Shown: piece by piece, positions 1 through 64,000 of the stretch
Layout of the letters: each line of letters starts with the position of its first letter
How positions within the stretch are numbered: position 1 is the first letter of the stretch
From: an uncultured Clostridia bacterium
GTDB taxonomy: Bacteria; Bacillota; Clostridia; Oscillospirales; JAAYOS01
Direction of reading: 5' to 3'
Assembly: GCA_947593925.1 (NCBI GenBank)
Contig: CANQDU010000001.1
Location: 141,188-205,187 of the forward strand
Length of the DNA: 64,000 nucleotides
Made by a program: the position numbers and the translations under genes
Notes under the pieces: generated by a model
What the model was told of the DNA's origin: nothing
Seen by the model: only the letters and a program-made list of their open reading frames with translations
Databases searched by the model: none

Positions 1-1152
1 GATATGAACGACCGCCAGCTCCGCTACATAGTTGACGGCATGGGCGGCAAGGCGCACGGCGTCGTGCGTGAGGACGGGTTCCAGATAACCGTCGCCACCG
101 AGGTCATGGCGCTCTTCTGCCTTGCCACCTCGCTTGACGACCTCAAGGCGCGCTGCGCGCGCATCGTCATAGGCGAGACATACTCCGGCGAGCGCGTGAC
201 GGCGGGCGACCTCCACGCCGAGGGCGCAATGGCGGCGCTTCTGCGGGACGCGCTCTCCCCGAACCTCGTCCAAACGCTCGAGCACACCCCCGCCATCGTC
301 CACGGCGGACCGTTCGCGAACATCGCGCACGGCTGCAACAGCGTCAGCGCGACGAAGCTCGCCCTCAAGCTCGGCGAGTACTGCGTCACGGAGGCCGGCT
401 TCGGCGCCGACCTCGGCGCGGAGAAGTTCCTTGACATCAAGTGCCGCATGGCGGGTCTCCGGCCGGACGCGTGCGTGATAGTCGCCACCATCCGCGCGAT
501 GAAGCACCACGGCGGCGGAGACGACCTCGCGGCGCTCGAGGCGGGCTTTGCAAACCTCGAGCGGCACATCCGCAACATCCGCGAGGTGTACAATCTCAGC
601 GCGGCGGTCGCGATAAACCGCTTCACCACCGACACCGACGAGGAAGTCGCGCTCGTTCAGCGCCTCTGCGAGAACATCGGCGCGAAGGCTGTTCCCGTAA
701 CGATATGGGCGGACGGCGGCGCGGGCGGCACGGAGCTTGCAAAGGAGGTCGTCCGTCTCTGCGAGGAAGGCAAGAGCGACCTCACCTACTGCTACCCGGA
801 CGAGATGAAGCTGAAGGACAAGATACGCGCCGTCGTGAAGCGCGTGTACCGCGGCAAGGGCGTGACGTTCGCCGCGCCGGCGTCCCGCGAGCTGAACCGC
901 CTCCAGAAGGAGGGCTACGGGAACCTCCCGGTCTGCATCGCAAAGACGCAGTATTCCTTCTCGGACAATCCGAAGCTGCTCGCCGCCCCGGAGGACTTCG
1001 AGGTGACGATACGCGACGTGCGCCTCAGCGCCGGCGCGGGCTTCGTCGTCGCGTATGCCGGCGACATCATGACGATGCCGGGTCTCCCGCCCGTCCCCGC
1101 CGCCGAGAGCATCGACCTCGACGAGGACGGAAATATCGTAGGACTATTTTAA
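1..1152 (+). CDS. fhs: Formate--tetrahydrofolate ligase, C-terminal part (5' end outside window)
   Basis: The reading frame is open from base 1. The translation ([13 protein letters not shown]...[14 protein letters not shown]...AKTQYSFSD) matches the conserved FTHFS family sequence. Confidence 0.9.
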
Positions 1153-1156
1153 GATT

Positions 1157-1417
1157 TCGCTGCAAATCGCGGGCGCGGATTTCATCCGCGCCCTTACCAA
1201 TTTGCAGCGAGAGTTCACTTGGAATTGCACAGGTGCAATTCCAAGTGAAGCTGTCGGATAGGGCGAAGCCCTACCGACAGCGGACGCCGTTCTTCGTTCC
1301 TCGCGGGCTCTGCCCGCTCGAAACGCGAACGGCGATAGGAGTTTTTTCCGACGTACACGCCGTCGGAAAAAACATTCAACTCATTTCGCCGCTAAAGCGG
1401 CGAAACTCTGCGAGGCT
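1157..1417 (+). repeat. Mosaic hairpin composite R1 (modules A-B-C-D-Eshort), starting 4 nt after the fhs stop codon
   Basis: It contains module A 1157-1210, B 1214-1249, C 1251-1280, D 1285-1334, a hairpin at 1342-1372, and the E tail hairpin plus AAACTCTGCGAGGCT at 1383-1417. Each module recurs elsewhere in the window. Confidence 0.8.
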
Positions 1418-1424
1418 GAAATAA

Positions 1425-1452
1425 CGGACGGTGCGATTTGTCGCACCGTCCG
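1425..1452. terminator. Stem-loop between convergent genes (likely bidirectional terminator)
   Basis: A 12-bp perfect stem (cggacggtgcga/tcgcaccgtccg) with loop tttg lies between the fhs end and the end of the minus-strand lipoprotein gene. Confidence 0.55.
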
Positions 1453-1488
1453 CTATTTGTTATGGCGCTTGCGGAGCGTCAGAGTGCG

Positions 1489-2586
1489 TTACTCGGGTGT
1501 CTCCGCAAAGTTCAGATACAGGTAGAGAGTGTAGGTCTCGCCCGAGCCGTCCTCGTTCTCGGCAAAGGTCATCGAGAGGCGGTAGTTCCCACCACTGTCC
1601 CAGTTTTGGAGACCTATGGAGCTTATCGGAATAAGCCGAGGCGCGGGCTCGCCGTTTGATTCGGCGATACGCGTCCATTGCAGATACTGACCGGTTGGCG
1701 GAAAATCGCTGGTAATGCCGTCCTCGACCGTCCGGTACGCGCCGTTTTCCTCCCGTTCGAGCTTCATCGTGTCGGCCTGCAAATATCGGGTATCCCCGTC
1801 CGCATAGAGCAGCAGGTCAAGAGCGGCAAGGGAGCCGTTGTCTCCGCTGCGGTCAGTAAGAGTGTACGCCGCGACGCCTATCGGGTCGTCCCCGTACTGC
1901 GGTATGTCGAACTCGAAGGTTATCTCCTCCTCCGCCTCGCCGTTGGAGCCTCCGAACGCCGTTACATCCTCGCCGTTTAACGGCTCGAAGGGGATGGTGT
2001 CCTCGGTCCACAGCGGCACATACTCCCGCGCTACGACGCGGGCGCGGTAGTGCCCCGGAAGATAGTCATCAAGTTCTACTGCCAGCACCTGCTCGTTCCA
2101 CTCCGTCTCGTATGGATGCACGAATGAGCCGTAAACTAGCGGCGGAGTGTCAAACGCATATCCGATAAGCGTCCTAGTCCTCGGAGAAGCGTTGGAAACG
2201 CTGCCGCAGGCGGCCCAGCTGTCGCCGTCCTGCCGCTCAACGGTGCCGACTATTACGGAACCGCTGTCTCCCCGGACAAGCTCTCCGTCCTCCCAGAGGT
2301 TGTCGCCGAGCGAGTAATATTTGCCGTCGCCGGTCCGTATCTCCAGTTCGACGCTTATTCCGGGAGAGAGATTCAGGTATTTGCCGCTGAGGCCGGTTAC
2401 CGTCACCTCGAACTGTCCCTCGCTCCCCGAGGTGAACGTCTCGGGCACGGTGAACGTGAGGAGGTCCGGCGCGTCCGGCACTCCGCTCTCATCGCCCGGC
2501 GAACAAGATGAGAACATGAGCCCGACGGCAACCGAAAGAGCCAACAGCGCCGAGAAACATCTTTTTGCCGTGTTATTTGCTTTCAT
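1489..2586 (-). CDS. Predicted secreted lipoprotein of unknown function (paralog of 33429..34415)
   Basis: An internal Met at 2586 starts MKANNTAKRCFSALLALSVAVGLMFSSC, which reads as a signal peptide with a lipobox-like FSSC. The C-terminus (YRLSMTFAENEDGSGETYTLYLYLNF) resembles that of ORF 33429..34415. Confidence 0.65.
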   Translation of the reverse strand: MKANNTAKRCFSALLALSVAVGLMFSSCSPGDESGVPDAPDLLTFTVPETFTSGSEGQFEVTVTGLSGKYLNLSPGISVELEIRTGDGKYYSLGDNLWEDGELVRGDSGSVIVGTVERQDGDSWAACGSVSNASPRTRTLIGYAFDTPPLVYGSFVHPYETEWNEQVLAVELDDYLPGHYRARVVAREYVPLWTEDTIPFEPLNGEDVTAFGGSNGEAEEEITFEFDIPQYGDDPIGVAAYTLTDRSGDNGSLAALDLLLYADGDTRYLQADTMKLEREENGAYRTVEDGITSDFPPTGQYLQWTRIAESNGEPAPRLIPISSIGLQNWDSGGNYRLSMTFAENEDGSGETYTLYLYLNFAETPE

Positions 2587-2683
2587 TTTTACTGCCTCCT
2601 TTTTCCGGCTTTCGCCGTTTTCACCCGTATATGTCCGCACACCGCAAAATGAGGACAGCTTTTTCAAAAAATTTTTGGTAGAC

Positions 2684-2724
2684 AAAAAACAGTCTTTTCG
2701 GCTAACGCCGAAAAGACTGTTTTT
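2684..2724. terminator. Bidirectional rho-independent terminator
   Basis: A 13-bp stem (cagtcttttcggc/gccgaaaagactg) is flanked by an A-run and a T-run, downstream of the NUDIX gene. Confidence 0.6.
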
Positions 2725-2774
2725 CACATATCCCGTATATACCGGCGGAGCTTCCCGCCCGCGCCGACTGCCGC

Positions 2775-3221
2775 TCACAGCAGCGTCGGAGTCCACTTGT
2801 CTCCGTCGCGCTCGTAGATGAACTCGCTCACGCCGTCGTCCTCGAACGCGCGGAGCTGTACGTCGAGCTCCGGCACCTGCTCCATCGAGGCTATCTCGTC
2901 CTTCGTCGCCCAGAACATCCTGCCCTCCGAGGAGGAGCGCAGTTCGCCCGAAAACTCGCTTGTCTCAAAGTAGACCACTATGTAGCGGGCGTCCTCCTTC
3001 GTCTGAAACTGCTTTATCGCGCGGAGGTGGACGCTTCCTATCGTGAGACCCGTCTCCTCGTACACCTCGCGCCGCGCGGCGCGGACAAAGCTCTCCTCCC
3101 GCTCGACGTGTCCGCCGGGGAGGCTCACTCCGTGCCAGCCCGGATCGACCCGGTCCTGAAAGAGAATTTTGTCCCCGTCGCGCACGAGGACGAGCACCGT
3201 AAATATTGCGCTTTCCGGCAT
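2775..3221 (-). CDS. NUDIX hydrolase
   Basis: The Nudix box GGHVEREESFVRAARREVYEETGL is present. Confidence 0.85.
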   Translation of the reverse strand: MPESAIFTVLVLVRDGDKILFQDRVDPGWHGVSLPGGHVEREESFVRAARREVYEETGLTIGSVHLRAIKQFQTKEDARYIVVYFETSEFSGELRSSSEGRMFWATKDEIASMEQVPELDVQLRAFEDDGVSEFIYERDGDKWTPTLL

Positions 3222-3224
3222 GGT

Positions 3225-3980
3225 TCAACCCTCCAAAAAATGTTCGAGCAGAAGCATGGCTATGAAGCCGAGCACCTGCGCGCAGACCGCAAGATGAGAT
3301 TCGCCGTGCGAGTGCACGGACGGTATCATCTCTCCGCAGACGACGCAGAGCATCGTCCCGCCCGCAAACGCCAGCGCAAACGGGAGTATCGCCGCCGCGA
3401 GGCTTACCGCCGAGTAGCCTATGAGCACACCCACGACCTCCACAAGCCCGGTAAGCAGCGCCACGACAAAGCTCTGCCCCGTACTCATGCCGGCGGCGAG
3501 CATCGAGGCTACGAGCAGCATCCCGACCGGGATGTTGTGAAGCGCTATGCTCCCCGCGACCGCGAAGGCCGCCGCCGTGCCGCCTCCGAAGCCCACGCCC
3601 GCCGCTATTCCCTCCGGCAGGTTGTGGACGGCTATCGCGAGGACAAACAGCACCGCGCGGTCGAGCGCGCGCCCACGCTCCCCCTCGGCATTCTCAACGC
3701 CGGTGAAGCGCCGCAGATGCGGCGCGGCGTGGTCAAGCAGCGTGATAAACAGAGTTCCCGCGAGTATGCCCGCAACGGTCACCCATATCCCGTTCTTCCC
3801 TCCGGCCTCGACCGAGGGCATGATGAGTCCGATCACCGCCGCCGCGAGCATCACCCCGCCCGCGAACGCCATTACGGCATCCCCGAGCTTCTGCGAGGGC
3901 TTGCGTATAAAGAAGCCTGCCGCCGCGCCGACGACCGTCGCTCCGCCTATGCCGAGCGCGCTCAAAAGTACGATAATCAA
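3225..3980 (-). CDS. ZIP family metal (zinc) transporter
   Basis: It is a multi-pass membrane protein carrying the HNLPEGIA and HNIPVG motifs typical of ZupT/ZIP. Its stop codon lies 3 nt before the NUDIX start. Confidence 0.8.
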   Translation of the reverse strand: MIIVLLSALGIGGATVVGAAAGFFIRKPSQKLGDAVMAFAGGVMLAAAVIGLIMPSVEAGGKNGIWVTVAGILAGTLFITLLDHAAPHLRRFTGVENAEGERGRALDRAVLFVLAIAVHNLPEGIAAGVGFGGGTAAAFAVAGSIALHNIPVGMLLVASMLAAGMSTGQSFVVALLTGLVEVVGVLIGYSAVSLAAAILPFALAFAGGTMLCVVCGEMIPSVHSHGESHLAVCAQVLGFIAMLLLEHFLEG

Positions 3981-4050
3981 GATGTCCCTCCAAACAAAAA
4001 CGAAAAGCGGACGACGCGCGTCATCCGCTTGAAGCGTGTATATCCGGCCG

Positions 4051-4839
4051 TTACAGCATCTTCACGGTATAGTAGACCGCGAGTATGAGCAGATATGCGA
4101 CCATAACAAAGACGAGGTAATACGCCACGGTCGCGCCGAAGATAAATCCGGCAAGAAGGCACGCCGCCGTCACGCCCGCAGTTATGTAGCTGAGAAGGTA
4201 CTTCGTCGTCTTGGGCATGACTTCAAAGGTCCTCGAACCCACCTTGACCGTTCCGTTGTTCTTTTCCACGAGCTTCACGGCGCAGGCGTATGCGGCGAGC
4301 AGTACGAACGCGGCTATGAGGCCGGCTATGGCGAGGTTGAAACGGAAGAACCGTCCCACCACGAACCCGTCCGCTATAGAGCGGCTGAGATACCACAGCA
4401 GAACCGCGCCGCAAGCGCAAACGAGCGACATAAGGAAGAAGTCGTGCGGATAGAGCAGGTAGACGAGTATCAGCGCGCTTGCCACCGGCACGAAAACATA
4501 CATCATCTTCACGCCGCTCGTAGTAAGCGCCGCACAGCAGAACGCGCACACCGCGACTATCGCACAGCCGAGCGCGACGTTCTTTCCGCTGATGACCTTA
4601 TACTCGCGCTTTTCCCCGAATCTCTCCCAGAGAATGCCCGCGACCGTTCCCGCGGCAAAGACCGCCGCCAGAACATACAGCACCTTCCGGATGACAAACA
4701 TCGTCTCGACTCTGGAATACAGTCGGTACGCGCCCATCAGCCCCAGTATCAGCACAAACGCCAGAGTAAACACCGCTAGCACGCGATTTGTGAGGTAATC
4801 CTCCCGGCGCTGCGCCGCCTTTTTATTTTCCGCTGCCAT
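4051..4839 (-). CDS. Integral membrane protein, unknown function
   Basis: The 262-aa ORF has several hydrophobic helices and coding-like composition. I recognise no family. Confidence 0.55.
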   Translation of the reverse strand: MAAENKKAAQRREDYLTNRVLAVFTLAFVLILGLMGAYRLYSRVETMFVIRKVLYVLAAVFAAGTVAGILWERFGEKREYKVISGKNVALGCAIVAVCAFCCAALTTSGVKMMYVFVPVASALILVYLLYPHDFFLMSLVCACGAVLLWYLSRSIADGFVVGRFFRFNLAIAGLIAAFVLLAAYACAVKLVEKNNGTVKVGSRTFEVMPKTTKYLLSYITAGVTAACLLAGFIFGATVAYYLVFVMVAYLLILAVYYTVKML

Positions 4840-4985
4840 CTCTATCCTCCCGAACCTGTCTCAAAAGGCGAATCTTCCCGCCTACTTTGATTATTGTATC
4901 AAATTTTACTTCCGAGGTCAAGCATTATCGGGAAATTGCGAAAAAACGCGAATTTCCGTTCCCGTGAAGCTTCACATCGCGGGTC

Positions 4986-5381
4986 TTACTCCCGCCGTTC
5001 CAGCTCGAAGGCGTTGGGAAGCAGCTCTTCCCGTCCGAGCTCCCGCCACCCGTTCTCGGGCGAAGCGCAGAGGACGCGGATGTCCGGCGCGAGCTCGAAG
5101 ATGAACTGGCGGCAGATCCCGCAGGGCGTGCAGAACCCGCCCTCGCTCGCGGCGACGGCGAGGCGCACAAACTCCCGCTTCCCCGCGGCTATCGCCGCGC
5201 CGAAAGCCATTCGCTCGGCGCAGACCGTCGCGCCGTAGCTGCCGCATTCGACGTTGCAGCCGACGAAAACCGTTCCGTCCGCGCACTCGAGCGCCGCACC
5301 GACACGGAAGCCCGAGTACGGCGCGTATGCGTTATCCCTCACGCGCCGCGCCTCCGCGACAAGCTCTTTATCAGTCATCAA
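4986..5381 (-). CDS. cdd: Cytidine deaminase
   Basis: The zinc-binding motifs CAER and PCGICRQ are present, and the 131-aa size fits homotetrameric CDA. Confidence 0.85.
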   Translation of the reverse strand: MMTDKELVAEARRVRDNAYAPYSGFRVGAALECADGTVFVGCNVECGSYGATVCAERMAFGAAIAAGKREFVRLAVAASEGGFCTPCGICRQFIFELAPDIRVLCASPENGWRELGREELLPNAFELERRE

Positions 5382-6306
5382 AGCCTACCCTCTCCGCCAC
5401 GATGTAGTACGGACGTCCGCGCGCCTCGTCGAGCACCCGCGAGAGGTACTGGCCGATGATGCCGAGCATCAGCATCACGAGTCCGAGCGCCGCGAGAATT
5501 ATTCCGCCGATATAGTAGAGCGCGTTCACCGCCGTCCAGACGCCCGCGAGGTGCAGTATAAGCGTCACGAGCAGGTAGACGCAGCTCATAAACAGCGTAA
5601 AGATCCCGAGCCCCGTCGCGAACGCGAGCGGCCTGTAGGAGAAGGACGCGATACCGTCGCCCGCGAGGCGGAGCATCTTCTTGAGGGTGTACTTCGTCTC
5701 GCCGACCGTCCGCTCCTCGCGGACATACTCGACCGCCGCCTGCTTAAATCCCACCCAGCTCACAAGCCCTCGGATGTAGCGGTTGTGCTCGGGCAGGGAG
5801 TTCATCACGTCGCAGACCTGCCGGCTGAGCAGGCGGAAGTCGCCGGTGTCTACCGGGATATCGACCGTCGTGAGACTGTCGAGCACGCGGTAGAAGACCT
5901 TCGCCGTGAGCAGCTTGAACGCGGTCTCGCCCTTGCGCTTGCCGCGCTTGCCGTAGACGACGTCGTACCCCTCGCGCCACTTTTCTATCATCACGGGTAT
6001 GACCTCGGGCGGATCCTGAAGATCGGCGTCTATGACGACGACGGCGTCCCCGCGCGACTCCGCCATTCCCGCGCTTATCGCGCACTGATGGCCGAAGTTC
6101 CGCGAGAAGCTTATCAGCTTCGAGCGCGGGTCTCGCGCGCATATACCGCGCAGCAGCTCCGGAGAACTGTCCCGGCTGCCGTCGTTGACAAATATCAGCT
6201 CGTAGTCCTCTCCGGTCCCATCCATGGTTTCCTTGAGGCGGTCGTGGCTCCATTCGATGAGCCCCTCCTCGTTGAAGACCGGCACGACTATGGATATAAG
6301 CGACAT
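5371..6306 (-). CDS. Family 2 glycosyltransferase (polyprenol-phosphate glycosyltransferase-like, C-terminal TM helices)
   Basis: The N-terminus IVVPVFNEE...FVNDGSRD...IDADLQDP is a GT2 signature, followed by two C-terminal TM segments as in the GtrB/ArnC-like group. Confidence 0.8.
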   Translation of the reverse strand: MSLISIVVPVFNEEGLIEWSHDRLKETMDGTGEDYELIFVNDGSRDSSPELLRGICARDPRSKLISFSRNFGHQCAISAGMAESRGDAVVVIDADLQDPPEVIPVMIEKWREGYDVVYGKRGKRKGETAFKLLTAKVFYRVLDSLTTVDIPVDTGDFRLLSRQVCDVMNSLPEHNRYIRGLVSWVGFKQAAVEYVREERTVGETKYTLKKMLRLAGDGIASFSYRPLAFATGLGIFTLFMSCVYLLVTLILHLAGVWTAVNALYYIGGIILAALGLVMLMLGIIGQYLSRVLDEARGRPYYIVAERVGFDD

Positions 6307-6375
6307 TTCAGCATCCTCCCAACTTTTTCTTAGACGCGGCGGCGCGGAAAAAGTTCCGCGCGCCGGAAGATTTTC

Positions 6376-7293
6376 TCAGGCGCGGACGTGCCGCCCTCTC
6401 CGGCAGGCCAGTCCCCACACGAGCAGCGCCGCTATCGCGGCAAACACCGCCGTCATCGGTACCAGCGCCAGACGCTCGAGCGACGTGAGCTCCGCCGCTT
6501 CGGTCTCCGCGCCCGCAGAAAGCAGGAGCGCGAGCGCCGAGAGGCCGTTGTAGCCTATGTGCATCGCTATCGACGCACCCGCGCCGCACCACACGAAAAC
6601 GAGGCCGAGCAGCAGTCCCGTAGGCAGGACGTAGAGCATCTGCAGCGGCTCCATGTGTACGAGCGCGAACACCGCTCCGGTGATGAGCACCGCCGCCCAC
6701 GCGGGGTACGCTCTGCGGAGCGAGCGCATCGGCATACAGCGGAAGGCTATCTCCTCCGTCACCGGCACGAGCAGCGCGACACAGAATATCATCAGCGGCG
6801 ACGTGTCGGAAAGCGCTTCCCCTACCCCCTCGTTGTAGCTGTCAAGCATCTCCTGCGGTATCGGCAGAAGCTCCATAAGGAAGCTCGTCACGAGGTTCAT
6901 CGCGACGCCGAGGAACAGCGCCATTATGATTGCGAGTATGTCCGGCCGGCCAAACCCCATGTCGCGGAATATTTTTCCGTGGCAGAGCTTCACCACGACG
7001 AGAGCGCTCACTATGGTGAGCGCGCAGTACACCGTCATGATGACCGGCAACATCTCGCTCATGCTCTCCGCCGCCTGCTCCTGCACGGCGCCCACGTCCC
7101 CGCCGTTTACAAGCGCGAGCGAGAACGTCTGCGCAAACATCACGACAAACGTTACCGCTACCTCCGCGACAAGGTACACCGCCGGGAATATCAGCGCGAG
7201 CAGCAGTGCGATCATCTTGCTCGGACGCTTCGGCGCGGGCGGCTCCATGCCGCCGTAATACCGAATGTTTTCGCCGTAACCACGTCCATCCAT
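6376..7293 (-). CDS. CPBP family intramembrane glutamic endopeptidase (CAAX protease/Abi)
   Basis: The EEIAFR and FALVH motifs sit in a polytopic membrane protein. The start codon is uncertain. Confidence 0.75.
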   Translation of the reverse strand: MDGRGYGENIRYYGGMEPPAPKRPSKMIALLLALIFPAVYLVAEVAVTFVVMFAQTFSLALVNGGDVGAVQEQAAESMSEMLPVIMTVYCALTIVSALVVVKLCHGKIFRDMGFGRPDILAIIMALFLGVAMNLVTSFLMELLPIPQEMLDSYNEGVGEALSDTSPLMIFCVALLVPVTEEIAFRCMPMRSLRRAYPAWAAVLITGAVFALVHMEPLQMLYVLPTGLLLGLVFVWCGAGASIAMHIGYNGLSALALLLSAGAETEAAELTSLERLALVPMTAVFAAIAALLVWGLACRRGRHVRA

Positions 7294-7316
7294 ATCGGTT
7301 TCCCCTCCCGCAAAAT

Positions 7317-9323
7317 TTATTCAAGCCCGTAATAGCTCGCAGCGCGCGCCACGTCCGCGCGGAACGTATCCGCCGGAAGGACGGCCGCGCATCCCGCCTC
7401 TCCGCTCGACGCCCAGACTATCCCCACAAGCTCCCCGTCCCGGGAGTACGCGCCCGAGCCGGAGGCTCCCGGAGCGAGCGGTATATCCGTCAGCACCGAA
7501 TCGCCCGCGTACCCCTCGAGCGTCACACTGCCGGAGTGCGCCGCGCCGTCGGAGCCGTCGTAAATGACTATTCTTCCGTCGATCGCGGGCGCGGCGGCCG
7601 AGAGCCGCGCGGCGCGGTTCATGCTCGCCGCCACCTTCAGTATGGCGTAGTCGTGCTCCCCGGATACGCAGTACACCTCCGCCGGGACGCTTCTCCCGCC
7701 CGGAAGCGTGACCGCTATCGCGAGCGCGTCCCGCGCGACGTGCGCGTTCGTCACGATGAGCCCGCCCCTGTGGACGGCTACTCCGCAGGCGGAGCCGACG
7801 CCGTTCTTCAGCGTCACTCTTATCGAGACGCTCTCGCCCGCGAACTTCTCGAGCGCGTCCGGCGTAAGCTCGAACGCCGCCCCGCTTCCGCGTATGGCGA
7901 CAAGGCGCTCGTTTGCAATATATTCCACGTCCGCGCCGAGCGCGGTCATGACAAAGCGGAGCGGCACGAGCGTCCGCGAGGACACTATTTCCGCCGGGAC
8001 ATCCAGCGCCGCCGCCCGGCCGTTCACGGCGGCGGCGGTGCTGCCGATAGTCACCGAGACGCTTCTGCCGCCAAGCGCGGCGAAAGCGGTCTTTGTCACG
8101 CCGTTCCACGACACATCCGCACCGAGCCCTTCGAATATCGCCCGCATCGGCACGAGCAGACGTCCCGAGCGGTTCACCGGCTCGACGTCGAACGTGAGCT
8201 TCTTCCCGTCGAGCAGGACGCGGTACGTCCCGGAGGAGCGCTGCGGAAGCTCGTAGGAGCCGCTTCCCACCCGCATGAACGTGTCATAGTCGAGGCGGTC
8301 TGTCCCGCTGCCGAGCTGACAGCAGACGTTCGAACCCGCCGCCCAGCGCTCGCCGTTAGTCTTGACGGCGGTGATAAAGCTGCCGCCTATCGCGCAGGAC
8401 GCGACGTCGTGCAGAGCCTCGCTCGGCGCGGCCACGCTCCCGGCTCCTATGCCGAGCTCGCCGGCGTTCCCGGTCCCCCATGTGTAGAGCGTGCCGGACG
8501 TGCTCACGGCGGCGAAGCGCCCGCTGTTTGCCGTGACGGACGCCATTCCGGAGCGCAGCAGAACGGCGCGTCCGTCGCGGTAGAGGTACAGCCCTCCCGC
8601 GCGAGTGATGTACAGTATCTCGCTCGATGTGGCGGCGGCCGTCGTGACGCCGTGCGCTATCGTCGTCTCCTTCGCGCGTCCGTTCCCGACGCCGCCGGGA
8701 ACGGCGCTTCCGAGGGCGGAGAGCTCCCCGTCCCGCAGCAGCAGAGTCGTGGCGCCGCCGCAGAACACCGCGTCAACGCCCTCCGCCACGGCCCGCGGGG
8801 CGCTCCCGAGCCGTCTTCCGTCCGGATACTCCCAGGAGGCGTTGCCCCATGCGTAGAGGACGCCGTCCTCCGTGAGGGCATACGCGCGGTTCAGCGCGGC
8901 GGCGGTCTGCTTCACTCCGCCCATGACGAACACCGGCGAGCTCGACTGTTCACTCTTTCCGTTACCGAGCTGACCCTGTTCGCCGTTGCCCCATGCGTAC
9001 AGATCGCCGGAGGCGGTCACGGCGTAGGAGCTCCACTGTCCGGCGGCGATGCCCGCCGTGCCGCGCATAACAAGGCGAGGCTCGGCATACGAGACGTTCG
9101 TCCCGATGCCGAGCTGACCGTAGCGGTTGTCGCCCCACGCATATACCTCGCCCGAGCCGCGAAGCTCGAGCGTGTGATATCGTCCCGCGGCAAGGACGCC
9201 GGGCGCGTCCTCCGCAAGCGCGGCGGCGGAAATCTCCGCCGCCGCCGTGTTTACGGTAAGAAGCGGCAGGAGAAGCGCGAGCGCCGCAAGCGCCGCCGAA
9301 AGGCGGCGAAACGCCGTGCGCAT
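7317..9323 (-). CDS. Secreted multidomain protein: RCC1-like repeats + copper-amine-oxidase-N-like (stalk) domain + trypsin-like serine peptidase domain
   Basis: A signal peptide (MRTAFRRLSAALAALALLLPLL) is followed by repeated YAWG(xN)xxGQLG motifs. Next come LVPMRAIFEGLGADVSW...LVPLRFVMTALGADVEY, then TNAHV...DYAILKV...GASGSG. Confidence 0.75.
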   Translation of the reverse strand: MRTAFRRLSAALAALALLLPLLTVNTAAAEISAAALAEDAPGVLAAGRYHTLELRGSGEVYAWGDNRYGQLGIGTNVSYAEPRLVMRGTAGIAAGQWSSYAVTASGDLYAWGNGEQGQLGNGKSEQSSSPVFVMGGVKQTAAALNRAYALTEDGVLYAWGNASWEYPDGRRLGSAPRAVAEGVDAVFCGGATTLLLRDGELSALGSAVPGGVGNGRAKETTIAHGVTTAAATSSEILYITRAGGLYLYRDGRAVLLRSGMASVTANSGRFAAVSTSGTLYTWGTGNAGELGIGAGSVAAPSEALHDVASCAIGGSFITAVKTNGERWAAGSNVCCQLGSGTDRLDYDTFMRVGSGSYELPQRSSGTYRVLLDGKKLTFDVEPVNRSGRLLVPMRAIFEGLGADVSWNGVTKTAFAALGGRSVSVTIGSTAAAVNGRAAALDVPAEIVSSRTLVPLRFVMTALGADVEYIANERLVAIRGSGAAFELTPDALEKFAGESVSIRVTLKNGVGSACGVAVHRGGLIVTNAHVARDALAIAVTLPGGRSVPAEVYCVSGEHDYAILKVAASMNRAARLSAAAPAIDGRIVIYDGSDGAAHSGSVTLEGYAGDSVLTDIPLAPGASGSGAYSRDGELVGIVWASSGEAGCAAVLPADTFRADVARAASYYGLE

Positions 9324-9404
9324 GGTCTCACCTCCGCTTGAAATATGCCCCCGTTAGCTCCGAGCCTCACGGCCGTGCCGCATCCGAGGGGGCTTCACGC
9401 CATC

Positions 9405-10733
9405 TTACAGGCGCTTTGCAAGCTCCGCGCCGAGCTCTTCGTAGCCCGGCTTGCCGAGCAGAGCGAACATGTTCTTCTTGTACGCCTCGACGCCCGGCTG
9501 GTTGAACGGGTTTACGCCGAGGGTGTAGCCCGAGATGCCGCAGGCAAGCTCGAAGAAGTACACGAGCTCGCCGTAGTTGTGCTCGTCGAGCTTATCCATC
9601 GTGACGAGGATGTTCGGCACGCCGCCGTCAACGTGCGCGAGCGCGACGCCGCGCCGCGCCTGCTCGTTGACGTAGTGCAGGTCGCGTCCGGCGATGTAGT
9701 TCAGGCCGTCCACGTTCTCCTCGGTCGCCTCTATCGTGACGTTTCCGTTCGGGTGCTCCATCTTTACGACGGTCTCGAAGATGTTTCTCATACCCTCCTG
9801 GATGTACTGGCCCATCGAGTGAAGGTCGGCCGTGAAGTCGCAGCTTGCCGGGAATATGCCCTTGCCGTCCTTGCCCTCGCTCTCGCCGTAGAGCTGCTTC
9901 CACCACTCCGCCATGAAGCGGAATGCGGGCTCGTAGCAGGCAAGGATCTCGGTGGTCTTGCCCGCGCGGTAGAGCGCGTTGCGCGCGGCGGCGTACTGCC
10001 AGACCGGGTTCGAGAAGGACTTCTCGGAGAACTCCGCCATGGCGCTGTACGCGCCCTTCATGACGGCGTCGATATCTATCCCGGCAGCGGCCATCGGCAG
10101 CAGGCCGACGGCGGAGAGGACGGAGAAGCGTCCGCCGATGTTGTCCGGCACGACGAAGGTCTCATATCCCTCGACGGTGGCGAGGTTCTTCAGGGCGCCC
10201 TTCGCGGCGTCGGTCGTGGCGTAGATGCGGCTCTTTGCGCCCTCCTTGCCGTACTTCTTCTCTATGAGCGCCTTGAAGATGCGGAAGGCGATGGCGGGCT
10301 CGGTGGTCGTGCCCGACTTCGAGATGACGTTTATCGAGAAGTCGCGGTCGCCGATGAGCTCCACTATTTCCTCCGTCGCGGCGGCGGAGATGTTGTTGCC
10401 GGCAAAGAAGATGTCCGGCGTGTTCTTCTTCTTGAGGTTGTAGTTCGGGCTCTTGAGGAACTCTATCGCGGCGCGCGCGCCGAGGTAGCTTCCGCCGATG
10501 CCGATGACGACGAGCGCCTGTGAGTCGCTCTTTATCTTCTCGGCGGCCTTCTTTATGCGCGCGAACTCCTCGCGGTCGTAGTTCTCGGGCAGACGGAGCC
10601 AGCCGAGGAAGTCGCTCCCCGCGCCGGTGCCGGCTTCGAGGGTCTCGTGCGCGGCCTTCAGCTCCGCCGAGAGCGCCTCGATCTTCTCCTTGCTCACAAA
10701 CGGGAACACGTTGGATATGTCGGTCCTTATCAT
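9405..10733 (-). CDS. pgi: Glucose-6-phosphate isomerase
   Basis: The protein matches the Firmicutes-type PGI family ([29 protein letters not shown]). The start is set at MIRTDISN (10733) rather than the longest ORF. Confidence 0.9.
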
Positions 10734-10840
10734 GTTTTTGTCCTCCCCTGAAAGTCGATCGCGAAGCTGCGTTTTCCGAACCAACGGCCGCCCGGCTCCC
10801 CCGGGCATCCGCCCGCAATCGCTTTATTTTCGGTAATATT

Positions 10841-10869
10841 ATTGTAGCCCAAATCGTGCCAAATTGCAA
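10841..10869 (-). promoter_or_regulatory. Candidate sigma-A promoter of pgi
   Basis: On the minus strand TTGCAA (10864-10869) and TACAAT (10841-10846) are separated by 17 nt. Confidence 0.45.
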
Positions 10870-10942
10870 CATCAAAATCGCCCTTACGGGCTTTCGCAGC
10901 AAATCGCGCTCGCTACGCTGCCCAACCGGCGCGAAGCGCCGC

Positions 10943-11080
10943 CCGCGCCTGTTCGCGCGGTTAAAGTTGATTGCCGCAGGCAAACAACTTTGCGCAGGGG
11001 CAATTCATTTGCCCCGAGCATTTTAATCGGTAGGGTTCCCACGCGGTCGATGACCGCGTGGGACAAGCGAGCGGAGCGGC
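10943..11080 (-). repeat. Four-hairpin module F, copy 1 (part of composite R2, 10870..11121)
   Basis: It is homologous to 25887..26025 and 57975..58112, with hairpins at 10943-10960, 10964-10990, ~10997-11015 and 11037-11063. Confidence 0.8.
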
Positions 11081-11121
11081 AAAACGCCGCCATTCCCTGC
11101 CGCAGAACGTCTTTCAGAGAA

Positions 11122-11418
11122 TCATAAAAACCAGATTATCGCCAGTATCAGCTCCGCGAGCGTCAGCGCCCACACCGACGCCATGAGGTACCCCTTGCGT
11201 ATCTTGTGGTGCGCGGCGTAGAAGCCGATGAGCACCCCGGCGCCGCCGAGCGTCGCGGCAAAGAACACGAACCTCCGCTCGGGCACGCGGCGCTCGTGCC
11301 GTATCGCCGCGCGCTTGTCAAGGAGCGTCACCGTGAGCGCCACGATGTTCCATATCACGACGGCGACGGCGAACGCCGCGGCCGCCGGAACGCTTGTCGA
11401 AAGAAAGCTCTCCGGCAT
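11122..11418 (-). CDS. DUF1294-like small membrane protein
   Basis: The 98-aa protein has TM helices, and the motif LDKRAAIRHERRVPE resembles the DUF1294 family. Confidence 0.65.
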   Translation of the reverse strand: MPESFLSTSVPAAAAFAVAVVIWNIVALTVTLLDKRAAIRHERRVPERRFVFFAATLGGAGVLIGFYAAHHKIRKGYLMASVWALTLAELILAIIWFL

Positions 11419-11421
11419 ACG

Positions 11422-12711
11422 CTACACCGTGCGCCCGCGCGCGGGCAGGACATGTCCCTCGAGCGCGCCGTCCTCGCGGACGGCGGTTATCTTCACCGGG
11501 AGTATCCTTCCGTGCTCGCCGTGCGCCGCGACCTCGATGTAGTTCTCGCTGTGACCGCGCTCCCCGCCGCGCTCGAACAGGACCTCGAGCGTCCGTCCGA
11601 CCTGCCGCTCCAGGTACGCGCGGCGGCATATCCGGGCGCACTCCGCCGCCTCCTGCGCGCGGCGCGCCTTCACGCCGTTCGTTATCCTCCCCGGCATCCG
11701 CGCCGCCGCCGTGCCCTCCCGCACGGAGTACGGGAAGACGTGCACCGCCGCAAACTCTATCCCCCGGAGGAAGGCGAGCGTCTCCTCGTGCTCCTCCTTG
11801 GTCTCGCCGGGAAATCCCGTGATTAGGTCGGTCGTAAGAGCCGGGTCGAAGAAGCGGCTCCGCAGCTCCTCCGCAACTGCCGCAAATCCGTCCGGCGTGT
11901 ACTTGCGTCCCATCCGCCGCAGCACGCCCGCGCTGCCGCTCTGGAGCGACAGGTGGAAGTGCGGGCAGAGGTTCGGTATCTCCGCAATCCGCCGCACCGT
12001 CTCGCGGTCGAGGCGGCTCGGTTCGAGCGAGCCGAGGCGTATCCGCGCGGGACCCGCCGCGCGCGCGGCGGTCTCTACAAGCGACGCGAAGTCCGCGCCG
12101 ATGTCCTCTCCGTAGCTTGAAACCTCTATGCCGGTGACGACTATCTCGCGGTACCCCTCCTCCGCGAGGCGCGCGGCTTCGCGCGCGACGTCCTCGAGCG
12201 GAAGCGAGCGCACCGGTCCGCGCAGATAGGGTATTATGCAGTATGTGCAGTAGTTGCCGCATCCGTCCTGCACTTTGAGGTAAGCGCGCGAGTGTCCGTC
12301 GAACGCGCCCGCCGGGAGCTGTTCTATCTCGCGGCGCGCGCGGGGATCGCCGACCGTGCCGGCGGCGCGGCCGTCTCCCGCCGCAAGGCTCTCGATATAC
12401 TCCACCACCGCGCGCCGCTCCCCCGCGCCGCCGACGTAGTCCGCGCCGAGGGCGCGCGCCGCCTCCTCGTCCGCCTGGGCGGCGCACCCGCAGACGACTA
12501 TCTTTGCCGAGGGGTTCAGCTTCTTCGCGTGCCGCACCGCCTGACGGCTCTTGCGGGCGCTCTCCCCCGTGACGGCGCAGGTGTTTATGACGACAACGTC
12601 CGCCTCCTCCGGCGGCGCGGTGACGTGCCCCGCCGCGAGAAGGAGGTTTTCCATCGCCTGAGTCTCATATTGATTTACTTTGCATCCGAGCGTGACGAAA
12701 GCTGCTCTCAT
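11422..12711 (-). CDS. mtaB: tRNA (t6A37) methylthiotransferase MtaB (radical SAM)
   Basis: The N-terminus TLGCKVNQYE, the radical-SAM CxxxCxxC motif (CGNYCTYC) and a TRAM-like C-terminus are present. The start is at MRAAFVTLGC (12711). Confidence 0.85.
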   Translation of the reverse strand: MRAAFVTLGCKVNQYETQAMENLLLAAGHVTAPPEEADVVVINTCAVTGESARKSRQAVRHAKKLNPSAKIVVCGCAAQADEEAARALGADYVGGAGERRAVVEYIESLAAGDGRAAGTVGDPRARREIEQLPAGAFDGHSRAYLKVQDGCGNYCTYCIIPYLRGPVRSLPLEDVAREAARLAEEGYREIVVTGIEVSSYGEDIGADFASLVETAARAAGPARIRLGSLEPSRLDRETVRRIAEIPNLCPHFHLSLQSGSAGVLRRMGRKYTPDGFAAVAEELRSRFFDPALTTDLITGFPGETKEEHEETLAFLRGIEFAAVHVFPYSVREGTAAARMPGRITNGVKARRAQEAAECARICRRAYLERQVGRTLEVLFERGGERGHSENYIEVAAHGEHGRILPVKITAVREDGALEGHVLPARGRTV

Positions 12712-12938
12712 CGTACCGTCTCCCGTGCGGTCGCATGTCCTCCTTCGTTGCGAAAAGCCAGAAAAGCACAATATCAACGCCGAAAAGTTTGTGCGAAAGT
12801 GCGATTGCAAATTCGTTTCGCCGCCGATATAATATGTGGTGTGAAGGGGAAGTGACAAAACGACGCCTGTTTTTCTTTATCTGCTTCTGATTATATCATT
12901 TCGGAGCGGCGTCTTCAACACGAAAGGAGGATTTTCGC

Positions 12939-13178
12939 ATGACGGTCTTTACGGTTCTTCTGAGTTCCATAAACGATGTCAAAAGATTCGTCTCGGCGGC
13001 TAACTCTCTGCCCTGCGATATCGACGTCATTTCCGGGCGTTACGTTATCGACGCGAAGTCGATAATGGGTATGTTCAGTTTGGATCTCTCAAAGGCTGTG
13101 CGCGTCGAGCTGCACGGCACCGAGTCGGACGCGAAGCAGTTCCGCGGCATGATAGCCTCGAACGTCGTCGAGGGCTGA
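12939..13178 (+). CDS. HPr-fold protein lacking the His15 phosphorylation site (Crh-like)
   Basis: IDAKSIMGMFSLDL matches the HPr Ser46 region (KSIMG). The His15 region reads SSINDVKRF with no His. Confidence 0.65.
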   Translation: MTVFTVLLSSINDVKRFVSAANSLPCDIDVISGRYVIDAKSIMGMFSLDLSKAVRVELHGTESDAKQFRGMIASNVVEG

Positions 13179-13228
13179 GAGACGGGCTCCGCCCGCGCTT
13201 CTTTTAGCAAAAGCGAATAATTTTTCGG

Positions 13229-13270
13229 AAGCTCCACATCTTATTACCGGATGCGGAGCTTTTATTTTTT
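13229..13270 (+). terminator. Rho-independent terminator after the HPr-like gene
   Basis: An imperfect stem (aagctccacatc/gatgcggagctt) is followed by a T-run. Confidence 0.5.
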
Positions 13271-13313
13271 ACGGAAGAAACGCGGGCACTGCCCGCCGAA
13301 AGGACGGAACAAG

Positions 13314-14462
13314 ATGAAGAAAACTGCGACCCTGCTCGTTTTGGCCCTGCTCGCGGGTCTGCTCCCGCTCTCGGGCGCGAGCGCGGAGGTGCCCGCCGCG
13401 CCGACGGTCTCCGCCGCGGCGGCGTGTCTGATGGAACGGGACACCGGGCGCGTTCTCTACGAGCAGAACGCGCACGAGGCGATGCCTCCCGCGTCGGTGA
13501 CAAAGGTGATGAGCCTCCTCCTGATATGCGAGGCGCTGAACGACGGCCGCCTCACTCTTGACGGCACGGTGACCTGCTCGGAGCACGCAGCGTCGATGGG
13601 CGGCAGCCAGATCTACCTCGAGCCGGGCGAGGAGATGTCGGTCGAGGACATGCTGAAGTCGGTCGTGATGGGTTCCGCGAACGACGCCGTCGTCGCGCTC
13701 GCGGAGGCCGTCGCGGGCAGCGAGGATAGCTTCGTCGCGATGATGAACGCCCGCTCGAAGGAGCTCGGCATGAACGACTCGACTTGGAAGAACGCCTGCG
13801 GCCTCGACGTCGAGGGGCACGTCACGAGCGCCTACGACATAGCGGTCATGAGCCGCGCGCTGCTTCTCGAGTATCCCGAAATCAAGAAGTACACGACGAC
13901 ATGGATGGACAGCGTGCGCGGCGGCGAGTTTCAGCTTGCCAACACCAACAAGCTCGTCCGAAGCTACTCCGGCATAACCGGCCTCAAGACCGGCTACACC
14001 TCCACCGCCGGCCACTGCCTCTCCGCGACGGCGGAGCGGGACGGCATGGAGCTGATCTGCGCCGTTCTGAAGGGGCCGAGCTCGTCGGAACGGTTCGAGG
14101 CGGCGCGTCAGCTCCTTGACTACGGGTTTGCGAACTACGCCGTCGCCGACCTCACCGACGGCGCTGGCGCGATAGCGCCGGTGCCGGTCGAGATGGGCCG
14201 CGCGGACACGGTCGCCGCCGCGCCGGAGGGCGGCGGCAGGGTGCTCGTCGAGCGCGGCGAGCTCAGCTCGGTGACGCACGAGGTCTCCGTCGTCGAGTCC
14301 ATCCCCGCGCCGGTGTCGGTCGGGGACGCGCTCGGCGAGGTGATAGTCCGCGCCGGCGACCGCGAGCTCGCGCGGATACCGATAGTCGCGACCGAGTCCG
14401 TGGCGCGGCTCACCTTCGGGGACGTGTATACTGATCTGCTGAGAAAGCTGTTCTTTGAATAA
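13314..14462 (+). CDS. D-alanyl-D-alanine carboxypeptidase (serine-type, PBP5/S11 family)
   Basis: A signal peptide (MKKTATLLVLALLAG) and the SVTK (SxxK), SAN(D) and KTG motifs are present. Confidence 0.85.
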   Translation: MKKTATLLVLALLAGLLPLSGASAEVPAAPTVSAAAACLMERDTGRVLYEQNAHEAMPPASVTKVMSLLLICEALNDGRLTLDGTVTCSEHAASMGGSQIYLEPGEEMSVEDMLKSVVMGSANDAVVALAEAVAGSEDSFVAMMNARSKELGMNDSTWKNACGLDVEGHVTSAYDIAVMSRALLLEYPEIKKYTTTWMDSVRGGEFQLANTNKLVRSYSGITGLKTGYTSTAGHCLSATAERDGMELICAVLKGPSSSERFEAARQLLDYGFANYAVADLTDGAGAIAPVPVEMGRADTVAAAPEGGGRVLVERGELSSVTHEVSVVESIPAPVSVGDALGEVIVRAGDRELARIPIVATESVARLTFGDVYTDLLRKLFFE

Positions 14463-14469
14463 TCGCGTT

Positions 14470-14514
14470 CGCGGGGAATAAGGAGCGGGCAAAGCCCGCT
14501 CCTTATTCCCCGCG
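14470..14514 (+). repeat. Stop-proximal long hairpin (first module of composite R3), 8 nt after the dacB-like stop
   Basis: The sequence is cgcggggaataaggagcgggc-aaa-gcccgctccttattccccgcg. It is homologous to 38739..38787, with a compensatory mid-stem. Confidence 0.75.
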
Positions 14515-14517
14515 AGA

Positions 14518-14600
14518 CCGTCGGACAGGGCGAAGCCCTGCCGACGGCCAGCGCCGTTCTTCGCTCCTCGCGGCTTTGCCGCTTCGAAGCGCGAACGGCG
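14518..14600 (+). repeat. Modules C and D of composite R3
   Basis: C (14518-14547, ccgtcggacagggcgaagccctgccgacgg) and D (14552-14600) parallel 1251-1280 and 1285-1334. Confidence 0.75.
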
Positions 14601-14778
14601 AGAGGTGTAAATTTCGCCGTTCGGTTCGTACAATGTTGGGACGTCGGCGCGAAGCGCCGAGGTCAGATGCGCCCGGTAGAAAGTTCCGGTGCGTAGCAAG
14701 TCGAAGGGCGCATTCACGCCGCCGCCGAAAATAATTTGAACTTATTTCGCCGCTAACGCGGCGAAACTCTGCGAGGCT
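14601..14778 (+). repeat. Module E, long form, copy 2
   Basis: It runs from gagaggtgtaaatttcgcc to atttcgccgctaacgcggcgaaactctgcgaggct and is homologous to the reverse complement of 25677..25853. Confidence 0.8.
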
Positions 14779-14843
14779 TTTGAAAAGCCCGAGGGAGCCG
14801 CTAAACGCGGCTCCCTCGGGTTTGCTTTATTTTGTGCGAATGT

Positions 14844-15515
14844 TTACTTCGCGCCGTACTCGGCGAGGTAGGCCTCCATCTTCGCGCGGGTGGCGTCGTC
14901 GATGTAGACCTTTCCGTCCACCTCGCGGTTATGCAGGCTCTCTATCACGTCGTACACCGTCGCTATCGGGCAGACCTTCAGGCCGAACTCGTCCTCGAGC
15001 TCGTCGAGAGCGGCGCGGACGCCCTGTCCGCGTTCGCGGCGGTCGATAGAGACTATCAGCGCCGCGAGCTTCACGTCCGCCGCCGATTTCAGTATCTCCG
15101 CGCTCTCGCGGACGGCGGTGCCGGCGGTGACGACGTCCTCCACTATCACTATGCGGTCGCCGTCCTTCGGCTTGTATCCGACAAGGCTGCCGCCCTCGCC
15201 GTGGTCCTTGGCCTCCTTGCGGTTGAAGAAGTACGGCTTATCGACGCCGTAGAGCCGCCACAGCGACGCGGCGGCGGCCGAGGCGAGCGGTATCCCCTTG
15301 TACGCGGGGCCGAACAGCGCGTCGAAGTCGGTCCCGAAGTCCTCCATTATCGTGCGGGCGTAGAGGTCGCCGAGCGCGGCGAGCTCCGCGCCGGTGCGGA
15401 AGTTGCCGGTGTTGACGAAGTACGGCGTCTTCCGTCCGCTCTTTGTGACGAAGTCGCCGAAGGTGAGCACGCCGGAGCGCACCATCAGTTCTATAAGCTC
15501 GCTTTTTCTGCTCAT
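14844..15515 (-). CDS. pyrE: Orotate phosphoribosyltransferase
   Basis: FGDFVTKSGRKTPYFVN and VIVEDVVTAGTA (PRPP-binding loop) are present. The start is at MSRKSELIE (15515). Confidence 0.9.
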   Translation of the reverse strand: MSRKSELIELMVRSGVLTFGDFVTKSGRKTPYFVNTGNFRTGAELAALGDLYARTIMEDFGTDFDALFGPAYKGIPLASAAAASLWRLYGVDKPYFFNRKEAKDHGEGGSLVGYKPKDGDRIVIVEDVVTAGTAVRESAEILKSAADVKLAALIVSIDRRERGQGVRAALDELEDEFGLKVCPIATVYDVIESLHNREVDGKVYIDDATRAKMEAYLAEYGAK

Positions 15516-15603
15516 GTCTGTCCTCCGAAAAGAATTCTCCGGACTAGGATACCACATTCCGGCGCATGATGCAAGAGAGAAAGTTTCAAACAGTCTACCG
15601 ACC

Positions 15604-15695
15604 GTTTGGGAATTGCGCCTGCGCAGTTCCAAGTGAACTTTTCGCTGCAAATTGGTAAGGGCGCGGATAAAATCCGCGCCCGCGATTTGCAGCGA
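15604..15695 (-). repeat. Composite R4: modules A (15642-15695) and B (15604-15637), inverted, starting 6 nt after the stop of the minus-strand gene 15702..16112
   Basis: The reverse complement of 15642-15695 equals 1157-1210 except for one loop base. Confidence 0.85.
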
Positions 15696-15701
15696 AATTA
15701 T

Positions 15702-16112
15702 TTAGAAATACTTGCTTATCCCCTCGCTGACATTGTCGAGCGGGGCGCTTATCATGACGGTGAACTGCACGCCGTTCTCGGTGCGGAACTTCTCGAGCCA
15801 GTCGAGGAACTCCGCGCAGTGCTCGGGGTCGCTGTCTCCCGCGACCTTATAGAGGCTGTCGATAAAGACGTGGGTGGTGTCGTAATTTCCGGCATACAGC
15901 CCGGAGATGAAGCCCTTGAGCGCCTCGTAGCTGTTCACGGGATAGTGAGTTATATCAACAAGACGAGCCTTATAGTTTACATCGTATGTCAGGCGCTTGC
16001 CGCGCTCAATGCAGATAACCGTGCCCTTTTCGGTCAGAAGAGCCTCGTTGACGATGCTTACGACCTTCTGAGTCTTGCCCGAGCCCTTCGGCCCCATTAT
16101 GACTTTGATCAA
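15702..16112 (-). CDS. Small P-loop NTPase, unknown function
   Basis: It has Walker A GPKGSGKT and a Walker-B-like HVFIDS in a 136-aa protein. Confidence 0.6.
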   Translation of the reverse strand: MIKVIMGPKGSGKTQKVVSIVNEALLTEKGTVICIERGKRLTYDVNYKARLVDITHYPVNSYEALKGFISGLYAGNYDTTHVFIDSLYKVAGDSDPEHCAEFLDWLEKFRTENGVQFTVMISAPLDNVSEGISKYF

Positions 16113-16268
16113 ATGTAATACCCCCTAAGAATATGTTGGGTTCCTGCTGACTGTATTTTATCATAAAAGCAGAGCGAATTCAAGCCGTCCGAATATGAAA
16201 TTTGTACTACTGCCGCGGGCGGGCGGCGAACGGCGGAAAACCTCCGGGAAAACCGTGCGTCCCGCGCG

Positions 16269-17537
16269 TCACTCGGCGGCGTTCGCGGCCTCCTTCAGCC
16301 GCGCCATCGCGTCGAGGAATATTTCGTCCTGCGGCGCGTACTCCTCCGCCGTCGGGAACTGCGCCGCGACAGCGAGCCGTCCCCCGTTTATGAGCATCCC
16401 GACCGCTATCCGCGCCGTGGCGGACAGTCTCGGCAGGAAGTGCGCGCCCGTCGCGCGGAAGCGCTCTCCGCCCGGCTCCACCGCGCCGAGGTCGGTGACG
16501 TTGAACGCCCTGTCCGCCATGATGCCGAACATGTCCCGCGCCTGCGCTGCCATGAGGTCGCCGTAGCCGCCGAACGCGGAATACCAGCTCGCGTCGATAA
16601 GCGTCGGTTCGAGGGAGCGCATGAACGCCGCCTGGTTGTCCTCCTCCCCGGAGGCGAAGCGCTCGCGTATGGCCTTCGCTATCTGTCCGGCGCAGGGTCC
16701 GAGCTCGAGCGAATTTGCGAGGTCATAGCCGAACACCGCGTACTTCTCGAAGTCCGCCATGCCCTTCTCGTCCCCGCGGACGCCGCGCGCGTAGCCCGCG
16801 TTCCCGCTGTCCTCCTGTGAAAGCACCAGCGCCGCCGCGACGAGCGCGCCGAGGTGCGCGTCGTTCTCCTTTGCCATGGTGTCGAGCCGCGCGGTCTCCT
16901 CGCGCGTGAAGACGTACTCCTCCGTCGCCGCGCCGCGCTGCCAGTAACTCTCGCAGAGCAGAAGGTAGTCGTCGTAGTTCATCGGCTTGCCGTACTGCGT
17001 CCAGCGCTTGTTCATCATCTTGCTCATGGTGCGGGTCATCATCGGCAGCTTCACTGCCTTCGGCTCGTCGGGCGCGCGGTAGCGGAGCGGCTCCCCGAGC
17101 GACCCGCTCTCGTTCAGCTCCGCGAGGACGTCATGCGCTATCTCCGCAAGGCAGCTCGCGTCGCCCGCTATCCTGTGAAGCGAGATGACGAGGACCGTCT
17201 TCTCCTCCCCCTCGATAAGTCCGAAGCGCACGAGCTCGCCCTGCTCGGTCTCGAACGGAGACTGCTCCACGTCCGAAGCGACGATGCGCCAGTCGCTCTC
17301 GTCCTCGAGCTCGGCGGCGTAGACCGTGTAGCCCGGCTCGGGCGTAGTCATAAAGTACGCCGCGCCGCCCGCCGACTGCACCGCCTTACATCCGAGCAGC
17401 GGATGGTGCTCCACCGCCGCGCGTATCGCGCGCTCGAGCGCCGCCGTCGGCGGCGCGGGCTCGATGTCCACGGCGAGCGTATTCATCGGCGCGGGGTCGT
17501 GCAGGAATTGTCGTAAGTCAATTATATCTGCTTTCAT
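16269..17537 (-). CDS. Condensation-domain-like acyltransferase (HxxxD superfamily), stand-alone
   Basis: SLHRIAGDASCL resembles the HHxxxDG catalytic motif. The protein is ~420 aa, with the start chosen at MKADIIDL (17537). Confidence 0.5.
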   Translation of the reverse strand: MKADIIDLRQFLHDPAPMNTLAVDIEPAPPTAALERAIRAAVEHHPLLGCKAVQSAGGAAYFMTTPEPGYTVYAAELEDESDWRIVASDVEQSPFETEQGELVRFGLIEGEEKTVLVISLHRIAGDASCLAEIAHDVLAELNESGSLGEPLRYRAPDEPKAVKLPMMTRTMSKMMNKRWTQYGKPMNYDDYLLLCESYWQRGAATEEYVFTREETARLDTMAKENDAHLGALVAAALVLSQEDSGNAGYARGVRGDEKGMADFEKYAVFGYDLANSLELGPCAGQIAKAIRERFASGEEDNQAAFMRSLEPTLIDASWYSAFGGYGDLMAAQARDMFGIMADRAFNVTDLGAVEPGGERFRATGAHFLPRLSATARIAVGMLINGGRLAVAAQFPTAEEYAPQDEIFLDAMARLKEAANAAE

Positions 17538-17602
17538 GTCTTCCCTCCCCGGAGATCCGGCCGCTCCCGAGCGGCCGGAAATCAATCCGATTTTCTGAAG
17601 TT

Positions 17603-17636
17603 TGTGATTGATTATATCACAGAGATAAGGTATAAT
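17603..17636 (+). promoter_or_regulatory. Candidate galM promoter with overlapping 19-bp palindrome
   Basis: TTGATT (17608-13) and TATAAT (17631-36) are separated by 17 nt. The palindrome TGTGAT-N7-ATCACA spans 17603-17621. Confidence 0.45.
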
Positions 17637-17676
17637 CAAGGCGTAAGAGCGAACCGATTATCCGGAGGGATCAGAA

Positions 17677-18684
17677 ATGAATACTATGATTTGGGGAGAG
17701 ACCGAGTTCGGCACGGCGCATGTTTATACCCTCACTGCGGGAAAGAGCACGGCGCGCGTGAGCGACTTCGGCGCGACGCTCATCGAGTGGAAATATGACG
17801 GTGTGAGCCTCGTGCTCGGCTCGGACGAGCTCGGGTTCTATCTCGGCAAGTGCGGCTCGATGGGTGCTTCGATAGGCCGCTTTGCAAACCGCATCGCGGC
17901 GGGAAAATTCACCCTCGACGGCAGGGAGTACACTCTCAACTGCAACGAGGGGAAAAACCACCTCCACGGCGGCTTCAAGGGCTTTGAGAAGCGGCTGTGG
18001 ACGGCGCATCCCGAGGGAGACAGCGCCGTCACCTTCACCTACGTCTCGCCGGACGGCGAGGAGAACTATCCCGCGACGCTCACCGTCTCGGTGCGCTACG
18101 AGCTCGGCGAGGACGGCGCTCTCTCGCTCTGCTACCATGCCTCGAGCGACGGCGCTACCATTCTCAATCTCACAAACCACAGCTACTTCAACCTCGGCTG
18201 TGAGCGCGACATTCTCGGCTGCAAGGTCACTATCCCCGCAGACCGCTTCGTCGAGACCGGCGAGGGTTCGATACCCACCGGAAAGCTCGCGGACGTGACC
18301 GGCACTGTGATGGACCTGCGCGGCGGCGTCGTCATGGGCGACAGGATGGCGGACGAATACCTCGTCCCCACCGGCGGCTACGACCACTGCTTCGTACTCG
18401 GTGACGAGCGCACCGAGTCTCTGCACCTCGCGGCGAAGGTCGAGGCGCCGAACGGCGTCACGCTCGAGTGCCTCACCGACCAGCCGAGCGTCCAGCTCTA
18501 CTGCGGCTGTCAGCTTGACGGCTCGCTGAAGGCTCGCGGCCGGAGCTTCGGAAGGTACTCCGCGCTCTGTCTCGAGACGCAGGTCTTCCCCGACTCGCCA
18601 AATCACGAGGGCTTCACGAACTGCGTCCTCCGCCCGGGCGAGACCTTCGAGACAAGGACCGTTTACAGGGTACATAAAGCCTGA
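17677..18684 (+). CDS. galM: Aldose 1-epimerase (galactose mutarotase)
   Basis: GRFANRIA...F.LDG..Y.L..N.G.NHLHGG is the family signature. Confidence 0.85.
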   Translation: MNTMIWGETEFGTAHVYTLTAGKSTARVSDFGATLIEWKYDGVSLVLGSDELGFYLGKCGSMGASIGRFANRIAAGKFTLDGREYTLNCNEGKNHLHGGFKGFEKRLWTAHPEGDSAVTFTYVSPDGEENYPATLTVSVRYELGEDGALSLCYHASSDGATILNLTNHSYFNLGCERDILGCKVTIPADRFVETGEGSIPTGKLADVTGTVMDLRGGVVMGDRMADEYLVPTGGYDHCFVLGDERTESLHLAAKVEAPNGVTLECLTDQPSVQLYCGCQLDGSLKARGRSFGRYSALCLETQVFPDSPNHEGFTNCVLRPGETFETRTVYRVHKA

Positions 18685-18725
18685 ACCGTTCCGCGTCACG
18701 GCGGCGCACAAATTCCGTAATAATA

Positions 18726-18755
18726 AAACCTCCGGCTCTCGCCGGAGGTTTTTCT
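18726..18755. terminator. Bidirectional terminator between galM and the radC-like gene
   Basis: The hairpin aaacctccggc...gccggaggttttt is flanked by A- and T-runs. Confidence 0.6.
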
Positions 18756-18756
18756 C

Positions 18757-19668
18757 TTATTCGGGCAGATCCTCGTAGAGGCGATTTATCTCGCGGCTCA
18801 TCGCGTACGACGCTATCTGCGGCTCCCTTGAAAGCAGCCCCATTATGTCGCCCTCCGTCCCCGCCGCGCGAGGGCGGTCGGAATAGCTTCTGGAGCCGAC
18901 GTTGTGCCCGAAGTGCAGAACGGGCCGTCCCTCCAGCTCGCTCCGCTCGATATACTTCCCCGTCGGGTTCAGCCGCCGCCTGTACGATGAGGTCTCGCCT
19001 CCGTGAAGCACTATGTAGTCGCAGAACTCCGCCCCGACGGCGGCGAGCGCCCGCGATATCAGAGCTATGCTCTCGCTTTCCGCGCCCTCCCGCACGGGGC
19101 TCTCCTCCGAGTCGTCCCGAAAGGCGAGGATGACCCTCCTCGCGTCCATACGCACGGCCGCCGAGATCATATCGACGGCGGAGAAGTCACTCTCCATCGG
19201 ACGGACGTCTATCAGACGGCTCACGCCGTCCAGTCCGAGTAGCGCCGCGTCGGTCTTAGGCTGCGCCGCGAAGTATCCTCTCACTATCCGCTCCGCCGTC
19301 TCCGGGTCTGTGACGCTCTCGTGCGCGCGCGTGCGCGACCGCTCGCAAGCCTCCGCCGCTCTTCCGAAGTCAAGCAGAAACTCCGCCGCGCGCTCGCCTA
19401 TCCCGTCCACCTGCATGAGCTCGCTCTTCTCCGCATGCATCACGCCGTAGACCGTTTTAAACCTGTCTATGAGCATGTGGCCGAGGACGTTGGTGTCCTT
19501 CCGCGCTATCGGCGTCCAGAGCACGGTCTCCAAGAGCTCGTGCGGCGCGAGCGCCGACGCCATGCCACGGAGTATCTTCTCCCGCATCCTCGCCCTGTGC
19601 TTTGAATGGCTTATCCCCTCGTAACGTCCGACCGCTTCGGACGCTCCCTCGGCATTTCCCTTCCGCAT
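18757..19668 (-). CDS. RadC-like protein with degenerate (metal-ligand-less) JAB domain and C-terminal extension
   Basis: The N-terminus HSKHRARMREKIL...ELLETVL...GIGERAA matches the RadC HhH region. Where RadC has HNHPSG, this protein reads AFRDDSEE. Confidence 0.6.
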   Translation of the reverse strand: MRKGNAEGASEAVGRYEGISHSKHRARMREKILRGMASALAPHELLETVLWTPIARKDTNVLGHMLIDRFKTVYGVMHAEKSELMQVDGIGERAAEFLLDFGRAAEACERSRTRAHESVTDPETAERIVRGYFAAQPKTDAALLGLDGVSRLIDVRPMESDFSAVDMISAAVRMDARRVILAFRDDSEESPVREGAESESIALISRALAAVGAEFCDYIVLHGGETSSYRRRLNPTGKYIERSELEGRPVLHFGHNVGSRSYSDRPRAAGTEGDIMGLLSREPQIASYAMSREINRLYEDLPE

Positions 19669-20421
19669 CTATTTCACCTCTCCGTCCTGCCCGCTTACGA
19701 GCTTTCCGCCGCGCAGGCTGAAGCTCCGCCACAGCTCGACCGGGCCCGGCCCGTCCAGCATCCCGCTTTCGTACATGGATACATAGTCGCCGTCGTACAC
19801 AACGATATGGTCAAGCAGCTCCTTGCCGAGGCACAGGAGAAGCCATCCGAGCATCTTCGTCGCGGTGAGGTCTGCGGCGGACGGCAGTGCGGCGCTCGAG
19901 GGATGGTTGTGCGCGAGCACGACGCCCCGCACGTCATCCCGAAGCGCGGCGTCCACTATGGCGTGGATGTTTGCGCGGACGTTTCTCTCGTCTCCCGCCG
20001 AGACGATGAACCTGCCGAGCACGCGATCCTTCGCGTCGCAGGTGACGACCACCACCTTCTCGACCGGCTCGTTCCGGTACAGATCCATGAGCGCGAGGCC
20101 GACATACTCCGAGGTCGGAAGCTGCCGTCCCCGCACTATCTTGGGATTTGCCGGGCGCGCGCCGTGTCCGAGCGCTATCCTCCGCCTGTCCTCGGCAAAC
20201 TGCCTTCCCGTGCGGAGGGCGAGATGCGCCGCCTCGCGTGTTCTCTTGCCGTAGTCGCCCGTGCTCACCGCCTTCACCGCTTCGTAGAGGCCGCCGCAGT
20301 CCGCAAGCAGCCGTCTTGCCTCCTCCGCCGCGTTCTCCGTGCCGCCGCAGTTCAGCAGAAATTCGAGTATCTCCGCCTCACCCGCGTCCCGCGGGAGTCT
20401 CGGTGTAGGCATAGCTCTCAT
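19669..20421 (-). CDS. radC: RadC family JAB-domain protein (intact HNHPS motif)
   Basis: LAHNHPSSAALPSAADLTAT is the JAB/MPN+ motif. The start is uncertain (20412, 20421 or 20472). The stop abuts the start of the next gene (19668/19669). Confidence 0.7.
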   Translation of the reverse strand: MRAMPTPRLPRDAGEAEILEFLLNCGGTENAAEEARRLLADCGGLYEAVKAVSTGDYGKRTREAAHLALRTGRQFAEDRRRIALGHGARPANPKIVRGRQLPTSEYVGLALMDLYRNEPVEKVVVVTCDAKDRVLGRFIVSAGDERNVRANIHAIVDAALRDDVRGVVLAHNHPSSAALPSAADLTATKMLGWLLLCLGKELLDHIVVYDGDYVSMYESGMLDGPGPVELWRSFSLRGGKLVSGQDGEVK

Positions 20422-20475
20422 TCCTTTCCCGTAACGTCTTTGCGGCCGCGAAAACGCGGCCGTGCAATTCAAATA

Positions 20476-21132
20476 TCAATCGGCTGTCGCCGCCGCGACC
20501 GCCGCGCCGAGCACCTCCGAGGCGCCCGCGGCGCGGAGCGCTCGCGCGCACTCGCGCATAGTCGCGCCGGTGGTGACTACGTCGTCTATAAGAAGCACTC
20601 GCTTCCCCGCGACAAGCTCCGGCTCCGTCGCTCTGTACGCGCCGCGCACGTTTTCCCTTCGTTCCTCCGGGCCGAGTGAGGAGTTCGGGTCGGTGTGGCG
20701 CGTCTTTTCAAGCGTCGATACGGCGACGGTGCCGAGGCGCTCCGCCGCCGCTTCCGCCAGCAGCATCGCCTGGTCGTAGCCGCGCTCGCGACGGCGCTCG
20801 CGGCTCACCGGCGCCCACGTCACGACGTCGTACCGTCCCGCAAACCTGCGCCGCACCTCGTCCGCGGCAAACGCCGCGAGCGGTCTCGCGAAGTCGGCTC
20901 TGTCCCTGAATTTGAAGCGGAGTATCGCCCGCCGCACGTTTCCGGAATAGACGAGCGGCGCGCACACCTCTCCGAGCGCGCCGCTCGGCGGCCGAAGGTT
21001 CTCGTTATACTCTATCGAGCGGCGGCAGGCGCGGCAGACGCGCCCCTCGCGCTCGTTCTTCTCAAGCACTCTGCCGCAGAACACGCACTTCGGCGGAAAG
21101 AGCAGAGCGCCAAGCGCACGCAATATTCCCAT
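20476..21132 (-). CDS. comFC: ComF family protein (ComFC, PRTase fold with N-terminal zinc ribbon)
   Basis: CVFCG...CRAC is followed by the PRPP loop LLIDDVVTTGAT. Confidence 0.8.
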   Translation of the reverse strand: MGILRALGALLFPPKCVFCGRVLEKNEREGRVCRACRRSIEYNENLRPPSGALGEVCAPLVYSGNVRRAILRFKFRDRADFARPLAAFAADEVRRRFAGRYDVVTWAPVSRERRRERGYDQAMLLAEAAAERLGTVAVSTLEKTRHTDPNSSLGPEERRENVRGAYRATEPELVAGKRVLLIDDVVTTGATMRECARALRAAGASEVLGAAVAAATAD

Positions 21133-21146
21133 CTTCGCCTCCGCAG

Positions 21147-23390
21147 TCAGAGCATTCTCGCGCGGAGGCCGCTGTAACGGCGGCGGCGGCGGTTGTTCCG
21201 CACCATCGTCTCGACGGCGGCCTCGCTCCCGACTATCACGAGGAGCTTCTGCGCGCGGGTTATCGCGGTATAGAAGACCGGCCTTGTCATCAGCCTCGGC
21301 GGAGCGTCGCTCGCGACGAGCACCACCGCCGGATACTCGCTGCCCTGCGACTTGTGCACCGTCACCGCGTACGCCGGCTCGAGCTGCTCCATCAGCTCGA
21401 ACGGATAGACGACTATGCGGTCGTCGTATCGGACGGTCGTAGTCTCAGCGCGGGTGTCTATATCGACGATGATCCCGACGTCGCCGTTGAACACGCCCAT
21501 GCCGTTTTCCGCCGAGTCCGTGCTCCTCCACTGGAGGTCGTAGTTGTTCTGTATGTGCATCACCCTGTCGCCCGTGCGGAAGGTGAAATCGCCGCTCCGG
21601 CGCTCCGCCTTGCCCTCGGCGGGAGGGTTCAGCGCCGCCTGGAGCAGGCGGTTAAGCTCCGCCGTTCCTGCGGGGCCGCGCCGCGTGGGCGAGAGCACCT
21701 GTATCTGCGCGGGGTCAAAGCCCATATTCGTCGGGAGCCTCCGCGCGCAGAGATCGACGACGGTCTCCGCCGTGCGCACAGCGTCGGCGCGCCGGACAAA
21801 GAACAGGTCGCCGCTCTTGTGCCTCAGCTCGGGAACTTCCCCGCGGTTGACGGCGTGCGCGGCGAGGACTATGTTCGAGCTGCGCGCCTGCCGGAATATC
21901 TCGGTGAGGCGCACGGTCTTTATCGTTCCGCAGGAGAGCAGGTCGCCGAGCACGCTCCCCGGTCCGACGCTCGGAAGCTGGTCCGGGTCGCCCACAAGTA
22001 TGAGACGCGCCTCGGGACGGAGCGCGTCCAGAAGCGCCGAAAAGAGCGCGAGATCGACCATCGAGCACTCGTCGAGCACGACGACGTCCGCCGCGAGCGG
22101 ATTTTCCGCGTCGTGGACAAAGCTGAAGCCCGCCTCGCCGGAGGAGAAGTCCACCTCGAGCAGGCGGTGGACGGTCATCGCGTCCCTGCCGGTGAGCTCG
22201 GAGAGGCGCTTCGCCGCGCGCCCCGTGGGGCTCGCAAGCCTCGTCTCGAGCCCCATCCTGTCAAACACCGAGAGCATGCCGCGCACCGAGGTTGACTTTC
22301 CGGTGCCGGGTCCGCCGGTGAGGAGCATCACCCGCTCGCTCGCGGCGACACGTATCGCCTCGCGCTGGAGCGGCGCGTAGTCCACGCCCTCCCGCTCGCT
22401 TATGCTCTCAATCATCTCTTCGAGGTGCGCCGGCGGGTCGGGCGGCGTCATTGCCATGAGGCGGAGACGGCTCGCGACGTCTGTCTCCGCGCGGTGGAGC
22501 CGCGCGAGGTAGACGGCGTCCTCGTCCCCTATCTTCTCGCACACCGCCGCGCCGGTCTCGCACAGCCTGTCTATGGCGTCGCCGGCGAGCTCCGGGGAGA
22601 CGCGGAGCATCTCCCCCGTCGCGGCGGCGAGCTTGTCCGCGGGGATATAGACGTGGCCGTTCCGCGAATTGTACTCGAGCTCGTAGAGCACGCCCGCCTC
22701 TATACGCATCGGCGAGTCCTCCGCGAACCCGAGGTCGAGCGCCATGCCGTCCGCCCGCGCGAACTCCACCCCGACCTCCTCGTGGGAAAGTATGTAGGGG
22801 TTCTGCTTTATCAGATCCTCCGCGAGGCTGCCGTACCAGCGGTAAAGCCGCAAGGCGACCTCCGGGTCTATACCGTAGCCGAGGAGCTGCTCCATCAGGC
22901 GGCGGATGCCGGTCTGACGGCGGAAGCTCTCCGCGAGCCGCTCCGCCTTCGCCTTGTTCATGCCGGGCAGCTCCGCGACGAGCTCCGGCGAGCTCTCGAG
23001 CACGTCGAACACGTCTCTGCCGAACTTCTCCACGAGGCGCTGCGCCGTCGCGGCTCCGATGCCGGGGAGGTTCCCGCTCGCAAGGTAGCGCACGATGGAC
23101 GCGGTGTCGGCGGGAAGCGTCCGTTCGGCGCGCTCCGCCTTGAACTGGTCGCCGTAGGAGGCGTGGTGCGTCCAGCTTCCCTCGAGCCAGACGTTCTCCC
23201 CCGCACAGATATACGGGAGCGTACCCACGACGGTGACGAGGTCGTCCCCGCCGTCCACCGCGAGGCGGAACACGGCGTAGCCGTTCTTTTCGTTGTGGAA
23301 TATCACGCTCTCGACAGAGCCGGAAAGCTCGTTCTGCGAGTGAAGCTCCTCCGCGTCCAGCTTTGCGAGCTCCTGCTCAAAGTCGTCCAT
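21147..23390 (-). CDS. recD2: SF1B ATP-dependent DNA helicase RecD2
   Basis: It is 747 aa with an HhH region, Walker A GGPGTGKS, VLDECSMVD, and a C-terminal SH3-like region plus TVHKSQGSE. Confidence 0.85.
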   Translation of the reverse strand: MDDFEQELAKLDAEELHSQNELSGSVESVIFHNEKNGYAVFRLAVDGGDDLVTVVGTLPYICAGENVWLEGSWTHHASYGDQFKAERAERTLPADTASIVRYLASGNLPGIGAATAQRLVEKFGRDVFDVLESSPELVAELPGMNKAKAERLAESFRRQTGIRRLMEQLLGYGIDPEVALRLYRWYGSLAEDLIKQNPYILSHEEVGVEFARADGMALDLGFAEDSPMRIEAGVLYELEYNSRNGHVYIPADKLAAATGEMLRVSPELAGDAIDRLCETGAAVCEKIGDEDAVYLARLHRAETDVASRLRLMAMTPPDPPAHLEEMIESISEREGVDYAPLQREAIRVAASERVMLLTGGPGTGKSTSVRGMLSVFDRMGLETRLASPTGRAAKRLSELTGRDAMTVHRLLEVDFSSGEAGFSFVHDAENPLAADVVVLDECSMVDLALFSALLDALRPEARLILVGDPDQLPSVGPGSVLGDLLSCGTIKTVRLTEIFRQARSSNIVLAAHAVNRGEVPELRHKSGDLFFVRRADAVRTAETVVDLCARRLPTNMGFDPAQIQVLSPTRRGPAGTAELNRLLQAALNPPAEGKAERRSGDFTFRTGDRVMHIQNNYDLQWRSTDSAENGMGVFNGDVGIIVDIDTRAETTTVRYDDRIVVYPFELMEQLEPAYAVTVHKSQGSEYPAVVLVASDAPPRLMTRPVFYTAITRAQKLLVIVGSEAAVETMVRNNRRRRRYSGLRARML

Positions 23391-23703
23391 CTTCTCCCCC
23401 CGTATATCCCGATTTGTCGAGCGGAACGCCCTCTCTCAGCGCGCACACCTCCGCGCGCCGCCGTGCGTCCGCGTCGAGGCCGCGGTCAACGAGCCTGACG
23501 TTCGCTCCGCACCGCGCGGCGAGCTCCGCCGCCGCGTGAAGCGTCCGCTCGAGCTCCGGCGCGTCTCCCCGCGCCGATACCGTGACCTCGACCGAGACCT
23601 GTTCGCCGCCTATACGCATCCTCACTCCGAACAGTCCGTAATAGAAAAGCATCAGCAGGCCGAGCGCCGCCGCGCCCGCTATCACATACTCGTACCACTC
23701 CAT
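23377..23703 (-). CDS. Small membrane-anchored protein, unknown function
   Basis: MEWYEYVIAGAAALGLLMLFYYGLF forms one TM helix. The stop overlaps the recD2 start by 14 nt. Confidence 0.4.
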   Translation of the reverse strand: MEWYEYVIAGAAALGLLMLFYYGLFGVRMRIGGEQVSVEVTVSARGDAPELERTLHAAAELAARCGANVRLVDRGLDADARRRAEVCALREGVPLDKSGYTGGEDGRL

Positions 23704-23808
23704 CTCCGCGCACCTCCGCCCATACAGCCGCCGCCCACCGGAAGTTTCCGCGGGTTCGGCTCCCGTCAGCCGTATCACAGTTTATGAGCGAAAGCGCCGC
23801 TTTGACAT

Positions 23809-24276
23809 TCAGCCGAATATCGCCGCCGCGCCGTAGGTCATGGCGCTCACGGCAAACGCCGCGACGACCACCCCGAGCGCTATGGCGGGCATGGCCTTCT
23901 TCAGGCGCATATCCATCACCGCCGCGACGAGCGCGCCGGTCCACGCGCCCGTCCCGGGCAGCGGCACCGCCACGAGCAGAAACAGCCCGAACCACATCAT
24001 CCTGTGCGAAAGCACCTTGTTCGCGCCGCGCTCCGCCTTCTTTTCGAGGCGGTAGATGAGGCTCCCGAAGCGTCCCTTATCCTTCAGCCACGCGAAAATC
24101 TTCCTTATGAACAGGATGATGAGCGGCGCGGGCAGCAGGTTCCCCACGACCGACACTCCCATCACCTGCCACCACGGCAGACCGAAGGCGAAGCCGTAGG
24201 GTATCGCGCCGCGCAGCTCGACAAGCGGCAGCATGGATATGCCGAACGTCGCGAGCAGGTGAATAAGTTCCGTCAT
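23809..24276 (-). CDS. Small multidrug-export-like membrane protein (COG2426 family)
   Basis: LPLVELRGAIPYG...PLPGTGAWTGAL is typical of this family. Confidence 0.65.
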   Translation of the reverse strand: MTELIHLLATFGISMLPLVELRGAIPYGFAFGLPWWQVMGVSVVGNLLPAPLIILFIRKIFAWLKDKGRFGSLIYRLEKKAERGANKVLSHRMMWFGLFLLVAVPLPGTGAWTGALVAAVMDMRLKKAMPAIALGVVVAAFAVSAMTYGAAAIFG

Positions 24277-24362
24277 CGTGTCCTCCGAGATTTTCGGTAT
24301 CCGCGCCGGTGTGCGCCGCGCCGGACGTTCTTACTCCGTCCGCGCGGCCGCCGCCGTCTGTT

Positions 24363-24953
24363 TCACATCTTGAATATTATGCCGACCGCCGCGCCGGCCG
24401 CGATAAGAGCTATCGGATGGAGCTTCTTCCATATCTTCGAGGCGGCGAACGCCGCGGCAAACAGCACGAGCGCCACCGGCCGGAACATCGCAAGGAAGCC
24501 GCCAAAGCTCCACCCCGCCGAGAGGGCGGAGAGATCTATCACCGACGTTGAGAGCACCGTCCAGCCCGCCGCCGCTATCATCGCGGTGACGGCGGGGCGT
24601 ATCGTGTAGAAGACTCCGTCAACAAACCGGTTTTCCGCGAACTTCTTCAGCACCTTCGACACGAGGATTATCACGACCATGGACGGAAATACGAGCGCAA
24701 GCGTCGCGAGTATCGCGCCGGGGACTCCGGCGGCGTTGTAGCCCGCGTAGGTCGCTATGTTCACGCCTATCGGCCCCGGCGTAGACTCGCCTATCGCTAT
24801 CATGTCCGGTACTATCGCCGCGTCGAGCCAGCTGTAACGCGCCGCTATGTCGTATATGAACGGAATGGTTGCCAGTCCTCCGCCTATGGCGAAAAGCCCG
24901 GCCTTGAAGAACTCCCACATGAGCATCAGGAGCGTGAAGAGGTACTCAACCAT
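24363..24953 (-). CDS. chrA: Chromate transporter family protein (short ChrA, second half-pair)
   Basis: GGGLATIPF...PGPIGVN is a CHR signature. Confidence 0.8.
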   Translation of the reverse strand: MVEYLFTLLMLMWEFFKAGLFAIGGGLATIPFIYDIAARYSWLDAAIVPDMIAIGESTPGPIGVNIATYAGYNAAGVPGAILATLALVFPSMVVIILVSKVLKKFAENRFVDGVFYTIRPAVTAMIAAAGWTVLSTSVIDLSALSAGWSFGGFLAMFRPVALVLFAAAFAASKIWKKLHPIALIAAGAAVGIIFKM

Positions 24954-25506
24954 TCTCCGCGCCTCCGTTTCCGCGCCCGCGTGCGAGCGTGAGCACGGCG
25001 CCGATGAGCGCCGCGCCGACGACTATGATTATCGGGCTTACCGTAGTCAGCACCGAGAGCGCGAGCGCGGCGGCAAATATCAGTATACCTATCCAGTCCT
25101 TCACGCCGCTCTTCCAGAACTTTATCACAGCGTTCAGGATGAGCGCGCAGACGACGGCGCGTATGCCCGCGAGCGCGTGCGCGACGTATTCGTTGCCGAT
25201 AAAGCCGGAGATGAGCGCCGCTATGACCGTTATTATGATTATCGACGGAGTTATGACGCCGAGGGTCGTAAATATCGCGCCCGGTATCCCGCGCCGCTTG
25301 TAGCCGATGAAGGTCGCGACGTTCACGGCGATAACGCCGGGGGTACACTGTCCCACCGCGAAGTAGTCCATCAGCTCGCTCTCGGTCGTCCAGCCGTAGC
25401 GCTCCACGACCTCGCGCTGAAGCATCGGCAGCATAGCGTAGCCTCCCCCGAAGGTGAAGGCTCCTATCCGCGCGAACGCGAGGAACATTTTTATCAGCTC
25501 TCTCAA
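24946..25506 (-). CDS. chrA: Chromate transporter family protein (short ChrA, first half-pair)
   Basis: FGGGYAMLPML...QCTPGVIAVN is present. It overlaps the downstream partner by 8 nt. Confidence 0.8.
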   Translation of the reverse strand: MRELIKMFLAFARIGAFTFGGGYAMLPMLQREVVERYGWTTESELMDYFAVGQCTPGVIAVNVATFIGYKRRGIPGAIFTTLGVITPSIIIITVIAALISGFIGNEYVAHALAGIRAVVCALILNAVIKFWKSGVKDWIGILIFAAALALSVLTTVSPIIIVVGAALIGAVLTLARGRGNGGAENG

Positions 25507-25593
25507 CCGCAGGCCCCTCCGTTCCGATTTTGTATGTCATTCCCTGTTAGTATACCACGTTTTGACCTTCCTCGCAACACGAGTTTTTCGCAG

Positions 25594-25627
25594 CGCAAAA
25601 GGACAGGCGCAAAAGCGCCTGCCCTTT
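25594..25627 (-). terminator. Rho-independent terminator closing composite R5 (oad operon 3' end)
   Basis: The minus strand reads aaagggcaggcgc-tttt-gcgcctgtccttt followed by T residues. Confidence 0.55.
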
Positions 25628-25676
25628 CTAGCATGAAATCTCGCTGGTCTCGCCCGTTCACGCAATTTTTCGCGCC

Positions 25677-25853
25677 AGCCTCGCAGAGTTTCGCTGCTTC
25701 AGCGGCAAAATAAAGTTCGATCTGTTTTTTTCCGACGACAATGCGCCCGCCAACATATACCGTGCTTAACATTCTACCGGGCGCATCAGACCTCGGCGCT
25801 TCGCGCCGAGGTCCCAACATTGTACGAACCATAGGGCGAAATTTACACCTCTC
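25677..25853 (-). repeat. Module E, long form, copy 3 (inverted)
   Basis: Its reverse complement aligns with 14601..14778, including gagaggtgtaaat, gggacCtcggcgcgaagcgccgaggtc, gatgcgccc...gggcgcatt and the tail aaactctgcgaggct. Confidence 0.8.
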
Positions 25854-25886
25854 GCGTAGCGCGCGTCGAAGGCGGCGAAGCCGTTT

Positions 25887-26025
25887 CCGCGCCGGTTCGC
25901 GCGGTTAAAGTTGCTTGCCTATGGCAAGCAACTTTGCGCAGGCGGAATTCACTTCCGCCGAGCATTTCAATCAAAAGGGCTCCCACGCGGTCACTGACCG
26001 CGTGGGAATTGCGAAGCGGAGCGCC
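25887..26025 (-). repeat. Four-hairpin module F, copy 2
   Basis: It is homologous to 10943..11080 and 57975..58112. Stems are at 25887-25904, 25908-25934, ~25941-25959 and 25981-26007. Confidence 0.8.
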
Positions 26026-26026
26026 C

Positions 26027-26110
26027 GCCGCCGGCAGGACTTTGTCCTGTCCGGCGGCTTCGCGGAAAATTGAAGGGGGCAGACAAAGTCTGCCCCCTCG
26101 ATTTTCCGCG
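26027..26110 (-). repeat. Module C copy (26027-26058) plus stop-proximal nested hairpin (26061-26110), starting 6 nt after the oadB stop
   Basis: The nested hairpin is cgcggaaaat..agggggcagac-aaa-gtctgccccct..attttccgcg. The inner stem recurs at 58322-58349. Confidence 0.75.
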
Positions 26111-26116
26111 AAAGTT

Positions 26117-27301
26117 TTACGCGCCCAGCGCCTGCATCGCGGCGAGCAGGAAGCCCGCGGCGACGGCGGAGCCGATAACGCCCGCGACGTTCGGACCCAT
26201 GGCGTGCATGAGCAGGAAGTTCGAGGGATTTGCCTTCTGACCCTCGACCTGCGACACGCGCGCCGCCATCGGGACGGCGGACACGCCGGCCGAGCCGATA
26301 AGCGGGTTGATCTTGCCGTGAGTGAGCCAGCACATGAGCTTGCCGAGCAGCAGGCCGCCGACGGTCGAGAAGCAGAACGCCAGCAGTCCGAGCGCTATGA
26401 TGCAGAGCGTGCGGACCTGGAGGAAGTTCGAGCCGACAGTCGTTGCGCCGACCGAGATGCTGAGGAATATCGTGACGATGTTCATCAGCGCGTTCTGCGC
26501 GGTGTCGCTGAGACGGTCAGTGACGCCGCACTCCTTGAGCAGGTTGCCGAGCATCAGCATACCGAGCAGCGGAGCCACGGACGGCAGAAGCAGCACGGTG
26601 AAGATGGTCACGACTATCGGGAAAATTATCTTCTCGCGCTTGGTGACGGTGCGGAGCTGCTCCATCTTTATCTCGCGCTCCTTCTTCGTCGTCAGCAGCC
26701 GCATGAGCGGAGGCTGAATGAGCGGTATCAGCGCCATGTAGCTGTACGCCGCTATCGCTATCGGGCCGAGAAGGTCGGGCGCGAGCTTGTTTGTGAGCCA
26801 GATGGCGGTCGGGCCGTCCGCGCCGCCGATGATGCCTATCGAGGCCGCCTCGTTGCCGAAGAAGCCGAGCAGCAGGGCGAGCATGAACGCGCAGTAGACG
26901 CCGAGCTGTGCCGCCGCGCCGAGGAAGAGCGACTTCGGGTTGGAGAGCAGCGGGCCGAAGTCGGTCATCGCGCCGACGCCGAGGAATATCAGCGACGGAT
27001 AGATGCCGGTCTTGACGCCGATGTAGAGTATGTCGAGCAGGCCGCCCTCATGCAGCACCTTGGAGTAGCTGATGTTCTCCGGCGCACCCGCCCACAGCTC
27101 CGGGTGATACACACCCGCACCGGGGAGGTTCGTGAGCAGCGTTCCGAACGCTATGCCGACAAGCAGCAGCGGCTCGAATTTCTTGACGATGCCCAGGTAG
27201 AGAAGAACGCACGCGACGATTATCATCACGAGGTTCTGCCAGTTTCCGCCCGCCTGGTAGAAACCGGATGTCTCCCAGACTCTCTGAATTACTTCTAACA
27301 T
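26117..27301 (-). CDS. oadB: Sodium ion-translocating decarboxylase, beta subunit
   Basis: The polytopic protein shows strong OadB/GcdB/MmdB family similarity (GIAFGTLLTNLPG, IIGGADGPT, SAGVSAVPMAARV). Confidence 0.9.
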   Translation of the reverse strand: MLEVIQRVWETSGFYQAGGNWQNLVMIIVACVLLYLGIVKKFEPLLLVGIAFGTLLTNLPGAGVYHPELWAGAPENISYSKVLHEGGLLDILYIGVKTGIYPSLIFLGVGAMTDFGPLLSNPKSLFLGAAAQLGVYCAFMLALLLGFFGNEAASIGIIGGADGPTAIWLTNKLAPDLLGPIAIAAYSYMALIPLIQPPLMRLLTTKKEREIKMEQLRTVTKREKIIFPIVVTIFTVLLLPSVAPLLGMLMLGNLLKECGVTDRLSDTAQNALMNIVTIFLSISVGATTVGSNFLQVRTLCIIALGLLAFCFSTVGGLLLGKLMCWLTHGKINPLIGSAGVSAVPMAARVSQVEGQKANPSNFLLMHAMGPNVAGVIGSAVAAGFLLAAMQALGA

Positions 27302-27330
27302 TGTGGTTAGTCCTCCCTTTCTTGTCCTCC

Positions 27331-27726
27331 TTAGCCGAGAACAACAAGCGGAGCGCCGGTATCGACGGTGCTTCCCTGGGCGGCGACTATCTGGGTAACG
27401 GTACCGTCATGCGGAGCGACGATCTCGTTTTCCATCTTCATGGCCTCGAGTATGACGAGGATCTGACCGGCCTTGACGGCCTCGCCCTGCTTGACCTTTA
27501 TCGAAAGGACGGTGCCGGGCATCGGAGCGGTGACCTGCTCGCCGGGGCCTACCGGAGCGGCGGGGGCGGGAGCCGGAGCGGCCGCAGGAGCGGGCGCGGC
27601 GGCAGGGGCGGGCGCGGCGGGGGCCGCGACTACGGGAGCGGCGTACTGACCGACTACGACGGCCTCGCCCTTCTCCACTTCTACCTCGTAGGTGGTGCCG
27701 TTAAGAGTGACCTTGTACTTTTTCAT
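27331..27726 (-). CDS. Biotin carboxyl carrier subunit (biotinyl domain)
   Basis: A Pro/Ala linker precedes the biotinylation motif EAMKMENEI. Confidence 0.85.
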
Positions 27727-27749
27727 GATAAAAACCTTCCTTCCTTATA

Positions 27750-28247
27750 TTAGACACGCTTTATCGAATTGAAGAAGAGCTCGTCGGGCTCGCAGCCCAT
27801 CTCATCCGCGACGATCGCCATTATCATGGCGGCGCTCTTTTCGTCAACGTCCGTAAGCTCCGTACCGTCAACGATCCTTCCGCCTTCCGGCACGCGCTTG
27901 ATGGAGTTTATGCGGAGCTCCTCCGGCTCGCAGCCCATTTCGTCCGCCACGGTCGCGATAAGCATCGCGGCGGTCTTTGCGGGCATACGGAGCGCGGGAG
28001 CCGGCTTCTTCGCGGCGGGAGCCGCGGGTGCGGCGGCGGCCGGTGCGGGGGCCGGAGCCGCCGGAGCGGGCGCGGCCTTGGGAGCCGACGCCTTCTCGCT
28101 TATCGCGCCCATTATCTTGATGACTATCATCAGCGCGAACAGCGCGGCAAAGACTATCGCTATACCGAGCAGGGCGTAGCCGAGGCCGGTGCCGAGGCCG
28201 AGCTCTATGCCGGTCGTGCCGGCTTCATGAAAGAATTTACCCAGCAT
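27750..28247 (-). CDS. OadG-family small subunit with duplicated C-terminal motif
   Basis: An N-terminal TM helix (ALLGIAIVFAALFALMIVI) and an Ala/Pro linker are followed by two copies of A(M)xIAxVADEMGCEPxELxxNSIKRV. Confidence 0.6.
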   Translation of the reverse strand: MLGKFFHEAGTTGIELGLGTGLGYALLGIAIVFAALFALMIVIKIMGAISEKASAPKAAPAPAAPAPAPAAAAPAAPAAKKPAPALRMPAKTAAMLIATVADEMGCEPEELRINSIKRVPEGGRIVDGTELTDVDEKSAAMIMAIVADEMGCEPDELFFNSIKRV

Positions 28248-28259
28248 TTATCTCACCTC

Positions 28260-29639
28260 TTATATCTCGGTGATGGTGAACTTCGCGGTGTTGTCCTCGC
28301 GCTCCTTGCGCTTCTTGAGGAACTTCTCTGCCTGAGCCGGGAAGGCGATGTAGCTGAGAACGTCCTCCTCGCTCTTCGCGAGGTCGCCTATCTCCTTCTT
28401 CGCGTCCGGAATGCCGGGCTTGAGCGTGTCGGCATAGCGGCCGGTTATCGGCTTCTCGTCGCCGAGGATTTTCTTGACGACCTCCGGGTCCATCGGGCCG
28501 GGAGCGATGCCGTACTCGCCGCGGACGTAGGAGGTTATCTCCTTGGAGACGTTCTTGTAGCGCTCGCCCGCGAGGACGTTCGAAACAGCCTGAACGCCGA
28601 CCATCTGGCTCATCGGGGTGACGAGCGGCGGATAGCCGAGGTCCTTGCGGACGCGCGGAGTCTCCGCAAGAACTTCGTCGATGCGGTCCATGGCGTTCTG
28701 CGCCTTGAGCTGTGCGACGAGGTTGGAGAGCATGCCGCCGGGGATCTGATAGTTCAGCGCGTCGGTCTTGGTCTCCATGACGAACGGGTCGAGCAGGCCG
28801 CTCTGGAGATACTCGTTCTTAATCGGCTTGAAGTAGTCGTTTATCTCCTTGAGGCAGTCGTCCTTGAGGTCTATCTCATAGCCAAGCTGACGCAGGGCGT
28901 AGACCATGGACTCGGTCGCGGGCTGGCTCGTGCCGCCGGAGAGGCAGCTTATCGAGGTGTCGATGATGTCCGCGCCCGCCTCGACGGCCTTGACAAGCGT
29001 CATCGGGCCGAGGCCGGTGGTGGAATGGGTGTGCAGATCGACCGGCAGGTCGCCGACGGTCTCCTTGATGGCCTTAACGAGGTCGTATGCCTCCTTCGGC
29101 CCCATGATGCCCGCCATGTCCTTGATGCAGATGGAGTCCGCGCCCATCTCCTTCATCTGCTTTGTCATCTTGGCGTACGCCTCGAGGGTGTGCACCGGGG
29201 ATGTGGTGTAGCTGATGGCCACCTGTGCCTCGCCGCCGGCCTTGTGCGTCTCGTTGATGCAGAGCTCGACGTTGCGCAGGTCGTTGAGCGCGTCGAATAT
29301 GCGGATGATGTCGATACCGTTATCGACGGACTTGTGGACGAATGCCTTCACGACGTCGTCCGGATAGTGCTTGTAGCCGAGCAGGTTCTGTCCGCGCAGC
29401 AGCATCTGGAGCTTCGTGTGCTTGACGGCGGAACGGATCTTGCGGAGGCGCTCCCACGGGTCCTCGTCGAGGTAGCGAAGGCAGCTGTCAAACGTCGCGC
29501 CGCCCCAGCACTCGAGCGAATAGTAACCCGCCTTGTCCATCGTCTCGAGGATGCCTTTGAATTTTTCGTAGGGCATTCTCGTCGCCAGCAGAGACTGCTG
29601 AGCGTCACGAAGGACGGTTTCCGTGAATTGTACTTTCAT
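28260..29639 (-). CDS. oadA: Oxaloacetate decarboxylase alpha subunit / carboxyltransferase (5S-type, no fused biotin domain)
   Basis: TETVLRDAQQSL and the HMGL-like TIM barrel with HTHSTTG are present, along with a PYC_OADA C-terminal region. Confidence 0.9.
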   Translation of the reverse strand: MKVQFTETVLRDAQQSLLATRMPYEKFKGILETMDKAGYYSLECWGGATFDSCLRYLDEDPWERLRKIRSAVKHTKLQMLLRGQNLLGYKHYPDDVVKAFVHKSVDNGIDIIRIFDALNDLRNVELCINETHKAGGEAQVAISYTTSPVHTLEAYAKMTKQMKEMGADSICIKDMAGIMGPKEAYDLVKAIKETVGDLPVDLHTHSTTGLGPMTLVKAVEAGADIIDTSISCLSGGTSQPATESMVYALRQLGYEIDLKDDCLKEINDYFKPIKNEYLQSGLLDPFVMETKTDALNYQIPGGMLSNLVAQLKAQNAMDRIDEVLAETPRVRKDLGYPPLVTPMSQMVGVQAVSNVLAGERYKNVSKEITSYVRGEYGIAPGPMDPEVVKKILGDEKPITGRYADTLKPGIPDAKKEIGDLAKSEEDVLSYIAFPAQAEKFLKKRKEREDNTAKFTITEI

Positions 29640-29927
29640 AACAAACCTCCTGTATGAGAATTTCGGTCGGCGCGAACGGCAGTCCGACCGTCATTCCCGC
29701 CCATTTTGAACTCTCTGGAATAATCTTACCGCAGTCGCCCGCCAAAAGCAAGCCAAAAAACGGGATTTTGGCAAAATTTTTTCAAAGTGATTGACTTCCG
29801 CCCCTGTTTGAGATACGCTTAGAGCAGATTGCACAAGAAGCCTTTCAAACGCGAAGATCCTCTTCTCGGGCGCCGGGGCTCTGTAAAAATTGAAAGAAAC
29901 ATATTCGTTATTTGCAGGAGGTGCGAA

Positions 29928-31454
29928 ATGGCGTATTTTCTCGGAATAGACGTTGGAACGAGCGGCCTCAAGAGCGTCCTCACGGACGAGCGCGGGCGGG
30001 TCGCGGCGGCTAAGACCGTCGAATACCCCCTCTACCAGCCGAAAAACGGCTGGGCGGAGCAGGACCCGGAGGACTGGGTGTCGGCCGCGGCGCAGTCGAT
30101 ACGCGGCGTGCTGGAGGTCTCCGGCGTGCCGGCGGAGGACGTGGTCTCGGTAGGTCTCACCGGGCAGATGCACGGGCTTGTCCTGCTTGACGGGCATGAC
30201 CGCGTGCTCCGCCGCGCCATTCTCTGGTGCGACGGACGCAGCGCCGCCGAGTGCGGCGAGATAACCGAGCGCGCCGGCGGCAGGAAGCGCCTCATAGAGC
30301 TCTGCGCGAACCCCGCCATCGCGGGATTTACCGCGTCGAAGGCGCTCTGGGTAAGGAACAACGAGCCTGAAATATGGTCTCGGGCGGTGCGGATGCTCCT
30401 CCCGAAGGACTATCTCCGCCTCCGTCTCTGCGGCGTGTACGCCTCCGACGTGAGCGACGCATCCGGCATGCAGCTCTTTGACGTCGCGCACAGGCGGTGG
30501 TCGGACGAGCTCTGCCGCGCGCTCGACATACCGATGTCGATGCTCCCCGAGGTCTACGAGAGCCCGGAGGTCTGCGGCAAAATAACCGCCGAGGCGGCGG
30601 CGCTCACCGGCCTCAAAGTGGGGACGCCGGTAGTCGCGGGCGCGGGCGACAACGCCGCCTCCGCTGTCGGGATGGGCGTCGTGCACGACGGAGACGCATT
30701 CGTGTCGATAGGCAGCTCGGGCGTCGTCTTCGCGCACACGAGCGAGCCGCGCTTCGACGCGGACGGCCGTGCGCACACCTTCTGCTGCGCCGTACCGGGA
30801 AAGTGGCACATGATGGGCGTCACCCAGGGCGCGGGACTCTCGCTCAAGTGGTTCCGGGACACGCTCGCGGGCGACCTGCGCGCCCGCGCGGAGCGCGAGG
30901 GTCGGAACGTCTACGCCGTAATAGACGAGGAGGCGGAGCGGAGCCCGATAGGCTCGAACCGCCTCGTGTTCCTCCCCTACCTCATGGGCGAGCGGACGCC
31001 GCACCTAGACCCCTCGGCGCGCGGGGTGTTCTTTGGCCTCAGCGCCTCGCACACGCTCGGCGACCTCGCGCGGGCGGTGATGGAGGGAGTCACCTTCTCG
31101 CTCCGCGACTGCCTCGAGGTGCTCGGCGACGCGGGCGTCCGCCCCACCTCGCTCATAGCCTGCGGAGGCGGCGGCACGAGCGCGCTCTGGCGCGACATGC
31201 TCTGCTCCGCGCTTGAGACGCCGATAGACCTCTCGCCCTCCGCGGCGGAGGGCGCGGCGTTCGGCGCGGCTGTCCTCGCCGCGGCGGAGAGCTTCGGCTC
31301 GGTCGAAAGCGCCTGCGCCGCTATGACCTCGCGCGAGCGCGCGTGCGCGCCCGACGCACAAAAGTCCGCGGCGTATCGTCCTGTTTACGGTATTTACCGC
31401 TCCCTCTACCCCGTTCTCAGGGAAAATTATACAAATCTTGAGTCCATCGGCTGA
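29928..31454 (+). CDS. xylB: Xylulokinase (FGGY family)
   Basis: FLGIDVGTSGLKSV and GAGDNAASAVG are present. An AGGAGG RBS precedes the ATG at 29928. Confidence 0.85.
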   Translation: MAYFLGIDVGTSGLKSVLTDERGRVAAAKTVEYPLYQPKNGWAEQDPEDWVSAAAQSIRGVLEVSGVPAEDVVSVGLTGQMHGLVLLDGHDRVLRRAILWCDGRSAAECGEITERAGGRKRLIELCANPAIAGFTASKALWVRNNEPEIWSRAVRMLLPKDYLRLRLCGVYASDVSDASGMQLFDVAHRRWSDELCRALDIPMSMLPEVYESPEVCGKITAEAAALTGLKVGTPVVAGAGDNAASAVGMGVVHDGDAFVSIGSSGVVFAHTSEPRFDADGRAHTFCCAVPGKWHMMGVTQGAGLSLKWFRDTLAGDLRARAEREGRNVYAVIDEEAERSPIGSNRLVFLPYLMGERTPHLDPSARGVFFGLSASHTLGDLARAVMEGVTFSLRDCLEVLGDAGVRPTSLIACGGGGTSALWRDMLCSALETPIDLSPSAAEGAAFGAAVLAAAESFGSVESACAAMTSRERACAPDAQKSAAYRPVYGIYRSLYPVLRENYTNLESIG

Positions 31455-31471
31455 TTTTTCCGGCTTCGGTA

Positions 31472-31500
31472 TTGAAAAAAACGCCGCTCCACAATATAAT
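31472..31500 (+). promoter_or_regulatory. Candidate sigma-A promoter of the transketolase genes
   Basis: TTGAAA (31472-77) and TATAAT (31495-500) are separated by 17 nt. Confidence 0.5.
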
Positions 31501-31563
31501 GGTATAGCGTAAAGACACAGGCTTTGACCACAGTCATGTGTTTTGACCGGGAGGCTGATATAT

Positions 31564-32418
31564 ATGGATCCTGTCGAAAAGCGGCGGCTCGAGGCGACGG
31601 CCTGCCGCATCCGCATCGGAATAATCGAAGGCGTGTACAGCGCGAAGAGCGGTCACCCGGGGGGGAGTCTCTCGGCGGCGGACCTGCTCGCGTACCTCTA
31701 TTTCAAGGAGATGAACGTCCGCCCGGAGGAGCCGGACTGGCCGGACCGCGACCGTTTCGTTCTCTCGAAGGGTCACGCCGCGCCCGCGCTCTACGCGGCG
31801 CTCGCCGAGCGCGGATACTTCCCCCCGGAGGAGCTGAAGACGCTCCGCCACATCGGCAGTCATCTTCAGGGCCACCCGAACATGCGCCTCACGCCCGGCG
31901 TGGATATGTCCACCGGCAGTCTCGGACAGGGCGTCTCGGCGGCGGTCGGCATGGCCATAGCCGGGAAGCTCGGAAAGAAGGACTACCGCGTCTACGCTCT
32001 CTGCGGAGACGGCGAGAGTCAGGAGGGCGAGGTCTGGGAGGCGCTGATGAGCGCCGCGCACTACTCGCTTGATAACTTCGCCGTTGCGATAGACTGCAAC
32101 GGTCTCCAGATAGACGGGCGCGTGTCGGAGGTCATGAGCCTCGACCCGCTCGCGGAGAAGCTCGAGGCGTTCGGCTTCTTCACTCAGACGGTGGACGGTC
32201 ACGACTTTGACGCGCTCGAGAGCGCATACGGCCGCGCGAGGCTCGAGAAGGGACGTCCGAGCGCGATAATTCTCAAGACCGTGAAGGGCAAGGGCGTCAG
32301 CTTCATGGAGGACAAGGCCGGCTGGCACGGCAAGGGTCCCAACGCCGAGGAGTACGGGCTCGCGATGGGCGAGCTTCGGACAAGGCTCGGCGAACTCGTC
32401 GGAGGTGAGGAGAAATGA
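31564..32418 (+). CDS. Transketolase, N-terminal subunit
   Basis: SGHPGGSLS and LSKGHAAPALY are the TPP-binding half. A GGGAGG RBS lies 9 nt upstream of the ATG at 31564. Confidence 0.9.
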   Translation: MDPVEKRRLEATACRIRIGIIEGVYSAKSGHPGGSLSAADLLAYLYFKEMNVRPEEPDWPDRDRFVLSKGHAAPALYAALAERGYFPPEELKTLRHIGSHLQGHPNMRLTPGVDMSTGSLGQGVSAAVGMAIAGKLGKKDYRVYALCGDGESQEGEVWEALMSAAHYSLDNFAVAIDCNGLQIDGRVSEVMSLDPLAEKLEAFGFFTQTVDGHDFDALESAYGRARLEKGRPSAIILKTVKGKGVSFMEDKAGWHGKGPNAEEYGLAMGELRTRLGELVGGEEK

Positions 32419-33356
32419 GCGAAATAAAAGCCGCCACCCGCGACGGGTTCGGACGTGAGCTCGCGGCTCTCGGCCGCGAGCACCCCGACATAGTCGCGCT
32501 GAACGCCGACCTCTCCGAGACGACGCGCACCGGCTACTTCCAGAAGGAGTTCCCGGATCGGTTCTTCAACTGCGGCATAGCCGAGGCGAACATGATGGGC
32601 ATAGCGGCGGGGCTCGCGTCCTGCGGATACGTCCCGTTCGTATCGAGCTTTGCGATGTTTGCGGCGGGGCGCGCGTTCGAGCAGGTCAGGAACTCGATAG
32701 GCTACCCGCACCTCAACGTCAAGATAGGCGCGAGCCACGCCGGAATAAGCGTCGGCGAGGACGGCGCGAGCCACCAGTGCTGTGAGGACATCGCGCTCAT
32801 GCGCACCATTCCCGGCATGACGATACTCTGCCCCGCGGACGAGCCGGAGGCCCGCGCCGCGACCCGCGCCGCGTACCACCGCGAAGGGCCGGTCTATCTG
32901 CGGGTGAGCCGGTTCGCGACGCCGGTGATAAGCGACCACTCGGCAAAGTTTGAGATAGGCAAGGGCGTCCTGCTCCGTCCGGGCAGCGACGTCGCGATAA
33001 TCGCCTGCGGGATAATGGTGCCGGAGGCGCTGGATGCGGCGAAGGCGCTCGCGGCGGAAGGCATCTCCGCCCGCGTGATAAACATGCACACGGTAAAGCC
33101 GCTCGACCGAGACATAGTCGCCGCCGCCGCGCGCGAGTGCCGTGCGATAGTCACGGCGGAGGAGCACAGCGTCATCGGCGGCCTCGGCGAGGCGGTCTGC
33201 TCGTTCGTCTCCGAGAACTGCCCCGTGCCGGTGAGGCGCGTCGGCGTGAACGACGAGTTCGGAATGTCCGGCCCCGCCGCCGACCTGCTGAAGCACTTCG
33301 GTCTCTCTGCGGAGAATATAGCCGCCGCCGCGCGGAGCCTCGTAAAAAACAAATAA
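32415..33356 (+). CDS. Transketolase, C-terminal subunit
   Basis: It is the pyrimidine-binding and C-terminal half (FNCGIAEANMMG, SHAGISVGEDGASHQ). It overlaps the N-terminal subunit gene by 4 nt. Confidence 0.9.
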   Translation: MSEIKAATRDGFGRELAALGREHPDIVALNADLSETTRTGYFQKEFPDRFFNCGIAEANMMGIAAGLASCGYVPFVSSFAMFAAGRAFEQVRNSIGYPHLNVKIGASHAGISVGEDGASHQCCEDIALMRTIPGMTILCPADEPEARAATRAAYHREGPVYLRVSRFATPVISDHSAKFEIGKGVLLRPGSDVAIIACGIMVPEALDAAKALAAEGISARVINMHTVKPLDRDIVAAAARECRAIVTAEEHSVIGGLGEAVCSFVSENCPVPVRRVGVNDEFGMSGPAADLLKHFGLSAENIAAAARSLVKNK

Positions 33357-33365
33357 AGCTACAGC

Positions 33366-33398
33366 AAAACAGCGGAGCCAAGCGGCTCCGCTGTTTTT
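33366..33398. terminator. Bidirectional terminator
   Basis: A 10-bp stem (cagcggagcc/ggctccgctg) is flanked by AAAA and TTTTT. Confidence 0.65.
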
Positions 33399-33428
33399 AT
33401 GCAGTTGCGCACCCACTCGGGCGCACGG

Positions 33429-34415
33429 TCAGTATGTGAATTGCAGATTCACCGTGAGGTGGAACCTCTCTCCCGTTCCGTCGTCGTTCTCGCAGAACTC
33501 CAGCGTGAGGCGGTACGGGTACTCGGTCTCCATGGTCTTGCCGATCTCGCGCTCAAATGTCACCTGACAAAAATACTTATTCCCGCTTGTCCAAACATCG
33601 CTGACGTACCGGCTTCCGGCCGTTTCCTCCGTCCTGAACACGCGGTCGCTCACGTCCTGCCACTCGCCGTCCTTCTGCATCTCGAGGGTGGTCTTTGCGC
33701 GGTCGAGGCAGATACCCGTGCCGTCGTTGCTTCGCAGGACGAAGTCCATCGCGGCAACATTGCTAGGATCGTACAACAGGCAGGTCGAGATCACGTCAAA
33801 CCGCTTCTCCGTCGCCTCGGGAACGGTAAGCGTAAACGTGATGTGGTACAACTCGTCGCCGGTGGTGTAATGATAATACTCCATGGTCTCCGACTCCCGG
33901 AAGTACAGCGTACAGCGGTAAGTTCCCGGGTCGCTTACGGGTATGCCGAATAAAGTCCACACACTTTCCCCCGCTCCCATGCCCGCATAAGGCGGCTCGC
34001 CGAACATCAGCAGGCTCGTAAAGTCGACCGCAAGCTCGTCGTTGTACTCGACCCACTCGCCGTCCTCAAGGCGCTCTACATGGCTCTTGGGATAGCTGTC
34101 CTCATCACCAACCGCTCTTCCGTTCTTGTAGAGCGCCGATGTGAAGGCTATATCCTTCGACGCCGCGAGTCTCACCCCCGCCTCGTCGTACATCGCATAT
34201 TGCATCCGGTCCCACACGATGCTCTCCGCCCGGAGGATGTCGACGTCCCCCTCGCAGTCCGTTATCTGCGTTTCGGGACGGCTGAAGGTGTACACGTCGC
34301 GCACCATTCCGAACTCGGGGTTCGGGTCACGCGCCCGAAGCACGAGCGCCTCCGCCACAGCAAGCGCGGCAAATACCAATATCGTCGCCGCCGCAAAAAG
34401 TATCTTCTTTTTCAT
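33429..34415 (-). CDS. Secreted protein of unknown function (paralog of 1489..2586)
   Basis: A signal peptide (MKKKILFAAATILVFAALAV) is present. The motifs LE..DGEW..V, PGTYRCTLYF and the C-terminal YRLTLEFCENDDGTGERFHLTVNLQF are shared with the paralog. Confidence 0.6.
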   Translation of the reverse strand: MKKKILFAAATILVFAALAVAEALVLRARDPNPEFGMVRDVYTFSRPETQITDCEGDVDILRAESIVWDRMQYAMYDEAGVRLAASKDIAFTSALYKNGRAVGDEDSYPKSHVERLEDGEWVEYNDELAVDFTSLLMFGEPPYAGMGAGESVWTLFGIPVSDPGTYRCTLYFRESETMEYYHYTTGDELYHITFTLTVPEATEKRFDVISTCLLYDPSNVAAMDFVLRSNDGTGICLDRAKTTLEMQKDGEWQDVSDRVFRTEETAGSRYVSDVWTSGNKYFCQVTFEREIGKTMETEYPYRLTLEFCENDDGTGERFHLTVNLQFTY

Positions 34416-34525
34416 TCCGATTACCTCCTTCTACCGGCGTTTCCGGTGTTCTGCCTGTATATGTCCGAAGGAGGCGTTTTGAGGACAAAAATTTTTCAAA
34501 ATTCTAAAAAATTTTTTCGCGGCGG

Positions 34526-34553
34526 AGCGGCGGGCGCAGATGCGCCCGCCGCT
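34526..34553 (-). terminator. Possible spo0A terminator hairpin
   Basis: The stem is agcggcgggcgca/tgcgcccgccgct. On the minus strand the T-run lies a few nt away. Confidence 0.4.
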
Positions 34554-34617
34554 GTCCGTCGCAGATGCCCGCGCGGCGCTACGCACGCGCCGCGCTCACG
34601 CGGTCTTCCGCGAGTCT

Positions 34618-35358
34618 CTACCTCACCGCTCCGCGCTGTAGGCGGAGCCGGTCGGCGATTATCGCTATGAACTCGGAGTTTGTCGGCTTGCCCTTGACGC
34701 TCGAAACGGTGTAGCCGAAGTATTTCTGCAATACCTCGAGGTCGCCTCTGTCCCACGCGACTTCGATCGCGTGGCGAATAGCGCGCTCGACGCGGCTCGG
34801 CGTCGTGCCGAAGCGGCTAGCGACCGCCGGGTAAAGCTGCTTTGTGACGGCGTTGATGTACTCCGGCGTCTCCGCCGAGAGAATTATCGCCTCGCGTATG
34901 TAGCCGTAGCCCTTGATGTGCGCGGGAACGCCTATCTCGTGCATTATCTCAGTGACGCGGCTCTCGAGGCTCGCGCTCTTTGCCGCCGCGCTCCGCCCAA
35001 GCACCTGTTCCGCCGCCGCCTGCATGGTCGAGGCGCGGAAGGGCTTCGCCACGAAGTACTCCGCGCCGGCGTCGTAGGCGAGCAGCGCCGTGTCCTCGCG
35101 GACGAAGTTCCCCACGGCTATCATCCTCGGCGCGTCCTCACGTCCGCGCAGCTCGCGCATGAGGCAGAGCCCGTCCAATTCGGGAAGTATCATCTCGGTC
35201 ACGAGCAGGCGCGGGTTCTTCTCCTCGACGAGGTTCAGCGCCTCCTCTCCGCTCGCGGCGCAGCCCACCACGTCGATACCCGCGCTTTTCAGCGCCTCGG
35301 TTATCGTCTCGCGCGAGGTCTCGCTCGCATCCGCCACTATCGCAGTTCTTCCGTTCAT
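34618..35358 (-). CDS. spo0A: Stage 0 sporulation protein A (Spo0A) with atypical receiver domain
   Basis: The C-terminal domain is diagnostic ([47 protein letters not shown]). The receiver reads VADAS and [13 protein letters not shown] instead of VADDN and LVLDIIMPHLDG. Confidence 0.85.
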
Positions 35359-35388
35359 ACAAAAACCTCCATTCTGATTTCTCTGATT

Positions 35389-35395
35389 TTCGACA
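35389..35395 (-). promoter_or_regulatory. Consensus 0A-box (TGTCGAA) upstream of spo0A
   Basis: The plus strand reads TTCGACA, which is TGTCGAA on the spo0A strand, 31-37 nt upstream of the ATG. Confidence 0.35.
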
Positions 35396-35683
35396 CTTTT
35401 CTAGCGTATATTTGCCGTATCCTTTGTCTTTTGCGCCGGAACGTGCCGTAAATTGCTAATCAAACGATACCACAGTTTTTGCCGGTGCGCAAGATATTTT
35501 TATAAAATTCTCCTGATTTTTTAACGACGATTTTTCTCATTACGTCTAAAAATTATGTAAACTCTGAACTTTTTCTCGACATTTCTTGTTTTCTCGACCG
35601 GTTTCCCTCCCGCGCGGCGGAGGCGGCAAATGCCTCCCGAAGCGTCCTCCGCGAGAAAAACTTGACTTCCGTGCGGCAAACTC

Positions 35684-35713
35684 TTGACAGAACGGGGCTT
35701 TTTGGCGTATAAT
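35684..35713 (+). promoter_or_regulatory. Candidate sigma-A promoter of the rpmH operon
   Basis: TTGACA (35684-89) and TATAAT (35708-13) are separated by 18 nt. Confidence 0.55.
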
Positions 35714-35797
35714 TCATAATGCGTCGCTCTGCCGGGGCATCGGGCCCACGAGCGGACATTCCGGAGGACGCAGGAACTTGAAGGAGGTGTCCCGAAG

Positions 35798-35932
35798 ATG
35801 AAACGTACCTATCAGCCCAAGAAGCGTCAGCGTTCCCGCGAGCACGGCTTCCGCAAGCGCATGGCTACCGCCAACGGCCGCAAGGTTCTCGCCAGCCGCC
35901 GCGCGAAGGGTCGCGCGCGTCTCACGCACTAA
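35798..35932 (+). CDS. rpmH: 50S ribosomal protein L34
   Basis: It is not in the ORF track (44 aa). The translation is [44 protein letters not shown], with an AAGGAGG RBS at 35781-87. Confidence 0.92.
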
Positions 35933-35935
35933 AGC

Positions 35936-36310
35936 TTGCTTCATACCGAATCGTTAAAGGAAAATCACGAGTTCCGAAGGCTGTACTACCGGGGCAAGTG
36001 CGCGTCCGGACGCGCGATGGCGGTGTACTGCCTCAAAAACAGATGCGGCTGCAACCGTCTCGGCCTCACGGTCGGGGCGAAGCTCGGCTGCGCCGTCGAG
36101 CGCAACCGTGTCCGCCGCAGACTGCGCGAGTGTTACCGCGCCGTCGAGCCCGAACTGAAGCTCGGGTATGACGTCGTCATCGTAGCGCGGAGCCGCGCCG
36201 TCGGTCTGGAATTCGGAAAGCTCGGGGCGGAGCTTTCCCGCGCGTTTGCCTCGCTCGGGCTTTTTCGCGCGCCGCAAAACGGCAAAGTCGATGAAGAAGG
36301 TCATGCTTAA
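35936..36310 (+). CDS. rnpA: Ribonuclease P protein component
   Basis: [11 protein letters not shown]...[24 protein letters not shown] is the RnpA signature. A TTG start lies 3 nt after the rpmH stop. Confidence 0.8.
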
Positions 36311-36500
36311 AGCCATTTCCTTTTACAGGAAATATATCTCGCCCATGAAGCCGCCCTGCTGCCGGTTCATCCCGACCTGCTCTCAGTACGCTATGGAGGC
36401 GATCGAGAAATACGGAGCGCTGAAGGGCGGCTGGCTTGCTTTGCGCCGGATACTGAAGTGCCACCCCTTCCACAAGGGCGGCTACGACCCGGTTCCGTAA
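36291..36500 (+). CDS. yidD: Membrane protein insertion efficiency factor YidD
   Basis: [31 protein letters not shown] is present. The start is at the ATG at 36291 and overlaps the rnpA end. Confidence 0.85.
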
Positions 36501-36572
36501 CGCGTGACCGCGCGGACCCTATCGGAAGGGCCGCAAACCACGGGGAGAGATCCCCCCTACGGAGGTTTAACC

Positions 36573-37661
36573 GTGTGGACATCAATTCTTAACGGGCTAG
36601 GCTGGTGTCTGCTCAAGCTGTGCCAGCTTGTGGACAACTACGGCCTTGCCATCATACTCTTTACCATCCTGTCGAAGGTAATACTTCTCCCCTTCGCCAT
36701 GAAGAGCAAGAAGGGTATGATGAAAATGACCGCCTTCACCCCGAAGATGAAGGCGCTCGAGGAGAAGTACAAAAACGACAAGGACCGCTACAACGTCGAG
36801 ATACAGAAGCTCTACAAGGAGGAGAAGGTCAACCCCATGGGCGGCTGCCTGTGGACGCTGCTCCCCTTCCCGATACTGATAGCGCTGTACGGCGTGCTCC
36901 GTCTGCCGCTCACGCACATGTTCTACCTCAGCGCGGGCGAGGTCAGCACGCTCTCGAGCTTCCTTTCCGGCATCGGCGCTGCGTTCGACCCCGCGACGGT
37001 CGCCGCAAACCAGCTCCCTCTTGTCGATGCGATAAACGCGAATTTCGACAAGGTCCAGCAGTTCCTGCCCGACATAGCGGCAAAGCTCTCGAACATCAAC
37101 CTCGATTTCTTCGGCATCAGCCTTGCCACGGTACCGAACTGGCAGTACCTCAACGTCTACTGGTTCCTGCCGATACTCTCCGCCGCCGCTTCGTGGTTCT
37201 CGAGCTTCATCCTCCAGAGGATGCAGGGAGTCCAACAGCAGCAGCAACAGCAGGGCTCGATGAAGTTCATGGTCTGGATGGGCCCCATCATCTCGCTTAT
37301 GATAGGCTACAGCTGGCCCTCCGCCATGAGTATCTACTGGATAGCAAACTCGCTCATCTCCACGCTTCAGGAGGCGCTGCTCACCCTCTACTACCGCAAG
37401 AAGCTGAACCTCAAGAGCCCCAAGCAGCTCCGTGAGGAAGAGGAGGCCGCCAAGGCCGAGGCAAAGCGCCGCGCCGAAGAGCGCGCGGAGCGGCTCGAGC
37501 GTCTCCGCACCGAGGGACCTCAGCAGCAGAACCGTTCCAACATGTCGTCCAAGAAGTACCGTCAGCTCAAGGCACAGCAGCAGCACAAGACCGAAAAACC
37601 GGCGCTGCGCGGCCCGGAGCTCACGGACGACAAGCCGGACGACGATGAAGAAAAGGAGTAA
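36573..37661 (+). CDS. yidC: YidC/Oxa1 family membrane protein insertase with long charged C-terminal tail
   Basis: NYGLAIILFTILSKVILLPF...KVNPMGGCL is present. A GTG start at 36573 lies 8 nt after GGAGG. Confidence 0.8.
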   Translation: MWTSILNGLGWCLLKLCQLVDNYGLAIILFTILSKVILLPFAMKSKKGMMKMTAFTPKMKALEEKYKNDKDRYNVEIQKLYKEEKVNPMGGCLWTLLPFPILIALYGVLRLPLTHMFYLSAGEVSTLSSFLSGIGAAFDPATVAANQLPLVDAINANFDKVQQFLPDIAAKLSNINLDFFGISLATVPNWQYLNVYWFLPILSAAASWFSSFILQRMQGVQQQQQQQGSMKFMVWMGPIISLMIGYSWPSAMSIYWIANSLISTLQEALLTLYYRKKLNLKSPKQLREEEEAAKAEAKRRAEERAERLERLRTEGPQQQNRSNMSSKKYRQLKAQQQHKTEKPALRGPELTDDKPDDDEEKE

Positions 37662-37668
37662 ACAGAGA

Positions 37669-38736
37669 ATGACAAGATCAGTCGAAGCCACCGGAAAAAC
37701 TATCGAAGACGCGATAGAAAGCGCATATTCGATGCTCGGGGTCTCGCGCGACGAGGCGGATGTCACGATAGAGGTCGTCGCGCGGCCGAAGAGCGGCTTT
37801 CTCGGCATAGGCGCGTCGCCCGCAAAGGTGCGCGCCACGTATGATGACGGCGTCGAGGAAGCTCCCGCCGTACCGTCGCCCGCGCCGGAGCTCCGCACCG
37901 AGCCCGCAAAGTCGGAGCCGAAGCCTCAGCCGCAGCGCCGTCCGCGCGAGCCGAAGCCCGAGGCAAAGCAGGAGCGCGAGCCGAAACCGGAGCGCGAGCC
38001 GAAGCCGCACCGCGAACCGAAGCCAGAGCAGCCCCGCCGCGAGCAGCGTCCCGCGCAGGAGCATCAGGCGTCCGCTCCCGCGCAGGAGCACGCCGAGCAC
38101 GAGGAGAAGATACCGAACGTCTCCATGGAGGAGCTCGAGGCTCGACGCGCGCGCGCCGAGGAGTTCCTGAAGGGACTGCTCGAGCGTATGGGCGCGGAGG
38201 CAAACGTCACCTCCGAGATACGCGAGGAGAACAAGAGCATCGCGATAAATCTCGACGGAGAGAACGTCGGCATGCTGATAGGCCGCCGCGGAGAGACTCT
38301 CGGCGCCATACAGCACATCACCGGCTACATGGCAAACAAGGGCTCGAGCGAGCGCGTCCGCGTCGTCGTCGATGCGGAGGGCTACCGCTCCAAGCGCGAG
38401 GACGCGCTTCGCGGGCTTGCGCACCGCACCGCGATGAAGGCCGTCCGTATGCGCCGCAACATCACTCTCGAGCCGATGAACGCCTACGAGCGTCACGTCA
38501 TACACACCGCCCTCCAGGAGTGGCGGGACGTCAGCACCTTCTCGACCGGCGCGGAACCGCGCCGCGCGGTCGTCGTCGCCTACACCCCCGGCGGCGGCAA
38601 GGGCGAAAAGCGCGAGAGGAACGACCGCCGTGACGACCGCGACCGCCGCGATCGCCGCGACCGTCCGCGCCGCGACTCTGCGCCCGCGCAGCCGCGTCCG
38701 AAGAGCGAACCCCTGCCCGAGCAGGTCTGGGAGTAA
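37669..38736 (+). CDS. jag: Jag/KhpB-type RNA-binding protein (Jag_N + KH + R3H) with low-complexity insert
   Basis: The N-terminus GKTIEDAIESA..LGV, GRRGETLGAIQHI (KH) and EPMNAYERHVIHTAL (R3H) are present. An EPKP-rich repeat is inserted after Jag_N. Confidence 0.8.
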   Translation: MTRSVEATGKTIEDAIESAYSMLGVSRDEADVTIEVVARPKSGFLGIGASPAKVRATYDDGVEEAPAVPSPAPELRTEPAKSEPKPQPQRRPREPKPEAKQEREPKPEREPKPHREPKPEQPRREQRPAQEHQASAPAQEHAEHEEKIPNVSMEELEARRARAEEFLKGLLERMGAEANVTSEIREENKSIAINLDGENVGMLIGRRGETLGAIQHITGYMANKGSSERVRVVVDAEGYRSKREDALRGLAHRTAMKAVRMRRNITLEPMNAYERHVIHTALQEWRDVSTFSTGAEPRRAVVVAYTPGGGKGEKRERNDRRDDRDRRDRRDRPRRDSAPAQPRPKSEPLPEQVWE

Positions 38737-38738
38737 TT

Positions 38739-38787
38739 CTCACGGGGAACAGTTCGCGGGTAAAGCCCGCGAACTGTTCCCCGTGAG
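38739..38787 (+). repeat. Stop-proximal long hairpin (first module of composite R6), 3 nt after the jag stop
   Basis: The sequence is ctcacggggaacagttcgcggg-taaa-gcccgcgaactgttccccgtgag. Confidence 0.75.
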
Positions 38788-39105
38788 GCCGCCGGACAGA
38801 GCGGAGCTCTGCCGGCGGCAACGCTACGCTACGCGCCGAGTTTTCCGCCTTCGGCGGAAAATCGACGCACGCTCCGCGAGAGGTGTAAATTTCGCCGTAC
38901 ACGCCGCCGAAATTTACGGATTTGAATTTATTTCGCGCCAAAGGTGCGAAACTCTGCGAGGCTTGATTGCACTGTCCGCGCCGGTTCGCGCGGTGCGGCT
39001 TTGCCACTCGAAGCGCACTGCATACTGCACTATGTCGGGGAGTTGGCGCGCAGTTCACGGGCTTATCGAACAGCCGAAGCGGAGCCCCGTGCGGGCTTCG
39101 CTTTT
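38788..39105 (+). repeat. Remainder of composite R6 (module C 38788-38819, D-like, E short 38878-38963, partial F-type hairpin, terminal hairpin)
   Basis: The shared strings gccgccggacag..ctgccggcggc, gagaggtgtaaatttcgcc, atttcgcgccaaaggtgcgaaactctgcgaggct and ccgcgccggttcgcgcgg are all present. Confidence 0.7.
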
Positions 39106-39134
39106 CACATTCTTTATTTTGGGAGGAACAAAAA

Positions 39135-39959
39135 ATGGCACTTGTCAACATGAACTTTCAGAGTCAGTACCTCGGCGTCAACCACGAGATAAGCGTGATC
39201 CTGCCCGACCGCCCGTGGCAGACGGACGCGAAGGACTTCTACACCTCCGGCAAAAAGTACCCCGTCCTCTACCTGCTTCACGGAACCTTCGGCGACCACA
39301 CCGACTGGATACGCAAGTCGAACATCGAGCTCTACGCCTGTGAAAACGACCTCATCGTCGTCATGCCGAGCGGCCTCAACGCCAACTACTCCAACTGGCC
39401 GACCTTCGCCCTCGGCTACGACATGTACTCCTATCTCACCGAGGAGCTTATGCCGATGATAGAGAACTGGTTCCCCGCAAGCAATAAGCGCGAGGACACC
39501 TTCATCGCCGGTCTCTCGATGGGCGGCGGCGGAGCGATACTCTACGCCGCGCAGCACCCCGAGAAGTTCGGCGGCTGCGCCGTCCTCTCCTCCGCGCCGA
39601 GAAATATCGAGAAGTACCGCGAGATAGACATAACGACGCTTGACAAGCGCACGCAGAACGCCATAGCGAACGCCGGCGGTCTCGACGAATACATCAACTC
39701 GGTCTCGAACAGCTGGCGCGCCGTCACCGAGCTCGCGGGCACCGGCAAGCTGCCGAAGCTCTACTTCGCGTGCGGGCTTGACGATATGCTCCTGCCCGTC
39801 TACACGACCTTCAAGGAGCACGCTCTGAAGATAGGCCTCGACGCGAAGTTCGAGGAATTCGAGGGCTACAAGCACGAGTGGCGGTTCTGGGATCTCACGA
39901 TACAGCGCGCGCTCGCGTACTTCGGGTTCTCCTCCCGCGACTGCGGCAATCCGTTCTGA
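39135..39959 (+). CDS. Esterase family alpha/beta hydrolase (esterase D / tributyrin esterase-like)
   Basis: PVLYLLHG...DW and GLSMGGGGA (GxSxG) are present. A GGGAGG RBS is at 39121. Confidence 0.75.
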   Translation: MALVNMNFQSQYLGVNHEISVILPDRPWQTDAKDFYTSGKKYPVLYLLHGTFGDHTDWIRKSNIELYACENDLIVVMPSGLNANYSNWPTFALGYDMYSYLTEELMPMIENWFPASNKREDTFIAGLSMGGGGAILYAAQHPEKFGGCAVLSSAPRNIEKYREIDITTLDKRTQNAIANAGGLDEYINSVSNSWRAVTELAGTGKLPKLYFACGLDDMLLPVYTTFKEHALKIGLDAKFEEFEGYKHEWRFWDLTIQRALAYFGFSSRDCGNPF

Positions 39960-40127
39960 TTTTACCGCCGCGCAAGGCGTTTCGGGCGCATTTCGCCATC
40001 CCAGCCGAACCATGGACAATTCTTCGACCGTCAGCGATTTGTGCCCGAGCTTCGGGCACAAATCTTTTTTGTCCGCGTTTTTTTAGTTTTTTGATTATCA
40101 TATATAAGCATTGAGAGGTGTTCGCCC

Positions 40128-41138
40128 ATGAAAAAATCTACAGGCAAGCTGCTAATGATAACCGGCGCGGTGATAGGCGCGTCCGCCGTCGCGGCGGCGA
40201 CGTCGTTTGCCGCGACGAAATATCTTATGAAGGTCGCGCTCGACCGCGAGGCGCCGAAGGCGCCGAAGGGCGCCGACCGTCTTATCGCCGGCAGTATGGA
40301 GGACAACGCCTTCCTCGCCGCGCTCACAAGCGCGGGGGAACGCCTCCGCGCGCGGGAGCACGAGACCGTCGAGATAACCGCGCACGACGGCACTCTGCTC
40401 GTCGGCCACTGGATGCCCTGTGCCTTCCCCAAGCGCATATTGATAGCCATGCACGGCTGGCGCTCCTCGTGGTACCACGACTTCGGCACCATGGCCGACT
40501 TCTGGCGGGAGAACGGGTGCAGCGTCCTCTACGCGGAGGAGCGCGGTCAGGGCGGCAGCGGCGGCGACTACATGGGCTTCGGCCTCACCGAGCGCTACGA
40601 CTGTCTCGACTGGGTGAACTGGGTAAACGGCCGCTTCGGCACGGAACTCCCGATATACCTCTGCGGCGTGTCGATGGGCGCGGCGGCCGTGCTGATGGCG
40701 GCGGGTCTCGATCTGCCGGCCAATGTCCACGGCATCGGCGCGGACTGCGGCTTCACCTCGCCGGACGCGATATGGCGCCACATCGCAAACGACAACCTGC
40801 ACATCTCCTTCGGTCTGCGTGGGAAGATAGCGGACGAGATCTGCCGCCGCATGATCGACTACGGCTCCGGCGACTACTCGACCACGGAGGCTCTGAAGCA
40901 CACGACCGTCCCGGTGCTGCTGATACACGGTACCGACGACACGTTCGTCCCCGTCGAGATGACCTACGAGAACTACAAGGCGTGCGCTTCCCCGAAGAAG
41001 CTCTTCATCGTCCCCGGCGCGGACCACGGCATGAGCCACTTCGTCGATCCCGAGGGCTACGAGGCGGCGACAAAGGACTTCTGGCGCGAGTTTGACGGCT
41101 ACACCCGCCCCGTCCGCACGGAGGACACGGAGGAATAG
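40128..41138 (+). CDS. Membrane-anchored alpha/beta hydrolase
   Basis: An N-terminal TM helix, HGW, GVSMGAAA (GxSxG) and HGTDD...GADH are present. Confidence 0.75.
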   Translation: MKKSTGKLLMITGAVIGASAVAAATSFAATKYLMKVALDREAPKAPKGADRLIAGSMEDNAFLAALTSAGERLRAREHETVEITAHDGTLLVGHWMPCAFPKRILIAMHGWRSSWYHDFGTMADFWRENGCSVLYAEERGQGGSGGDYMGFGLTERYDCLDWVNWVNGRFGTELPIYLCGVSMGAAAVLMAAGLDLPANVHGIGADCGFTSPDAIWRHIANDNLHISFGLRGKIADEICRRMIDYGSGDYSTTEALKHTTVPVLLIHGTDDTFVPVEMTYENYKACASPKKLFIVPGADHGMSHFVDPEGYEAATKDFWREFDGYTRPVRTEDTEE

Positions 41139-41139
41139 T

Positions 41140-41976
41140 ATGGCAGGAAAGACGATGAACATACTCGTCACGCTTGACGAGAACTACATCCCCCGCCTCA
41201 ATGTGATGCTCTTCACACTCCTCCGCTCCAACCCGGAATATTCGTTCGACGTCTACCTCCTCCACTCCGGCATACGCGAGAGCGCGCTCCGCTCCACCGT
41301 GGAAGTGCTCGGCGGAGCGGGACGTCTCATCCCCACCGAGGCGAGCGGCCTCGCCCTCGAGGACGCGCCGACCACCTCGCGCTATCCCAAGGAGATATAC
41401 TTCCGCATCTTCGCCGCGCGCTTCCTGCCGGACACGCTCGACCGCGTGCTCTACCTCGACCCCGACCTCGTCGTCGCGGGGTCGCTCGCGGAGCTGTACA
41501 ACATGCCGATGGAGAACTACTTCTTCGCGGCGGCGAGCCACACCGGCAATCTGCTCCGGAGGATGAACACGCTCCGCCTCGACATGGACGAGGAGAGCCC
41601 CTACATAAACTCCGGCGTGATGCTGATGAACCTCGCGCTCCTGCGCCGCGAGCAGAACTACGAGGACGTGTTTGACTTCATCGAGCGGCACAAGAGCATC
41701 CTCGTGCTGCCCGACCAGGACATCATCAGCGGCCTCTACGGAAGCCGCATATACTCGCTCGACCCCTTCCGCTACAACATGACCGAGCGGCTGTTCCTTC
41801 TGCACGCGCCGTTTGAGCGCGGCCTCGACCTCGACTGGGTGCGGAAAAACTCGCTCATCATCCACTACTGCGGCCGCAACAAGCCTTGGAAGGAGAACTA
41901 CTTCGGCGAGCTCGACGTGTTCTACCGCGAGGCGGAGGATCTTCTCCGCACGGAGCACCCGGCGGCGCTCGGGTAG
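41140..41976 (+). CDS. Family 8 glycosyltransferase
   Basis: NILVTLDENY, YLDPDLVV (DxD) and INSGVMLMNL..R are present. The start lies 1 nt after the previous stop. Confidence 0.8.
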   Translation: MAGKTMNILVTLDENYIPRLNVMLFTLLRSNPEYSFDVYLLHSGIRESALRSTVEVLGGAGRLIPTEASGLALEDAPTTSRYPKEIYFRIFAARFLPDTLDRVLYLDPDLVVAGSLAELYNMPMENYFFAAASHTGNLLRRMNTLRLDMDEESPYINSGVMLMNLALLRREQNYEDVFDFIERHKSILVLPDQDIISGLYGSRIYSLDPFRYNMTERLFLLHAPFERGLDLDWVRKNSLIIHYCGRNKPWKENYFGELDVFYREAEDLLRTEHPAALG

Positions 41977-42023
41977 CCGCTTCTTGCGTCGCGTCCCGAC
42001 GGGCTGCCGGTTTTCCGGGACAG

Positions 42024-42055
42024 AAAAAATTCGCCGCTTTCGCGGCGAATTTTTT
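42024..42055. terminator. Bidirectional rho-independent terminator
   Basis: The sequence is aaaaaattcgccgc-tttc-gcggcgaatttttt. Confidence 0.7.
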
Positions 42056-42061
42056 GCCTTC

Positions 42062-42574
42062 TCAAACCGTTTTGTCGTAGGCGACGCGCGGACTTCCCGA
42101 ATAGTAGCATATCCCGCACTCGCGAAAGCCGTTCTTCTCGAGGATGTGGCGCATACGCGCGTTTTGCAGGCCGGTGTCTATCCTGAAAGCGTGTACGCCG
42201 CGCCCGCGGCAAACTTCCTCCACAAGGCGCAGCGCGTCGGAGGCGAGCCCCGTCCCACGGAACCTCGCGGAGACGGCCATGCGGTGTACCACGGCGTACC
42301 GCCCTTGCGTGTGCCACTCCCCCTCGAGCGCGTCGTAAGCGGGCTCGCCGTCAAATGAGAGACAGAGATACCCCGCGAGGGCTCCGTCCGCCGTGAGCGC
42401 GTATCCGTGCCCGGACGCTATGTCCGAACGCACCGAGTCAATGTTCGGGGTGTCGTCCGTCCACTGGACGAAGCCCTGCGCGCGCTGGAACGCGCGCCCG
42501 TCGTCGATTATAGCGGCGTACTCCGCCGCCCTCTCCGCCTCCGCCGGTACGAGGCGGATATCGCCCGCGCTCAT
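42062..42574 (-). CDS. GNAT family N-acetyltransferase
   Basis: An RFRGTGLASDAL (Q/RxxGxG/A-like) acetyl-CoA loop is present. Confidence 0.8.
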   Translation of the reverse strand: MSAGDIRLVPAEAERAAEYAAIIDDGRAFQRAQGFVQWTDDTPNIDSVRSDIASGHGYALTADGALAGYLCLSFDGEPAYDALEGEWHTQGRYAVVHRMAVSARFRGTGLASDALRLVEEVCRGRGVHAFRIDTGLQNARMRHILEKNGFRECGICYYSGSPRVAYDKTV

Positions 42575-43119
42575 TCGAGCGCGAGCGTCATCACGGTCTC
42601 GCCCGTGAGCTTCTTTATCTCGAACTTCTCCCCGTCGTAGACGGCGTAGCTGCCGTAGTCGCAGTCCTTCGGCACCGAGGTCGAGCCGGGGTTGACGAGA
42701 TAGCCGCCGTTTTCGAGCTTCTTTGCCGCCTTGACGTGGGTGTGGCCGTGCAGGAGCACGTCGCCCGCCTTCATCGGCGGAAGATACATTTCGTTGAAGA
42801 TGTGCCCGTGCGTGAGGAAGAGCGTCCGCTTCGGCTCGGAGATCATCGTGAACCCGCCTATGAGCGGGAACTCAAGCACCATCTGGTCTATCTCCGCGTC
42901 GCAGTTGCCGCGGACGCAGATGATATCCTCCTTCATGGCGTTCAGCATCCGCGCGACCTCCATCGGGCCGTGACCCTCGGGAAGCGGGTTCCTCGGGCCG
43001 TGATAGAGAATGTCGCCGAGCAGGACGAGCTTATCCGCCTTCTCCTCCCGGTACCTTATCACGAGCTCACGGCAGCGGTCGGCGGAGCCGTGTATGTCAG
43101 AACCTATGACGAGCTTCAT
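42571..43119 (-). CDS. YfcE-type metallophosphoesterase (phosphodiesterase)
   Basis: The SDIHGS, GDILYHGPRN, GNCD and THGH motifs are present. Confidence 0.8.
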   Translation of the reverse strand: MKLVIGSDIHGSADRCRELVIRYREEKADKLVLLGDILYHGPRNPLPEGHGPMEVARMLNAMKEDIICVRGNCDAEIDQMVLEFPLIGGFTMISEPKRTLFLTHGHIFNEMYLPPMKAGDVLLHGHTHVKAAKKLENGGYLVNPGSTSVPKDCDYGSYAVYDGEKFEIKKLTGETVMTLALE

Positions 43120-43146
43120 AAAAACACACCTTTCAGCGTATATTTG

Positions 43147-44133
43147 TCATTTTTCGCGGGTAAAGACGCGAACTGTCGCTTTTTTCCCGCCGACGAGAGT
43201 GTCCGCGCGCCGCAACATCTTCCATCCCTCCGGCATCAGCGCCTCGAGGTCGAGGTCCCGCGCCGTGAGCACCGCCATCCGCCCGGAGGACTTCAGCACG
43301 CGGGAAGCCTCTCCGAGCGCGTCGTGGTAGAGCTCCGCGAGCGACGCCGCGTCGGTCTCCCGGAACAGTCCCCACGGCGGGTCGGTGAGTACGAGATCGA
43401 CCGAGCCGTCCTCAAACGGGAGACGCCGCGCGTCCCCGCAGACGACCTTCGCGCCGGCCACGGAGGAAAACCGTCTCTCGAGAAACGGTATGAGCGCGCG
43501 TTCGCGCTCCACGCAGAGCGGGCGCACCCCGCGCGCCGTCCTGCATGCGGCGAGCGGCAGAGCGCCGTGCCCCGCGAACGGGTCGAGCACCACGTCGCCG
43601 CTTTTTACGCCCGCAAACTCCGCCGCCATCGCCGCAAGCGACGGGCGGAGCTCGCCCTTCTCCGGCTTCGGCGCGCGCGGGTCGCCGAGAAGCAGTCCGA
43701 AGAAGCCGCCTCCCTCGCTCCTGAGAGCGTACCAGAACTCGACGTCCGCGCCGAGACGGTCGGGACGCAGGCCGGTCGAGCGCGCTATGCCGCGCTCCGC
43801 CGCGTCGAGAAGATACCTCGGGACGCCCTCGAAGCGGTTCGCCCTCGAAAACCTCACGCGGAAGCTCCGCGCGCGGACGCCCTTCGGCAGCGGCGGCGCG
43901 CCGGACGCGCGCACCATCCTTTCAAATGTCGGAAAGCCCTCAAACTCCCGAAAGAGCACAAAGACCCCGGAGAGACAGGGCGCGCCCGCTACCCTTCCGA
44001 CGGGTGCGGCGGAGCCGAAGCGAATAAGCCCCTCCGACACGCTGACGTGTTCCGCCGGCGCGCCGGTCTCACGCGCGACGGCGCGCGCGGCTATGCTCTC
44101 AAACCCGGGTGAAAAAGTCGCCGCAAAGCGCAC
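43147..44133 (-). CDS. THUMP-domain class I SAM-dependent RNA methyltransferase
   Basis: VLDPFAGHGALPL (SAM motif I) and LTDPPWG (motif IV, N-methylase) are present. Confidence 0.75.
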   Translation of the reverse strand: MRFAATFSPGFESIAARAVARETGAPAEHVSVSEGLIRFGSAAPVGRVAGAPCLSGVFVLFREFEGFPTFERMVRASGAPPLPKGVRARSFRVRFSRANRFEGVPRYLLDAAERGIARSTGLRPDRLGADVEFWYALRSEGGGFFGLLLGDPRAPKPEKGELRPSLAAMAAEFAGVKSGDVVLDPFAGHGALPLAACRTARGVRPLCVERERALIPFLERRFSSVAGAKVVCGDARRLPFEDGSVDLVLTDPPWGLFRETDAASLAELYHDALGEASRVLKSSGRMAVLTARDLDLEALMPEGWKMLRRADTLVGGKKATVRVFTREK

Positions 44134-44318
44134 CGCGCTCCCCCCTTCTCCGCGTATACTGCCATTTTAGCCCATAGTCCGAAAAAATGCAAGAAGTACC
44201 TGCGTTTTATCCGATTTTTCTTGGCGTCCGGCGTCGGGATAAAGTATAATTTTAATAGATGAATTTCATTCTCAGCGAATGGCAAACACACTATCCTTTT
44301 CCAAGGAGCGGATATACG

Positions 44319-45602
44319 ATGATGACCGCAAACGAACTCCTGCGCGCGCTTGAGAGCGGCTCGCTTGACGGGACTCTCGCCGCCGCGCAGACCGCCCACG
44401 GCAGCTTCTCCGCACCGAGCGGGCGCGCCGCCGCGCTCACCCGGCTGTTTATCGAGTCCTACGGCGGCGACCGCGAGGTCTCGCTTATCAGCGTCCCCGG
44501 GCGCACCGAGCTCGGCGGCAACCACACCGACCATCAGCGCGGGCGCGTGCTCGCGGCGAGCGTGGATATGGACATCCTCGCCGTCGTCTCGCCGTCCGAG
44601 GAGCCGCTCGTGCGTCTCAGGTCGGTAGGCTTCAGCCGCGAGGACCGCGTCTCGCTCGACGACCTCACGCCGAAAGCCGAGGAGGAGAGCCACTCCCCCT
44701 CGCTCATACGCGGTATAGCCAGATGGTTTTCCGACCGCGGGCTCCCCGTGCGCGGCTTTGACGCATACACGCAGAGCGAGGTCCCGCCGGGAAGCGGGCT
44801 CAGCTCGTCCGCGGCGTTCGAGGTCGCTGTCGGCGCGGCGTTCCGTGCCGTCGGCGGAGCGGACATAGACAACGTAGAGCTCGCGAAGGCCGGTCAGTAC
44901 GCCGAGAACGTGTTCTTCGGCAAGCCCTGCGGACTTCTTGACCAGACCGCCTGCGCGCACGGCGGCGTCGTCGCGATGGACTTCATAGACCCCTCCTCGC
45001 CCGAGATAGCCGGTGCGGAGCTTGACCTTGCGCGGCTCGGCTACGCGCTCTGCATCACTCTCACCGGCGGACACCACGCCGACCTCACCGACGACTACGC
45101 CGCCGTTCCCGCCGAGATGAAAGCGGTCGCGGCGGAGTTCGGCGCGGACGCGCTCCGCTCGGTGGACGAGGCGGAGTTCTACGCGCGGCTCGGTGAGCTC
45201 CGCGAGAAGCTCGGCGACCGTCCCCTGCTCCGCGCGATACACTTCTTCGGCGAGAACGCGCGCGTGAGCGACCTCGCCCGCGCGCTTCACGGCGGCGACT
45301 TTGACGAGTACCTCCGTCTCGTGCGCGAGAGCGGAAGGAGCTCGTGGGAGCTGCTCCAGAACGTATTCAGTCCCACCGCGCCGGGTGAACAGGGCGTGTC
45401 CCTCGCGCTCGCGTTGAGCGAGAAGGTGCTTGCGGGCAAGGGCGCGTGCCGCGTCCACGGCGGCGGCTTTGCCGGGACCATACAGGCGTACGTCCCGCTT
45501 GACAAGGTGGCGGAGTACAGCGCCGCGATGGCCTCCGTATTCGGAGAGGGCGCGTGCCGCGTGCTTTCGATACGCGCGAAGGGCGCGTGCGTCATAGCCT
45601 GA
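44319..45602 (+). CDS. galK: Galactokinase family protein (GHMP kinase)
   Basis: PGRTELGGNHTDH and PPGSGLSSSAA (GHMP motif) are present. An AAGGAG RBS is at 44303. Confidence 0.8.
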   Translation: MMTANELLRALESGSLDGTLAAAQTAHGSFSAPSGRAAALTRLFIESYGGDREVSLISVPGRTELGGNHTDHQRGRVLAASVDMDILAVVSPSEEPLVRLRSVGFSREDRVSLDDLTPKAEEESHSPSLIRGIARWFSDRGLPVRGFDAYTQSEVPPGSGLSSSAAFEVAVGAAFRAVGGADIDNVELAKAGQYAENVFFGKPCGLLDQTACAHGGVVAMDFIDPSSPEIAGAELDLARLGYALCITLTGGHHADLTDDYAAVPAEMKAVAAEFGADALRSVDEAEFYARLGELREKLGDRPLLRAIHFFGENARVSDLARALHGGDFDEYLRLVRESGRSSWELLQNVFSPTAPGEQGVSLALALSEKVLAGKGACRVHGGGFAGTIQAYVPLDKVAEYSAAMASVFGEGACRVLSIRAKGACVIA

Positions 45603-45666
45603 GCATAAAACGGCGGCGCGGCTCGGTCCCGCCGCGAGAAATAAGTTTGAGAGGAGAGCTTGTATT

Positions 45667-46677
45667 ATGGCAAAAATTCTCGTCACCGGAGGCATGGGCT
45701 ACATCGGCAGTCACACCGTAGTGGAGCTCATCGGAAAGGGATATGAGGCCGTCATCGTTGACAACCTCTCGAATTCCAACGTCTCGGCGCTCGACAACAT
45801 AGAAAAGATAACCGGCGTCCGCCCCGCCTTCTACGAGAACGACATACGCGACCGCGCGGCGCTCGAGAAGATCTTCTCCGAGCACAAGATAGACGCGGTC
45901 ATACACTTCGCGGGTCTCAAGGCTGTCGCCGAGAGTCCGAAAAAGCCGATAGAATACTACCACAACAACATCGCGGGCACGCTCGTGCTCTGCGACGTTA
46001 TGCGGAGCTTCGGCTGCAAAAAGCTCGTCTTCAGCTCCTCCGCGACGGTGTACGGAATGACGAACGTCCCGCCCTTCACCGAGGACATGCCCACCTCCGC
46101 CACGAACCCCTACGGCTGGACGAAGGTCATGCTCGAGCGCATTCTTGAGGATATCTGCCACTCCGACCCCGAGTGGAAAGTGCTCTCGCTCCGCTACTTC
46201 AATCCGATAGGCGCGCATGAGAGCGGCCTGCTCGGCGAGGAGCCGAACGGCATTCCGAACAATCTCTTCCCCTACGTCGTCCGCGTGGCGAGCGGGAAGT
46301 TTGACCACCTCCGCGTCACCGGCGCGGACTATCCCACGCCGGACGGCACCGGAGTGCGCGACTACATACACGTCGTTGACCTCGCGCGCGGCCACATCGC
46401 GGCGCTCGCGCGCCTCGAGGAGCAGGAGGGCTATGACAAGATAAACCTCGGCACCGGCAAGGGTTCGAGCGTGCTTGACGTCCTGCACGCTCTGGAGCGC
46501 GCCGTCGGTCGCGAGATACCCTACAAGATATACCCGCGTCGCGAGGGAGACATCGCCGAGTGCTATGCCGACGTCTCGCGGGCAAAGGAGCTGCTCGGCT
46601 GGACGGCGGAGTACGACCTCGACCGGATGTGCGTAGACGGCTGGAACTACATCGTCCGCTCCGGCGAGGGCAAATAA
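45667..46677 (+). CDS. galE: UDP-glucose 4-epimerase
   Basis: ILVTGGMGYIGSH, SSSATVYG and YGWTK (YxxxK) are present. Confidence 0.9.
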   Translation: MAKILVTGGMGYIGSHTVVELIGKGYEAVIVDNLSNSNVSALDNIEKITGVRPAFYENDIRDRAALEKIFSEHKIDAVIHFAGLKAVAESPKKPIEYYHNNIAGTLVLCDVMRSFGCKKLVFSSSATVYGMTNVPPFTEDMPTSATNPYGWTKVMLERILEDICHSDPEWKVLSLRYFNPIGAHESGLLGEEPNGIPNNLFPYVVRVASGKFDHLRVTGADYPTPDGTGVRDYIHVVDLARGHIAALARLEEQEGYDKINLGTGKGSSVLDVLHALERAVGREIPYKIYPRREGDIAECYADVSRAKELLGWTAEYDLDRMCVDGWNYIVRSGEGK

Positions 46678-46800
46678 CGGACGGCGACGCGGAATATCTT
46701 CCGCTTTGAAATGTCGGCTCTCCGGTGCGGCTTGGGAGGGAACGCGCCGGAGATCTCCGACATTCCCCGACATAGATATATAAAACACAGAAAAACATTT

Positions 46801-46833
46801 ACCCGTGCCGGGATACGGCACGGGTCATTTTTT
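46801..46833 (+). terminator. Rho-independent terminator after galE
   Basis: The hairpin acccgtgccg-ggata-cggcacgggt is followed by a T-run. Confidence 0.65.
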
Positions 46834-46888
46834 GTAATGCGGTTCTTCCTATTCGGCCGTTGGAAGCAGCAGCCGCTTCGATATACTT

Positions 46889-47146
46889 TCAGCCCTTCAG
46901 GCCGTTCGCCTGGCGCTCCATGTTCTCCACCACGACATCGTATATCTCTCCGAGCGAGGCGCAGTACTCGAGCACCTCCCACGGCCTGTTCGTGTGGAAG
47001 TGTATCTTTATGAGCTCGTCGTCGCCGACGACGAGCAGACTGTCGCCCTCGAAGTGCGCGATTATGTACTCGTTTATCGCGTCCTCGTCGAGACCCGTGC
47101 CCTCGATGAGAAGCTGTGTGTCGAATTTGAACTCCAGCATATCCAT
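46889..47146 (-). CDS. Stand-alone FakA/YloV C-terminal-domain-like small protein
   Basis: EGDSLLVVGDDELIKIHFHTNRPWEVLEY...GEIYDVVVENMERQ resembles the C-terminal module of DAK2-fusion (YloV/FakA) proteins. The start is at 47146 with an upstream AAGGAAG. Confidence 0.45.
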   Translation of the reverse strand: MDMLEFKFDTQLLIEGTGLDEDAINEYIIAHFEGDSLLVVGDDELIKIHFHTNRPWEVLEYCASLGEIYDVVVENMERQANGLKG

Positions 47147-47290
47147 ACTTCCTTTCCCGGACGGCAAAACGCCGCCGTATCGTTTGCAGTTATTGTACCA
47201 CAACCGAGCGTCCGTGTCTACCTTGCGTATGCTCACCCACGCAGTCCACACCCGCATAGCACCTTTCCCGTGAAAAATTCAAAAATCCGA

Positions 47291-47319
47291 TTGACAATTC
47301 TCTCCGCTTCGGATATAAT
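47291..47319 (+). promoter_or_regulatory. Consensus sigma-A promoter of tRNA-Thr
   Basis: Perfect TTGACA (47291-96) and perfect TATAAT (47314-19) hexamers are separated by 17 nt. The promoter lies about 20 nt upstream of the tRNA. Confidence 0.7.
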
Positions 47320-47338
47320 ATGTTTTGTCGTTTGGCAT

Positions 47339-47414
47339 GCTGGTATAGCTCAGCCGGTAGAGCAGCTGATTCGTAATCAGCAGGTCGTGTGTTCGAGTCA
47401 CATTACCAGCTCCA
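47339..47414 (+). tRNA. tRNA-Thr (anticodon CGU), CCA encoded
   Basis: It was folded by hand. The elements are acceptor GCTGGTA/TACCAGC, D arm GCTC/GAGC, anticodon arm GCTGA-TTCGTAA-TCAGC, T arm GTGTG-TTCGAGT-CACAT, discriminator T and CCA. Confidence 0.9.
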
Positions 47415-47442
47415 CGTCGTCGCGGAAGCGGCTATAGTTCCT

Positions 47443-47475
47443 CAAAGGGCAGACGCTAAAGGCGCCTGCCCTTTG
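47443..47475 (+). terminator. Hairpin after tRNA-Thr
   Basis: The stem is caaagggcag...ctgccctttg, with no strong T-run. Confidence 0.45.
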
Positions 47476-47504
47476 ACTCACTTGACCGCTTCGCTCCTCC
47501 TTTC

Positions 47505-47544
47505 AAAACGCGACTCGCTTCGCCGGACTCGCGTTTTGTTTTTT
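47505..47544 (+). terminator. Terminator-like hairpin T1 in non-coding stretch
   Basis: The stem aaaacgcga...tcgcgtttt is followed by GTTTTTT. Confidence 0.5.
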
Positions 47545-47575
47545 CATAGTAATTTGAGCCGCCTGTCCATTTCGG

Positions 47576-47609
47576 AGAGCCCGAAGTCGTTAAGACTTCG
47601 GGCTCTTTT
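47576..47609 (+). terminator. Terminator-like hairpin T2
   Basis: The hairpin agagcccgaagtc-gttaa-gacttcgggctct is followed by TTT. Confidence 0.55.
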
Positions 47610-47727
47610 CTACTCTCGCAACACTTTCGGAGTTTTGCTCCGTGAACCGCCGTTCCGCCTGAAAGCCTTCATTAGCACGAAAATGTAATCCGTTTTGCTA
47701 ATGATATTTGCTTACCGAAAGAGCATC

Positions 47728-47762
47728 CGAAGGTCATGCGCTTGCATGACCTTCGTTTTTTT
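47728..47762 (+). terminator. Terminator-like hairpin T3
   Basis: The hairpin cgaaggtcatgc-gctt-gcatgaccttcg is followed by TTTTTTT. Confidence 0.6.
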
Positions 47763-47864
47763 GCACGCCGCGTCAATAACGCAACACTTTTCGGAAATAT
47801 GACGTGGCGCTCCGCGCCGTCCCCGTGCTAACATAAAATCAGAACGAAAGAAGGAGGCAACATC

Positions 47865-48338
47865 ATGGAAGAACTGACCGTATCGGTTCGGCAGGGACGG
47901 GAGTCCGTCACCGAGAACTGCTACAAGGCGCTCGGCTGGCAGGTGATAAGCCGTAGCAAAGAGAGCGACACATCGCCCTTTACGAGAACCGTATTTATTC
48001 GCGAGGAACCGGAGCCCGACGGCGCCGCAGAGAAGCGGGCGCGGTGCGAGGCTGTGCTCGCGGAGATCGAGGAAATCGACAGGAGGGTCGAGCGGTACTA
48101 TCTGGAGCGCGTGGTGCTCGTCGGTCTGGCGGGCGCGGTCTGCATAGGGCTGAGCTTCCTGTTTCTGCATCTCGGATGGCACGTCGTCTTTACGCTGTCG
48201 CTGCTGCTCGGACTCTTTTTGTGCTCTATAACACTTGCGCTTCGGCCGCCATTCACGCGGATGGGACTTAGAAAGCTCGGCGTGGACGTCCCCGCGCTGG
48301 AATCGAAGCTTACCGCCATACTTGAGGAGGAGAATTGA
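47865..48338 (+). CDS. Small membrane protein, unknown function
   Basis: It is 157 aa with two C-terminal TM helices. A GAAGGAGG RBS lies upstream, and it overlaps the transporter gene. Confidence 0.55.
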   Translation: MEELTVSVRQGRESVTENCYKALGWQVISRSKESDTSPFTRTVFIREEPEPDGAAEKRARCEAVLAEIEEIDRRVERYYLERVVLVGLAGAVCIGLSFLFLHLGWHVVFTLSLLLGLFLCSITLALRPPFTRMGLRKLGVDVPALESKLTAILEEEN

Positions 48339-48340
48339 AA

Positions 48341-49744
48341 ATGAAAAACGGACTTCTCTCCTCAAAGATATTTGACAGCCGCGCGCCCGCCGAAAAGGTG
48401 ACCCGCCGCGAAAAGATACTCGGCCACTTTATGGGCCCCATCGCCGTGATGGTGATGAACTCCATTCTCAGCAGCTACTTGAACGTCTACTACACCGACG
48501 TTCTGAAGATAGGCGGCATCTGGGGCGGTATGTTCATAAGCGCGTTCCCGATAGTCGCGAAGGTGCTCGACGTACTTACCTTCGTCTTCATGGGTATGGT
48601 GGTGGACCGCACGAAGTCCCGGCAGGGCAAGGCGCGCCCGTGGATACTCTTTTCAGCGCCGCTGATGGTCGTCTGCCTCGTGCTGCTCTTCGCCGTGCCG
48701 ACCGGCAACGACAACCTCACCGCCATCTGGATATTCGTGAGCTACACGCTTTTCTACGCCGTGGCCTTCACGATGTACAGCACGGCACACACGCTGCTCG
48801 TCCCCCTCGCGACAAACGATCCCGTGGAGCGGCAGCAGCTCTCCACCGTCGCAAACACGCCGGGCATGGCGGCGGGCAGCTTTGTGGCAATTATCTTCCC
48901 CTGCCTGCTGGTGCCGTTCATGGGCGTCGTAGGCGGACGGTGGATAGCCGTGGCGGTGGCGCTGGCCATAGTCTCTCTGCCTCTCATACTGCTGGAGTTC
49001 TTCTTCACGCGCGAGCGCGTCACGCAGAGCGACGCCGGCTCCGACGAAAAGGTAAGCCTCTCCGCACAGCTCCGCTGCTGCGTGAAGAGCCGCAGCTGGG
49101 TGGTGCTGATGCTCTACCTTGTCGTGATAAACCTTGTAAATTCGCTTTTCAGCGCGGGCACGTTCTACTACTGCAACTGGGTGCTCGGCAGCTATAACGA
49201 CGGCTATACTCAGGCGCTCTTTTACGCTTTGGGACAGGCGCCGCTCGAAATAGGTCTGCTTCTCTGCAATCCGCTTGCACGGAAGCTCGGAAAGCGGAAC
49301 TCCATGCTGCTCGGCATGATACTCTCCACCCTCGGCGCGGCGCTCTGCCTTCTGAATCCCCGGAGCCTCCCGGTGGTGCTCGCGGGACAGTTCATCCGCT
49401 CGCTCGGACTCATTCCCGGCACTTACATGATCTCAAGCATGCTCGGGGACGCTCTCGACGACGTGGAGCGCGTCAGCGGCAAGCGCTGTGACGGGTTCTC
49501 CTCCTCGGTGCTCAACTGCATCGTCACCATCATGGGCGGCGTCGCGCTGTGCATCTTCAACTTCGGCATCTCCCACCTCGGTTATCGGGCGCCGACCGCT
49601 GACGTCATCCCGGTGCAGAACGGTACGATCCAGACGTTCATCATCTTCTGCGTCATCGGCGTGCAGCTCGTCGCCTATCCGCTTATTGCGGTCATCACGC
49701 GGTTCATGCGTCCCGACCGCCGTCCGGCGGAGAACGGCAAATAG
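48341..49744 (+). CDS. MFS transporter, glycoside-pentoside-hexuronide (GPH) cation symporter-like
   Basis: It has about 12 TM helices and the motif DR.KSRQGKARPW typical of the GPH/MelB family. The ATG at 48341 lies 10 nt after GAGGAGG. Confidence 0.75.
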   Translation: MKNGLLSSKIFDSRAPAEKVTRREKILGHFMGPIAVMVMNSILSSYLNVYYTDVLKIGGIWGGMFISAFPIVAKVLDVLTFVFMGMVVDRTKSRQGKARPWILFSAPLMVVCLVLLFAVPTGNDNLTAIWIFVSYTLFYAVAFTMYSTAHTLLVPLATNDPVERQQLSTVANTPGMAAGSFVAIIFPCLLVPFMGVVGGRWIAVAVALAIVSLPLILLEFFFTRERVTQSDAGSDEKVSLSAQLRCCVKSRSWVVLMLYLVVINLVNSLFSAGTFYYCNWVLGSYNDGYTQALFYALGQAPLEIGLLLCNPLARKLGKRNSMLLGMILSTLGAALCLLNPRSLPVVLAGQFIRSLGLIPGTYMISSMLGDALDDVERVSGKRCDGFSSSVLNCIVTIMGGVALCIFNFGISHLGYRAPTADVIPVQNGTIQTFIIFCVIGVQLVAYPLIAVITRFMRPDRRPAENGK

Positions 49745-49865
49745 AGAGAACCGGCCCGCGCGGCTTTCGATCCGCGCGAGCCGATTTTTTGCGAAATTCC
49801 GGAAACGTAAACAAAACTTTAACATTTCGGTGTTATGATAAAGAAAAACAGACGGAGGTCTCTCA

Positions 49866-50537
49866 ATGCTTCGGATATTGGTCGTGGAGGACGATAAGGA
49901 TCTGAACCGCACGGTCTGCGCCTTTCTGAGCGGCGGCGGCTATGAGACGACGGGGTGTCTTTCCGCAGGCGACGCCTACGACGCCATGTACGGCAGCACC
50001 TTCGACCTCATTATCTCCGACATCATGATGCCCGGCACGGACGGCTACGAGTTTGCAAAGACGGTGCGCTCGCTCGACGAGAATATACCCATCCTCTTTA
50101 TGACCGCGCGGGACGACTTCGCCTCCAAGCAGCGCGGCTACCGCATCGGCATCGACGACTACATGGTAAAGCCCGTCGACCTCGACGAGCTGCTCCTGCG
50201 GATAGGCGCGCTCCTGCGGCGGGCAAAGATAGCCGCCTCCCACAGGCTGGAGATCGGAAAGCTCAAGCTCGATATGGACGGGCGCGCGGCGGTCTATGAC
50301 GGCGAGGAAATTCCCCTGACTGCGCGGGAGTTCAACATCCTCTATAAGCTCTTGAGTTACCCCGGCAAGACCTTCACCCGCACCCAGCTCATGGACGAGT
50401 TCTGGGACGTGGATACCGAGACCGCGCCGAGGGCCGTCGACGTCTACATAACAAAGCTGCGCGGGAAGTTTGAGAAATGCACGGAATTTGAAATAAAGAC
50501 CGTTCACGGTCTCGGCTACAAGGCGGTGATACTGTGA
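49866..50537 (+). CDS. OmpR/PhoB-family response regulator
   Basis: The receiver has EDD...D(ISDIMMPGTDG)...KP, followed by a winged-helix domain ending LGYK. Confidence 0.9.
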   Translation: MLRILVVEDDKDLNRTVCAFLSGGGYETTGCLSAGDAYDAMYGSTFDLIISDIMMPGTDGYEFAKTVRSLDENIPILFMTARDDFASKQRGYRIGIDDYMVKPVDLDELLLRIGALLRRAKIAASHRLEIGKLKLDMDGRAAVYDGEEIPLTAREFNILYKLLSYPGKTFTRTQLMDEFWDVDTETAPRAVDVYITKLRGKFEKCTEFEIKTVHGLGYKAVIL

Positions 50538-51631
50538 GAACCGATTCAAAATTCAGACGGTTTCTGTTCTCCTTGAGAAGCTACGCCGCCTTTTTCCTGC
50601 TGATGTCCTTTGTGATAACCTGCTGTATGCTGCTGTTTCTCTCCATGCTGTCCGGCTCGATGGAGATAACCTACACCGAGCGCGGGATACGCTTTGCGGC
50701 CGTGGCGACCTTCGTAAACGTCATCTTTCTCAGTCTGCTCTGTACCGTCATCGACGCCGTGCGCCGTCGTCTCTTTGTCGAGCGCCCCGTGCGGCGCATC
50801 GTAGAGGGCGCGGAGAAGATCATGCGCGGCGACTTCACCGCGCGGATCGAACCGTTCCACAGCATAGACAGCGGGGACGGGTTCGACGTCATCATCGACT
50901 GCTTCAACCGCATGGCGGAGGAGCTCTCCGGCGTCGAGACCTTGCGGACGGATTTCATTGCCAATGTCTCCCACGAGCTGAAAACACCGCTCGCCGTCAT
51001 ACAGAACTACGGGACGATGCTCCAAAGTCCCGACCTCTCGGAAGCACAGCGGACGGACTACGCGAAGGCTGTCACCGAACAGTCCCACCGCCTCGCCGAC
51101 CTCATCACGAACATCCTGAAGCTGAACCGTCTGGAAAACCAACGGATTTATCCCGCGGCGAAGCGGTACGACCTCGGCGAGCAGCTCGCCGAGTGTCTTT
51201 TGGGGTTTGAAAGCACATGGGAGAAAAAGGGCATCGAAATCGAAACCGACCTCGAGGAAGATGTTTTCGTTGAGTCGGACGACGAGCTGCTTTCTCTCGT
51301 CTGGAACAATCTGTTCTCGAACGCCCTGAAATTTACGGAGCCGGGCGGCACGGTGTCGGTGACGCTGAAAACCGAGGGAGCTTCGGCGGTGGTCAAAGTC
51401 GCGGACACCGGCTGCGGCATCTCGCCCGAGACCGGCAAGCACATCTTCGAGAAGTTCTATCAAGGCGACACATCCCACGCCGCACAGGGCAACGGTCTCG
51501 GCCTCGCGCTGGTGAAGCGGGTAGTGGACATCGTCGGCGGCGAGATCACCGTCGAGAGCGAGGTCGGGAAAGGAAGCACCTTTACCGTAAAGATAAGGAG
51601 GGCGGATGGAGAAGTTCAAAAGAATACTTAA
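50534..51631 (+). CDS. Sensor histidine kinase (2 TM, HAMP-like, HisKA, HATPase_c)
   Basis: The H-box FIANVSHELKTPL, N-box and G-boxes DTGCGI...GLGLALV are present. It overlaps the regulator gene by 4 nt. Confidence 0.85.
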   Translation: MRTDSKFRRFLFSLRSYAAFFLLMSFVITCCMLLFLSMLSGSMEITYTERGIRFAAVATFVNVIFLSLLCTVIDAVRRRLFVERPVRRIVEGAEKIMRGDFTARIEPFHSIDSGDGFDVIIDCFNRMAEELSGVETLRTDFIANVSHELKTPLAVIQNYGTMLQSPDLSEAQRTDYAKAVTEQSHRLADLITNILKLNRLENQRIYPAAKRYDLGEQLAECLLGFESTWEKKGIEIETDLEEDVFVESDDELLSLVWNNLFSNALKFTEPGGTVSVTLKTEGASAVVKVADTGCGISPETGKHIFEKFYQGDTSHAAQGNGLGLALVKRVVDIVGGEITVESEVGKGSTFTVKIRRADGEVQKNT

Positions 51632-52520
51632 AAAGATATTCTGCCTGCCGCCGCTCCCGACGGTCCTCGCGGCGCTTTTCGGCTTTGGATTGATGATCGC
51701 CGTGTTTGCGCTCAATATACAAAACCCGGTCGTGCAAAACGCCTCCTATCTCGCCTCCGCATACGCGCTCGGCGTCACCGTCGCGGGTATTGTACATATC
51801 TTTACTGAGGCGGGCGGCGTCGGAAAGTTTGTCACCGATCACCCGCTGACGAAGAAATTACGCTCCACCACGCTCGGGGAAAATCTGATGACCGACGTGC
51901 GCTTCCGGAGCCGGGTCGCGCTCTGCGTGGGGCTCGCGATGAACCTCGGCTATATCGCGCTGAAGCTGGTATCGGGCATAGTGTACCGCTCCGAATGGTT
52001 TGTCGCGCTCGCGGTCTACTACATTCTGCTTGCCGTGATGCGCTTTCTGCTCGTGCGGAGGATGAACGTGCGGGATACGCTTCTCGAATGGCGGCGTTAC
52101 CGGCTCTGCGGAATAATGCTCCTCTTCATGAATCAGGCGCTTGTCGGCATCGTCGTCTTTATGGCGCACCGGAACAAGGGCTTTGAATATCCCGGATTTC
52201 TCATCTACGCGATGGCCGCCTACTCCTTCTACGCCGTCACCGTTTCCGTTATCAATATCGTGAAGACGCGGCGGCAGAAGAGTCCGATACTTTCGGCGGC
52301 GAGAGCCATCAACCTCGTTAGTGCACTGGTGTCCATCCTGTCGCTCGAGACCGCGATGCTCGCGCAGTTCGGCGGGGGCGACGATCCGCTGTTCCGCCGC
52401 GTCATGACCGGCGCGACAGGCGGCGCAGTCTGCACCATAGTTATAGCCATGGCTGTCTATATGATCTGGCGGGCAAACAGAAATATGAAAAAGCTCAGAA
52501 TTAACAATTCTCAAACATAA
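51606..52520 (+). CDS. Polytopic membrane protein, unknown function, overlapping the kinase gene end
   Basis: It is 304 aa with 6-7 hydrophobic helices and overlaps the kinase stop by 26 nt. Confidence 0.55.
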   Translation: MEKFKRILKKIFCLPPLPTVLAALFGFGLMIAVFALNIQNPVVQNASYLASAYALGVTVAGIVHIFTEAGGVGKFVTDHPLTKKLRSTTLGENLMTDVRFRSRVALCVGLAMNLGYIALKLVSGIVYRSEWFVALAVYYILLAVMRFLLVRRMNVRDTLLEWRRYRLCGIMLLFMNQALVGIVVFMAHRNKGFEYPGFLIYAMAAYSFYAVTVSVINIVKTRRQKSPILSAARAINLVSALVSILSLETAMLAQFGGGDDPLFRRVMTGATGGAVCTIVIAMAVYMIWRANRNMKKLRINNSQT

Positions 52521-52585
52521 CCCCAACGCTTCGCAAACATTTGACCGCTATAATGTATTCAGAAAACCGAAAGGAGCAAAAAATC

Positions 52586-52969
52586 ATGGAAGCAAATAAC
52601 GAGACCTTCACCTACACCTATTCCGCAAAGGAACAGGAAGAAATCAAAAAAATTCGGGGCAAATATACCCCGCCGACGAAGGCGGAGACCTCGATGGAGC
52701 AGCTTCGCCGCTTAGACGCGAGCGCCACGAAGGGAGCGGCCGTCACGTCGATCGCCGTCGGGATCGTCAGCGCTCTGCTGCTCGGCGTCGGGATGTGCTG
52801 CACGATGCTTGCCGGCTGGGAGGTATTCTTCGTCCCCGGCATCGTTGTCGGCGTCATCGGCATCGCGGGCACAGCCGCGGCGTATCCGCTCTACCTCCGC
52901 ATGGTAAAGCGCAAGAGGGAAAAGCTTGCGCCGGAGATAATGCGGCTCTCGGATGAACTGATGAAGTAA
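52586..52969 (+). CDS. Small membrane protein, unknown function
   Basis: An AAGGAG RBS at 52571 precedes MEANNETF. Two TM helices are present. Confidence 0.5.
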   Translation: MEANNETFTYTYSAKEQEEIKKIRGKYTPPTKAETSMEQLRRLDASATKGAAVTSIAVGIVSALLLGVGMCCTMLAGWEVFFVPGIVVGVIGIAGTAAAYPLYLRMVKRKREKLAPEIMRLSDELMK

Positions 52970-52970
52970 C

Positions 52971-53016
52971 AAAAACCCCGTCCGGCGCGCAAGACGCGCG
53001 TCGGACGGGGATTTTG
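52971..53016. terminator. Bidirectional terminator
   Basis: The stem ccccgtccggcgcgc...cgcgcgtcggacgggg has an A-run on the left and ATTTT on the right. Confidence 0.65.
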
Positions 53017-53039
53017 CATCCTCGGAAGAAGGCCTTCCG

Positions 53040-53945
53040 TTACCAGACAAGCTCCGCGAGCATCACCACAAGCGGCATCGTCACGACCGAGAGTATCGTG
53101 CTGAGGCAGACGGTGCGCGCGGCGTAGGGATAGTCCGCGCCCACGCGCCCCGCGTAGACCGCGACGTTCGCGCCTATCGGCGCGGACGCGGCTATCAGCA
53201 CCGCGAGCCGCATATTCCCCGCCGGGAACAGCGAGAGCACGAGCAGCGTCAGCACAGGTATGACGGCGAGCCGCACCGCGCTCACGGCGTAGAGGTGCCA
53301 GTCCCGGAAGATCTCCGAGAGCTTGCCCTCCGCGAGATACGCGCCGAGCACGAGCATTGCCACCGGCGCGTTCAGCGCCGCTATGCCGTCGAGACAGTCG
53401 GAAATGATCTTCGGCTCCGGCACCCGCGCGAAGAAGAACACAAGCCCCAAAAGGAACGCGATAACGAGCGGGCTCGTGAATATCGACTTTGGGGAGCAGG
53501 CTTTCGGGTTCCCCGTCAGCACCGCCTGTCCGTAGGTCCACTGGAGGACGTTCAGTATCGCTATGAGCGCGGTGATGGAAAACACCCACTCGCCTCCGAG
53601 CACCGCCGTTATCAGCGGTATGCCCATAAATCCGGCGTTTGAGAACGCCGCGCCGAAGTTGTCAATAGGACGGCGGCGGTATATGACGGCGGACACCGCC
53701 ATCGAGAGCCCCAGCGCCGCGACCGCCGCGAGCAGCGACCAGAGGAAGGTCGTCGTATTCTCCGGCGTCCGCGCCACCCACATGGATTTCAGGATGACGC
53801 ACGGGATTATGAGATAGAGCATCACCGAGGCCAGCGCCTTGCTGCCCTCCTTGGACACCGTCTTTGTCTTGAACAGTACAAATCCGACCGCTATGTAGAT
53901 AAACATTATCACAAGCTGTCGGAAGATTATCATGGCGTTCTGCAT
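53040..53945 (-). CDS. AEC (auxin efflux carrier) family transporter
   Basis: It has about 10 TM helices, and the family-like N-terminus MIIFRQLVIMFIYIAVGF... Confidence 0.75.
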   Translation of the reverse strand: MQNAMIIFRQLVIMFIYIAVGFVLFKTKTVSKEGSKALASVMLYLIIPCVILKSMWVARTPENTTTFLWSLLAAVAALGLSMAVSAVIYRRRPIDNFGAAFSNAGFMGIPLITAVLGGEWVFSITALIAILNVLQWTYGQAVLTGNPKACSPKSIFTSPLVIAFLLGLVFFFARVPEPKIISDCLDGIAALNAPVAMLVLGAYLAEGKLSEIFRDWHLYAVSAVRLAVIPVLTLLVLSLFPAGNMRLAVLIAASAPIGANVAVYAGRVGADYPYAARTVCLSTILSVVTMPLVVMLAELVW

Positions 53946-54017
53946 ACATTCCTCCTGCTTTCTCGGGTCTCTGCGGCGGAGCGCGTCGGCTGCCGGCGGC
54001 GTCCGCCCGTGCGGACG

Positions 54018-54680
54018 CTACTCCGTCCGCTCCCACGGACTCTCCGCCATCTCCGCGCCGAGCGCGAACGCCTTCTCCTTCTCCACGGGGAAGACGGTCT
54101 CGCGGCGGAGCTTCTTTGCCTCCGGGTCGAACATCGTCCAGTCGTAACGGCTGTAGTCGCTTACCTGGAGAGTGTTGCCCGAGATCATCACCTTCGTCTC
54201 GCCGACAAAGCTGTCAAGCGAGCCCTTGTACCTCGCTATCATATCGGCGTAGCCGCCCTTCGCGTAACTCTCCTCGGGCGCGTTGCTCGTCATGATAAAG
54301 AGCACCGGTATCCTGTGCCCGTTACAGTTCGGGCGCTCTCTGTTGTATGTGAGCGAGCGGAATATCAGCCGCTCGAAGAGCGCACGGAAGCCCGCGGTCA
54401 CGTCGCCGAGGTAGTTCGGCGTACCGACGATGAGACCGTCCGCGTGGCTTATCTTCTCGAGCACCGGCTGAAGGCCGTCCCGGCAGACGCACTCGCCCAT
54501 ATGCTCCGGCAGCTTACACCCGAAGCAGGACACGCATCCGGTGAACTTCTCGAGCCTGTACAGGTCGATGACCTCGACCTCCGCACCCGCGCTCTCCGCG
54601 CCGCGCGCGGCCTCGCGGACGAGTATGGACGTGTTCCAGCCGGTGCGCGGGCTCGCGTTTACGGCAACGATGTGTTTCAT
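54018..54680 (-). CDS. Flavodoxin-like fold NAD(P)H-dependent FMN reductase / iron-sulfur flavoprotein-like
   Basis: The N-terminus reads MKHIVAVNASPRTGWNTS, and a Cys cluster CVSCFGC is present. The start is at 54680 with a GGAGG RBS. Confidence 0.7.
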   Translation of the reverse strand: MKHIVAVNASPRTGWNTSILVREAARGAESAGAEVEVIDLYRLEKFTGCVSCFGCKLPEHMGECVCRDGLQPVLEKISHADGLIVGTPNYLGDVTAGFRALFERLIFRSLTYNRERPNCNGHRIPVLFIMTSNAPEESYAKGGYADMIARYKGSLDSFVGETKVMISGNTLQVSDYSRYDWTMFDPEAKKLRRETVFPVEKEKAFALGAEMAESPWERTE

Positions 54681-54884
54681 GCAAAGCACCTCCGAGTATA
54701 TTGTTGAAGGTCGGTTCGTTCGTGACAGCGCGGCCGGCTCCGAGTTTATCGGTTGCATCGCTCTATTTTGCGTCGCATATATGCCTCGAAGCCCGGCAAA
54801 CGCCGCTGCGGCGCGCATACATATTCCACCAATATACCGAATTATATAACGAGCGCAAGGATGTGTCAAGACCGCGCCATATCA

Positions 54885-55765
54885 GCAGGCGGAGCCCGCA
54901 ACCCTCCAGCGGGGAAGCCCCCGCGAGCATTCGCGGGGCGAGCCCCGCGTCCCTAGGTAGAGCGGAGCTCTACCGACACATTGCGGGGGCACTGCCCCCG
55001 CACCCCCGGCGGGGCTGTGCCGCCCCGCACCCCTGCATTACTTTTTGCTCGCGCAAAAAGTAATCAAAAAGCGCGCTTAAGGGAGAGGGCTTTGCCCTCT
55101 CCCTTAAAAATCCCTCTCCCAATACAGACACACAACCGCAACCCACATAACAGGACAAACTCCGTATCAAACAAATCCGTCATCCGACCGGGTGAGTTTC
55201 TGGGGATACAATATCCGACTTTCCCACTATATCGACGACATCGAACAGTTCCTGCGTAGTAGAAATAAAAGTCCGGTCCTACGCTCACACTATAAGCGTA
55301 ATGCAGATGCTATCCCGAGAAAACGAAACTTTCGGTTCTAGTGGAAAGTATGAGCGTAGACGCTTGTACTAAGCTGCGGACGGGCGTCCCGCGTAGCAGA
55401 GATTTTCCGGTTAAGGAAAGAGGGGTACAAAGGGGAGAAAACCGTTGGTTTTCTCCCCTTTGTGTGCTTTTTGGTTACTTTTTGCACAAGCAAAAAGTAA
55501 CGCAGGGCGCGGGGGCGCCGCCCCCGCAAAGTGCCGGTGAGGCTCTGCCTCACTCAGGGACGCGGGGCCCGCCCCGCGAATGCTCGCGGGGCTTCCCCGC
55601 TGGATGGGTGTGGGCTTTGCCCACTTAGGGACGCTGGGCCGCCCCCGCGAATGCTCGCGGGGCTTCCCCGCTCGATGGGAGTGGGCTTTGCCCGCTTTGG
55701 TGCGGGGCTTTCCCGCTATTCGGGCGCGGGTGCTTGCCCCGCAAATCTGCGGGCTCCGCCCGCAG
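54885..55765. repeat. ~880-bp non-coding element: long imperfect inverted arms built of GC-rich hairpin modules around a lower-GC core
   Basis: The left arm (54885-~55125) is the reverse complement of parts of the right arm (~55414-55765). For example, 54906-54954 matches 55556-55603 and 55627-55675 in inverted orientation. The ends are gcaggcggagcccgc and gcgggctccgcccgc. Confidence 0.75.
55556..55697 (+). repeat. Tandem duplication of a 71-nt module inside the right arm
   Basis: 55556-55626 and 55627-55697 are about 90 percent identical by eye. Confidence 0.75.
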
Positions 55766-55768
55766 ATA

Positions 55769-55797
55769 TTGACAATCCTTCGCCGATGCTCTACAAT
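55769..55797 (+). promoter_or_regulatory. Candidate sigma-A promoter of the MATE gene
   Basis: TTGACA (55769-74) and TACAAT (55792-97) are separated by 17 nt. Confidence 0.55.
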
Positions 55798-55864
55798 AGT
55801 GAGGCGTAAGCGTTTTCCCGCGCGGCGGGACGGACGAAATATCGGCGCGAAAAGGGACATTGTG

Positions 55865-57280
55865 ATGGACAGAACGATAAATTCGGCGTTTCCGTGGAGA
55901 GACTTTTTGAAGCGGCTCGCCGTGATAGCTATACCGGTGGCGCTCCAGAACCTGCTGACGACTACCGCGAGCATGGTGGACACGATGATGGTCGCCCCGC
56001 TCGGCGAGACGACGGTCGGCGCGCTCGGACTGTGCGCGCAGTTCTCCTCGCTGATGTTCTCCTGCTACTGGGGCTTTGTCGGCGGAGGTAGCCTTTTCTT
56101 CTCTCAGTACTGGGGCTCGAAGGAGGACGACGGCATCGAGCGCTCCTACGGCATGACGTGGGTGTGCATGATGACGGTCGCCGTCGTTTTCGGATGCCTT
56201 GCGATGTTTGCGCCGGGCGCGGTCATGCGCCTCTATACCGACAAGACGGCGATACAGCAGATAGGCGTGCAGTACCTTCAGATAGTCGGCGCGGCGTACA
56301 TAATGCAGGTGTTCTCGATGGCGATGAGCAGTCTGCTCCGCTCCACCGAGCGGGTGCGGATACCGCTCGTCGCATCTATCGCGTCGGTCGCGACGAATAT
56401 CCTCCTCAACTGGGTGTTCATCTACGGAAAGCTCGGGCTTCCCGCCATGGGTATACGCGGCGCCGCGCTCGCGACTACATGCGCCGCCGCCGTGAACGTG
56501 CTTGCAATATATCTTATGGCGCGCGGCGTGAGGTACCCGTACCTCTTTCACATTCGCGGACACTTCCGCTGGACGCGCGCGCACCTGAAAAACTACCTCA
56601 TAAAGTGCTTCCCGATAATCTGCAACGAGCTCCTCATCGGCGTCGGGAACATGCTGATAAACATAACGCTGGGACGTCAGCCCGAGCCGGTGATAGCCGC
56701 GATAGCGGTGTTCCGAACGCTCGAGGGACTGATAATCGGCTTCTTTGCGGGATTTTCGAGCGCCGCTTCGATACTCGTCGGCACCTGCGTCGGCGCTGGC
56801 GAGCTGAAGACGGCGTATGAGCGCGCAAAGCGGCTCGTGTACCTGTGCAGCGGGATAATATTCTGCGCCGGGCTCGTGCTCCTGCTTATCCACAAGCCGA
56901 TACTCACCGGGATGGGACTTTCCGGAGAGTCGTACACGGCGGGCTTCCGCTTCCTTCTCATATACGTCGTGGTGTCGCTCATAAGGATGGGAAACTGGAT
57001 ACAGAACGACACCTACCGCGCCTCCGGCGACTCGGTCTACGGCACGACGCTCGAGATAGTATTCATGTATGTGCTCGTGCTCCCCTGCGTATTGCTTTCG
57101 GGGTTCGTGTTCAAGCTCCCGTACTGGCTCATATTCATCTTCTGTTACATAGACGAACCGATACGCTACCTGCTCATGCAGATACACCTCTACTCCGGCA
57201 AGTGGATAAAGCCGGTAACAGACGTCGGCCGCGCCGCGCTCCCGGCCTTCCGCGAGCAGATGCGGAGAAAAAAGGCATGA
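55865..57280 (+). CDS. MATE family efflux transporter
   Basis: The N-terminus reads LAVIAIPVALQNLLTTTASMVDTMMV, and 12 TM helices are present. The start is at the ATG at 55865. Confidence 0.85.
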   Translation: MDRTINSAFPWRDFLKRLAVIAIPVALQNLLTTTASMVDTMMVAPLGETTVGALGLCAQFSSLMFSCYWGFVGGGSLFFSQYWGSKEDDGIERSYGMTWVCMMTVAVVFGCLAMFAPGAVMRLYTDKTAIQQIGVQYLQIVGAAYIMQVFSMAMSSLLRSTERVRIPLVASIASVATNILLNWVFIYGKLGLPAMGIRGAALATTCAAAVNVLAIYLMARGVRYPYLFHIRGHFRWTRAHLKNYLIKCFPIICNELLIGVGNMLINITLGRQPEPVIAAIAVFRTLEGLIIGFFAGFSSAASILVGTCVGAGELKTAYERAKRLVYLCSGIIFCAGLVLLLIHKPILTGMGLSGESYTAGFRFLLIYVVVSLIRMGNWIQNDTYRASGDSVYGTTLEIVFMYVLVLPCVLLSGFVFKLPYWLIFIFCYIDEPIRYLLMQIHLYSGKWIKPVTDVGRAALPAFREQMRRKKA

Positions 57281-57379
57281 CGCGCGCAAAAGTTTTTCTT
57301 ACATTCCGGCCCTGAAATATGTTATAATCGGTATAAAGACGGATGAAAGAAGCTTTGCGCTGCGGAAAGGTGAGTTTTG

Positions 57380-57883
57380 ATGTATCTGGTAGGAGAAACG
57401 GTGGTCTACGGGCTCATGGGAGTATGCGTAGTCGAGGCCGTAGGCGAGCTTGATATGCAGGGCGCGGACAAGGGCAGGAGCTACTACACCCTCGCGCCTC
57501 TACACCGGGACGGGAAGATATTTGCCCCGGTGGATACGTCGGTCGCCATGCGCCGCGCCATGACGCGGGAACAGGCGATGGAGCTCATTCGCAGCATGCC
57601 CGCCATAGAGCGCGACACCTACGAAAGCAACAATCCGCGCATGCTCGACGAGCATTACAGGACGTATCTGAAAAGCGGGGACTGCGTGGATCTCGTGCGG
57701 GTCGTGCGGACGGTCTACGCCAAGAGCCGCCTCGCCGCCGAGAAGGGACGCCGCCTCGGTCAGGTGGACGAACGGAGCATGAAGCGCGCGGAGGAGATGC
57801 TGTATGACGAGCTCGCCTTTGCCCTCGACATGCGCCCGGACGAGGTGAAGGACTTCATCTGCGTGACGCTGGGAGACAAATAA
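57380..57883 (+). CDS. CarD/CdnL-family transcriptional regulator-like protein
   Basis: A CarD_TRCF-like N-terminus (GETVVYGLMGVCVVEAV...YYTL) is followed by a helical C-terminus. Confidence 0.75.
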   Translation: MYLVGETVVYGLMGVCVVEAVGELDMQGADKGRSYYTLAPLHRDGKIFAPVDTSVAMRRAMTREQAMELIRSMPAIERDTYESNNPRMLDEHYRTYLKSGDCVDLVRVVRTVYAKSRLAAEKGRRLGQVDERSMKRAEEMLYDELAFALDMRPDEVKDFICVTLGDK

Positions 57884-57887
57884 AACT

Positions 57888-57941
57888 TCGCTGCAAATCG
57901 CGGGCGCGGATTTCATCCGCGCCCTTACCAATTTGCAGCGA
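57888..57941 (+). repeat. Module A, copy 3, starting 4 nt after the carD-like stop
   Basis: It is identical to 1157-1210 over 54 nt. Confidence 0.9.
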
Positions 57942-57942
57942 A

Positions 57943-57974
57943 GCCGCCGGACAAGGCGTAGCCTTGCCGGCGGC
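57943..57974 (+). repeat. Module C copy
   Basis: The sequence is gccgccggacaaggcgtagccttgccggcggc. Confidence 0.7.
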
Positions 57975-58112
57975 AGCGCTCCGCTACGCATTCCCACGCG
58001 GTCGGCGACCGCGTGGGAGCCCTTCCGATTAAAATGCTCGCCCCGAATGAATCGGGGCTCCGCGAAGTTGCTTGCCTGTGGCAAGCAACTTCAACCGCGC
58101 GAACCGGCGCGG
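57975..58112 (+). repeat. Four-hairpin module F, copy 3
   Basis: It is colinear with the reverse complements of 10943..11080 and 25887..26025. Confidence 0.8.
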
Positions 58113-58149
58113 AGTGCGGCTCCGCCGTCTTCGACGCACGCTCCGCACA

Positions 58150-58302
58150 GTACACAGTCGGGACGTCGGCGCGAAGCGCCGACGTCTGATGCGCCCGGAA
58201 GAAGGTCGGATGAGGTATTGGTTCGAGGGCGCATTGTACACGCCGTCGGAAAAAATGAATTTAACTCTATTTCGCGCCCTTGGCGCGAAACTCTGCGAGG
58301 CT
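58150..58302 (+). repeat. Module E, copy 5
   Basis: gggacgtcggcgcgaagcgccgacgtc, gatgcgccc..gggcgcatt and atttcgcgcccttggcgcgaaactctgcgaggct are present. Confidence 0.8.
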
Positions 58303-58321
58303 TAGAAGCGGTTATAAAATT

Positions 58322-58349
58322 AAGGGGGCAGACTTTCGTCTGCCCCCTT
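58322..58349. terminator. Hairpin closing composite R8 (between the convergent carD-like gene and proC)
   Basis: The sequence is aagggggcagac-tttc-gtctgccccctt. Confidence 0.5.
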
Positions 58350-58364
58350 CTGTGCACTGTGACA

Positions 58365-59201
58365 TCACTTGCCCGCTATCTCGAGCGTTCTTTCGTAGGC
58401 GGCGATGACCGCCTCCATGGCGGCGGAGCGGAACCCGCCCGCCTCGAGCGCGCGGACGCCCTGTATCGTCGTGCCGGCGGGCGAGGTGACGGCGTCCTTG
58501 AGAGCTCCCGGGTGCTTCCCGCTCTCGAGCACCATCCGCGCGGCGCCCTCGACCGCGCCCGCCGCGAACGCCACGGCCTTGTCGCGCGGCAGTCCGCACG
58601 CGACGCCGCCGTCCGCGAGCGCCTCGACGAACATGTACACGAACGCCGGTCCGCAGCCGGAGACAGCCGCGGCGGCGTCGATGAGGTTTTCGGGTATCCG
58701 TTCGAGCAGTCCCGCGGGACGGAGCAGTGCCTCAAAACCCGCAAGCGTCTCTTCGTCCGCGCCGAGCGAGCATATCTGCACCACCCCCGCGCCGATGGCG
58801 GCGGGAGTGTTCGGCATTATGCGGATGACGGGGCAGTCCGTGCCGGCGAGCTCGCGTATTCGCTCGCAGGAGACGCCCGCCGCCATCGTGACGAGGGTGT
58901 ATCCGTCCGTACGCCCGCGCAGGATCGGCGCGATCTCGCCAAACAACCCCTCGAGCATCTGCGGCTTCACGCCGAGGAAGATGAGGCCGCACTCGCGGGC
59001 GGCTTCGGCGTTCGAGACGGCGCGCGCGTCCGCGCCGTCACGACGAAGCTCCTCCGCAAGACGCTCCGCCTTTGAGGCGGTGCGGTTGGAGAGCAGGAAG
59101 CGGACGCCCGCCGCCACGTCCGACTTCGCCGCCGCGTGCGCGAGGGCGGAGCCCATGTTCCCCGTCCCGATAAATCCTATCGTACCAAACTTTTTCGGCA
59201 T
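58365..59201 (-). CDS. proC: Pyrroline-5-carboxylate reductase
   Basis: IGFIGTGNMGSA (NADP-binding) and the family C-terminus GGFRSAAMEAV are present. Confidence 0.9.
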   Translation of the reverse strand: MPKKFGTIGFIGTGNMGSALAHAAAKSDVAAGVRFLLSNRTASKAERLAEELRRDGADARAVSNAEAARECGLIFLGVKPQMLEGLFGEIAPILRGRTDGYTLVTMAAGVSCERIRELAGTDCPVIRIMPNTPAAIGAGVVQICSLGADEETLAGFEALLRPAGLLERIPENLIDAAAAVSGCGPAFVYMFVEALADGGVACGLPRDKAVAFAAGAVEGAARMVLESGKHPGALKDAVTSPAGTTIQGVRALEAGGFRSAAMEAVIAAYERTLEIAGK

Positions 59202-59252
59202 ATCTGTCTCCTTAGCTCCGCCGGCGCGCTGTCTGCGCGCCGGCGGTATACG

Positions 59253-61019
59253 TTATTTTCTCAAGAGCTTGTAGAATTTGAACTCGCCGGGGGCGATGCC
59301 TAGCCGGAAGACCCGCTCGAGCGGCTCGGGCCGGAAGGTCGCCGAGTCGCCGACGCGGACGGGCTGGGGGTTTTTGTGATGCGGCTCGGTAAAGCGCGCG
59401 CCGGTCTCCATATCCTCAAAGCCGATGCAGTCCTCGTCTATCAGGGTGAGCTCTATCGGCGTGGAGTAGGCGTGGTAGTTGTAGACGGCAAAGACGTCGT
59501 TATCGTACTCGAAGATGCTCGCCTTCGGGTCCGCTCCGAGGTAGACCTTCCCTCCGCGCGCGAACACCTTCGCGATGAAATCCCACACCTCGCGGGGCAG
59601 ACGGTAGAGGTCGCCGAAGCCGTCCGGGACGTTCAGGATGTTCAGTATGCCGTCGCCGTAGTAGTCCTGGGTGAGGACGGGCGTGGCGTAGTCGTCCACG
59701 CAGAGGAGGACATCCGCCCACGTCGCGTTCGTTTTGAAGGTCAGCACCTCGAAGGTCGCGGGCTTCTCCGCGCCGTACACGTTCCCGTTATGTATGTTGA
59801 AGTAGTTCATGAGGTACTTCGTACCGGAGACGCGCCGCCCGGTGGGACGTACCGACGTCATGTCGCGTATGCCCTTCTCCCACGTCGCCCGGACAAAGCC
59901 GGTGGTGACGACGGCGCGGCCGCCGTCCGCGACGTACCTTTTGAGCTTCGTCATGACCTCCGGGTCGTGCGCCGCGTTTTCCGCGAGGAACAGGACGCGC
60001 GCGCTTTCGTCAAACTCCGGCTTCGGCTCGAAGGGTACGCCGCACATTCCGATGTAGTTCATCAGCTGGTCCTCGCCGTCCGAGTCGTAGAGCTCGTAGG
60101 CGGAGACGCCGACGGGACTTCCCACCCGGTCGAGCAGAGCGTCCACGCGCCGCAGGTCGGTGCCGAGCGGCGGGAGACTGTCGCCCCGCGTCACCGAGGC
60201 GAAGTTGAAAAGCATCAGCTCGCGCGCCTTTGCAAAGAGCGTGAGGTTTGCCTGTTCGAGCCACATGTTCTTCGCGCCGGAGGCTCCGCCGAGGTCGATC
60301 CAGCCGCCGCCGTTCCTGCCGGGCGCGACGTTCGAGAGATAGCGGACGAGGCTGTAGCTGAGGTAGCGCTGGAGGTGCTGATCGTTGAAGCCGGGCGCGC
60401 GCGACTCGGTGCCGGTGTATATCATGTCGAAGATGTCCTTCTGCTTTGCCGGATTGTAGCCGCAGGTCTGATAGCTCTCGTACCAGTTCGGGTACTTTAT
60501 GATGAAGTTGCAGTTCGGGTTGACCTCCTTCGCCGCCGCGACCGCCTCCCGCGAGAATTCCTCCATCTGCGCTAGCTTGAATTCCTCCCATGTCCGCTCG
60601 CCCTTCGCCTCTATGCAGAGCTTGCAGCGGCAGGAGGTGAAGAAAAAGTCGTCAAGAATTATCTCGTCAAACATCCCCGCCGTATAGCGGACGATCTCGA
60701 GGAACCGCTCACGATGCCTCGGGTCGGAGAAGCAGAATGTGTCAAAGATTGCGGGCTTCGGACGGTCGCCGATGCTCACCGTCGCGGTGATGCCGCCGGA
60801 GACCTCGAACCCGTTCTTCAGAAAGAGCTCCTTTACGGCAAGCATCTTCTCCTTCGGAATGTCGGTGAGACCCCGGTGCGTCTCGAGATACACCTTGTCC
60901 ATGGCGGTGTACCGCTTGCAGTAGTCGATGTCTCGCTGTATCTGTTCGAGCGTGGCGTTTTCGAGGTAGTAGGCAAAAACGTAACCGCAAAGTCTGAAAT
61001 TCCTATATTTTTCCATCAA
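59253..61019 (-). CDS. Hypothetical protein, possibly glycoside-hydrolase-like TIM barrel (GHL-type) with C-terminal domain
   Basis: The ORF is 588 aa with clean coding statistics. DDFFFTSCRCKLC is reminiscent of the CxCxxC segment in hypothetical glycosyl-hydrolase-like families. This assignment is weak. Confidence 0.4.
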   Translation of the reverse strand: MMEKYRNFRLCGYVFAYYLENATLEQIQRDIDYCKRYTAMDKVYLETHRGLTDIPKEKMLAVKELFLKNGFEVSGGITATVSIGDRPKPAIFDTFCFSDPRHRERFLEIVRYTAGMFDEIILDDFFFTSCRCKLCIEAKGERTWEEFKLAQMEEFSREAVAAAKEVNPNCNFIIKYPNWYESYQTCGYNPAKQKDIFDMIYTGTESRAPGFNDQHLQRYLSYSLVRYLSNVAPGRNGGGWIDLGGASGAKNMWLEQANLTLFAKARELMLFNFASVTRGDSLPPLGTDLRRVDALLDRVGSPVGVSAYELYDSDGEDQLMNYIGMCGVPFEPKPEFDESARVLFLAENAAHDPEVMTKLKRYVADGGRAVVTTGFVRATWEKGIRDMTSVRPTGRRVSGTKYLMNYFNIHNGNVYGAEKPATFEVLTFKTNATWADVLLCVDDYATPVLTQDYYGDGILNILNVPDGFGDLYRLPREVWDFIAKVFARGGKVYLGADPKASIFEYDNDVFAVYNYHAYSTPIELTLIDEDCIGFEDMETGARFTEPHHKNPQPVRVGDSATFRPEPLERVFRLGIAPGEFKFYKLLRK

Positions 61020-61225
61020 ATTTCCCTCCCTGTGCAGTATTTCGGCGTTATACGCTTAACGATATTATATATCGCAAGAGAAGCTCTTGCAATATCCTTT
61101 TCCGAGAAACGGAAAGGTCCGGCGCGCTCGGACGGATGCGCGCGCCGCCGAAGCCTCCGAATACGGCGCTGCCCGGCGGATGTCCGCCGGGCAGCAATGA
61201 TTTTGACTTAACTTTTGCCGCGCGC

Positions 61226-64000
61226 TCACTCGACTATGAGCGAGACGAGACGTTCGAGGATGGTAGCGACCTCGGCGCGGGTGGCGTATCCGCGAGGATC
61301 AAGCGCGCCGCCGCTGCCGTTGATGATGCCGGAGCCGACCGCCCACCGCATCGCCTCTGCGGCGTAGGACGAGACCTTGCCGCTGTCGCTGAAGCCGCCG
61401 AGGTCGGCGGGCGTGCCGCCGTCCACGCCGAACTTCCCGGCGTAGCGGTAGATCATCAGGGCGAGATCTTCGCGGGTGACGCTGTCCGACGGACGGAAGT
61501 CGCCGCCCGAATAGCCGTTGATTATGCCGGCACCGCTCGCCCACGCGATGCCGTCCGAGTACCACTTGTCGGAGGCGACGTCCTTAAAGGCGGTGTCGCC
61601 GGTGGACTTGGTCTCGTTTTCAAGCCTCCAGAGAACGGTGGCGACCATCGCGCGGTCGGTGTTTGCCGTCGGGGAGAACTTACCGCCGCCGGTGCCGCCG
61701 AAGAGCTCGCGGGAGGATGCAAATCCGACCGCGCTCTCGTACCATGCGCCGCTCGCAACGTCCGAGAAGGTCTTGGTGGCATTCACGAGCTTCACCGTGC
61801 AGGAGCCGTCAAGGAGCGCCTTCACGGAAGCGCCGTCCGCTACGGACTTCCTTATCACGGTCTCGGCGCCGTCCTCGCCGACTATGACCGCTACGGTCTT
61901 GCCGCCCGCGGGCAGAGCGACCGAGAGGCCGCCGTCTATCTTATCAAGAGTTTTGGAACCGGTCGCCGCCTCGAAGCGGACACCGTCCCCGGACTTCGTG
62001 ACCGTCAGGGCGAGGCCGCCGTCCTTGGAGAGAGCGGCGAGCGCCTCGGCGCTGACGGAGACGTCCGCAAGCCCGGTGCTGAGCTTCAGGTCGAGTCCCG
62101 CGTCGGCGACCTTTGCGGTGTTCTCGGGAGTGATGGACAGGCTCACCTTGTCCGCGCTGCCGTCTATCTTGGGCGCTACGACGAGGCTCGCCGCGCCGGA
62201 CGCGCCGGCGTCGGCTATGCCTCCGAGCAGTACGTCCTCGGAAACGGAGACGCTTGCGGCTCCGCCGGCATCGACCGTGGCGTCGGGAGTGATGGTGACG
62301 CTCGTCGGGGCGGACGGGGTGAATACCGTGCCGCCTGCCGTGCCGCCGCCGAGACCGCCGAGACCGCCGGCAGCTCCGCCGCCGAAGCCTCCGAATCCGC
62401 CGGACGCGCCGCCGGCGCTTCCGCCCGCGGGAGCGCCGCTTCCGCCGGCCGTACCGCCGGTGCTTCCGCCCGTGCTGCCGCCGGTCGAGGGCTCTGTGCT
62501 CGGCTGGGTGGAGGGCTCAGCGGAGGGCTGGGTCGAGGGCTCGACAGAGGGTTCGGTGGAAGGATCTGTCGAGGGTTCGACGGGCTTTGCCGTCACCGCG
62601 ACGGGCGCACTGCCGGCGACCGTCGTATAGTTGGAACTGTTCGGAGTAAAGGTCCAGTTGTAGTACGCGGTCTTGACGCTCTTGGAGAGCACAACCTCCG
62701 TCGGATCGTCCACTCCGCCGACCTTGTCCCATGCGACCGTGCCGCTGACCGGCTCGCCCTTCGCACCGGTGGCGGTCACAGTAAGCTTCGACTGACTGAG
62801 GGTGTCGCCCTCGTCCACTCCGCTCGCGGTCACCTTAACGGTGGGTGTGGCGGGCGCGATGACAAGGGTGGTATTCATAGAGTTGGTTGTGTAGTTCGAG
62901 AGTTTGGAAGCGTCCGCCGTGACCTTTACCTTGTAGGTTCCGACATTCACGGGCGCGGAAGTGTTGTAGCTGCTGCCGCCGTCGGAGCTGTATTCGACAT
63001 TCACAGTTGCGCCGCAATCAGAGACACCTTCGATGGTGTGAGGATTGCCGTCATAGGTGACGCTCGTCTCGCCGGATATGGCGAGGTCTGCGGGCATGGT
63101 ATCGACTCCGGATATCAAAACATATCCGTGGACTTCGGTGTAGTTCTTCGAGGACGGCTTGAATACGTACTCGAGGCTCTGCTCCTCCGAAGTAATCAGT
63201 TTGTTTTTCGACGCGGCGGTGAGCTCGACCGTGCCGGGAACCGGCTCGCCGTTGTACGGGTTGCGGTAGGTGGCCTGTATTGACTTTTCGATAGTGGAGG
63301 CGAGCTGGCCGATCTTACCCTTCGGCGCGACGACGTCCACCTTCTGCGGTACGGCAGGGAGAACCTCGATGTCGCCGTCCACCCGATAGATTTGGTAGTT
63401 CCCGGCGCTGCCCGTTGCGTTGATACCGTAAGTGTCCACAGGCGCCGTGGGCGATGTACCGTTGCTTGCAAGGACTATCTGGATGCTGTCTGCCGCATCT
63501 ATCTTTGTGGAACCGATGTCATTCGGGCTGGGAACTGCGGAGACCTTCGCAAAGTCGGCGCTGACGATGTTCATGCTCTGACCGTAGAACTTGTGGAGTT
63601 CTTGCAGCTGAACGATGATTTGCCTCGGGAAGATCTCGCTGTATACCGTGACAGACTCGGGAAGGACGTACTTATCCGTGTTGTTGCCGGTGATCACGGT
63701 GCCCTTTTTGAAGGTTATCGTCACGGCCTTGTTCTTTCCGACATTGCCGTCTTCAAATGTTGCCACGAGGCAGTCCTTGCCGATGAGATCGCCGCACTTC
63801 AGGTTAATATTGTCACCGGAGAGGCCGTTGTAAACAGCAAAGCTCATTATCTGTCCGGTGGAAGTTCCGTTTGAATAGGGACGGGAATAGACCTCAATGG
63901 CAAACGTCAGCTCGCGCTTCTTTATGGTGTACACCGTCGAGGCCGCTGCGCCGGTGTAGCCGTGCCTCGGCTGAATGGAGGCGCGCACGTCGTATTCGCC
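61226..64000 (-). CDS. Large cell-surface protein: MBG/YDG-type repeats, Pro/Ser/Thr and Gly-rich linkers, three C-terminal SLH domains (N-terminus outside window)
   Basis: The frame is open to base 64000. The SLH triplet (FSDVASGAWYESAV..., FKDVASDKWYSDGI..., FSDSGKVSSYAAEAM...) lies at about 61241-61768. Confidence 0.8.
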   Translation of the reverse strand, partial: GEYDVRASIQPRHGYTGAAASTVYTIKKRELTFAIEVYSRPYSNGTSTGQIMSFAVYNGLSGDNINLKCGDLIGKDCLVATFEDGNVGKNKAVTITFKKGTVITGNNTDKYVLPESVTVYSEIFPRQIIVQLQELHKFYGQSMNIVSADFAKVSAVPSPNDIGSTKIDAADSIQIVLASNGTSPTAPVDTYGINATGSAGNYQIYRVDGDIEVLPAVPQKVDVVAPKGKIGQLASTIEKSIQATYRNPYNGEPVPGTVELTAASKNKLITSEEQSLEYVFKPSSKNYTEVHGYVLISGVDTMPADLAISGETSVTYDGNPHTIEGVSDCGATVNVEYSSDGGSSYNTSAPVNVGTYKVKVTADASKLSNYTTNSMNTTLVIAPATPTVKVTASGVDEGDTLSQSKLTVTATGAKGEPVSGTVAWDKVGGVDDPTEVVLSKSVKTAYYNWTFTPNSSNYTTVAGSAPVAVTAKPVEPSTDPSTEPSVEPSTQPSAEPSTQPSTEPSTGGSTGGSTGGTAGGSGAPAGGSAGGASGGFGGFGGGAAGGLGGLGGGTAGGTVFTPSAPTSVTITPDATVDAGGAASVSVSEDVLLGGIADAGASGAASLVVAPKIDGSADKVSLSITPENTAKVADAGLDLKLSTGLADVSVSAEALAALSKDGGLALTVTKSGDGVRFEAATGSKTLDKIDGGLSVALPAGGKTVAVIVGEDGAETVIRKSVADGASVKALLDGSCTVKLVNATKTFSDVASGAWYESAVGFASSRELFGGTGGGKFSPTANTDRAMVATVLWRLENETKSTGDTAFKDVASDKWYSDGIAWASGAGIINGYSGGDFRPSDSVTREDLALMIYRYAGKFGVDGGTPADLGGFSDSGKVSSYAAEAMRWAVGSGIINGSGGALDPRGYATRAEVATILERLVSLIVE
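62330..62587 (-). repeat. Coding low-complexity tandem repeats (EPST units, then GGS/GGA/GGF/GGL units)
   Basis: The translation reads PVEPSTDPSTEPSVEPSTQPSAEPSTQPSTEPSTGGSTGGSTGGTAGG...GGFGGFGGGAAGGLGGLGGG. Confidence 0.8.

Follow-up and report, generated by a model that had tools for sequence, protein, structure and literature searches.

REP, BIME and REPIN sequences of Enterobacteria and Pseudomonas are single palindromes of 20-40 nt that are paired in inverted orientation, make no target duplication and are linked to Y1 RAYTs. IS200/IS605 elements have no inverted-repeat ends, leave no duplication, and insert with a replication-strand bias. Correia elements and NIMEs of Neisseria and RIMEs of Rhizobium are multi-copy intergenic repeats, mosaic or inverted-repeat in build, made of hairpins and co-transcribed with their neighbours. 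Correia elements make a fixed TA duplication, and we know of no case in which any of these three duplicates terminators. In the part of the account by Croucher et al. (2011, PMC3049150) used here, the pneumococcal repeats BOX, RUP, and SPRITE are small, non-coding and highly folded, and they are thought to be MITEs. BOX is built of modules, with boxB in variable number between boxA and boxC. According to the same part, these Firmicute repeats are present in >100 copies per genome, are enriched between convergent genes, are about 61-63% co-oriented with the coding bias, and are clustered and inserted into one another (PMC3049150). IS1272, of the IS1272/IS1182 family, is a DDE transposon of Firmicutes that inserts into inverted-repeat stem-loops; these targets vary in sequence and often lie immediately 3' of genes. 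It replaces the target stem-loop, leaving no duplication (PMC5678879).

We analysed a 64,000-nt stretch of DNA (the window) in which the first-pass annotation had described seven intergenic regions assembled from shared hairpin modules (Table 1). A repeat search and reading of the sequence confirmed these modules in all seven regions, in the order and orientation relative to the upstream gene that had been described, and every composite starts 2-8 nt past a stop codon. The regions total 2,347 nt (3.7% of the window), which is less than the ~3 kb that had been claimed, and self-BLAST of the seven regions found no extra module copies in the rest of the window. The identities of the upstream genes fhs, DUF1294, dacB-like, oadB, and jag were backed by Pfam, and CarD-family homologues were found for the carD-like gene; for the P-loop gene upstream of R4, the Pfam search gave no match. 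R1 (z = -14.5, seven hairpins) and R8 (z = -12.6) fold far better than shuffled sequence. R2 and R4 are partial composites (a D-with-G fragment and A+B only, respectively), and the G block of R2 is 81-82% identical to those of R5 and R8. A hairpin of the R5 G block (26008-25980) scored as terminator-like.

Table 1. Positions of the hairpin modules and composites in the window.
Feature	Position (strand)	Gene context	Modules or copies
Module A	1156-1210 (+), 15642-15696 (-), 57887-57941 (+)		3 copies, 97-98% identity
E tail GCGAAACTCTGCGAGGCT	1400-1417, 14761-14778, 25677-25694 (-), 38946-38963, 58285-58302		5 exact copies
Module F	14621-14714, 25740-25830 (-), 58155-58235		3 copies
G block, roughly 120 nt	10943-11063 (-), 25887-26007 (-), 57992-58112		3 copies
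R1	1156..1452 (+)	3' of fhs (stop 1150-1152); convergent genes	A 1156-1210, B 1213-1249, C 1250-1281, D 1285-1334, h 1339-1373, E 1383-1417, terminator hairpin 1425-1452 (predicted terminator-like site)
R2	10870..11121 (-)	3' of DUF1294 gene (stop 11122-11124)	D arms with G block 10943-11063; without C, h, E
R3	14470..14823 (+)	3' of dacB-like gene (stop 14460-14462)	A-like palindrome 14470-14514, C 14517-14548, D 14552-14600, h 5' arm 14604-14620, F in h loop 14621-14714, h 3' arm 14715-14738, E 14744-14778, terminator 14785-14823
R4	15609..15696 (-)	3' of P-loop gene (stop 15702-15704); within apparent two-gene operon	A 15642-15696, B 15609-15638, nothing else
R5	25597..26113 (-)	3' of oadB (stop 26117-26119)	A-like 26059-26113, C 26027-26058, D with G 25887-26007, h with F 25740-25830, E 25677-25711, 50-nt extra piece, terminator 25597-25627
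R6	38739..39105 (+)	3' of jag (stop 38734-38736)	A-like 38739-38787, C 38788-38819, D 38822-38878, h 38882-38919, E 38930-38963, 67-nt extra piece 38964-39030, F-like fragment, then terminator 39076-39105
R8	57887..58349 (+)	3' of CarD-like gene (stop 57881-57883)	A 57887-57941, C 57943-57974, D with G 57992-58112, F 58155-58235, h 3' arm 58236-58257, E 58269-58302, terminator 58322-58349

The modules had been described as one shared repertoire. Their sharing stands, and they are not independent: C-D-h-E is one non-coding unit about 200 nt long, built as an asymmetric series of four hairpins, and the apical loops of h and D hold F and G, respectively, as secondary hairpin blocks. The fixed module order is explained by this single unit with its two loop insertions. 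The 5' arm of hairpin C also serves as a terminal inverted repeat with the pattern (G)ACTGTCRAAAAA, D is a long stem with a variable apex, h has the conserved loop ACGYACAYGYCGC, and E is followed by the invariant tail AAACTCTGCGAGGCT. Canonical copies end at the 3' side in TTTTTYGACAnnCTG, which is complementary to the 5' end. These terminal inverted repeats are imperfect (about 12-16 nt), and they pair with each other when a canonical copy (L072) is folded to minimum energy. Both ends are retained in short C+E derivatives, while the window copies are without the 3' inverted repeat. A and B are additional palindromes on the stop-codon side in the lineage of the window.

A search with the 18-nt E tail matched >113 stretches, nearly all of them from Oscillospiraceae. 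With a 204-nt family profile, of which positions 104-190 match R1 at 1333-1417, 830 kb of loci from about 57 Oscillospiraceae genomes yielded 127 copies; since copies were ascertained by the exact 18-mer, this set is biased toward well-preserved ones. One 861-kb Vescimonas fastidiosa replicon is matched at 39 places, and the 590 kb examined contain 24 full-length copies. The repeat makes up about 1-4% of the sequence examined and is found at gene ends in dozens of genera. When the window and canonical copies were searched against Rfam 15, no family matched them at gathering or E-value thresholds; tRNA and unrelated families alone reached threshold, and weak sub-threshold matches to the composites were at chance level. 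A literature search found no description of the repeat family either. The view that the family was an unrecognised one therefore holds, and all seven regions belong to one interspersed repeat family not described before, as whole, nested or fragmentary copies. We consider it likely (probability roughly 0.7) that this family is a non-autonomous, MITE-like mobile element that is spread across the Oscillospiraceae and accumulates at gene 3' ends.

Orientation can be judged at just four window sites (R2, R4, R5, and R6, between tandem genes), since the other three (R1, R3, and R8) sit between convergent genes. All four are co-oriented (one-sided p = 0.06), and thus the window alone cannot establish the orientation lock that the first-pass annotation had proposed and wished to see judged on copies genome-wide. 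Those copies refute it. In tandem contexts 44 copies are co-oriented and 25 are antisense, with MAG genes called by a crude, spot-checked GC3 caller and flanking genes Pfam-checked at six of the antisense sites. RefSeq annotation gave three Vescimonas antisense cases, two full-length (within the 25) and one partial, which is uncounted. The co-orientation bias of 64% is heterogeneous among genomes (permutation p = 0.012): JAFYPT (1:5 co-oriented to antisense) and URPU (0:3) are mainly antisense, and Vescimonas is 10:2. Gene 3' ends are preferred: 47 contexts are convergent and 11 are divergent (p = 2e-6). The spacing between the stop codon and the 5' end of the element is bimodal, either -4 to +7 nt or one hairpin away, and 7 of the 10 co-oriented Vescimonas copies begin 0-6 nt past the stop codon. 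Random insertion alone does not explain the overall bias, the Vescimonas ratio and the frequent abutment of stop codons.

These observations could point to a selected structured 3'-UTR RNA, transcribed in sense together with the upstream gene and acting as an mRNA stabiliser, a terminator insulator, or a protein or RNase platform, with the hairpins kept at the RNA level. The close spacing to stop codons in the window and in Vescimonas agrees with it, as do the shared orientation of all seven window composites and the 10:2 ratio in Vescimonas. Moreover, no terminator-like hairpin precedes them, and thus they are probably transcribed as 3' UTRs. Such transcription is a consequence of location; it is no evidence of a selected RNA function. 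Antisense copies stand against an RNA function, as sense orientation is not fixed. There is also no tie to gene function, and the neighbours are unrelated housekeeping genes.

The stems bear on the same question. In the alignment, 98.4% of stem cells are paired, and 228 cells carry double changes compared with 74±10 expected from shuffles. Such covariation, together with loops and tail conserved across genera, fits an RNA. However, the substitutions are not of RNA type: G·U pairs (9 of 1,629 cells) are no commoner than A·C mismatches (15). Taken with the verified antisense copies, this pattern of constraint is at the level of DNA and not of sense RNA. The 18-nt tail is identical across genera, and with the strong covariation this is conservation above that of typical MITEs; it would also fit a selected function of RNA or single-stranded DNA.

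Intact copies lie between duplications of local sequence. These measure 6-11 nt at ordinary sites (6, 9, 10, and 11 nt at non-hairpin sites) and 22-38 nt at terminators, where the whole terminator hairpin is duplicated. In 17 of 35 full-length MAG copies, the flanking match lies above the 99th percentile of a null with swapped partners, with the repeats directly adjoining the two ends of the element. In Vescimonas, a flanking duplication is present in 4 of 13 full-length copies, those whose 3' ends are best preserved. No duplication was detectable in about half of the full-length copies, which counts against a mobile element. Four of the 17 hairpin duplications match better inverted than direct; a simple staggered cut does not predict this, and loop flipping would be needed. 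Loop flipping was seen between the terminators of R5 and of its counterpart in L102.

Orthologous sites also differ between relatives, and those of R3 and R4 were compared in syntenic ones. At the R3 site, L132-L134 have a plain terminator and no element. The R4 site is empty in L132, where stop and start overlap, and holds a 58-nt spacer with a simple hairpin in L130. The site orthologous to R5 in L102 has a different composite (another A variant, B present, without G or F), the R6 ortholog in L032 is nearly identical but without the 67-nt piece, and the R8 ortholog in L122, where CarD is 95% identical, combines another A variant with a second h-E unit and lacks G. CarD loci of more distant relatives have no element. 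Thus, the element is gained, lost, and reshuffled between close relatives, and it inserts as DNA beside stop codons and at intrinsic-terminator hairpins, with duplication of the target. Genes that lack the element in relatives, or have a differently built one, also argue against a 3'-UTR RNA. In the class with duplicated terminators, a complete terminator lies ahead of the element, and thus sense read-through would be limited. In view of the antisense copies, the G·U and A·C counts, and the empty or rebuilt orthologous sites, the dedicated 3'-UTR function that had been suggested is not supported, and we regard it as quite unlikely. Because it arrives at gene ends and terminators, the family looks more like selfish repeat DNA than dedicated regulatory RNA.

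The alternative offered with it, a mobile origin, is borne out in its general form by the duplications, empty sites, turnover and copy number. Its specific versions, REP/RAYT and IS200/IS605 PATEs, are not. Relics of such a single-strand, hairpin-recognising HUH/Y1 system (RAYT-mobilised REP/BIME or IS200/IS605 PATEs, possibly a TnpB-type guide RNA scaffold) would share the several conserved hairpins with conserved loops, the extragenic position at gene ends and the mosaic build. Y1 systems, however, produce no locus-specific flanking duplications, and in Vescimonas the strands are mixed on both sides of the origin (dnaA; left 5+/4-, right 7+/4-). The asymmetric multi-hairpin unit of roughly 200 nt also differs from a 20-40-nt REP with a GTAG-type head, and no Rfam match to IS605-orfB or HEARO-type RNAs was found. 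A tblastn search with an IS200 TnpA probe gave nothing at E<0.5 in 1.07 Mb, which is weak evidence because the probe sequence was approximate and RAYTs are divergent. The duplications, the inverted-repeat ends and the mixed strands in Vescimonas speak against IS200/IS605 PATEs, and the asymmetric four-hairpin unit and the target duplications against REP/BIME-RAYT. We hold an HUH/Y1 origin to be very unlikely.

A search of 1.07 Mb of loci turned up neither an autonomous parent IS with matching ends nor a matching transposase, and the annotation of 590 kb of Vescimonas lists no IS transposase. Since the stems are perfectly Watson-Crick and the loops and tail are conserved, we infer an insertion enzyme that recognises the folded element in trans. 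Such an enzyme would attack both sides of an extruded hairpin, and a small fixed stagger across it would give a duplication of hairpin length. Copies between a stop codon and a terminator, as are all seven in the window, would then be carried passively in the 3' UTR, where their hairpins may incidentally influence mRNA decay or termination.

The missing DNA transposase partner, the duplication length varying from 6 to 38 nt, the strongly conserved fold and the invariant 3' tail might instead suggest SINE-like spread through an RNA intermediate, in which a reverse transcriptase recognises the fold and target-primed insertion leaves variable-length duplications. No reverse transcriptase was seen near any copy, and none is annotated in the 590 kb of Vescimonas. 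Moreover, the sense-strand G·U signature is absent, and the inverted-repeat ends and the duplication lengths that track hairpins fit structure-directed DNA cleavage better. We know of no bacterial precedent, and we hold this route to be highly improbable. It is unlikely, too, that the family represents a new mode of transposition (a folded-element enzyme with insertion at the hairpin base) or that its conserved core is a domesticated RNA or single-stranded DNA module with a host function, carried on a mobile backbone. Under a new mode, the enzyme would recognise the h loop, the E hairpin and the invariant tail, with whole intrinsic terminators being duplicated, and the lineage-specific orientation and stop-codon abutment would hint at a coupling with transcription or translation.

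The family has the generic features of MITEs: it is small (under about 500 bp), non-coding and multi-copy, with terminal inverted repeats and target-site duplications, the last being unusual in their variable length of 6-38 nt. The best reading is a mobile mosaic repeat of the MITE/BOX/BIME kind, with gene ends and terminators as its targets. Similar to REP/BIME/REPIN, the family consists of extragenic palindromes at gene 3' ends, is mosaic, has hundreds of copies and may have incidental effects on mRNA stability and termination. It shows neither REP-sized inverted pairs nor duplication-free insertion, nor a Y1 RAYT link (the last on the weak evidence of the approximate probe). Correia elements, NIMEs and RIMEs resemble it in the general traits named above, and their sequences and hosts differ from those of this family. 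All features listed above from the part of Croucher et al. (2011, PMC3049150) used here are shared with BOX/RUP/SPRITE, the co-orientation being 64% in our family. An informal comparison showed no visible sequence relationship to these repeats, and the host clade is another one. The Oscillospiraceae unit also differs in being conserved across many genera with strong compensatory covariation, and its intact copies duplicate whole terminators, which is not reported for BOX/RUP/SPRITE in that part of the account (PMC3049150). IS1272 provides a precedent for structure-directed targeting of terminator-like hairpins (PMC5678879), whereas the Oscillospiraceae family duplicates the hairpin on both sides and has no linked IS1182-type transposase or related ends.

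Whole-terminator duplication and a cross-genus core with compensatory changes are unusual among bacterial MITEs, and they point to a mechanism in which structure directs insertion. The non-coding DNA of the Oscillospiraceae, an abundant group of gut bacteria, has hardly been studied. The repeat is carried by strains in culture, namely Vescimonas fastidiosa MM35 and Papillibacter cinnamivorans DSM 12816. The repeat is a ready marker for strain typing, and predictions of terminators or 3' UTRs at the gene ends that bear it must allow for it. Many contigs with neighbouring genes stop within a few hundred bases, which matters for assembly. Spurious ORFs overlap it in annotations; in the window, a PRTase ORF seems to be over-extended into R4.

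The seven hairpin-rich intergenic composites of the window (62% G+C, metagenome-derived), R1 to R6 and R8, are built from one set of modules, and a repeat search of the window recovered these modules where the first-pass annotation had placed them. Hairpin A (55 nt) occurs in three copies with 97-98% identity, the 18-nt tail of hairpin E (GCGAAACTCTGCGAGGCT) in five exact copies, F in three copies (89% identity between the two full ones), and G, a block of ~120 nt, in three copies with 81-84% identity. No module copies were found by self-BLAST in the window outside the seven regions. On reading all seven regions we saw the same module order and the same orientation relative to the upstream gene, and every composite adjoins a stop codon, at a measured 2-8 nt rather than the proposed 3-8 nt. 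The upstream genes fhs (R1), DUF1294 (R2), dacB-like (R3), oadB (R5), and jag (R6) were confirmed by Pfam, homologues of the gene upstream of R8 are of the CarD family as proposed, and the P-loop gene upstream of R4 had no Pfam match. The composites sum to 2,347 nt (3.7% of the window) and not to roughly 3 kb; R2 and R4 are fragments. R1 and R8 fold into chains of near-perfect hairpins (z = -14.5 and -12.6, respectively).

A scan of species-representative genomes with the E tail gave matches in more than 113 stretches. Almost all of these belong to Oscillospiraceae or Clostridia MAGs, and Papillibacter cinnamivorans DSM 12816 is also among them; three matches were chance occurrences inside genes of unrelated phyla. 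When the surroundings of the tail were aligned, they formed one conserved unit of ~200 nt. Its 5' end, (G)ACTGTCRAAAAA, doubles as the 5' arm of hairpin C; D follows as a long stem with a variable apical hairpin, then GAGAAGT and hairpin h with the conserved loop ACGYACAYGYCGC, and last hairpin E, the invariant tail, and TTTTTYGACAnnCTG. The C, D, h, and E of the window are this unit. Comparison of R6, where h is intact, with R3, R5, and R8 places F within the h loop, and comparison of R6 and L122 (a relative's locus with a CarD protein 95% identical) with R5 and R8 places G at the D apex. Since F and G are nested in one unit, the conserved order belongs to a single element with additions inside it rather than to independent modules. 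The A and B palindromes occur in the lineage of the window. A 204-nt profile found 127 copies in 830 kb from ~57 genomes, a sample ascertained by an exact 18-mer, which favours well-preserved copies. Short derivatives retain only C and E, and the E tail is identical across genera. No relevant Rfam match was obtained for the window (gathering and permissive scans) or for 15 canonical loci (gathering scan), and the family was not described in any paper located by full-text search, in agreement with the earlier remark that the composites were not recognised as a described family.

The best-supported reading is that the family is a non-autonomous mobile mosaic repeat. Relatives with a P-loop protein 73% identical keep the gene order 423-aa gene, P-loop, phosphoribosyltransferase, dacB; in these relatives the P-loop stop overlaps the phosphoribosyltransferase start (TAATG), and nothing but a plain bidirectional terminator lies in the phosphoribosyltransferase-dacB gap. 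These relatives therefore lack R4 and R3. The R4 site of an 83% relative is a 58-nt spacer that contains a single simple hairpin, and more distant CarD loci lack the element. R6 differs very little from its ortholog L032, apart from a 67-nt indel after E. R5 and L102 have distinct A variants and also differ in B, G, and F, while R8 and L122 differ in the A variant, G, and an extra h-E unit. In a check for strain polymorphism, contigs sharing the DUF1294 protein were 100% identical to the window and hence uninformative, and contigs identical to the window came from ENA ERZ27059885 and two Logan runs. Judged by the 223 aa encoded in relatives, the phosphoribosyltransferase probably starts close to 15515, and ORF calls can be lengthened by repeats of this family.

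Among full-length MAG copies with sufficient flank, 17 of 35 had a direct repeat of local sequence adjoining both ends, each above the 99th percentile of a null that pairs flanks from different loci (MAG loci were 8-kb blocks). These repeats of 22-35 nt consist of the local terminator hairpin and its T-run. Flanking terminator duplications of 25-38 nt were also found at 4 of 13 Vescimonas copies, namely those with the best-preserved 3' ends. Non-hairpin sites had short repeats (AAGTAA, AGCTCCGCC, AGTATATRAT, AGGAGGYAACA). Four hairpin duplications match better inverted than direct. Terminator loops flip while stems are kept, as in the R5 terminator and L102, and inverted loops of duplicated or orthologous terminators also occur in the flanks of L091, L047, L031, and L070, which suggests that loop flipping at palindromes is frequent. 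The idea that the A-type hairpins are native terminators enclosed by element ends did not gain support: they lack a T-run, and they differ from the terminal hairpins.

From the variable duplication length we infer a mechanism in which an enzyme would make slightly staggered cuts on either side of an extruded hairpin. Such a stagger would give repeats of 6-11 nt at ordinary sites and hairpin-length repeats at terminators. ISfinder reportedly lists the direct repeats of IS1182 as very variable; this is background and was not used as evidence. A precedent for stem-loop targeting by a Firmicute transposase is IS1272 (PMC5678879), but IS1272 replaces its target hairpin whereas the family here duplicates it. 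The inverted-repeat ends, target duplications, and deletion derivatives of the family are MITE-like, and its modularity, nesting, and location are BOX- or BIME-like. For an autonomous parent we searched 1.07 Mb of loci for element ends split by an ORF and for solo ends beside long ORFs, and found only loop insertions and C-only or C+E derivatives. As a check on the suggested Y1 transposase, tblastn of an approximate IS200 TnpA query against 1.07 Mb gave no match below E = 0.5, a weak negative.

In Vescimonas fastidiosa MM35 (closed, annotated), a canonical copy matched 39 places on the 861-kb replicon pMM35_01. Within the 590 of 861 kb covered, full-length copies number 24, a density of roughly one every 25 kb. 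The annotation of this part lists no IS transposase, and its only recombinases are those of conjugative elements and a prophage. This replicon (NZ_AP023416.1; L117-L121, L126-L129, L135-L137) carries dnaA-dnaN-recF-gyrBA, ribosomal protein operons, rpoBC, and many tRNA synthetase genes, and thus it is chromosome-like and not a plasmid. In phage and plasmid collections, the only matches were replicons of Vescimonas and Pusillibacter and eight faecal 'Bacteriophage sp.' contigs without annotation, with no transposase under any match. The eight records, deposited as phage from human faeces (MT836333.1, MT838656.1, MT836293.1, and five others), match the canonical unit; they may be bacterial sequence that was mis-binned, or a vehicle by which the element passes from genus to genus. 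Many metagenomic contigs with close homologues of composite-adjacent genes are only 0.5-3 kb long (P0070-P0074, P0001-P0003), which fits assembly breakage at these multi-copy repeats.

The strict orientation lock proposed for the window did not hold across the family. Only four of the seven window sites lie between tandem genes and are informative. MAG loci, with genes called by a simple, crude GC3-based caller that was only spot-checked, gave 38 convergent, 31 tandem co-oriented, 23 tandem antisense, and 8 divergent sites, and flanking genes were Pfam-confirmed at six antisense sites. The full-length Vescimonas copies (RefSeq annotation) gave 10 co-oriented, 2 antisense, 9 convergent, and 3 divergent. 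Pooled tandem sites were 44 co-oriented versus 25 antisense (64%, p = 0.03), and orientation was heterogeneous among genomes (permutation p = 0.012; for example 10:2 in Vescimonas versus 1:5 in JAFYPT). Therefore the lock is a bias, close to the co-orientation of 61-63% reported for pneumococcal BOX, RUP, and SPRITE (PMC3049150). Copies strongly favour gene 3' ends (47 convergent versus 11 divergent, p = 2e-6). The distance from stop codon to the 5' end of co-oriented copies is bimodal, with 11 of 30 at -4 to +7 nt, and the 5' end often abuts the stop codon; in a second group, 18 of 30 at 34-101 nt, a terminator copy intervenes. A replication-strand bias, tested around dnaA in Vescimonas, was absent, and to either side of the origin the element occurs on both strands.

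The proposed interpretation as 3' UTR elements or mobile relics was partly supported, the observation behind it being confirmed. No terminator-like hairpin lies ahead of the window composites, and R1 and R3 end in good ones. The composites are therefore probably carried in 3' UTRs, and R4 is probably inside an operon transcript. The closing hairpin of R8 was called on the minus strand only. An effect on mRNA stability is possible.

In 68 distinct aligned h+E segments, RNAalifold predicted three helices. Paired cells made up 98.4% versus 84% in shuffles, double-change cells numbered 228 versus 74±10 (reached in 0 of 500 shuffles), and pairing fell to 35-61% of cells in slid controls. Therefore the hairpins are under selection. 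If a sense-strand RNA were the target of selection, G·U would be expected to be tolerated and A·C not. Among 1,629 cells in paired columns there were 9 G·U and 15 A·C, and this equal rarity fits constraint on a DNA palindrome or on either single strand.

Positions of further features in the window
Feature	Position	Strand	Description
Phosphoribosyltransferase, longest ORF	14844-15650	-	268 aa, TTG start, extends into R4
R5 terminator	25597-25627		loop TTTT, AAAA in L102
GC-rich tandem repeat	27551-27633		18-nt period, apparently within ORF 27331-27726
Repeated segment	27754-27981		90 nt, repeated 138 nt apart, 78% identity, within ORF 27750-28247
tRNA gene	47339-47411	+	sole Rfam gathering-level match in window
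Second repeat system	54884-55700		long inverted repeats, 80-85% complementarity
Core of second system	55110-55420		~300 nt, AT-richer
Right-arm tandem duplication	55536-55677		71 nt

The window also contains a second, unrelated repeat system with no Rfam match. Its arms are GC-rich hairpins (GGGGCTTCCCCGC..., GTTACTTTTTGC...GCAAAAAGTAAC) around the core. A further mobile element and a non-coding RNA locus are both possible readings, and this system may correspond to the 'R7' missing from the first-pass numbering. The GC-rich tandem repeat and the repeated 90-nt segment appear to be repeats within coding sequence, with no relation to the hairpin family.

Follow-up and report, generated by a model that had tools for sequence, protein, structure and literature searches.

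A hairpin located directly behind stop codons heads a polar mosaic repeat in a lineage of uncultured gut Clostridia

The stretch of DNA analysed here, which we call the window, is 64,000 nt long and comes from the 1.87-Mb draft genome (G000; 61% G+C) of an uncultured Clostridia bacterium. Close to its start, an open reading frame ending at 1152 encodes formate-tetrahydrofolate ligase (FTHFS/fhs), and its stop codon is followed by a 54-nt nested hairpin, module A. A sequence-only reading of the window had reported this hairpin three times, in two identical copies and one with a loop substitution, always 4 to 6 nt after a stop codon. A search with the 54-nt pattern confirmed these three copies in the window, with 0, 0 and 1 mismatches, and gave no match in 100 shuffles. 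The spacing was also confirmed, as the upstream reading frames end at 1152, 57883 and, on the minus strand, 15702, leaving 4, 4 and 6 nt. The count of three holds for these copies and misses two more heads in the window, a degenerate module A and a head of a related type, A3. The gene upstream of copy 2 is not established as a P-loop gene; this minus-strand reading frame of 136 aa matches no Pfam family and has a faint P-loop-like NCBIfam match alone. The features of the window are listed in Table 1, where R1 is a covariance model built from alignment A1, which contains 51 distinct module A sequences.

Table 1. Hairpin heads, complete trains and the terminator in the window
Feature	Position in window	Strand	Details
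Module A, copy 1	1157-1210	+	0 mismatches; 4 nt past the fhs stop (TAA 1150-1152); Pfam FTHFS; R1 match 65.8 bits
Module A, copy 2	15642-15695	-	1 mismatch, loop TTC to TTT; 6 nt past the stop of the minus-strand ORF 15702-16112
Module A, copy 3	57888-57941	+	0 mismatches; 4 nt past the stop of a CarD-like gene, 57377-57883 (Pfam CarD domains)
Degenerate module A, fourth copy	26060-26111	-	Loops CGA / TTCA; 5 nt past the stop of ORF 26117-27301; R1 48 bits
A3-type head	14469-14515	+	6 nt past the stop of ORF 13251-14462; weak R1 match on both strands
Whole train of copy 1	1157-1416	+	A-B-C-D-E-F, terminal AACTCTGCGAGGC; F motif at G000:C1:142591-142603 = window 1404-1416
Whole train of copy 3	57888-58301	+	A-C-D, nested G/H/I/J, then E-F; F motif at C1:199476-199488 = window 58289-58301
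Native intrinsic terminator 3' of the copy 1 train	1425-1452	+	Hairpin and T-rich tail; sole terminator-like site in 1000-1600

Structure prediction reproduced the nested fold proposed for module A, in which a 3x6 internal loop separates an outer stem of 11 bp from an inner stem of 10 bp. The predicted energy is -34.5 kcal/mol for RNA and -23.7 kcal/mol for DNA (z -7.9 for both), and the opposite strand folds equally well. The whole region 1140-1465 is predicted to form six independent hairpins in succession, followed by the terminator (-181 kcal/mol, z -15.6). The A3 head in the window has the outer stem and inner hairpin of one of the module A variants and lacks the asymmetric loop, which turns it into a continuous palindrome. 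The terminator is conserved in two related species (G003 and G005), where it is located 3' of their own trains.

Every copy of module A is followed by further shared hairpin modules in a fixed order. Module A comes first, then an optional module B (GTTCACTTGGAA...), followed by C (GCCGCCGGACAGAGC...), D (GCGCTCCGCTACGC...), E (...CGTACACGCCG...) and F (ATTTCGCCGC...GCGGCGAAACTCTGCGAGGC). Longer trains contain extra modules (G/H/I/J) nested in the middle, after D and before E-F. The trains are 150 to 450 nt long and all their modules have the same orientation; the one headed by the degenerate copy in the window extends down to about 25678, with its F motif at C1:166865-166877. Because every copy precedes other shared modules, module A is the head of a mosaic repeat and not a unit of its own; the idea of an autonomous hairpin under strong constraint at each locus is not supported. 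There is a second family of heads, A2 (TCGGCGCGAAATGTGCTCG...CTGCGCACCCTTTCGCGCCGA), with about 18 copies that also lie directly behind stops. Modules B and C are never found within 13 nt of a stop, and C clusters at 50 to 61 nt, just behind the head. Within module A, the inner hairpin behaves as a variable cassette. Module A alone measures 46 to 56 bp and has inverted arms, and a duplicated target is never present. The ends of the train (TTCGCGGCAAAT... and ...AACTCTGCGAGGCT) are not inverted copies of one another, and the flanks consist of A-rich bases plus TT on the left and a T on the right, with no duplication. Neither a target-site duplication nor terminal inverted repeats were found for the train.

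Genome-wide, R1 detects about 46 strong copies in G000, dispersed over 13 contigs on both strands after housekeeping genes. The copies are intergenic with one exception, where the upstream reading frame ends in a TGA within the 5' arm of the head. For the statistics we used our own gene calls, based on open reading frames and codon usage, in which stops are exact and starts over-extended. A co-oriented gene lies upstream of 37 of the 46 copies, and the distance to its stop is at most 6 nt in 23 and at most 13 nt in 28 of the 46. Random placement in intergenic DNA gave means of 0.6 and 1.2 copies at these two distances, with maxima of 4 and 5 in 1000 trials. At the stop-adjacent sites the head starts 1 to 6 nt after the stop, in sense orientation. 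In intergenic regions between tandem genes, module A runs with the genes in 19 cases and against them in 5; for the tail module F the numbers are 26 and 6 (p = 0.0005). Regions between convergent genes are enriched in trains as well. No replication-strand bias was found by GC skew (24 versus 22), and orientation follows the neighbouring genes. At least nine copies lie away from stops, several of them behind a terminator or a tRNA gene and a few near gene starts. Over the whole genome, then, most copies are neither far from stops nor placed in either orientation, and the suggestion that the hairpin spread recently and keeps a fixed spacing to unrelated stop codons stands.

A GC-rich hairpin just past a stop codon might simply be an intrinsic transcription terminator, and some of the inner hairpins (GGGGGCAGAC..., GGGCGCGGAT...) do occur elsewhere as solitary terminator-like hairpins, for example 3' of the carD train and at C4:164348. 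However, the tail of module A is CUUACCAAUUUGC, without a U tract; CTTACCAATTTGC follows the hairpin where a terminator would have its run of T, and a terminator scan does not call module A and reports only the site at 1425-1452. Further repeat modules always lie behind the head, and in half of the cases a canonical terminator follows 200 to 450 nt later. Measured from the end of module F, a canonical terminator is present at 6 to 60 nt in 13 of 26 stop-proximal trains, and none of the 26 has one between the stop and the head. We therefore give the idea of a terminator family directly behind genes almost no credence. The orthologous gene ends of two species of the same genus that are naive for the family (G004 and G002) have a stop and 10 to 25 nt of spacer, which lead up to a terminator or to the next gene. 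A train of 235 nt at C4:171397 still has the native terminator (GAGCCGAT...ATCGGCTC) in recognisable form on its 3' side. A native terminator duplicated on both sides of the train was not seen for trains headed by A, and the upstream and downstream hairpins differ. Since the trains lie between the stop and the terminator, we infer from the DNA that they must be co-transcribed with the gene as the first part of its 3'UTR.

The choice of stop codon next to the heads is also unusual. TAA is used in 20 of 28 cases, versus 37% genome-wide (p = 0.0002), and TGA is depleted (3 of 28, versus 47%). At 6 of 13 compared sites the stop is TGA in naive G004 but TAA in G000. The TAA excess may reflect a spreading unit that carries its stop context, an insertion preference for A-rich DNA or selection for the strongest stop beside a hairpin.

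These positions bring up the main alternative to a selfish repeat, which is that module A is in the first place a cis-acting RNA element of the 3'UTR that is under selection. Such an element would tune termination, ribosome release or trans-translation, or would cap the mRNA against 3'-exonucleases, and this function would keep the position and the loop. The sense orientation of 37 of the 46 copies, the spacing of 1 to 6 nt, the location upstream of the terminator and hence within the transcript, and the bias for TAA and against TGA beside the heads all fit such a function. The heads A, A2 and A3 and module B can also replace each other at equal distance from the stop, as though what counted were a strong hairpin in that position. 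Escherichia coli provides a precedent: according to a summary of Liang et al. (2015) in PMC12306157, REP sequences no more than 15 nt from a stop make ribosomes stall, reduce the translation of the gene upstream and influence mRNA decay. Moreover, the internal loop, CGC on the 5' side and TTACCA on the 3' side, is invariant in our set and retained even in distant genomes. The tight spacing, the interchangeable unrelated heads, the fixed loop and the TAA excess are the reasons why this remains the main rival with appreciable weight, although on balance we consider it unlikely.

The pairing of the stems bears directly on this question. In the stem cells of alignment A1, 93% of the pairs are standard, versus 80% in shuffled sequences and about 40% with a shifted partner, and both members have changed in 14 of 22 pairs. 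For the outer stem, 74 distinct copies give 814 pairs, made up of 790 Watson-Crick pairs, 5 G-T, 7 A-C and 12 other mismatches, and almost all stem changes lead from one Watson-Crick pair to another. A G-T pair is tolerated in the RNA of the given strand, whereas an A-C is tolerated only when the opposite strand is the one that folds. Because G-T is no commoner than A-C, the complementarity is strand symmetric; selection on the RNA only would tolerate G-U and not A-C, so this observation goes against the 3'UTR element. Strand symmetry fits a process at the DNA level, such as templated correction of one arm from the other or wholesale copying, better than RNA-only selection. Quasipalindrome (templated) correction by intrastrand template switching is known from mutagenesis studies in E. 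coli. It would explain how a change in one arm comes to be mirrored in the other, from Watson-Crick to Watson-Crick pair without G-T intermediates and on either strand, and also how an imperfect module A could become A3, in which the outer stem and inner hairpin of A form a perfect palindrome without the loop. It is a mutational process and not a family of elements, and its action on module A is our own deduction. Nor does the loop appear to pair elsewhere in the transcript: only 2 of 46 trains have a partner for TTACCA (TGGTAA, as for a pseudoknot) in the 450 nt that follow.

The family has a narrow distribution. R1 gives 49 to 63 matches in each of three other species of the same genus (G001, G003 and G005). 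The model has no match in the naive G002 and G004, which belong to that genus too, in 7 more genomes from the family, or in a sample of 147 other genomes from the order. The tail motif F has 77 to 113 copies in the same four genomes and background counts elsewhere. As the tail motif and R1 share one distribution, the comparison of genomes shows that a single subclade of an uncultured Clostridia/Oscillospiraceae genus has gained the whole mosaic family. In these four related uncultured gut Clostridia, the family fills the spacer between stop and terminator at roughly 50 gene ends per genome. At the locus of copy 2, the flanking genes overlap in G002 and G004 (TAATG) and the element is absent. 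The use of plain terminators at the same genes by two sister species without the family is a further argument against a selected RNA element, as are the copies located away from stops.

When 185,579 species genomes were scanned for the exact pattern, the motif turned up in only seven metagenome-assembled genomes. These are labelled as uncultured Clostridia or Oscillospiraceae and come from rabbit, mouse and water deer. Four of the seven are more distant and contain the core AAATCGCG-hairpin-CTTACCAATT in 4 to 23 copies. There, the core belongs to another kind of element, an irregular hairpin about 135 nt long that has additional conserved loops and is mostly found behind T tracts and, in one genome, between tRNA genes. 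Two viral contigs in IMG/VR carry the distant-type form as well. At the gathering threshold, the only Rfam match in the window was a tRNA, and a search with a distant-type copy at E values up to 10 returned only tRNAs and chance matches. In the literature that we searched there was no description of such repeats in Oscillospiraceae or Ruminococcaceae.

The distant form in a tRNA gene cluster of one genome, and an ACCA just behind the inner helix on its 3' side that does not vary among more than 70 distinct copies or in the distant genomes, could suggest that module A is a processing or tRNA-mimic signal. The inner helix and UU-ACCA would then act as an acceptor minihelix for RNase P, the CCA-adding enzyme or another RNA-binding protein. 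This seems highly improbable. No Rfam family, including tRNA, matches module A even at E = 10, the ACCA is two bases off the end of the helix, the inner helix is poor in the short form, which is the commonest (-17.9 kcal/mol, z -1.9), and the A3 heads do not have the loop at all.

The clearest picture of how the copies change comes from orthologous sites. We located 25 stop-proximal sites of G000 in the three other species with the repeat and read the sequence past the stop. Nearly all sites are occupied in all four species, with a head at an equal distance from the stop (4/4/4/3 nt behind fhs and 4/4/5/4 nt behind the CarD-like gene). The heads, however, differ between species at one and the same site, and are other combinations of outer stem and inner hairpin of A, or A2, A3 or B. 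The flanking coding DNA is about 82 to 99% identical. At fhs, the four species have four different variants of A, with two in tandem in G001. The reverse comparison, starting from the A sites of the relatives and looking in G000, gave the same picture and some truncated heads. Different heads at the same distance from the stop indicate that the copies are being replaced and not slowly conserved. The near-identity of copies up to 56 kb apart had been taken to mean either recent spread or strong constraint; since the orthologous sites of sister species carry different heads, it reflects recent copying among sites and not conservation. The turnover of heads, more rapid than in the flanking genes, also weakens the case for a selected RNA element. 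A clean pair of an empty and a filled site with unchanged flanks was not found among the closest relatives in searches in both directions, which yielded only replacements or degenerate copies. With no such pair, no target-site duplication and no terminal inverted repeats, the case for mobility is made from distribution and turnover only.

The reverse comparison included precise swaps, for example between G001 and G000, where the same flanks enclose either A or A2 (ACTAAAAG|module|AGCCGCCGG). Precise swaps between identical flanks, together with the position immediately behind reading frames and the shape of a folded palindrome that is imperfect, varies at its tip and has conserved bases left unpaired, are what one might see if module A were a recombination site, similar to attC of integrons or to dif, at which a tyrosine or serine recombinase exchanges modules as cassettes. 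Against this, the copies are dispersed over 13 contigs and both strands after housekeeping genes, not in an array, and inspection of A1 revealed no core sites of the type RYYYAAC...GTTRRRY. The number of tyrosine recombinases is also independent of the repeat, with 3 to 4 in the naive G002 and G004 and 4 in G001, and no repeat modules are present around the extra tyrosine recombinase gene of G000 (C1:311685-312152). We regard a recombination site as very unlikely.

Slightly less likely still, and largely refuted, is a REP/REPIN- or IS200/IS605-type element, in which a single-stranded DNA hairpin is moved by an HUH Y1 transposase (RAYT or TnpA). Module A does resemble such elements, as it is an extragenic imperfect palindrome that is present in many copies and in mosaics, has TTAC within its conserved loop and has arms that are kept complementary by paired changes, as described for REPs (PMC2817692). 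However, a search for Y1/RAYT proteins (PF01797) gave no match in all six genomes of the genus, which are 90 to 98% complete, and the same search was positive in 6 of 14 control genomes. The GT(A/G)G head is absent, the modules do not alternate in orientation, and there is no bias for the lagging or leading strand. The IS110 DEDD domain (PF01548) and the integrase core rve (PF00665) are absent from G000, and TnpB-like matches were below the cut-off only. As transposase genes are often missing from metagenome-assembled genomes, the absence of a mobilising enzyme is not proven.

Compared with known families, these hairpins behind stop codons are closer to REP, BOX and MITE repeats than to a novel signal in translation. 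With REPs and BIMEs they share the occurrence as extragenic imperfect palindromes in tens to hundreds of copies, the mosaics, the species specificity and the paired changes; as for REPs, they are predicted to be co-transcribed at gene 3' ends, and a large share lies a few nucleotides past stops. REPs have a conserved 5' GT(A/G)G head followed by a palindrome, and the palindromy is kept through paired changes (PMC2817692). In contrast, module A copies start with (T)TCGC... and no GTAG or GTGG head occurs in A1, none of the six genomes of the genus has a RAYT gene, and a larger share of copies (50%) lies within 6 nt of a stop. Trains also differ from BIMEs in being an ordered polar series of different hairpins and not alternating inverted REPs, and the host is a Clostridia lineage of the Gram-positive type.

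In architecture, which is what we compared, the closest family is BOX. The BOX elements of Streptococcus pneumoniae (boxA-boxB(n)-boxC) are modular, ordered, polar, non-coding intergenic repeats of a Firmicute, with a fixed first and last module and optional internal ones. They fold strongly, have no transposase of their own and are often co-transcribed with their neighbours. The trains differ in having more types of modules, insertions nested in hairpin tips and interchangeable heads, and BOX is not defined by a strict place right behind stops. The MITEs of bacteria, such as Correia/NEMIS, ERIC/IRU, RUP and EFAR, are small, non-coding, lineage-restricted elements with long stem-loops at gene ends, and can act on transcripts as processing, stability or terminator elements (PMC2229807). 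The mosaic family is likewise small, non-coding, stem-loop forming, lineage-restricted and located at gene ends, but the train has neither terminal inverted repeats nor a duplicated target site, and a search for a related autonomous insertion sequence was negative. At orthologous sites the element is absent from G002 and G004 and present in four species; among these four, the sites are nearly always filled, with different heads, and no clean pair of an empty and a filled site was seen.

Taken together, we consider it probable, judging from the sequences, that module A heads a mosaic repeat that is selfish and polar, acts at the DNA level, is specific to one lineage, does not code for protein and is co-transcribed as part of the 3'UTR. 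Copies of this repeat would be propagated and overwritten as DNA, by replacement of one copy by another or by re-insertion, and templated, hairpin-guided correction would keep the arms complementary. Individual copies would not be conserved by selection on each one. The mosaic would have settled at the one place of a gene end where an insertion spares the reading frame, the terminator and the next promoter. This reading of a selfish repeat has its difficulties. No mobilising enzyme was found, ordinary gene conversion would have difficulty in replacing a head that borders on unique coding DNA to its left, and the tight spacing to the stop, the invariant loop and the TAA excess could instead indicate a function that is selected at the RNA level. 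Possibly, a mechanism that reads gene ends installs or renews the head hairpins A, A2 and A3 at stops. The unit would then carry the TAA, the A-rich spacer and the TT, and a putative protein would dock at the CGC/TTACCA loop, which would make it a self-propagating 3'UTR element that resets the stop and modulates termination or mRNA fate at about 50 genes at once. We consider this idea improbable, and more so than a plain RNA element.

Also as a selfish repeat, module A may affect the expression of its host genes. A hairpin 1 to 6 nt past the stop is within reach of the terminating ribosome, and it would hinder termination or ribosome release, block 3'-exonucleases, or both. Such effects are expected because of the analogy with the REPs of E. 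coli that are located within 15 nt of a stop. In E. coli, REPs a few nucleotides past stops are also reported to stabilise or destabilise the mRNA. By this analogy, an effect of module A on termination or mRNA decay is plausible, and an effect similar to that of these REPs is its most likely activity. We regard the influence of the hairpin on the ribosome or on decay as a side effect that selection may tolerate or exploit, and not as the cause of the likeness between copies.

REP, BOX and MITE repeats have been studied mainly in Proteobacteria and streptococci. The family described here is a mosaic without RAYT that has colonised, in uncultured gut Clostridia, the spacer between stop and terminator behind dozens of housekeeping genes. 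It combines three features: an unusually strict position, with half of the heads at most 6 nt from a stop, a strict polarity relative to the upstream gene and a rapid replacement of the heads at fixed sites. Repeats of this kind break assemblies, and they can mislead the annotation of gene ends and terminators in metagenome-assembled genomes. The family is also a case in which to study how perfect palindromes may be maintained at the DNA level without a known transposase. In addition, the family provides a natural series of constructs for the effects of a hairpin next to the stop on translation termination, ribosome rescue and mRNA decay in Firmicutes.

The tip of module A, the 54-nt nested hairpin that heads the hairpin trains between stop codon and terminator, appears to be a terminator-type hairpin that was captured or can be exchanged. 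This is because two native terminator-like hairpins, one 3' of the carD train (the train behind the CarD-like gene) and one on another contig of the same genome, have stems identical to those of the inner hairpins in common variants of module A. Module A is not the only head, as a second family, A2 (TCGGCGCGAAATGTGCTCG-hairpin-CTGCGCACCCTTTCGCGCCGA), occupies about 18 sites in this genome. Like A, A2 directly follows stop codons, a T-G pair is conserved in its middle helix, and the two heads are interchangeable at orthologous sites. The core of A also sits within a distinct element, about 135 nt long and present in multiple copies, that was found in distant Oscillospiraceae metagenome-assembled genomes and in two IMG/VR viral contigs. 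That element has further conserved loops (CTTCCCTCCG / CGCTCCGGTCCAT), is flanked by direct repeats (ACGCTCGCG), in one genome lies with tRNA genes on both sides, and had no match in Rfam.

The stop codons beside the head hairpins are mostly TAA (20 of 28, compared with 37% across the genome), whereas TGA, which makes up 47% of stops genome-wide, is found in only 3 of the 28 cases. In the repeat-free sister species, TGA is present at several of the orthologous stops. At three of the head sites, the final 7 to 10 coding bases are repeated as their reverse complement immediately after the stop, giving a small hairpin that holds the stop codon in its loop. These palindromes are absent from the repeat-free congener G004 and may be the footprint of hairpin-mediated or template-switch events.

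Coordinates of the features discussed (window positions unless a genome, contig or L-numbered sequence stretch is named; G000 is the genome holding the window, G003 a repeat-bearing congener)
Feature	Position	Sequence
Stops adjoining heads	1150-1152, 57881-57883, 15702-15704, 26117-26119, 14460-14462	
Terminator-like hairpin 3' of carD train	58330-58360	GGGGGCAGAC-TTTC-GTCTGCCCCC
Terminator-like hairpin at C4:164348	G000:C4:164345-164372	GGGCGCGGAT-GAA-ATCCGCGCCC
A2 examples	G000: C2:89485, C6:124760, C3:164567	
~135-nt element with A core	L012:5660-5800 (-); L010; L035; L052-L063; L147:2440-2575	
Stop-enclosing palindromes	G000: C6:110088-110110, C4:164645-164665, C4:171378-171396	CCACACGCGC-TAA-GCGCGTGTGG, TTTCGCAGT-AA-ACTGCGAAA, GCGAAGT-AAA-ACTTCGC
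Tyrosine recombinase, contig-end examples	G003: C7:76028-76489, C20:155-616, C9:6-413	
Trainless site after 136-aa ORF (L097)	G003:C22:28605-28926	
Train and promoter-like sequence after copy 2	15510-15640 (-)	

G003 has at least five copies of a tyrosine recombinase gene (about 310 aa), the congener G005 has three and G000 one, and none was seen in G001, G002 or G004. The gene is often located at the ends of contigs, several of them in G003 and G005, and is probably a separate mobile element. G003 has no train after the 136-aa ORF, the gene that copy 2 of module A follows in G000. This site holds instead, up to the contig end, the end of a gene whose C terminus resembles that of a large serine recombinase, which suggests that another mobile element entered the same stop-proximal spot.

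In repeat-free relatives, the genes on either side of copy 2 overlap each other (TAATG). Downstream of the short train, G000 has a promoter-like sequence (TTGCAT-17 nt-TATCCT) and, ahead of the phosphoribosyltransferase gene, a new ribosome-binding site. The initial codons of this gene differ as well. It seems that insertion of the train uncoupled this operon junction.

Follow-up and report, generated by a model that had tools for sequence, protein, structure and literature searches.

A hairpin-and-tail module as the probable right end of a terminator-targeting, hairpin-duplicating MITE-like element in Oscillospiraceae gene-end spacers

The question raised by this locus is why the same hairpin, followed by the same short tail, stands at five gene ends within the window (the whole 64-kb stretch of DNA that was analysed). 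In a preliminary description, this unit was named module E and was credited with five copies, a stem varying in a compensatory way and an invariant tail resembling a recognition site next to a final terminator. Here we conclude that module E is likely the conserved right end of a MITE-like, terminator-targeting and hairpin-duplicating element of Oscillospiraceae gene-end spacers.

Module E and its five copies in the window

The 15-mer AAACTCTGCGAGGCT has five exact matches in the window (plus-strand positions 1403, 14764, 38949 and 58288, and minus-strand position 25677) against 0.11 expected by shuffles, with 0 of 100 shuffles reaching five; a search of both strands of the window with up to two mismatches returned no match beyond these. 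The module is therefore real and non-random, and its description as a five-copy unit was borne out. A hairpin of the form TTTCGC-stem-loop-stem-GCGAAA precedes the tail in all five copies (in c3 the 5' arm reads TTTTGC), and its inner stem differs among them in a compensatory manner, as had been proposed. All five lie in spacers, 3' of a same-strand gene, with formate-tetrahydrofolate ligase, PBP5-type carboxypeptidase, oxaloacetate decarboxylase beta subunit, Jag/KhpB and CarD as the upstream genes; the flanking genes are housekeeping genes functionally unrelated to each other. Alignment of the five spacers revealed a common chain of palindromes, P1, P2 and P3, upstream of module E, with other repeated modules interspersed among P1-P4. 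We use module E for the P4 hairpin plus the tail and P1-P3 for the palindromes 5' of it; the full unit of ~200 nt comprises the four palindromes and the tail, and module E is its 3' end. The features are as follows.

1250..1417, plus strand: copy c1 (P1 1250-1281, P2 1285-1334, P3 1342-1372, P4 and tail 1384-1417)
~1419-1458: terminator hairpin directly after c1
14468..14516, plus strand: module A, a long hairpin 3' of the stop codon (14462) and 5' of P1 of c2
14518..14778, plus strand: copy c2, whole (the copy from which the question arose)
14518-14547, plus strand: P1 of c2
14552-14600, plus strand: P2 of c2
14608-14620, plus strand: 5' arm of P3 of c2
14621-14714, plus strand: nested element N of c2
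14715-14733, plus strand: 3' arm of P3 of c2
14745-14766, plus strand: P4 of c2 (module E hairpin)
14767-14778, plus strand: invariant tail of c2
14783..14833, plus strand: bidirectional intrinsic-terminator-like hairpin with T-run, common to the convergent genes, 3' of c2
25677..26057, minus strand: copy c3 (P1 26028-26057, extra module, P2, P3, P4 and tail 25677-25710)
25740-25815, minus strand: element N nested in P3 of c3
38789..38963, plus strand: copy c4, short form (P1 38789-38818, P2, P3 38885-38917, P4 and tail 38931-38963)
57944..58302, plus strand: copy c5 (P1 57944-57973, extra module, P2, N, P4 and tail 58270-58302)
58160-58235, plus strand: nested element N of c5, with GTACA on both flanks
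1156-1210, 57887-57941 and 15609-15698 (minus strand): module A copies, with variants at 14468-14516 and 38739-38787
15609..15698, minus strand: module A hairpin pair standing alone, 93-98% identical to the pair upstream of c1 and c5
25886-26007 (minus strand, in c3) and 57992-58113 (in c5): extra ~120-nt multi-hairpin module between P1 and P2
10943..11063, minus strand: solo copy of the extra module, 84-85% identical to the c3 and c5 copies

The short form was read in the preliminary description as one hairpin, and P3 of c4 is indeed intact as the hairpin gtaaatttcgccgtacacgccgccgaaatttac at 38885-38917. The long forms were described as having further hairpins inside that loop. A two-hairpin segment of 76-94 nt (element N, with hairpins gggacNtcggcgcgaagcgccgaNgtc and gatgcgccc...gggcgcat) does sit in the GTACAC loop of P3 in c2, c3 and c5, but the P3 stem that encloses it is degenerate in c2 and c3 and lacks its 5' arm in c5. 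N is a further small element, lodged within the P3 loop of these three copies, and its GTACA flanks in c5 look like a short target duplication. N was also seen in three loci of other genomes (L021, L087 and L108), in L087 also directly after the tail.

Module A at 14468..14516 belongs to a separate repeated hairpin family, and its solo pair (15609..15698) lies downstream of a minus-strand gene. The outer arms of module A (TTTCGCnG...CnGCGAA) resemble those of P4, with a terminator-like hairpin inside. Two of its copies are 100% identical across 55 nt and one stands solo downstream of another gene; module A looks like a mobile or duplicated module in its own right.

The placement of the tail beside a final terminator holds for c1, c2 and c5, where a terminator-like hairpin lies directly 3' of it, but not for c3 and c4, where none is present. 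P4 itself fails the layout of an intrinsic terminator in that the 12-nt tail separates the stem from the T-run, and the terminator scan at c2 calls only the downstream hairpin (14785-14823). Folded as ssDNA, the c2 spacer reaches -131.5 kcal/mol as compared to -83.2 kcal/mol for shuffles (z = -11.3). Rfam at gathering score gave no family match to the module E unit in the whole window, and with Rfam 15 searched by E-value all matches to c2 and one canonical copy fell far below gathering. The sole Rfam match in the window is a single tRNA gene (47339-47411, 69.5 bits).

At the c2 locus, the spacer measures 381 nt in the window versus 46-60 nt in the two nearest relatives (PBP5 78% and 75% identical), which have the same convergent gene pair. 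Since the short spacer of the relatives holds one bidirectional terminator, matching the window hairpin at 14783..14833, the whole c2 mosaic has been inserted 3' of the stop codon and ahead of the terminator. Logan contigs with the window PBP5 gene (L236-L238) break off within the repeat, ~117 nt past the stop codon.

The family, its intact ends and the duplicated hairpin

An exact scan for the 18-mer GCGAAACTCTGCGAGGCT across one genome per species returned at least 113 loci, almost all from Oscillospiraceae MAGs or isolates. Among the matches listed, the genera include Oscillibacter, Dysosmobacter, Scatomorpha, Avoscillospira and Papillibacter cinnamivorans, multiple loci often come from one genome, and three matches in unrelated phyla fall within coding sequence, a number that fits chance. 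A profile search with the unit identified 149 copies in the GCGAAACTCTGCGAGGCT loci listed, and homology spans ~200 nt across genera. By BLAST with the whole element, and so not by motif, we found Vescimonas fastidiosa MM35, where 7 copies fall within 50 kb of housekeeping sequence, some of them inside the rimP-nusA-ylxR-infB operon; its second replicon has 2 copies in the first 50 kb and none in the 92-kb conjugative part. In many Oscillospiraceae genomes the density is ~30-140 copies per Mb. As a separate observation on this replicon, pMM35_02, its conjugative or integrative part at 50-142 kb (L248-L249; VirD4, PrgI, integrases and an AcrIIA9-like gene) holds no copy and the housekeeping parts are copy-rich.

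Around the copies, gene configurations were convergent in 34, tandem and co-oriented in 29, tandem and anti-oriented in 17 and divergent in 3 cases, as counted from rough gene calls; in annotated Vescimonas, one copy lies antisense between nusA and ylxR. As to the orientation check attached to the preliminary description, the unit is found in both orientations relative to neighbouring genes across genomes (29 versus 17 in tandem pairs). This context fits terminator targeting and not a strand-specific RNA role.

The boundaries of the element are provided by intact copies. A canonical intact unit is 203-206 bp long and begins with a left inverted repeat, (G/C)AGNNTGTC(A/G)AAAAAG, which doubles as the 5' arm of P1; P2, P3, P4 (TTTCGCnnn-loop-nnnGCGAAA), CTCTGCGAGGCT, a T-run and the right inverted repeat TTTTTGACAnnCTG (TTTTTGACANNCTG) follow in this order. 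The inverted repeats, (G/C)AGNNTGTC(A/G)AAAAAG at the left and CTTTTTTGACANNCTG at the right, are ~16 nt long and imperfect, with ~12 of 16 nt matching, and their boundaries were set by an empty site. In 19 of 30 full-length copies with both repeats, the same locus-specific hairpin of 24-35 bp abuts both ends, and more such cases were seen in viral contigs. For 14 of 17 duplications, the repeated segment is a hairpin with no more than 0-3 nt beyond it on either side; stems measure 9-15 bp and loops 3-8 nt, and the length of the duplication thus tracks the size of the hairpin.

A filled and an empty version of one site lie 3' of pnp. In the filled locus (L069), the stop codon is followed by 23 nt, TGAAGACGGGAGGCAGATGCCTCCCGTCTTTT, the 204-bp element, an identical 32-mer and ctcttgctttcc; in the empty locus (L239; PNPase 98% identical), a single hairpin TAAGACGGGAGGCCGTGCGCCTCCCGTCTTTT runs directly into ctcttgctttcc, with the same antitoxin gene downstream. 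The inserted segment is exactly the left repeat through the right repeat, and the 32-bp terminator, T-run included, is present twice. This pair shows an insertion with a 32-bp terminator duplication.

In most duplicated hairpin pairs the two loops read in the same direction, an outcome expected of staggered cuts, and a right flank made as an inverted copy of the left by fold-back synthesis is ruled out by these direct loops. In a few pairs (L088 and L044), one loop is the reverse complement of its partner, and the stems of L088 also have compensated differences; later flipping of the loop, by a template switch inside the palindrome, could account for this, as could hairpin-capped intermediates. 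Two further loci (L028 and L067) possibly also have an inverted loop in one hairpin copy.

Deletion derivatives and solo P1 hairpins beside terminators occur in other genomes. Minimal derivatives of ~75 nt consist of P1, P4, the tail and the right repeat; we considered these as evidence that the tail suffices for movement and rejected the idea, as a clean duplication on the two flanks was seen in none. Directly beside terminators, P1-type hairpins (CTGTCGAAAAAnnn-loop-nnnTTTTTCGACA) also stand without the rest of the element at 12769-12880 of L243 and 4990-5045 of L244, and may reflect deletion between the 3' arm of P1 and the right repeat, or mini-elements. A promoter directed outward or across the junction from the TTGACA of the right repeat was likewise rejected, as no -10 element is suitably spaced from it and the promoter scan was empty.

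The majority of copies, those of the window included, are without the right repeat and the duplication. All five window copies end at GAGGCT, and neither a right inverted repeat nor a duplicated hairpin was found in any of them. Mobility is shown for the family and not for these five copies, which we infer to be immobilised derivatives without right repeat and duplication, built up by other palindromic modules; addition of module A, the extra module and nested N would yield the mosaic visible in the window.

Other repeats occur in some of these loci. The recO-mutS2 spacer of Vescimonas fastidiosa (L114, 25060-26170) contains 1.1 kb of tandem and dispersed hairpin repeats that end in CCCCTACGG, e.g. 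gggcgaccgcaagggtcgcccctacgg, with more copies near 21.3-21.7 kb; these are a different repeat family. Another repeat conserved across genera, cattgcgaaaCCAGTGACCGATGTCACTGGttgtggcaatccgt, is present in L002, in L079 (3620-3730) and in L114 (~6830-6920), and is often preceded by a CTGTCAAAAAAG motif resembling the left inverted repeat; in L002, it is the hairpin of this repeat that lies duplicated on either side of the element.

DNA palindromes, the tail and how the element may move

Whether the palindromes are kept as DNA or as RNA was assessed by covariation in 45 diverse copies from other genomes, in which the compensatory variation of the stem again holds. Cells forming a standard pair amounted to 96.3%, compared with 80.7% in shuffles and 31-56% with partners slid, and cells changed on both sides numbered 205 versus 64 in shuffles; 0 of 500 shuffles reached the observed pairing and double-change values. 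One-sided changes of the G-U type were only ~6. Pair 175/184 is GC in 15, UA in 14 and CG in 12 copies, and pair 174/185 is GC in 33 and CG in 11. As these 45 sequences are copies of a mobile element, kinship inflates the covariation counts; despite this, several pair types recur at single positions. Counted from the pair types of the alignment, A-C mismatches are at least as frequent as G-U pairs, and in RNA folding it is the reverse complement that comes out as the more stable strand for 38 of 45 copies, with an equal G-U share on both strands. Double compensatory changes with almost no G-U and no strand bias favour DNA palindromes over an RNA fold.

These data bear on the reading of the unit as a structured RNA, i.e. 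a 3'-UTR element or sRNA whose hairpins and tail form a platform for protein or RNA binding in the control of stability, processing or termination, with spread by transposition being secondary. Such a role would account for the strong helix covariation, for the co-orientation of 5 of 5 window copies with the upstream gene and their position beside terminators, and for a tail that is invariant even where the right inverted repeat is gone; copies inside operons such as rimP-nusA-ylxR are moreover transcribed. It is at odds with the anti-oriented and antisense copies, the near absence of G-U or one-sided changes, a forward strand without folding advantage, the unrelated neighbour genes, the lack of an Rfam family match for the window, c2 and the canonical copy, and the lack of any sequence in the window complementary to the tail, a partner for which the preliminary description had suggested looking. 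We consider this reading unlikely.

As for the tail itself, CTCTGCGAGGCT is perfect in 13 of 14 copies of the window and Vescimonas sets, which are the two sets not chosen by motif, and single substitutions are seen in copies outside them. The right repeat is kept in only ~5 of the same 14 copies. In intact copies, the tail is an unpaired 12-mer located 5-7 nt inside the right repeat, and this position makes a subterminal end-recognition site the simplest reading of the sequence. By its conservation, the tail behaves like a constrained recognition sequence, and to that extent its proposed role stands. A reading of module E as a 3'-end or terminator-associated RNA signal standing on its own is not supported; the module closes, on the right, a mobile repeat of ~200 nt that has inverted repeats and a target duplication. 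That P4 and the tail form a subterminal right-end site needed in cis is put forward tentatively. A pure transposase-site model does not predict that the tail persists in copies that are no longer intact, and this persistence may leave room for a host-level or RNA-level role. A predicted 3-bp CTC/GAG mini-helix at the tail is uninformative since it never varies in the alignment. GCCTCGC in P2 was rejected as a long-range partner of the tail, as only one subfamily has it, and a literature search for the tail sequence returned unrelated primers only.

The flanking duplications and the filled and empty sites show that the element inserts at intrinsic-terminator hairpins and that the whole hairpin with 0-3 nt per side then lies on both flanks, so that each neighbouring gene keeps a terminator. 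We further propose that a transposase acting in trans would cut in a staggered manner at the foot of the hairpin, probably while this is extruded or single-stranded, and that gap repair would then duplicate the hairpin, reportedly as in the IS30-type elements IS1630 and ISMhom-1. The cutting rule can be read from natural insertions and empty sites, i.e. 0-3 nt outside the stem at any stem length. Insertion at a terminator with its duplication leaves both neighbours terminated, which may explain the ~30-140 copies per Mb in core housekeeping regions of this major family of gut bacteria.

Neither an autonomous parent nor its transposase was found in the sequence searched, which amounted to ~0.9 Mb from Oscillospiraceae loci, 192 kb from annotated Vescimonas and 17 viral contigs. 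ORFs ending beside the tail were all housekeeping genes; no parent IS emerged from proteins present in several copies across the loci, from hairpins duplicated at a spacing of 0.35-6 kb or from the 17 viral contigs with the tail. The whole 142-kb Vescimonas plasmid and 50 kb of chromid have no annotated transposase. Two records of a phage collection matching one element end were a solo P1 beside a terminator and an ordinary copy, and a scan of viral contigs with a 16-nt left-repeat pattern gave 120 random matches, 0 with an element. Using tblastn, E. coli IS30 InsI had no match in the local Oscillospiraceae DNA; against all plasmids it matched at least 5000 records and was non-discriminating.

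The inverted loops of L088 and L044 need an extra step beyond staggered cuts. It is conceivable, though improbable in our judgement, that the mover is a non-IS30 enzyme reading DNA shape, namely the base of the extruded or single-stranded terminator hairpin, with P4 plus CTCTGCGAGGCT as an ssDNA or RNA cofactor that would serve end recognition or targeting in cis. If true, this would add a new, structure-guided class to the known modes of integration, and would explain both the tail without right repeat and the flipped loops, the latter from hairpin-capped intermediates.

Less probable again is a REP/BIME-like origin, in which palindromes and unpaired motif are read as ssDNA by a domesticated HUH enzyme (RAYT or IS200-IS605 type) that both spreads and maintains them. 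The palindromes are DNA-level in look, with compensatory changes and without wobble pairs, the hairpin modules form mosaic clusters in gene-end spacers, copies are many with no IS in sight, and a conserved unpaired motif adjoins a hairpin, much as the tetranucleotide adjoins REP hairpins. Single-strand transposition by HUH enzymes yields neither terminal inverted repeats nor target duplication, whereas intact copies have both, with the empty site as proof; the unit is ~200 nt rather than 20-40 nt, and no RAYT-like gene was seen in the sequences searched, which are partial genomes. Ordinary locus-specific terminators or chance hairpins sharing a short motif, as GC-rich hairpins at gene ends could be, are refuted by the motif count, the profile copies with ~200-nt homology across genera and the insertion polymorphism of the filled/empty pair, and we give this next to no weight.

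For the favoured terminator-targeting element, several practical consequences follow. The repeat breaks short-read assemblies of genomes that carry it and could pass for riboswitches, sRNAs or terminators in annotation; terminator-seeking integration would be a useful genetic tool, if the enzyme is found.

Comparison with known systems

Literature searches on MITEs and terminators returned no description of this Oscillospiraceae family. Like bacterial MITEs (Correia/NEMIS, RUP and ERIC), the element is small (203-206 bp), non-coding, multi-copy and intergenic, with terminal inverted repeats, target duplication (19 of 30) and presence/absence polymorphism (the filled and empty site). The duplications of known MITEs are short and constant in length (2-9 bp), whereas here a whole terminator hairpin is duplicated and the interior consists of four co-varying palindromes kept across genera. 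With REP/BIME, the element shares mosaic palindromic modules in gene-end spacers, high copy number and DNA-level hairpins; REPs are single palindromes of 20-40 nt without inverted repeats or duplication, while the element is ~200 nt long with both.

Unusually long target duplications are also made by the IS1202 family; in the IS1202 subgroup they have a constant length of 27-28 bp, for which no dependence on a hairpin is reported (bioRxiv 10.1101/2022.12.17.520857), unlike the 24-35 bp found here, which vary with the hairpin. Group IIC introns similarly insert next to intrinsic-terminator stem-loops (PMC1702495), but these ribozymes of 0.7-2 kb carry no terminal inverted repeats and leave the terminator in a single copy; an intron model gave no match to the element.

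The closest likeness in target behaviour is to two mycoplasma elements, of which IS1630 reportedly targets rho-independent terminators in most cases. As far as found, these are the only precedents among reported elements for duplication of a hairpin target of variable length. For IS1630 of Mycoplasma fermentans, inverted-repeat duplications of 19-26 bp are cited in a passage of PMC2853133, and the title of Calcutt et al. 1999 (reference 47 of PMC3317919) states that it duplicates an inverted repeat of variable length and sequence; for ISMhom-1 of M. hominis, an IS30-family element, target inverted-repeat duplication is described (PMC7648426). As in these two, the duplicated hairpin varies in length, here 24-35 bp and tracking hairpin size. 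They differ in being autonomous IS of 1.3-1.4 kb with 27-bp inverted repeats and a transposase gene, in Mollicutes, in contrast to a non-coding ~204-bp unit with ~16-nt repeats, four palindromes and a subterminal 12-mer, in Oscillospiraceae. The mechanism of hairpin duplication in the two IS30-type elements has not been worked out, and the present family supplies many natural insertions. By analogy of target behaviour, we would file it as a MITE-like element with IS1630-type target behaviour.

Follow-up and report, generated by a model that had tools for sequence, protein, structure and literature searches.

A genus of uncultured Clostridia from the gut has lost the single-copy radC that is ordinarily present and carries two RadC-derived genes in its place. 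Both lie side by side in the 64,000-nt stretch of DNA analysed here (the window), and they are the sole RadC-like genes in this 95%-complete, 1.87-Mb genome. Judged by sequence, their degeneration is complementary: the upstream protein, RadC-act (act), keeps the JAB metal site, while the downstream protein, RadC-deg (deg), keeps the N-terminal elements and a predicted RadC fold. The reading preferred here, in which confidence is evenly balanced, is a lineage-specific, sub-functionalised two-gene RadC, with act and deg forming a hetero-oligomer that would rebuild one RadC and take part in DNA processing with RecD2 and ComFC. Few bacterial proteins that lack an assigned activity are as widespread as RadC, whose name is acknowledged as misleading; the split RadC offers a testable lead on how RadC works.

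Gene calls on the window gave minus-strand ORFs at 19669-20472/20421 and 18757-19668, and the tandem RadC paralogues reported in the preliminary description are indeed present, with the second ORF beginning one base past the TAG of the first gene. The placing of the pair at the end of a recD2-comFC operon held up as well, as both of these genes lie immediately upstream on the same strand. The features of the locus are as follows:

21147-23390, minus strand: recD2, encoding the SF1B helicase RecD2/YrrC, the operon's first large gene.
20476-21132, minus strand: comFC, encoding a ComF-family phosphoribosyltransferase-like protein with an N-terminal double zinc ribbon, from profile matches.
20443-20462, minus strand: GC-rich hairpin CGGCCGCG-TTTT-CGCGGCCG in the spacer between comFC and act, read from the letters.
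19669-20412, minus strand: RadC-act, 247 aa, whose JAB/MPN+ site is intact and whose N-terminal module is degenerate, from PF04002; alternative start at 20421.
19669-19690, minus strand: putative translational-coupling junction of act and deg, with an SD-like GGAGAGG in the 3' end of act, then TAG followed by the ATG of deg.
18757-19668, minus strand: RadC-deg, a 303-aa RadC-derived pseudoenzyme with a canonical N-terminal module, a ligand-less domain of predicted JAB fold and a C-terminal extension.
18725-18752, both strands: bidirectional intrinsic terminator hairpin common to deg and the convergent galM, from the terminator scan.
17677-18684, plus strand: galM, convergent to deg (PF01263, E 5e-77).

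RecD2 matched TIGR01448 with E 5.3e-241, which exceeds the curated cut-off, and carries the Pfam domains OB_YrrC, HHH_RecD2, AAA_30, SH3_13 and UvrD_C_2, while ComFC matched PF00156 (E 4e-11), PF18912 (E 2.5e-7) and, under its cut-off, TIGR00201 comF (E 1.4e-26). The recD2 stop is 14 nt from the comFC start and the spacer between comFC and act measures 63 nt; the hairpin in this spacer has no U-tract after it and was left unflagged by the terminator scan, which found a terminator only 3' of deg (12-bp stem AAAACCTCCGGC/GCCGGAGGTTTT with A/T runs on its flanks). This spacing suggests that recD2, comFC, act and deg are co-transcribed, and the adjacency of recD2 and comFC is kept in four further genomes (G002, G004, G009, G028). 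The junction of act and deg reads TAGATG in the window and in two relatives, and TAAATG in a 69%-identical relative, so that four genomes keep the SD and the abutting stop and start, while the stop codon itself varies. By these signals, act and deg are translationally coupled at the 3' end of the operon.

The metal site of act is intact, as had been claimed. PF04002 (RadC JAB) matched with E 2.2e-24 and 86.1 bits against a cut-off of 22.1, and the motif itself is listed here:

19870-19911, minus strand: JAB metal motif HNHPSSAALPSAAD of RadC-act, residues 168-181, aligned to AHNHPSGxxxPSxxD.

Both the alignment and a read-out of HMM columns showed the MPN+/JAMM pattern HxH...S..D. At the N-terminus of act, UPF0758_N (PF20582) went unmatched at E<=1 in the Pfam search, and act aligned to the RadC HMM built here from position 104 onward only. 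The alignment revealed a residual N-terminal homology that lacks the HxxHRxRxR motif and the HhH hairpin, with GIGE turned into YGKR. Scores of the whole protein fell under the NCBIfam RadC cut-offs (64.4 bits against 133.85 for TIGR00608 and 85.2 bits against 180 for NF000642). The degeneration of this N-terminus went unremarked in the preliminary description. The start given there, 20421, was revised: its ATG is absent in one relative, and the ATG at 20412 (MPTPRL) is the likelier start. Three relatives have ATG, GTG and ATG at position 20412, and AAGGA precedes it by 9 nt.

Three features of deg set it apart:

19576-19608, minus strand: canonical RadC N-terminal basic motif HSKHRARMREK of deg, residues 21-31, absent from act.
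19102-19125, minus strand: remodelled metal site AFRDDSEE of deg, residues 182-189, from the alignment.
18760-18972, minus strand: C-terminal extension of deg, residues 233-303, with Y239, H252 and E293 unchanged throughout the deg family.

TIGR00608 aligned to deg over its positions 1-214 of 218 with E 2.5e-16, under the curated cut-off (60 vs 133.85 bits). The N-terminal HhH region that deg had been said to keep is there, with HSKHRARMREK and DGIGE both present and a UPF0758_N (PF20582) match at 27.1 bits, precisely the cut-off; in Foldseek, the modelled N-domain matched the HhH domains of Hef/XPF/DisA with a probability of 0.94-0.99. Conservation across 99 RadC proteins reaches at least 90% both for the N motif (H21, G23, H24, R25 and R27) and for the HNH...S..D motif.

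The JAB domain of deg, by comparison, is hardly visible to PF04002 (just 13 bits, E 0.1, vs a cut-off of 22.1). AFRDDSEE occupies the position of the family's AHNHPSG, just as the replacement had been described, and the metal ligands are lost: HNH has become FRD, with F and D in place of the two His, and the motif Ser and Asp have become Glu. In the deg family, A182 and R184 of the former metal site are invariant (A-[FL]-R, with variants such as AFRQ and ALRDD), and as the other positions vary, no alternative metal site is conserved. The JAB fold was borne out by prediction: AF2, guided by an alignment of canonical RadCs, gave a pLDDT of 81-92 across most of residues 121-230, and the best five Foldseek matches were RadC 2QLC chains (probability 1.00, TM (target) 0.67-0.71). 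Hence deg is predicted to retain the RadC JAB fold. Its C-terminal extension comprises about 70 aa, not the ~90 first given, had zero matches in Pfam, PADLOC or PHROG, and was modelled at a pLDDT of 39-70 with helices at 259-263, 272-279 and 283-299. The residues that are invariant in the deg family (R184, Y239, H252 and E293) would also suit a new, independent function.

It is the degenerate N-terminal module of act that makes the two proteins complementary. Chance was ruled out, since both are clear RadC homologues and no other RadC-like gene accompanies them in the genome.

Across the order, a JAB match was found in 235 of 251 genomes, nearly always as one canonical copy. In a sister genus (G009), canonical radC sits between homologues of the window genes 6376-7293 and 5371-6306, and these two are adjacent here, leaving the slot empty. 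Equating this slot with the classic radC-mreB position proved wrong, its flanks being a CAAX protease and a GT2 glycosyltransferase; the synteny argument stands. Within the genus, the co-occurrence of the two paralogues held in part: both types are present in five of six species and four carry the tandem, but in one species (G002) the pair is unlinked, another (G004) has deg only, and the pairing is limited to this genus. A strict co-occurrence, as an obligate heterodimer would show, was not found, given the deg-only G004, a 97%-complete MAG of 70 contigs in which no JAB gene was detectable even with the closest act orthologue as query. As act and deg lie on different contigs in G002, their co-location is not required. 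There, deg adjoins spo0A instead of comFC, and in both G002 and G004 it lies beside spo0A and a large surface-type protein. Likewise, the linkage of the pair to recD2 and comFC was seen in one sub-lineage and is confined to it.

The deg family was not found elsewhere among the 251 order genomes and about 400 class genomes; class-level searches with P0146 and P0010 gave zero orthologues outside the window genome, and a metagenome scan for deg-family loci yielded a lineage-II contig and canonical RadCs and nothing else. The family is limited to a single small genus of uncultured bacteria from the gut and a few metagenomic lineages. It (P0009, P0010, P0011, lineage I) has a single origin that predates the tandem arrangement, and its monophyly was the one grouping resolved in the N-domain tree (SH-aLRT 82). 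A mobile-element or defence origin of the pair was rejected on the basis of zero PADLOC hits, a sole PHROG hit of act to a generic 'DNA repair protein' JAB family, and housekeeping flanks.

Canonical RadC (YicR/UPF0758; structure 2QLC) combines a UPF0758_N helix-hairpin-helix with a RadC-type JAB domain. Deg aligns with its full length and has a predicted fold that matches 2QLC, and act aligns with its JAB domain. Neither window protein, however, has the full feature set: act is without the N-terminal motif and HhH, deg is without the metal ligands and has gained ~70 aa, and the canonical gene is missing from the genome. The association with DNA-handling and competence genes fits the known regulation of radC, which in Legionella shares its regulation with competence genes, comF among them (PMC12378983). 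Iyer et al. (2011, PMC3239186) proposed that RadC is a nuclease or otherwise processes DNA, and that some RadC JABs are inactive. These inactive examples, found in fusobacteria as fusions to DinG/RAD3-like helicases, have likewise lost their zinc ligands and were read there as non-catalytic DNA-binding domains, but no active partner was described for them, whereas deg is free-standing and paired with an active paralogue.

Eukaryotic MPN+/MPN- heterodimers such as Rpn11-Rpn8, CSN5-CSN6 and BRCC36-KIAA0157/Abraxas (e.g. PMC4579573) share with the window pair the combination of a paralogue with an intact JAMM and a pseudo-enzyme of the same fold, here encoded together. They differ in being proven heterodimers with deubiquitinase or deneddylase function, while pairing of act and deg is a proposal and the split includes a second, N-terminal module. 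Published work argues that RadC-type JABs lack the groove for ubiquitin tails (PMC5512222); they are believed not to bind such tails, and nucleic acids are their predicted substrates (PMC5512222, PMC3239186). The ORFs and family hits inspected near the pair included no gene for a ubiquitin-like protein, an E1 or an E2. Act and deg would be a bacterial, nucleic-acid-oriented counterpart of the MPN+/MPN- theme, with a putative interaction.

The same division of labour recurs in two other settings. Clostridia also encode double RadC fusions of ~430-540 aa (e.g. P0007 between trmB and rpoB, P0013 and P0015). Their first module has the N motif in 19/19 cases and a degenerate JAB in 10/19; their second lacks the N motif in all 19 and has an intact JAB in all 19. 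In contrast to the window, where two genes run act then deg, the fusions are single polypeptides with the deg-like part first. In a quick JAB tree of 118 columns, which gives moderate evidence, the first modules (SH-aLRT 95) and second modules (95) formed clades, and both of these excluded the deg (98) and act clades of the window, which argues for independent origins of the pair and the fusion family. The idea that the window pair is a split member of this fusion family was dropped, as the tree does not support it.

The second setting is a genus (g15) from another family of the same order, in which 3/3 genomes carry an adjacent RadC pair in the order deg then act. Its genes overlap or abut; the first encodes HGGHRKRLR and a degenerate JAB (L[SC]HGDG), and the second is without the N motif and reads HNHPGG...PS..D. 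Apart from the reversed order, it differs from the window pair in having no C-terminal extension and in not lying beside comFC. Both g15 proteins had ordinary single RadCs as their best BLAST matches, so this pair probably represents yet another independent origin. Full-text searches of the literature turned up no account of active/inactive RadC pairs or of double RadC fusions.

How a two-gene RadC might work can be outlined by analogy with MPN+/MPN- logic, in which an inactive partner supports an active one; the preferred explanation is modelled on this logic. Act and deg would assemble into a hetero-oligomer equivalent to one whole RadC, in which deg would supply the head that binds nucleic acids as well as a pseudo-JAB domain as scaffold, and the one active site would come from act. 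This assembly would work on DNA, as a nuclease or through another DNA-processing activity, and share a pathway with RecD2 and ComFC, possibly single-stranded DNA handling or recombination. An AF2 prediction of a single act-Gly-deg chain gave a pTM of 0.39 and did not raise the confidence of the deg extension, at an alignment depth of just 4 sequences for the act half.

That the same split arose repeatedly and independently suggests that ordinary RadC is itself an oligomer in which a functional unit needs no more than a single N-terminal motif and a single active site. A bolder version, tentative and on the doubtful side, is that RadC is in general an asymmetric oligomer, to which the repeated evolution of the split points: the HxxHRxRxR/HhH head of one protomer would act in trans with the JAB site of another, an arrangement exposed at least three times independently. 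If so, the window pair (act then deg), the g15 pair (deg then act) and the fused double RadCs would each have sorted the two requirements onto different protomers, and such natural separation-of-function pairs, here set in the ssDNA context of RecD2 and ComFC, would be the best reagents for assigning RadC a biochemical activity. The natural split thus yields a structural prediction, that of an asymmetric hetero- or homo-oligomer, and ready-made separation-of-function proteins for biochemistry, and the operon nominates the processing of single-stranded or incoming DNA as a candidate pathway.

It is quite possible, if less than likely, that act and deg work independently, with deg a stand-alone, non-catalytic DNA-binding protein that gained a new function through its extension, act the sole RadC enzyme with a drifted N-terminus, and their adjacency an accident of history, left by a tandem duplication or an insertion. 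Inactive RadC JABs have been suggested to serve simply for DNA binding (Iyer et al., PMC3239186), and the deg family has a history of its own: it is of single origin, older than the tandem, has its own invariant residues, and is unlinked from act in G002 and found without a JAB gene in G004, in both of which it neighbours spo0A and the surface-type protein instead of comFC. However, the G004 absence is drawn from a fragmented MAG, and both types occur in five of six species. The losses are moreover exactly complementary and recur in the g15 pair and in the fusions, where the modules are necessarily joined, and the coupling of stop and start is conserved.

Regulation of an active relative is a frequent role of pseudoenzyme paralogues, and deg might accordingly be an inhibitor or regulator that caps act or competes with it or with its DNA substrate. 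The coupled start, with deg translated after act, would fix the ratio of the two, and the deg-specific C-terminal extension is conserved. Yet nothing specific favours inhibition, no toxin-antitoxin or defence signature was found, and the permanent tethering of the inactive module in the fusions is easier to reconcile with a structural role than with a switchable inhibitor, which makes this reading improbable.

Selection was assessed in three pairwise comparisons, in which dN/dS ranged over 0.02-0.37 in all three parts of deg, including 0.02-0.31 in its C-terminal extension, and over 0.02-0.27 in the N and JAB parts of act. That deg is a decaying duplicate, or the pair one gene split by a read-through stop, might be suspected from the frame shared by both ORFs with one stop codon between them and from a deg JAB domain hardly recognised by Pfam, but this is effectively refuted: the pseudogene reading by the dN/dS values and by a frame that is intact in six species at identities down to 33% and in four clusters at 50% identity from a library of 1.84 billion proteins, and readthrough by a stop codon that varies (TAG in three genomes, TAA in a fourth) and by deg having its own SD and ATG. 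All domains of act and deg are under purifying selection save the 25-aa C-terminal tail of act (dN/dS 0.32 and 0.86, and undefined in one of the three comparisons); neighbouring genes gave values of 0.06-0.19.

Four co-directional genes were found on the minus strand of the window, where the preliminary description had placed tandem RadC paralogues at the end of a recD2-comFC operon. This description was right apart from two small corrections.

21147-23390, minus strand: recD2 (TIGR01448, E 5e-241)
20476-21132, minus strand: comFC, with a phosphoribosyltransferase fold and a double zinc ribbon
20443-20462, comFC-act spacer: perfect 8-bp GC hairpin, CGGCCGCG-TTTT-CGCGGCCG, U-tract absent
19669-20412/20421, minus strand: act, RadC paralogue of 247-250 aa, JAB motif intact
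18757-19668, minus strand: deg, RadC paralogue of 303 aa, metal ligands missing
18725-18752, between deg and the convergent galM: bidirectional terminator hairpin, 12 bp

The act gene is real, and its start is likelier to be 20412, where orthologues have ATG, GTG or ATG, than the originally assigned 20421, whose ATG is missing in one of them. The C-terminal extension of deg is present as well, with a length of ~70 aa instead of ~90 aa. Intergenic gaps measured 14 nt (recD2-comFC), 63 nt (comFC-act) and 0 nt (act-deg). At the last junction (GGAGAGGTGAAA-TAG-ATG) an SD-like element precedes the stop codon of act, and the start codon of deg directly abuts that stop; these are translational coupling signals. 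The gene spacing and the terminator are the two features that suggest co-transcription. Possible roles of the hairpin in the comFC-act spacer are RNA processing, RNA stability or weak attenuation between comFC and the RadC pair. Upstream, a 133-aa ORF without a Pfam match (23377-23778) overlaps the start of recD2 by 14 nt and may lie on the same transcript; it is preceded by an Sm_multidrug_ex membrane protein gene (23809-24276).

The proposed loss of the JAB metal site from deg was borne out: A-F-R-D-D-S-E-E stands at the position of the family's A-H-N-H-P-S-G, and both the motif Ser and the motif Asp are Glu. Its N-terminus retains HSKHRARMREK and DGIGE. The other half of RadC is missing from act. 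A Pfam profile search found no UPF0758_N in act even at E<=1, its alignment to a RadC HMM built in this analysis from 67 canonical proteins started only at position 104, and direct alignment revealed no HxxHRxRxR (the N motif) and a second HhH hairpin of YGKR, not G[IV]GE. In an alignment of 99 RadCs, conservation was at least 90% both for H21, G23, H24, R25 and R27 of the N motif and for the JAB-site residues HNH, P, S and D. The degeneration of the two proteins is complementary, and each fails part of the RadC family definition though both are RadC homologues. Their similarity is marginal (28% over 75 aa, E 0.019); the divergence is old and does not stem from a fresh duplication.

deg was then modelled by AlphaFold2 from an alignment of 99 sequences that was dominated by canonical RadCs. 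The pLDDT was >90 over much of the N-domain and 39-70 in the C-terminal extension. For most of the JAB-like region it was 81-92, and helices and strands alternate there as expected. Searching the PDB with Foldseek returned five chains of the RadC structure 2QLC at the top (probability 1.00, TM 0.67-0.71, 15-18% identity), in line with the JAB fold expected of deg, while archaeal JAMM1 and Rpn11/BRCC36-type MPN domains ranked far below; the modelled N-domain resembled the HhH domains of Hef, XPF and DisA. Against three orthologous loci, dN/dS (Nei-Gojobori) was 0.14-0.37 for the deg N-domain, 0.12-0.32 for its JAB-like domain and 0.02-0.31 for the extension, alongside 0.02-0.27 for the N and JAB parts of act and 0.06-0.19 for recD2, comFC and galM. 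The 25-aa tail of act, for which one comparison was undefined, gave 0.32 and 0.86 in the other two, and was alone in approaching neutrality, in the most distant comparison. deg is under purifying selection and is predicted to retain its fold. A182, R184, D147, R151, D217, Y239, H252 and E293 are invariant throughout its family, and the old metal site has been remodelled, which is more than mere erosion. The family-wide residue comparison found no conserved alternative set of metal ligands, because lineage II, a part of the family, has AFRQ.

The source genome (1.87 Mb, 95% complete) has no RadC-like genes other than act and deg. G009, a genome of the same family and another genus, carries a canonical 241-aa radC within a block colinear with window genes (counterparts at 7317-9323, 6376-7293 (CAAX protease), 5371-6306 (GT2) and 4051-4839). 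This slot is empty in the window, with a 69-nt spacer between the CAAX/Rce1-like protease and GT2 glycosyltransferase genes (5371-7293 versus L024:7527-10129); the act-deg pair replaces the canonical radC. Of 251 genomes sampled from the order, each at least 90% complete, 235 had a JAB match, nearly always in one canonical gene of 225-300 aa. Among the 16 with no JAB match, only G004, of the window's own genus, had an N-domain match. The 15 with neither include all three genomes sampled from genus g3, which belongs to the same family as the window, and all three from g26, so some of these gut lineages can do without RadC.

The relatives of the window genome come from rabbit gut, as MAGs of uncultured Clostridia, and the expected conservation of the pairing held in part. 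Of the six species of the genus, four (G000, G003, G005 and G001) share the order comFC-act-deg with galM beyond. G002 has a deg-type gene (33% identical, with a longer extension) beside spo0A and an unlinked act-type gene on another contig (L023:7098-8003, contig C15), directly downstream of a tRNA T-arm-like sequence (…GSNP…) and neighboured by MazG-like, nitroreductase, Fur-like and MGMT-like genes. G004 (97% complete) has the same deg-type gene as G002 and no detectable JAB gene, even when queried with the G002 act protein. The linkage to recD2/comFC did not extend beyond one sub-lineage: recD2-comFC adjacency also occurs in G002, G004, G009 and G028, with different genes after it (e.g. 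AhpC or mreB), and is older and wider than the attachment of the pair. The deg family itself is narrow. A word-indexed search of 5.8 billion proteins found only three close clusters, an exhaustive phmmer search of 1.84 billion representatives gave four clusters at E<=1e-30, all deg-type with extensions, before a gap down to ordinary RadCs at ~1e-21, and a sample of ~400 genomes of the class held no further members.

I propose that act and deg would assemble, with deg as a nucleic-acid-binding head and scaffold pseudo-JAB domain and act supplying the single metal site. The complex would work on DNA, since nuclease or DNA-processing activity has been proposed for RadC and inactive RadC JABs have been taken as DNA-binding (PMC3239186, PMC5512222); such a role would fit the finding that radC is regulated together with comF and further competence genes (PMC12378983). 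An artificial act-Gly-deg single chain, with the TAG read as Gly, reached a pTM of 0.39 in AlphaFold2 and brought no change in confidence for the deg extension; with an act half only four sequences deep, this model counts neither for nor against a heteromer. The main counter-evidence to a heteromer comes from G004, which has deg without act, and from the unlinked genes of G002; in view of both, deg may instead have an independent, non-catalytic role. Joint function is suggested, by Rosetta-stone reasoning, by proteins with two fused RadC modules.

Nineteen such fusions were among the best 150 phmmer matches (P0007, P0013-P0015, P0017, P0021, P0025, P0036, P0047, P0049, P0065, P0066, P0084, P0089, P0095, P0103, P0122, P0123 and P0150; example locus L030:6001-7404), with lengths of ~430-540 aa and 766 aa for P0014. 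Their modules share out the work as deg and act do. Module 1 has a canonical N motif in 19/19 and a degenerate JAB site in 10/19 (e.g. YTHRHG, YNHPSG...PFPAE, FSHPHG), whereas in module 2 the N motif is missing and the JAB site intact in 19/19. The gene for P0007 has housekeeping neighbours, in the order prfC-trmB-[double radC]-rpoB-rpoC. In a JAB-domain tree most modules fell into one M1 or one M2 clade (SH-aLRT 95 each), the deg clade (SH-aLRT 98) and the act clade of the window lay outside both, and some fusions such as P0103 were clearly separate recent duplications. P0014 also has an extra C-terminal region with a HAHGDH (metallo-beta-lactamase-like) motif.

The split also recurs in g15, a genus of the same order and another family, as an adjacent or overlapping deg-act gene pair in 3/3 genomes (L073:1749-3127 in G021; L077 and L078 in G050 and G070). 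There, deg has HGGHRKRLR and L[SC]HGDG at the JAB position, and act has HNHPGG...PS..D and no N motif; this pair is apparently of independent origin. A degenerate JAB behind an intact N motif was seen in ~39 single RadC-like phmmer matches, including the deg family, a count biased by the degenerate query.

As in the Rpn11/Rpn8-type MPN+/MPN- pairs of the suggested analogy, an active and an inactive member are encoded together; the analogy does not extend to the substrate, and dimerisation of act and deg is putative. Helicase fusions with inactive RadC JABs were noted in 2011 (PMC3239186), and a full-text search of the literature turned up no account of active/inactive RadC pairs, complementary N-terminal loss or double-RadC fusions. 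Despite the narrow deg family, the recurring split bears on the long-standing question of RadC. Tandem RadCs with the N motif and an intact JAB in both copies were observed at L071:2921-4640 (G508) and, on JGI metagenome contigs, at L043:834-2630 and L044:2631-4427; such an undegenerated duplication may be the starting state of split pairs.
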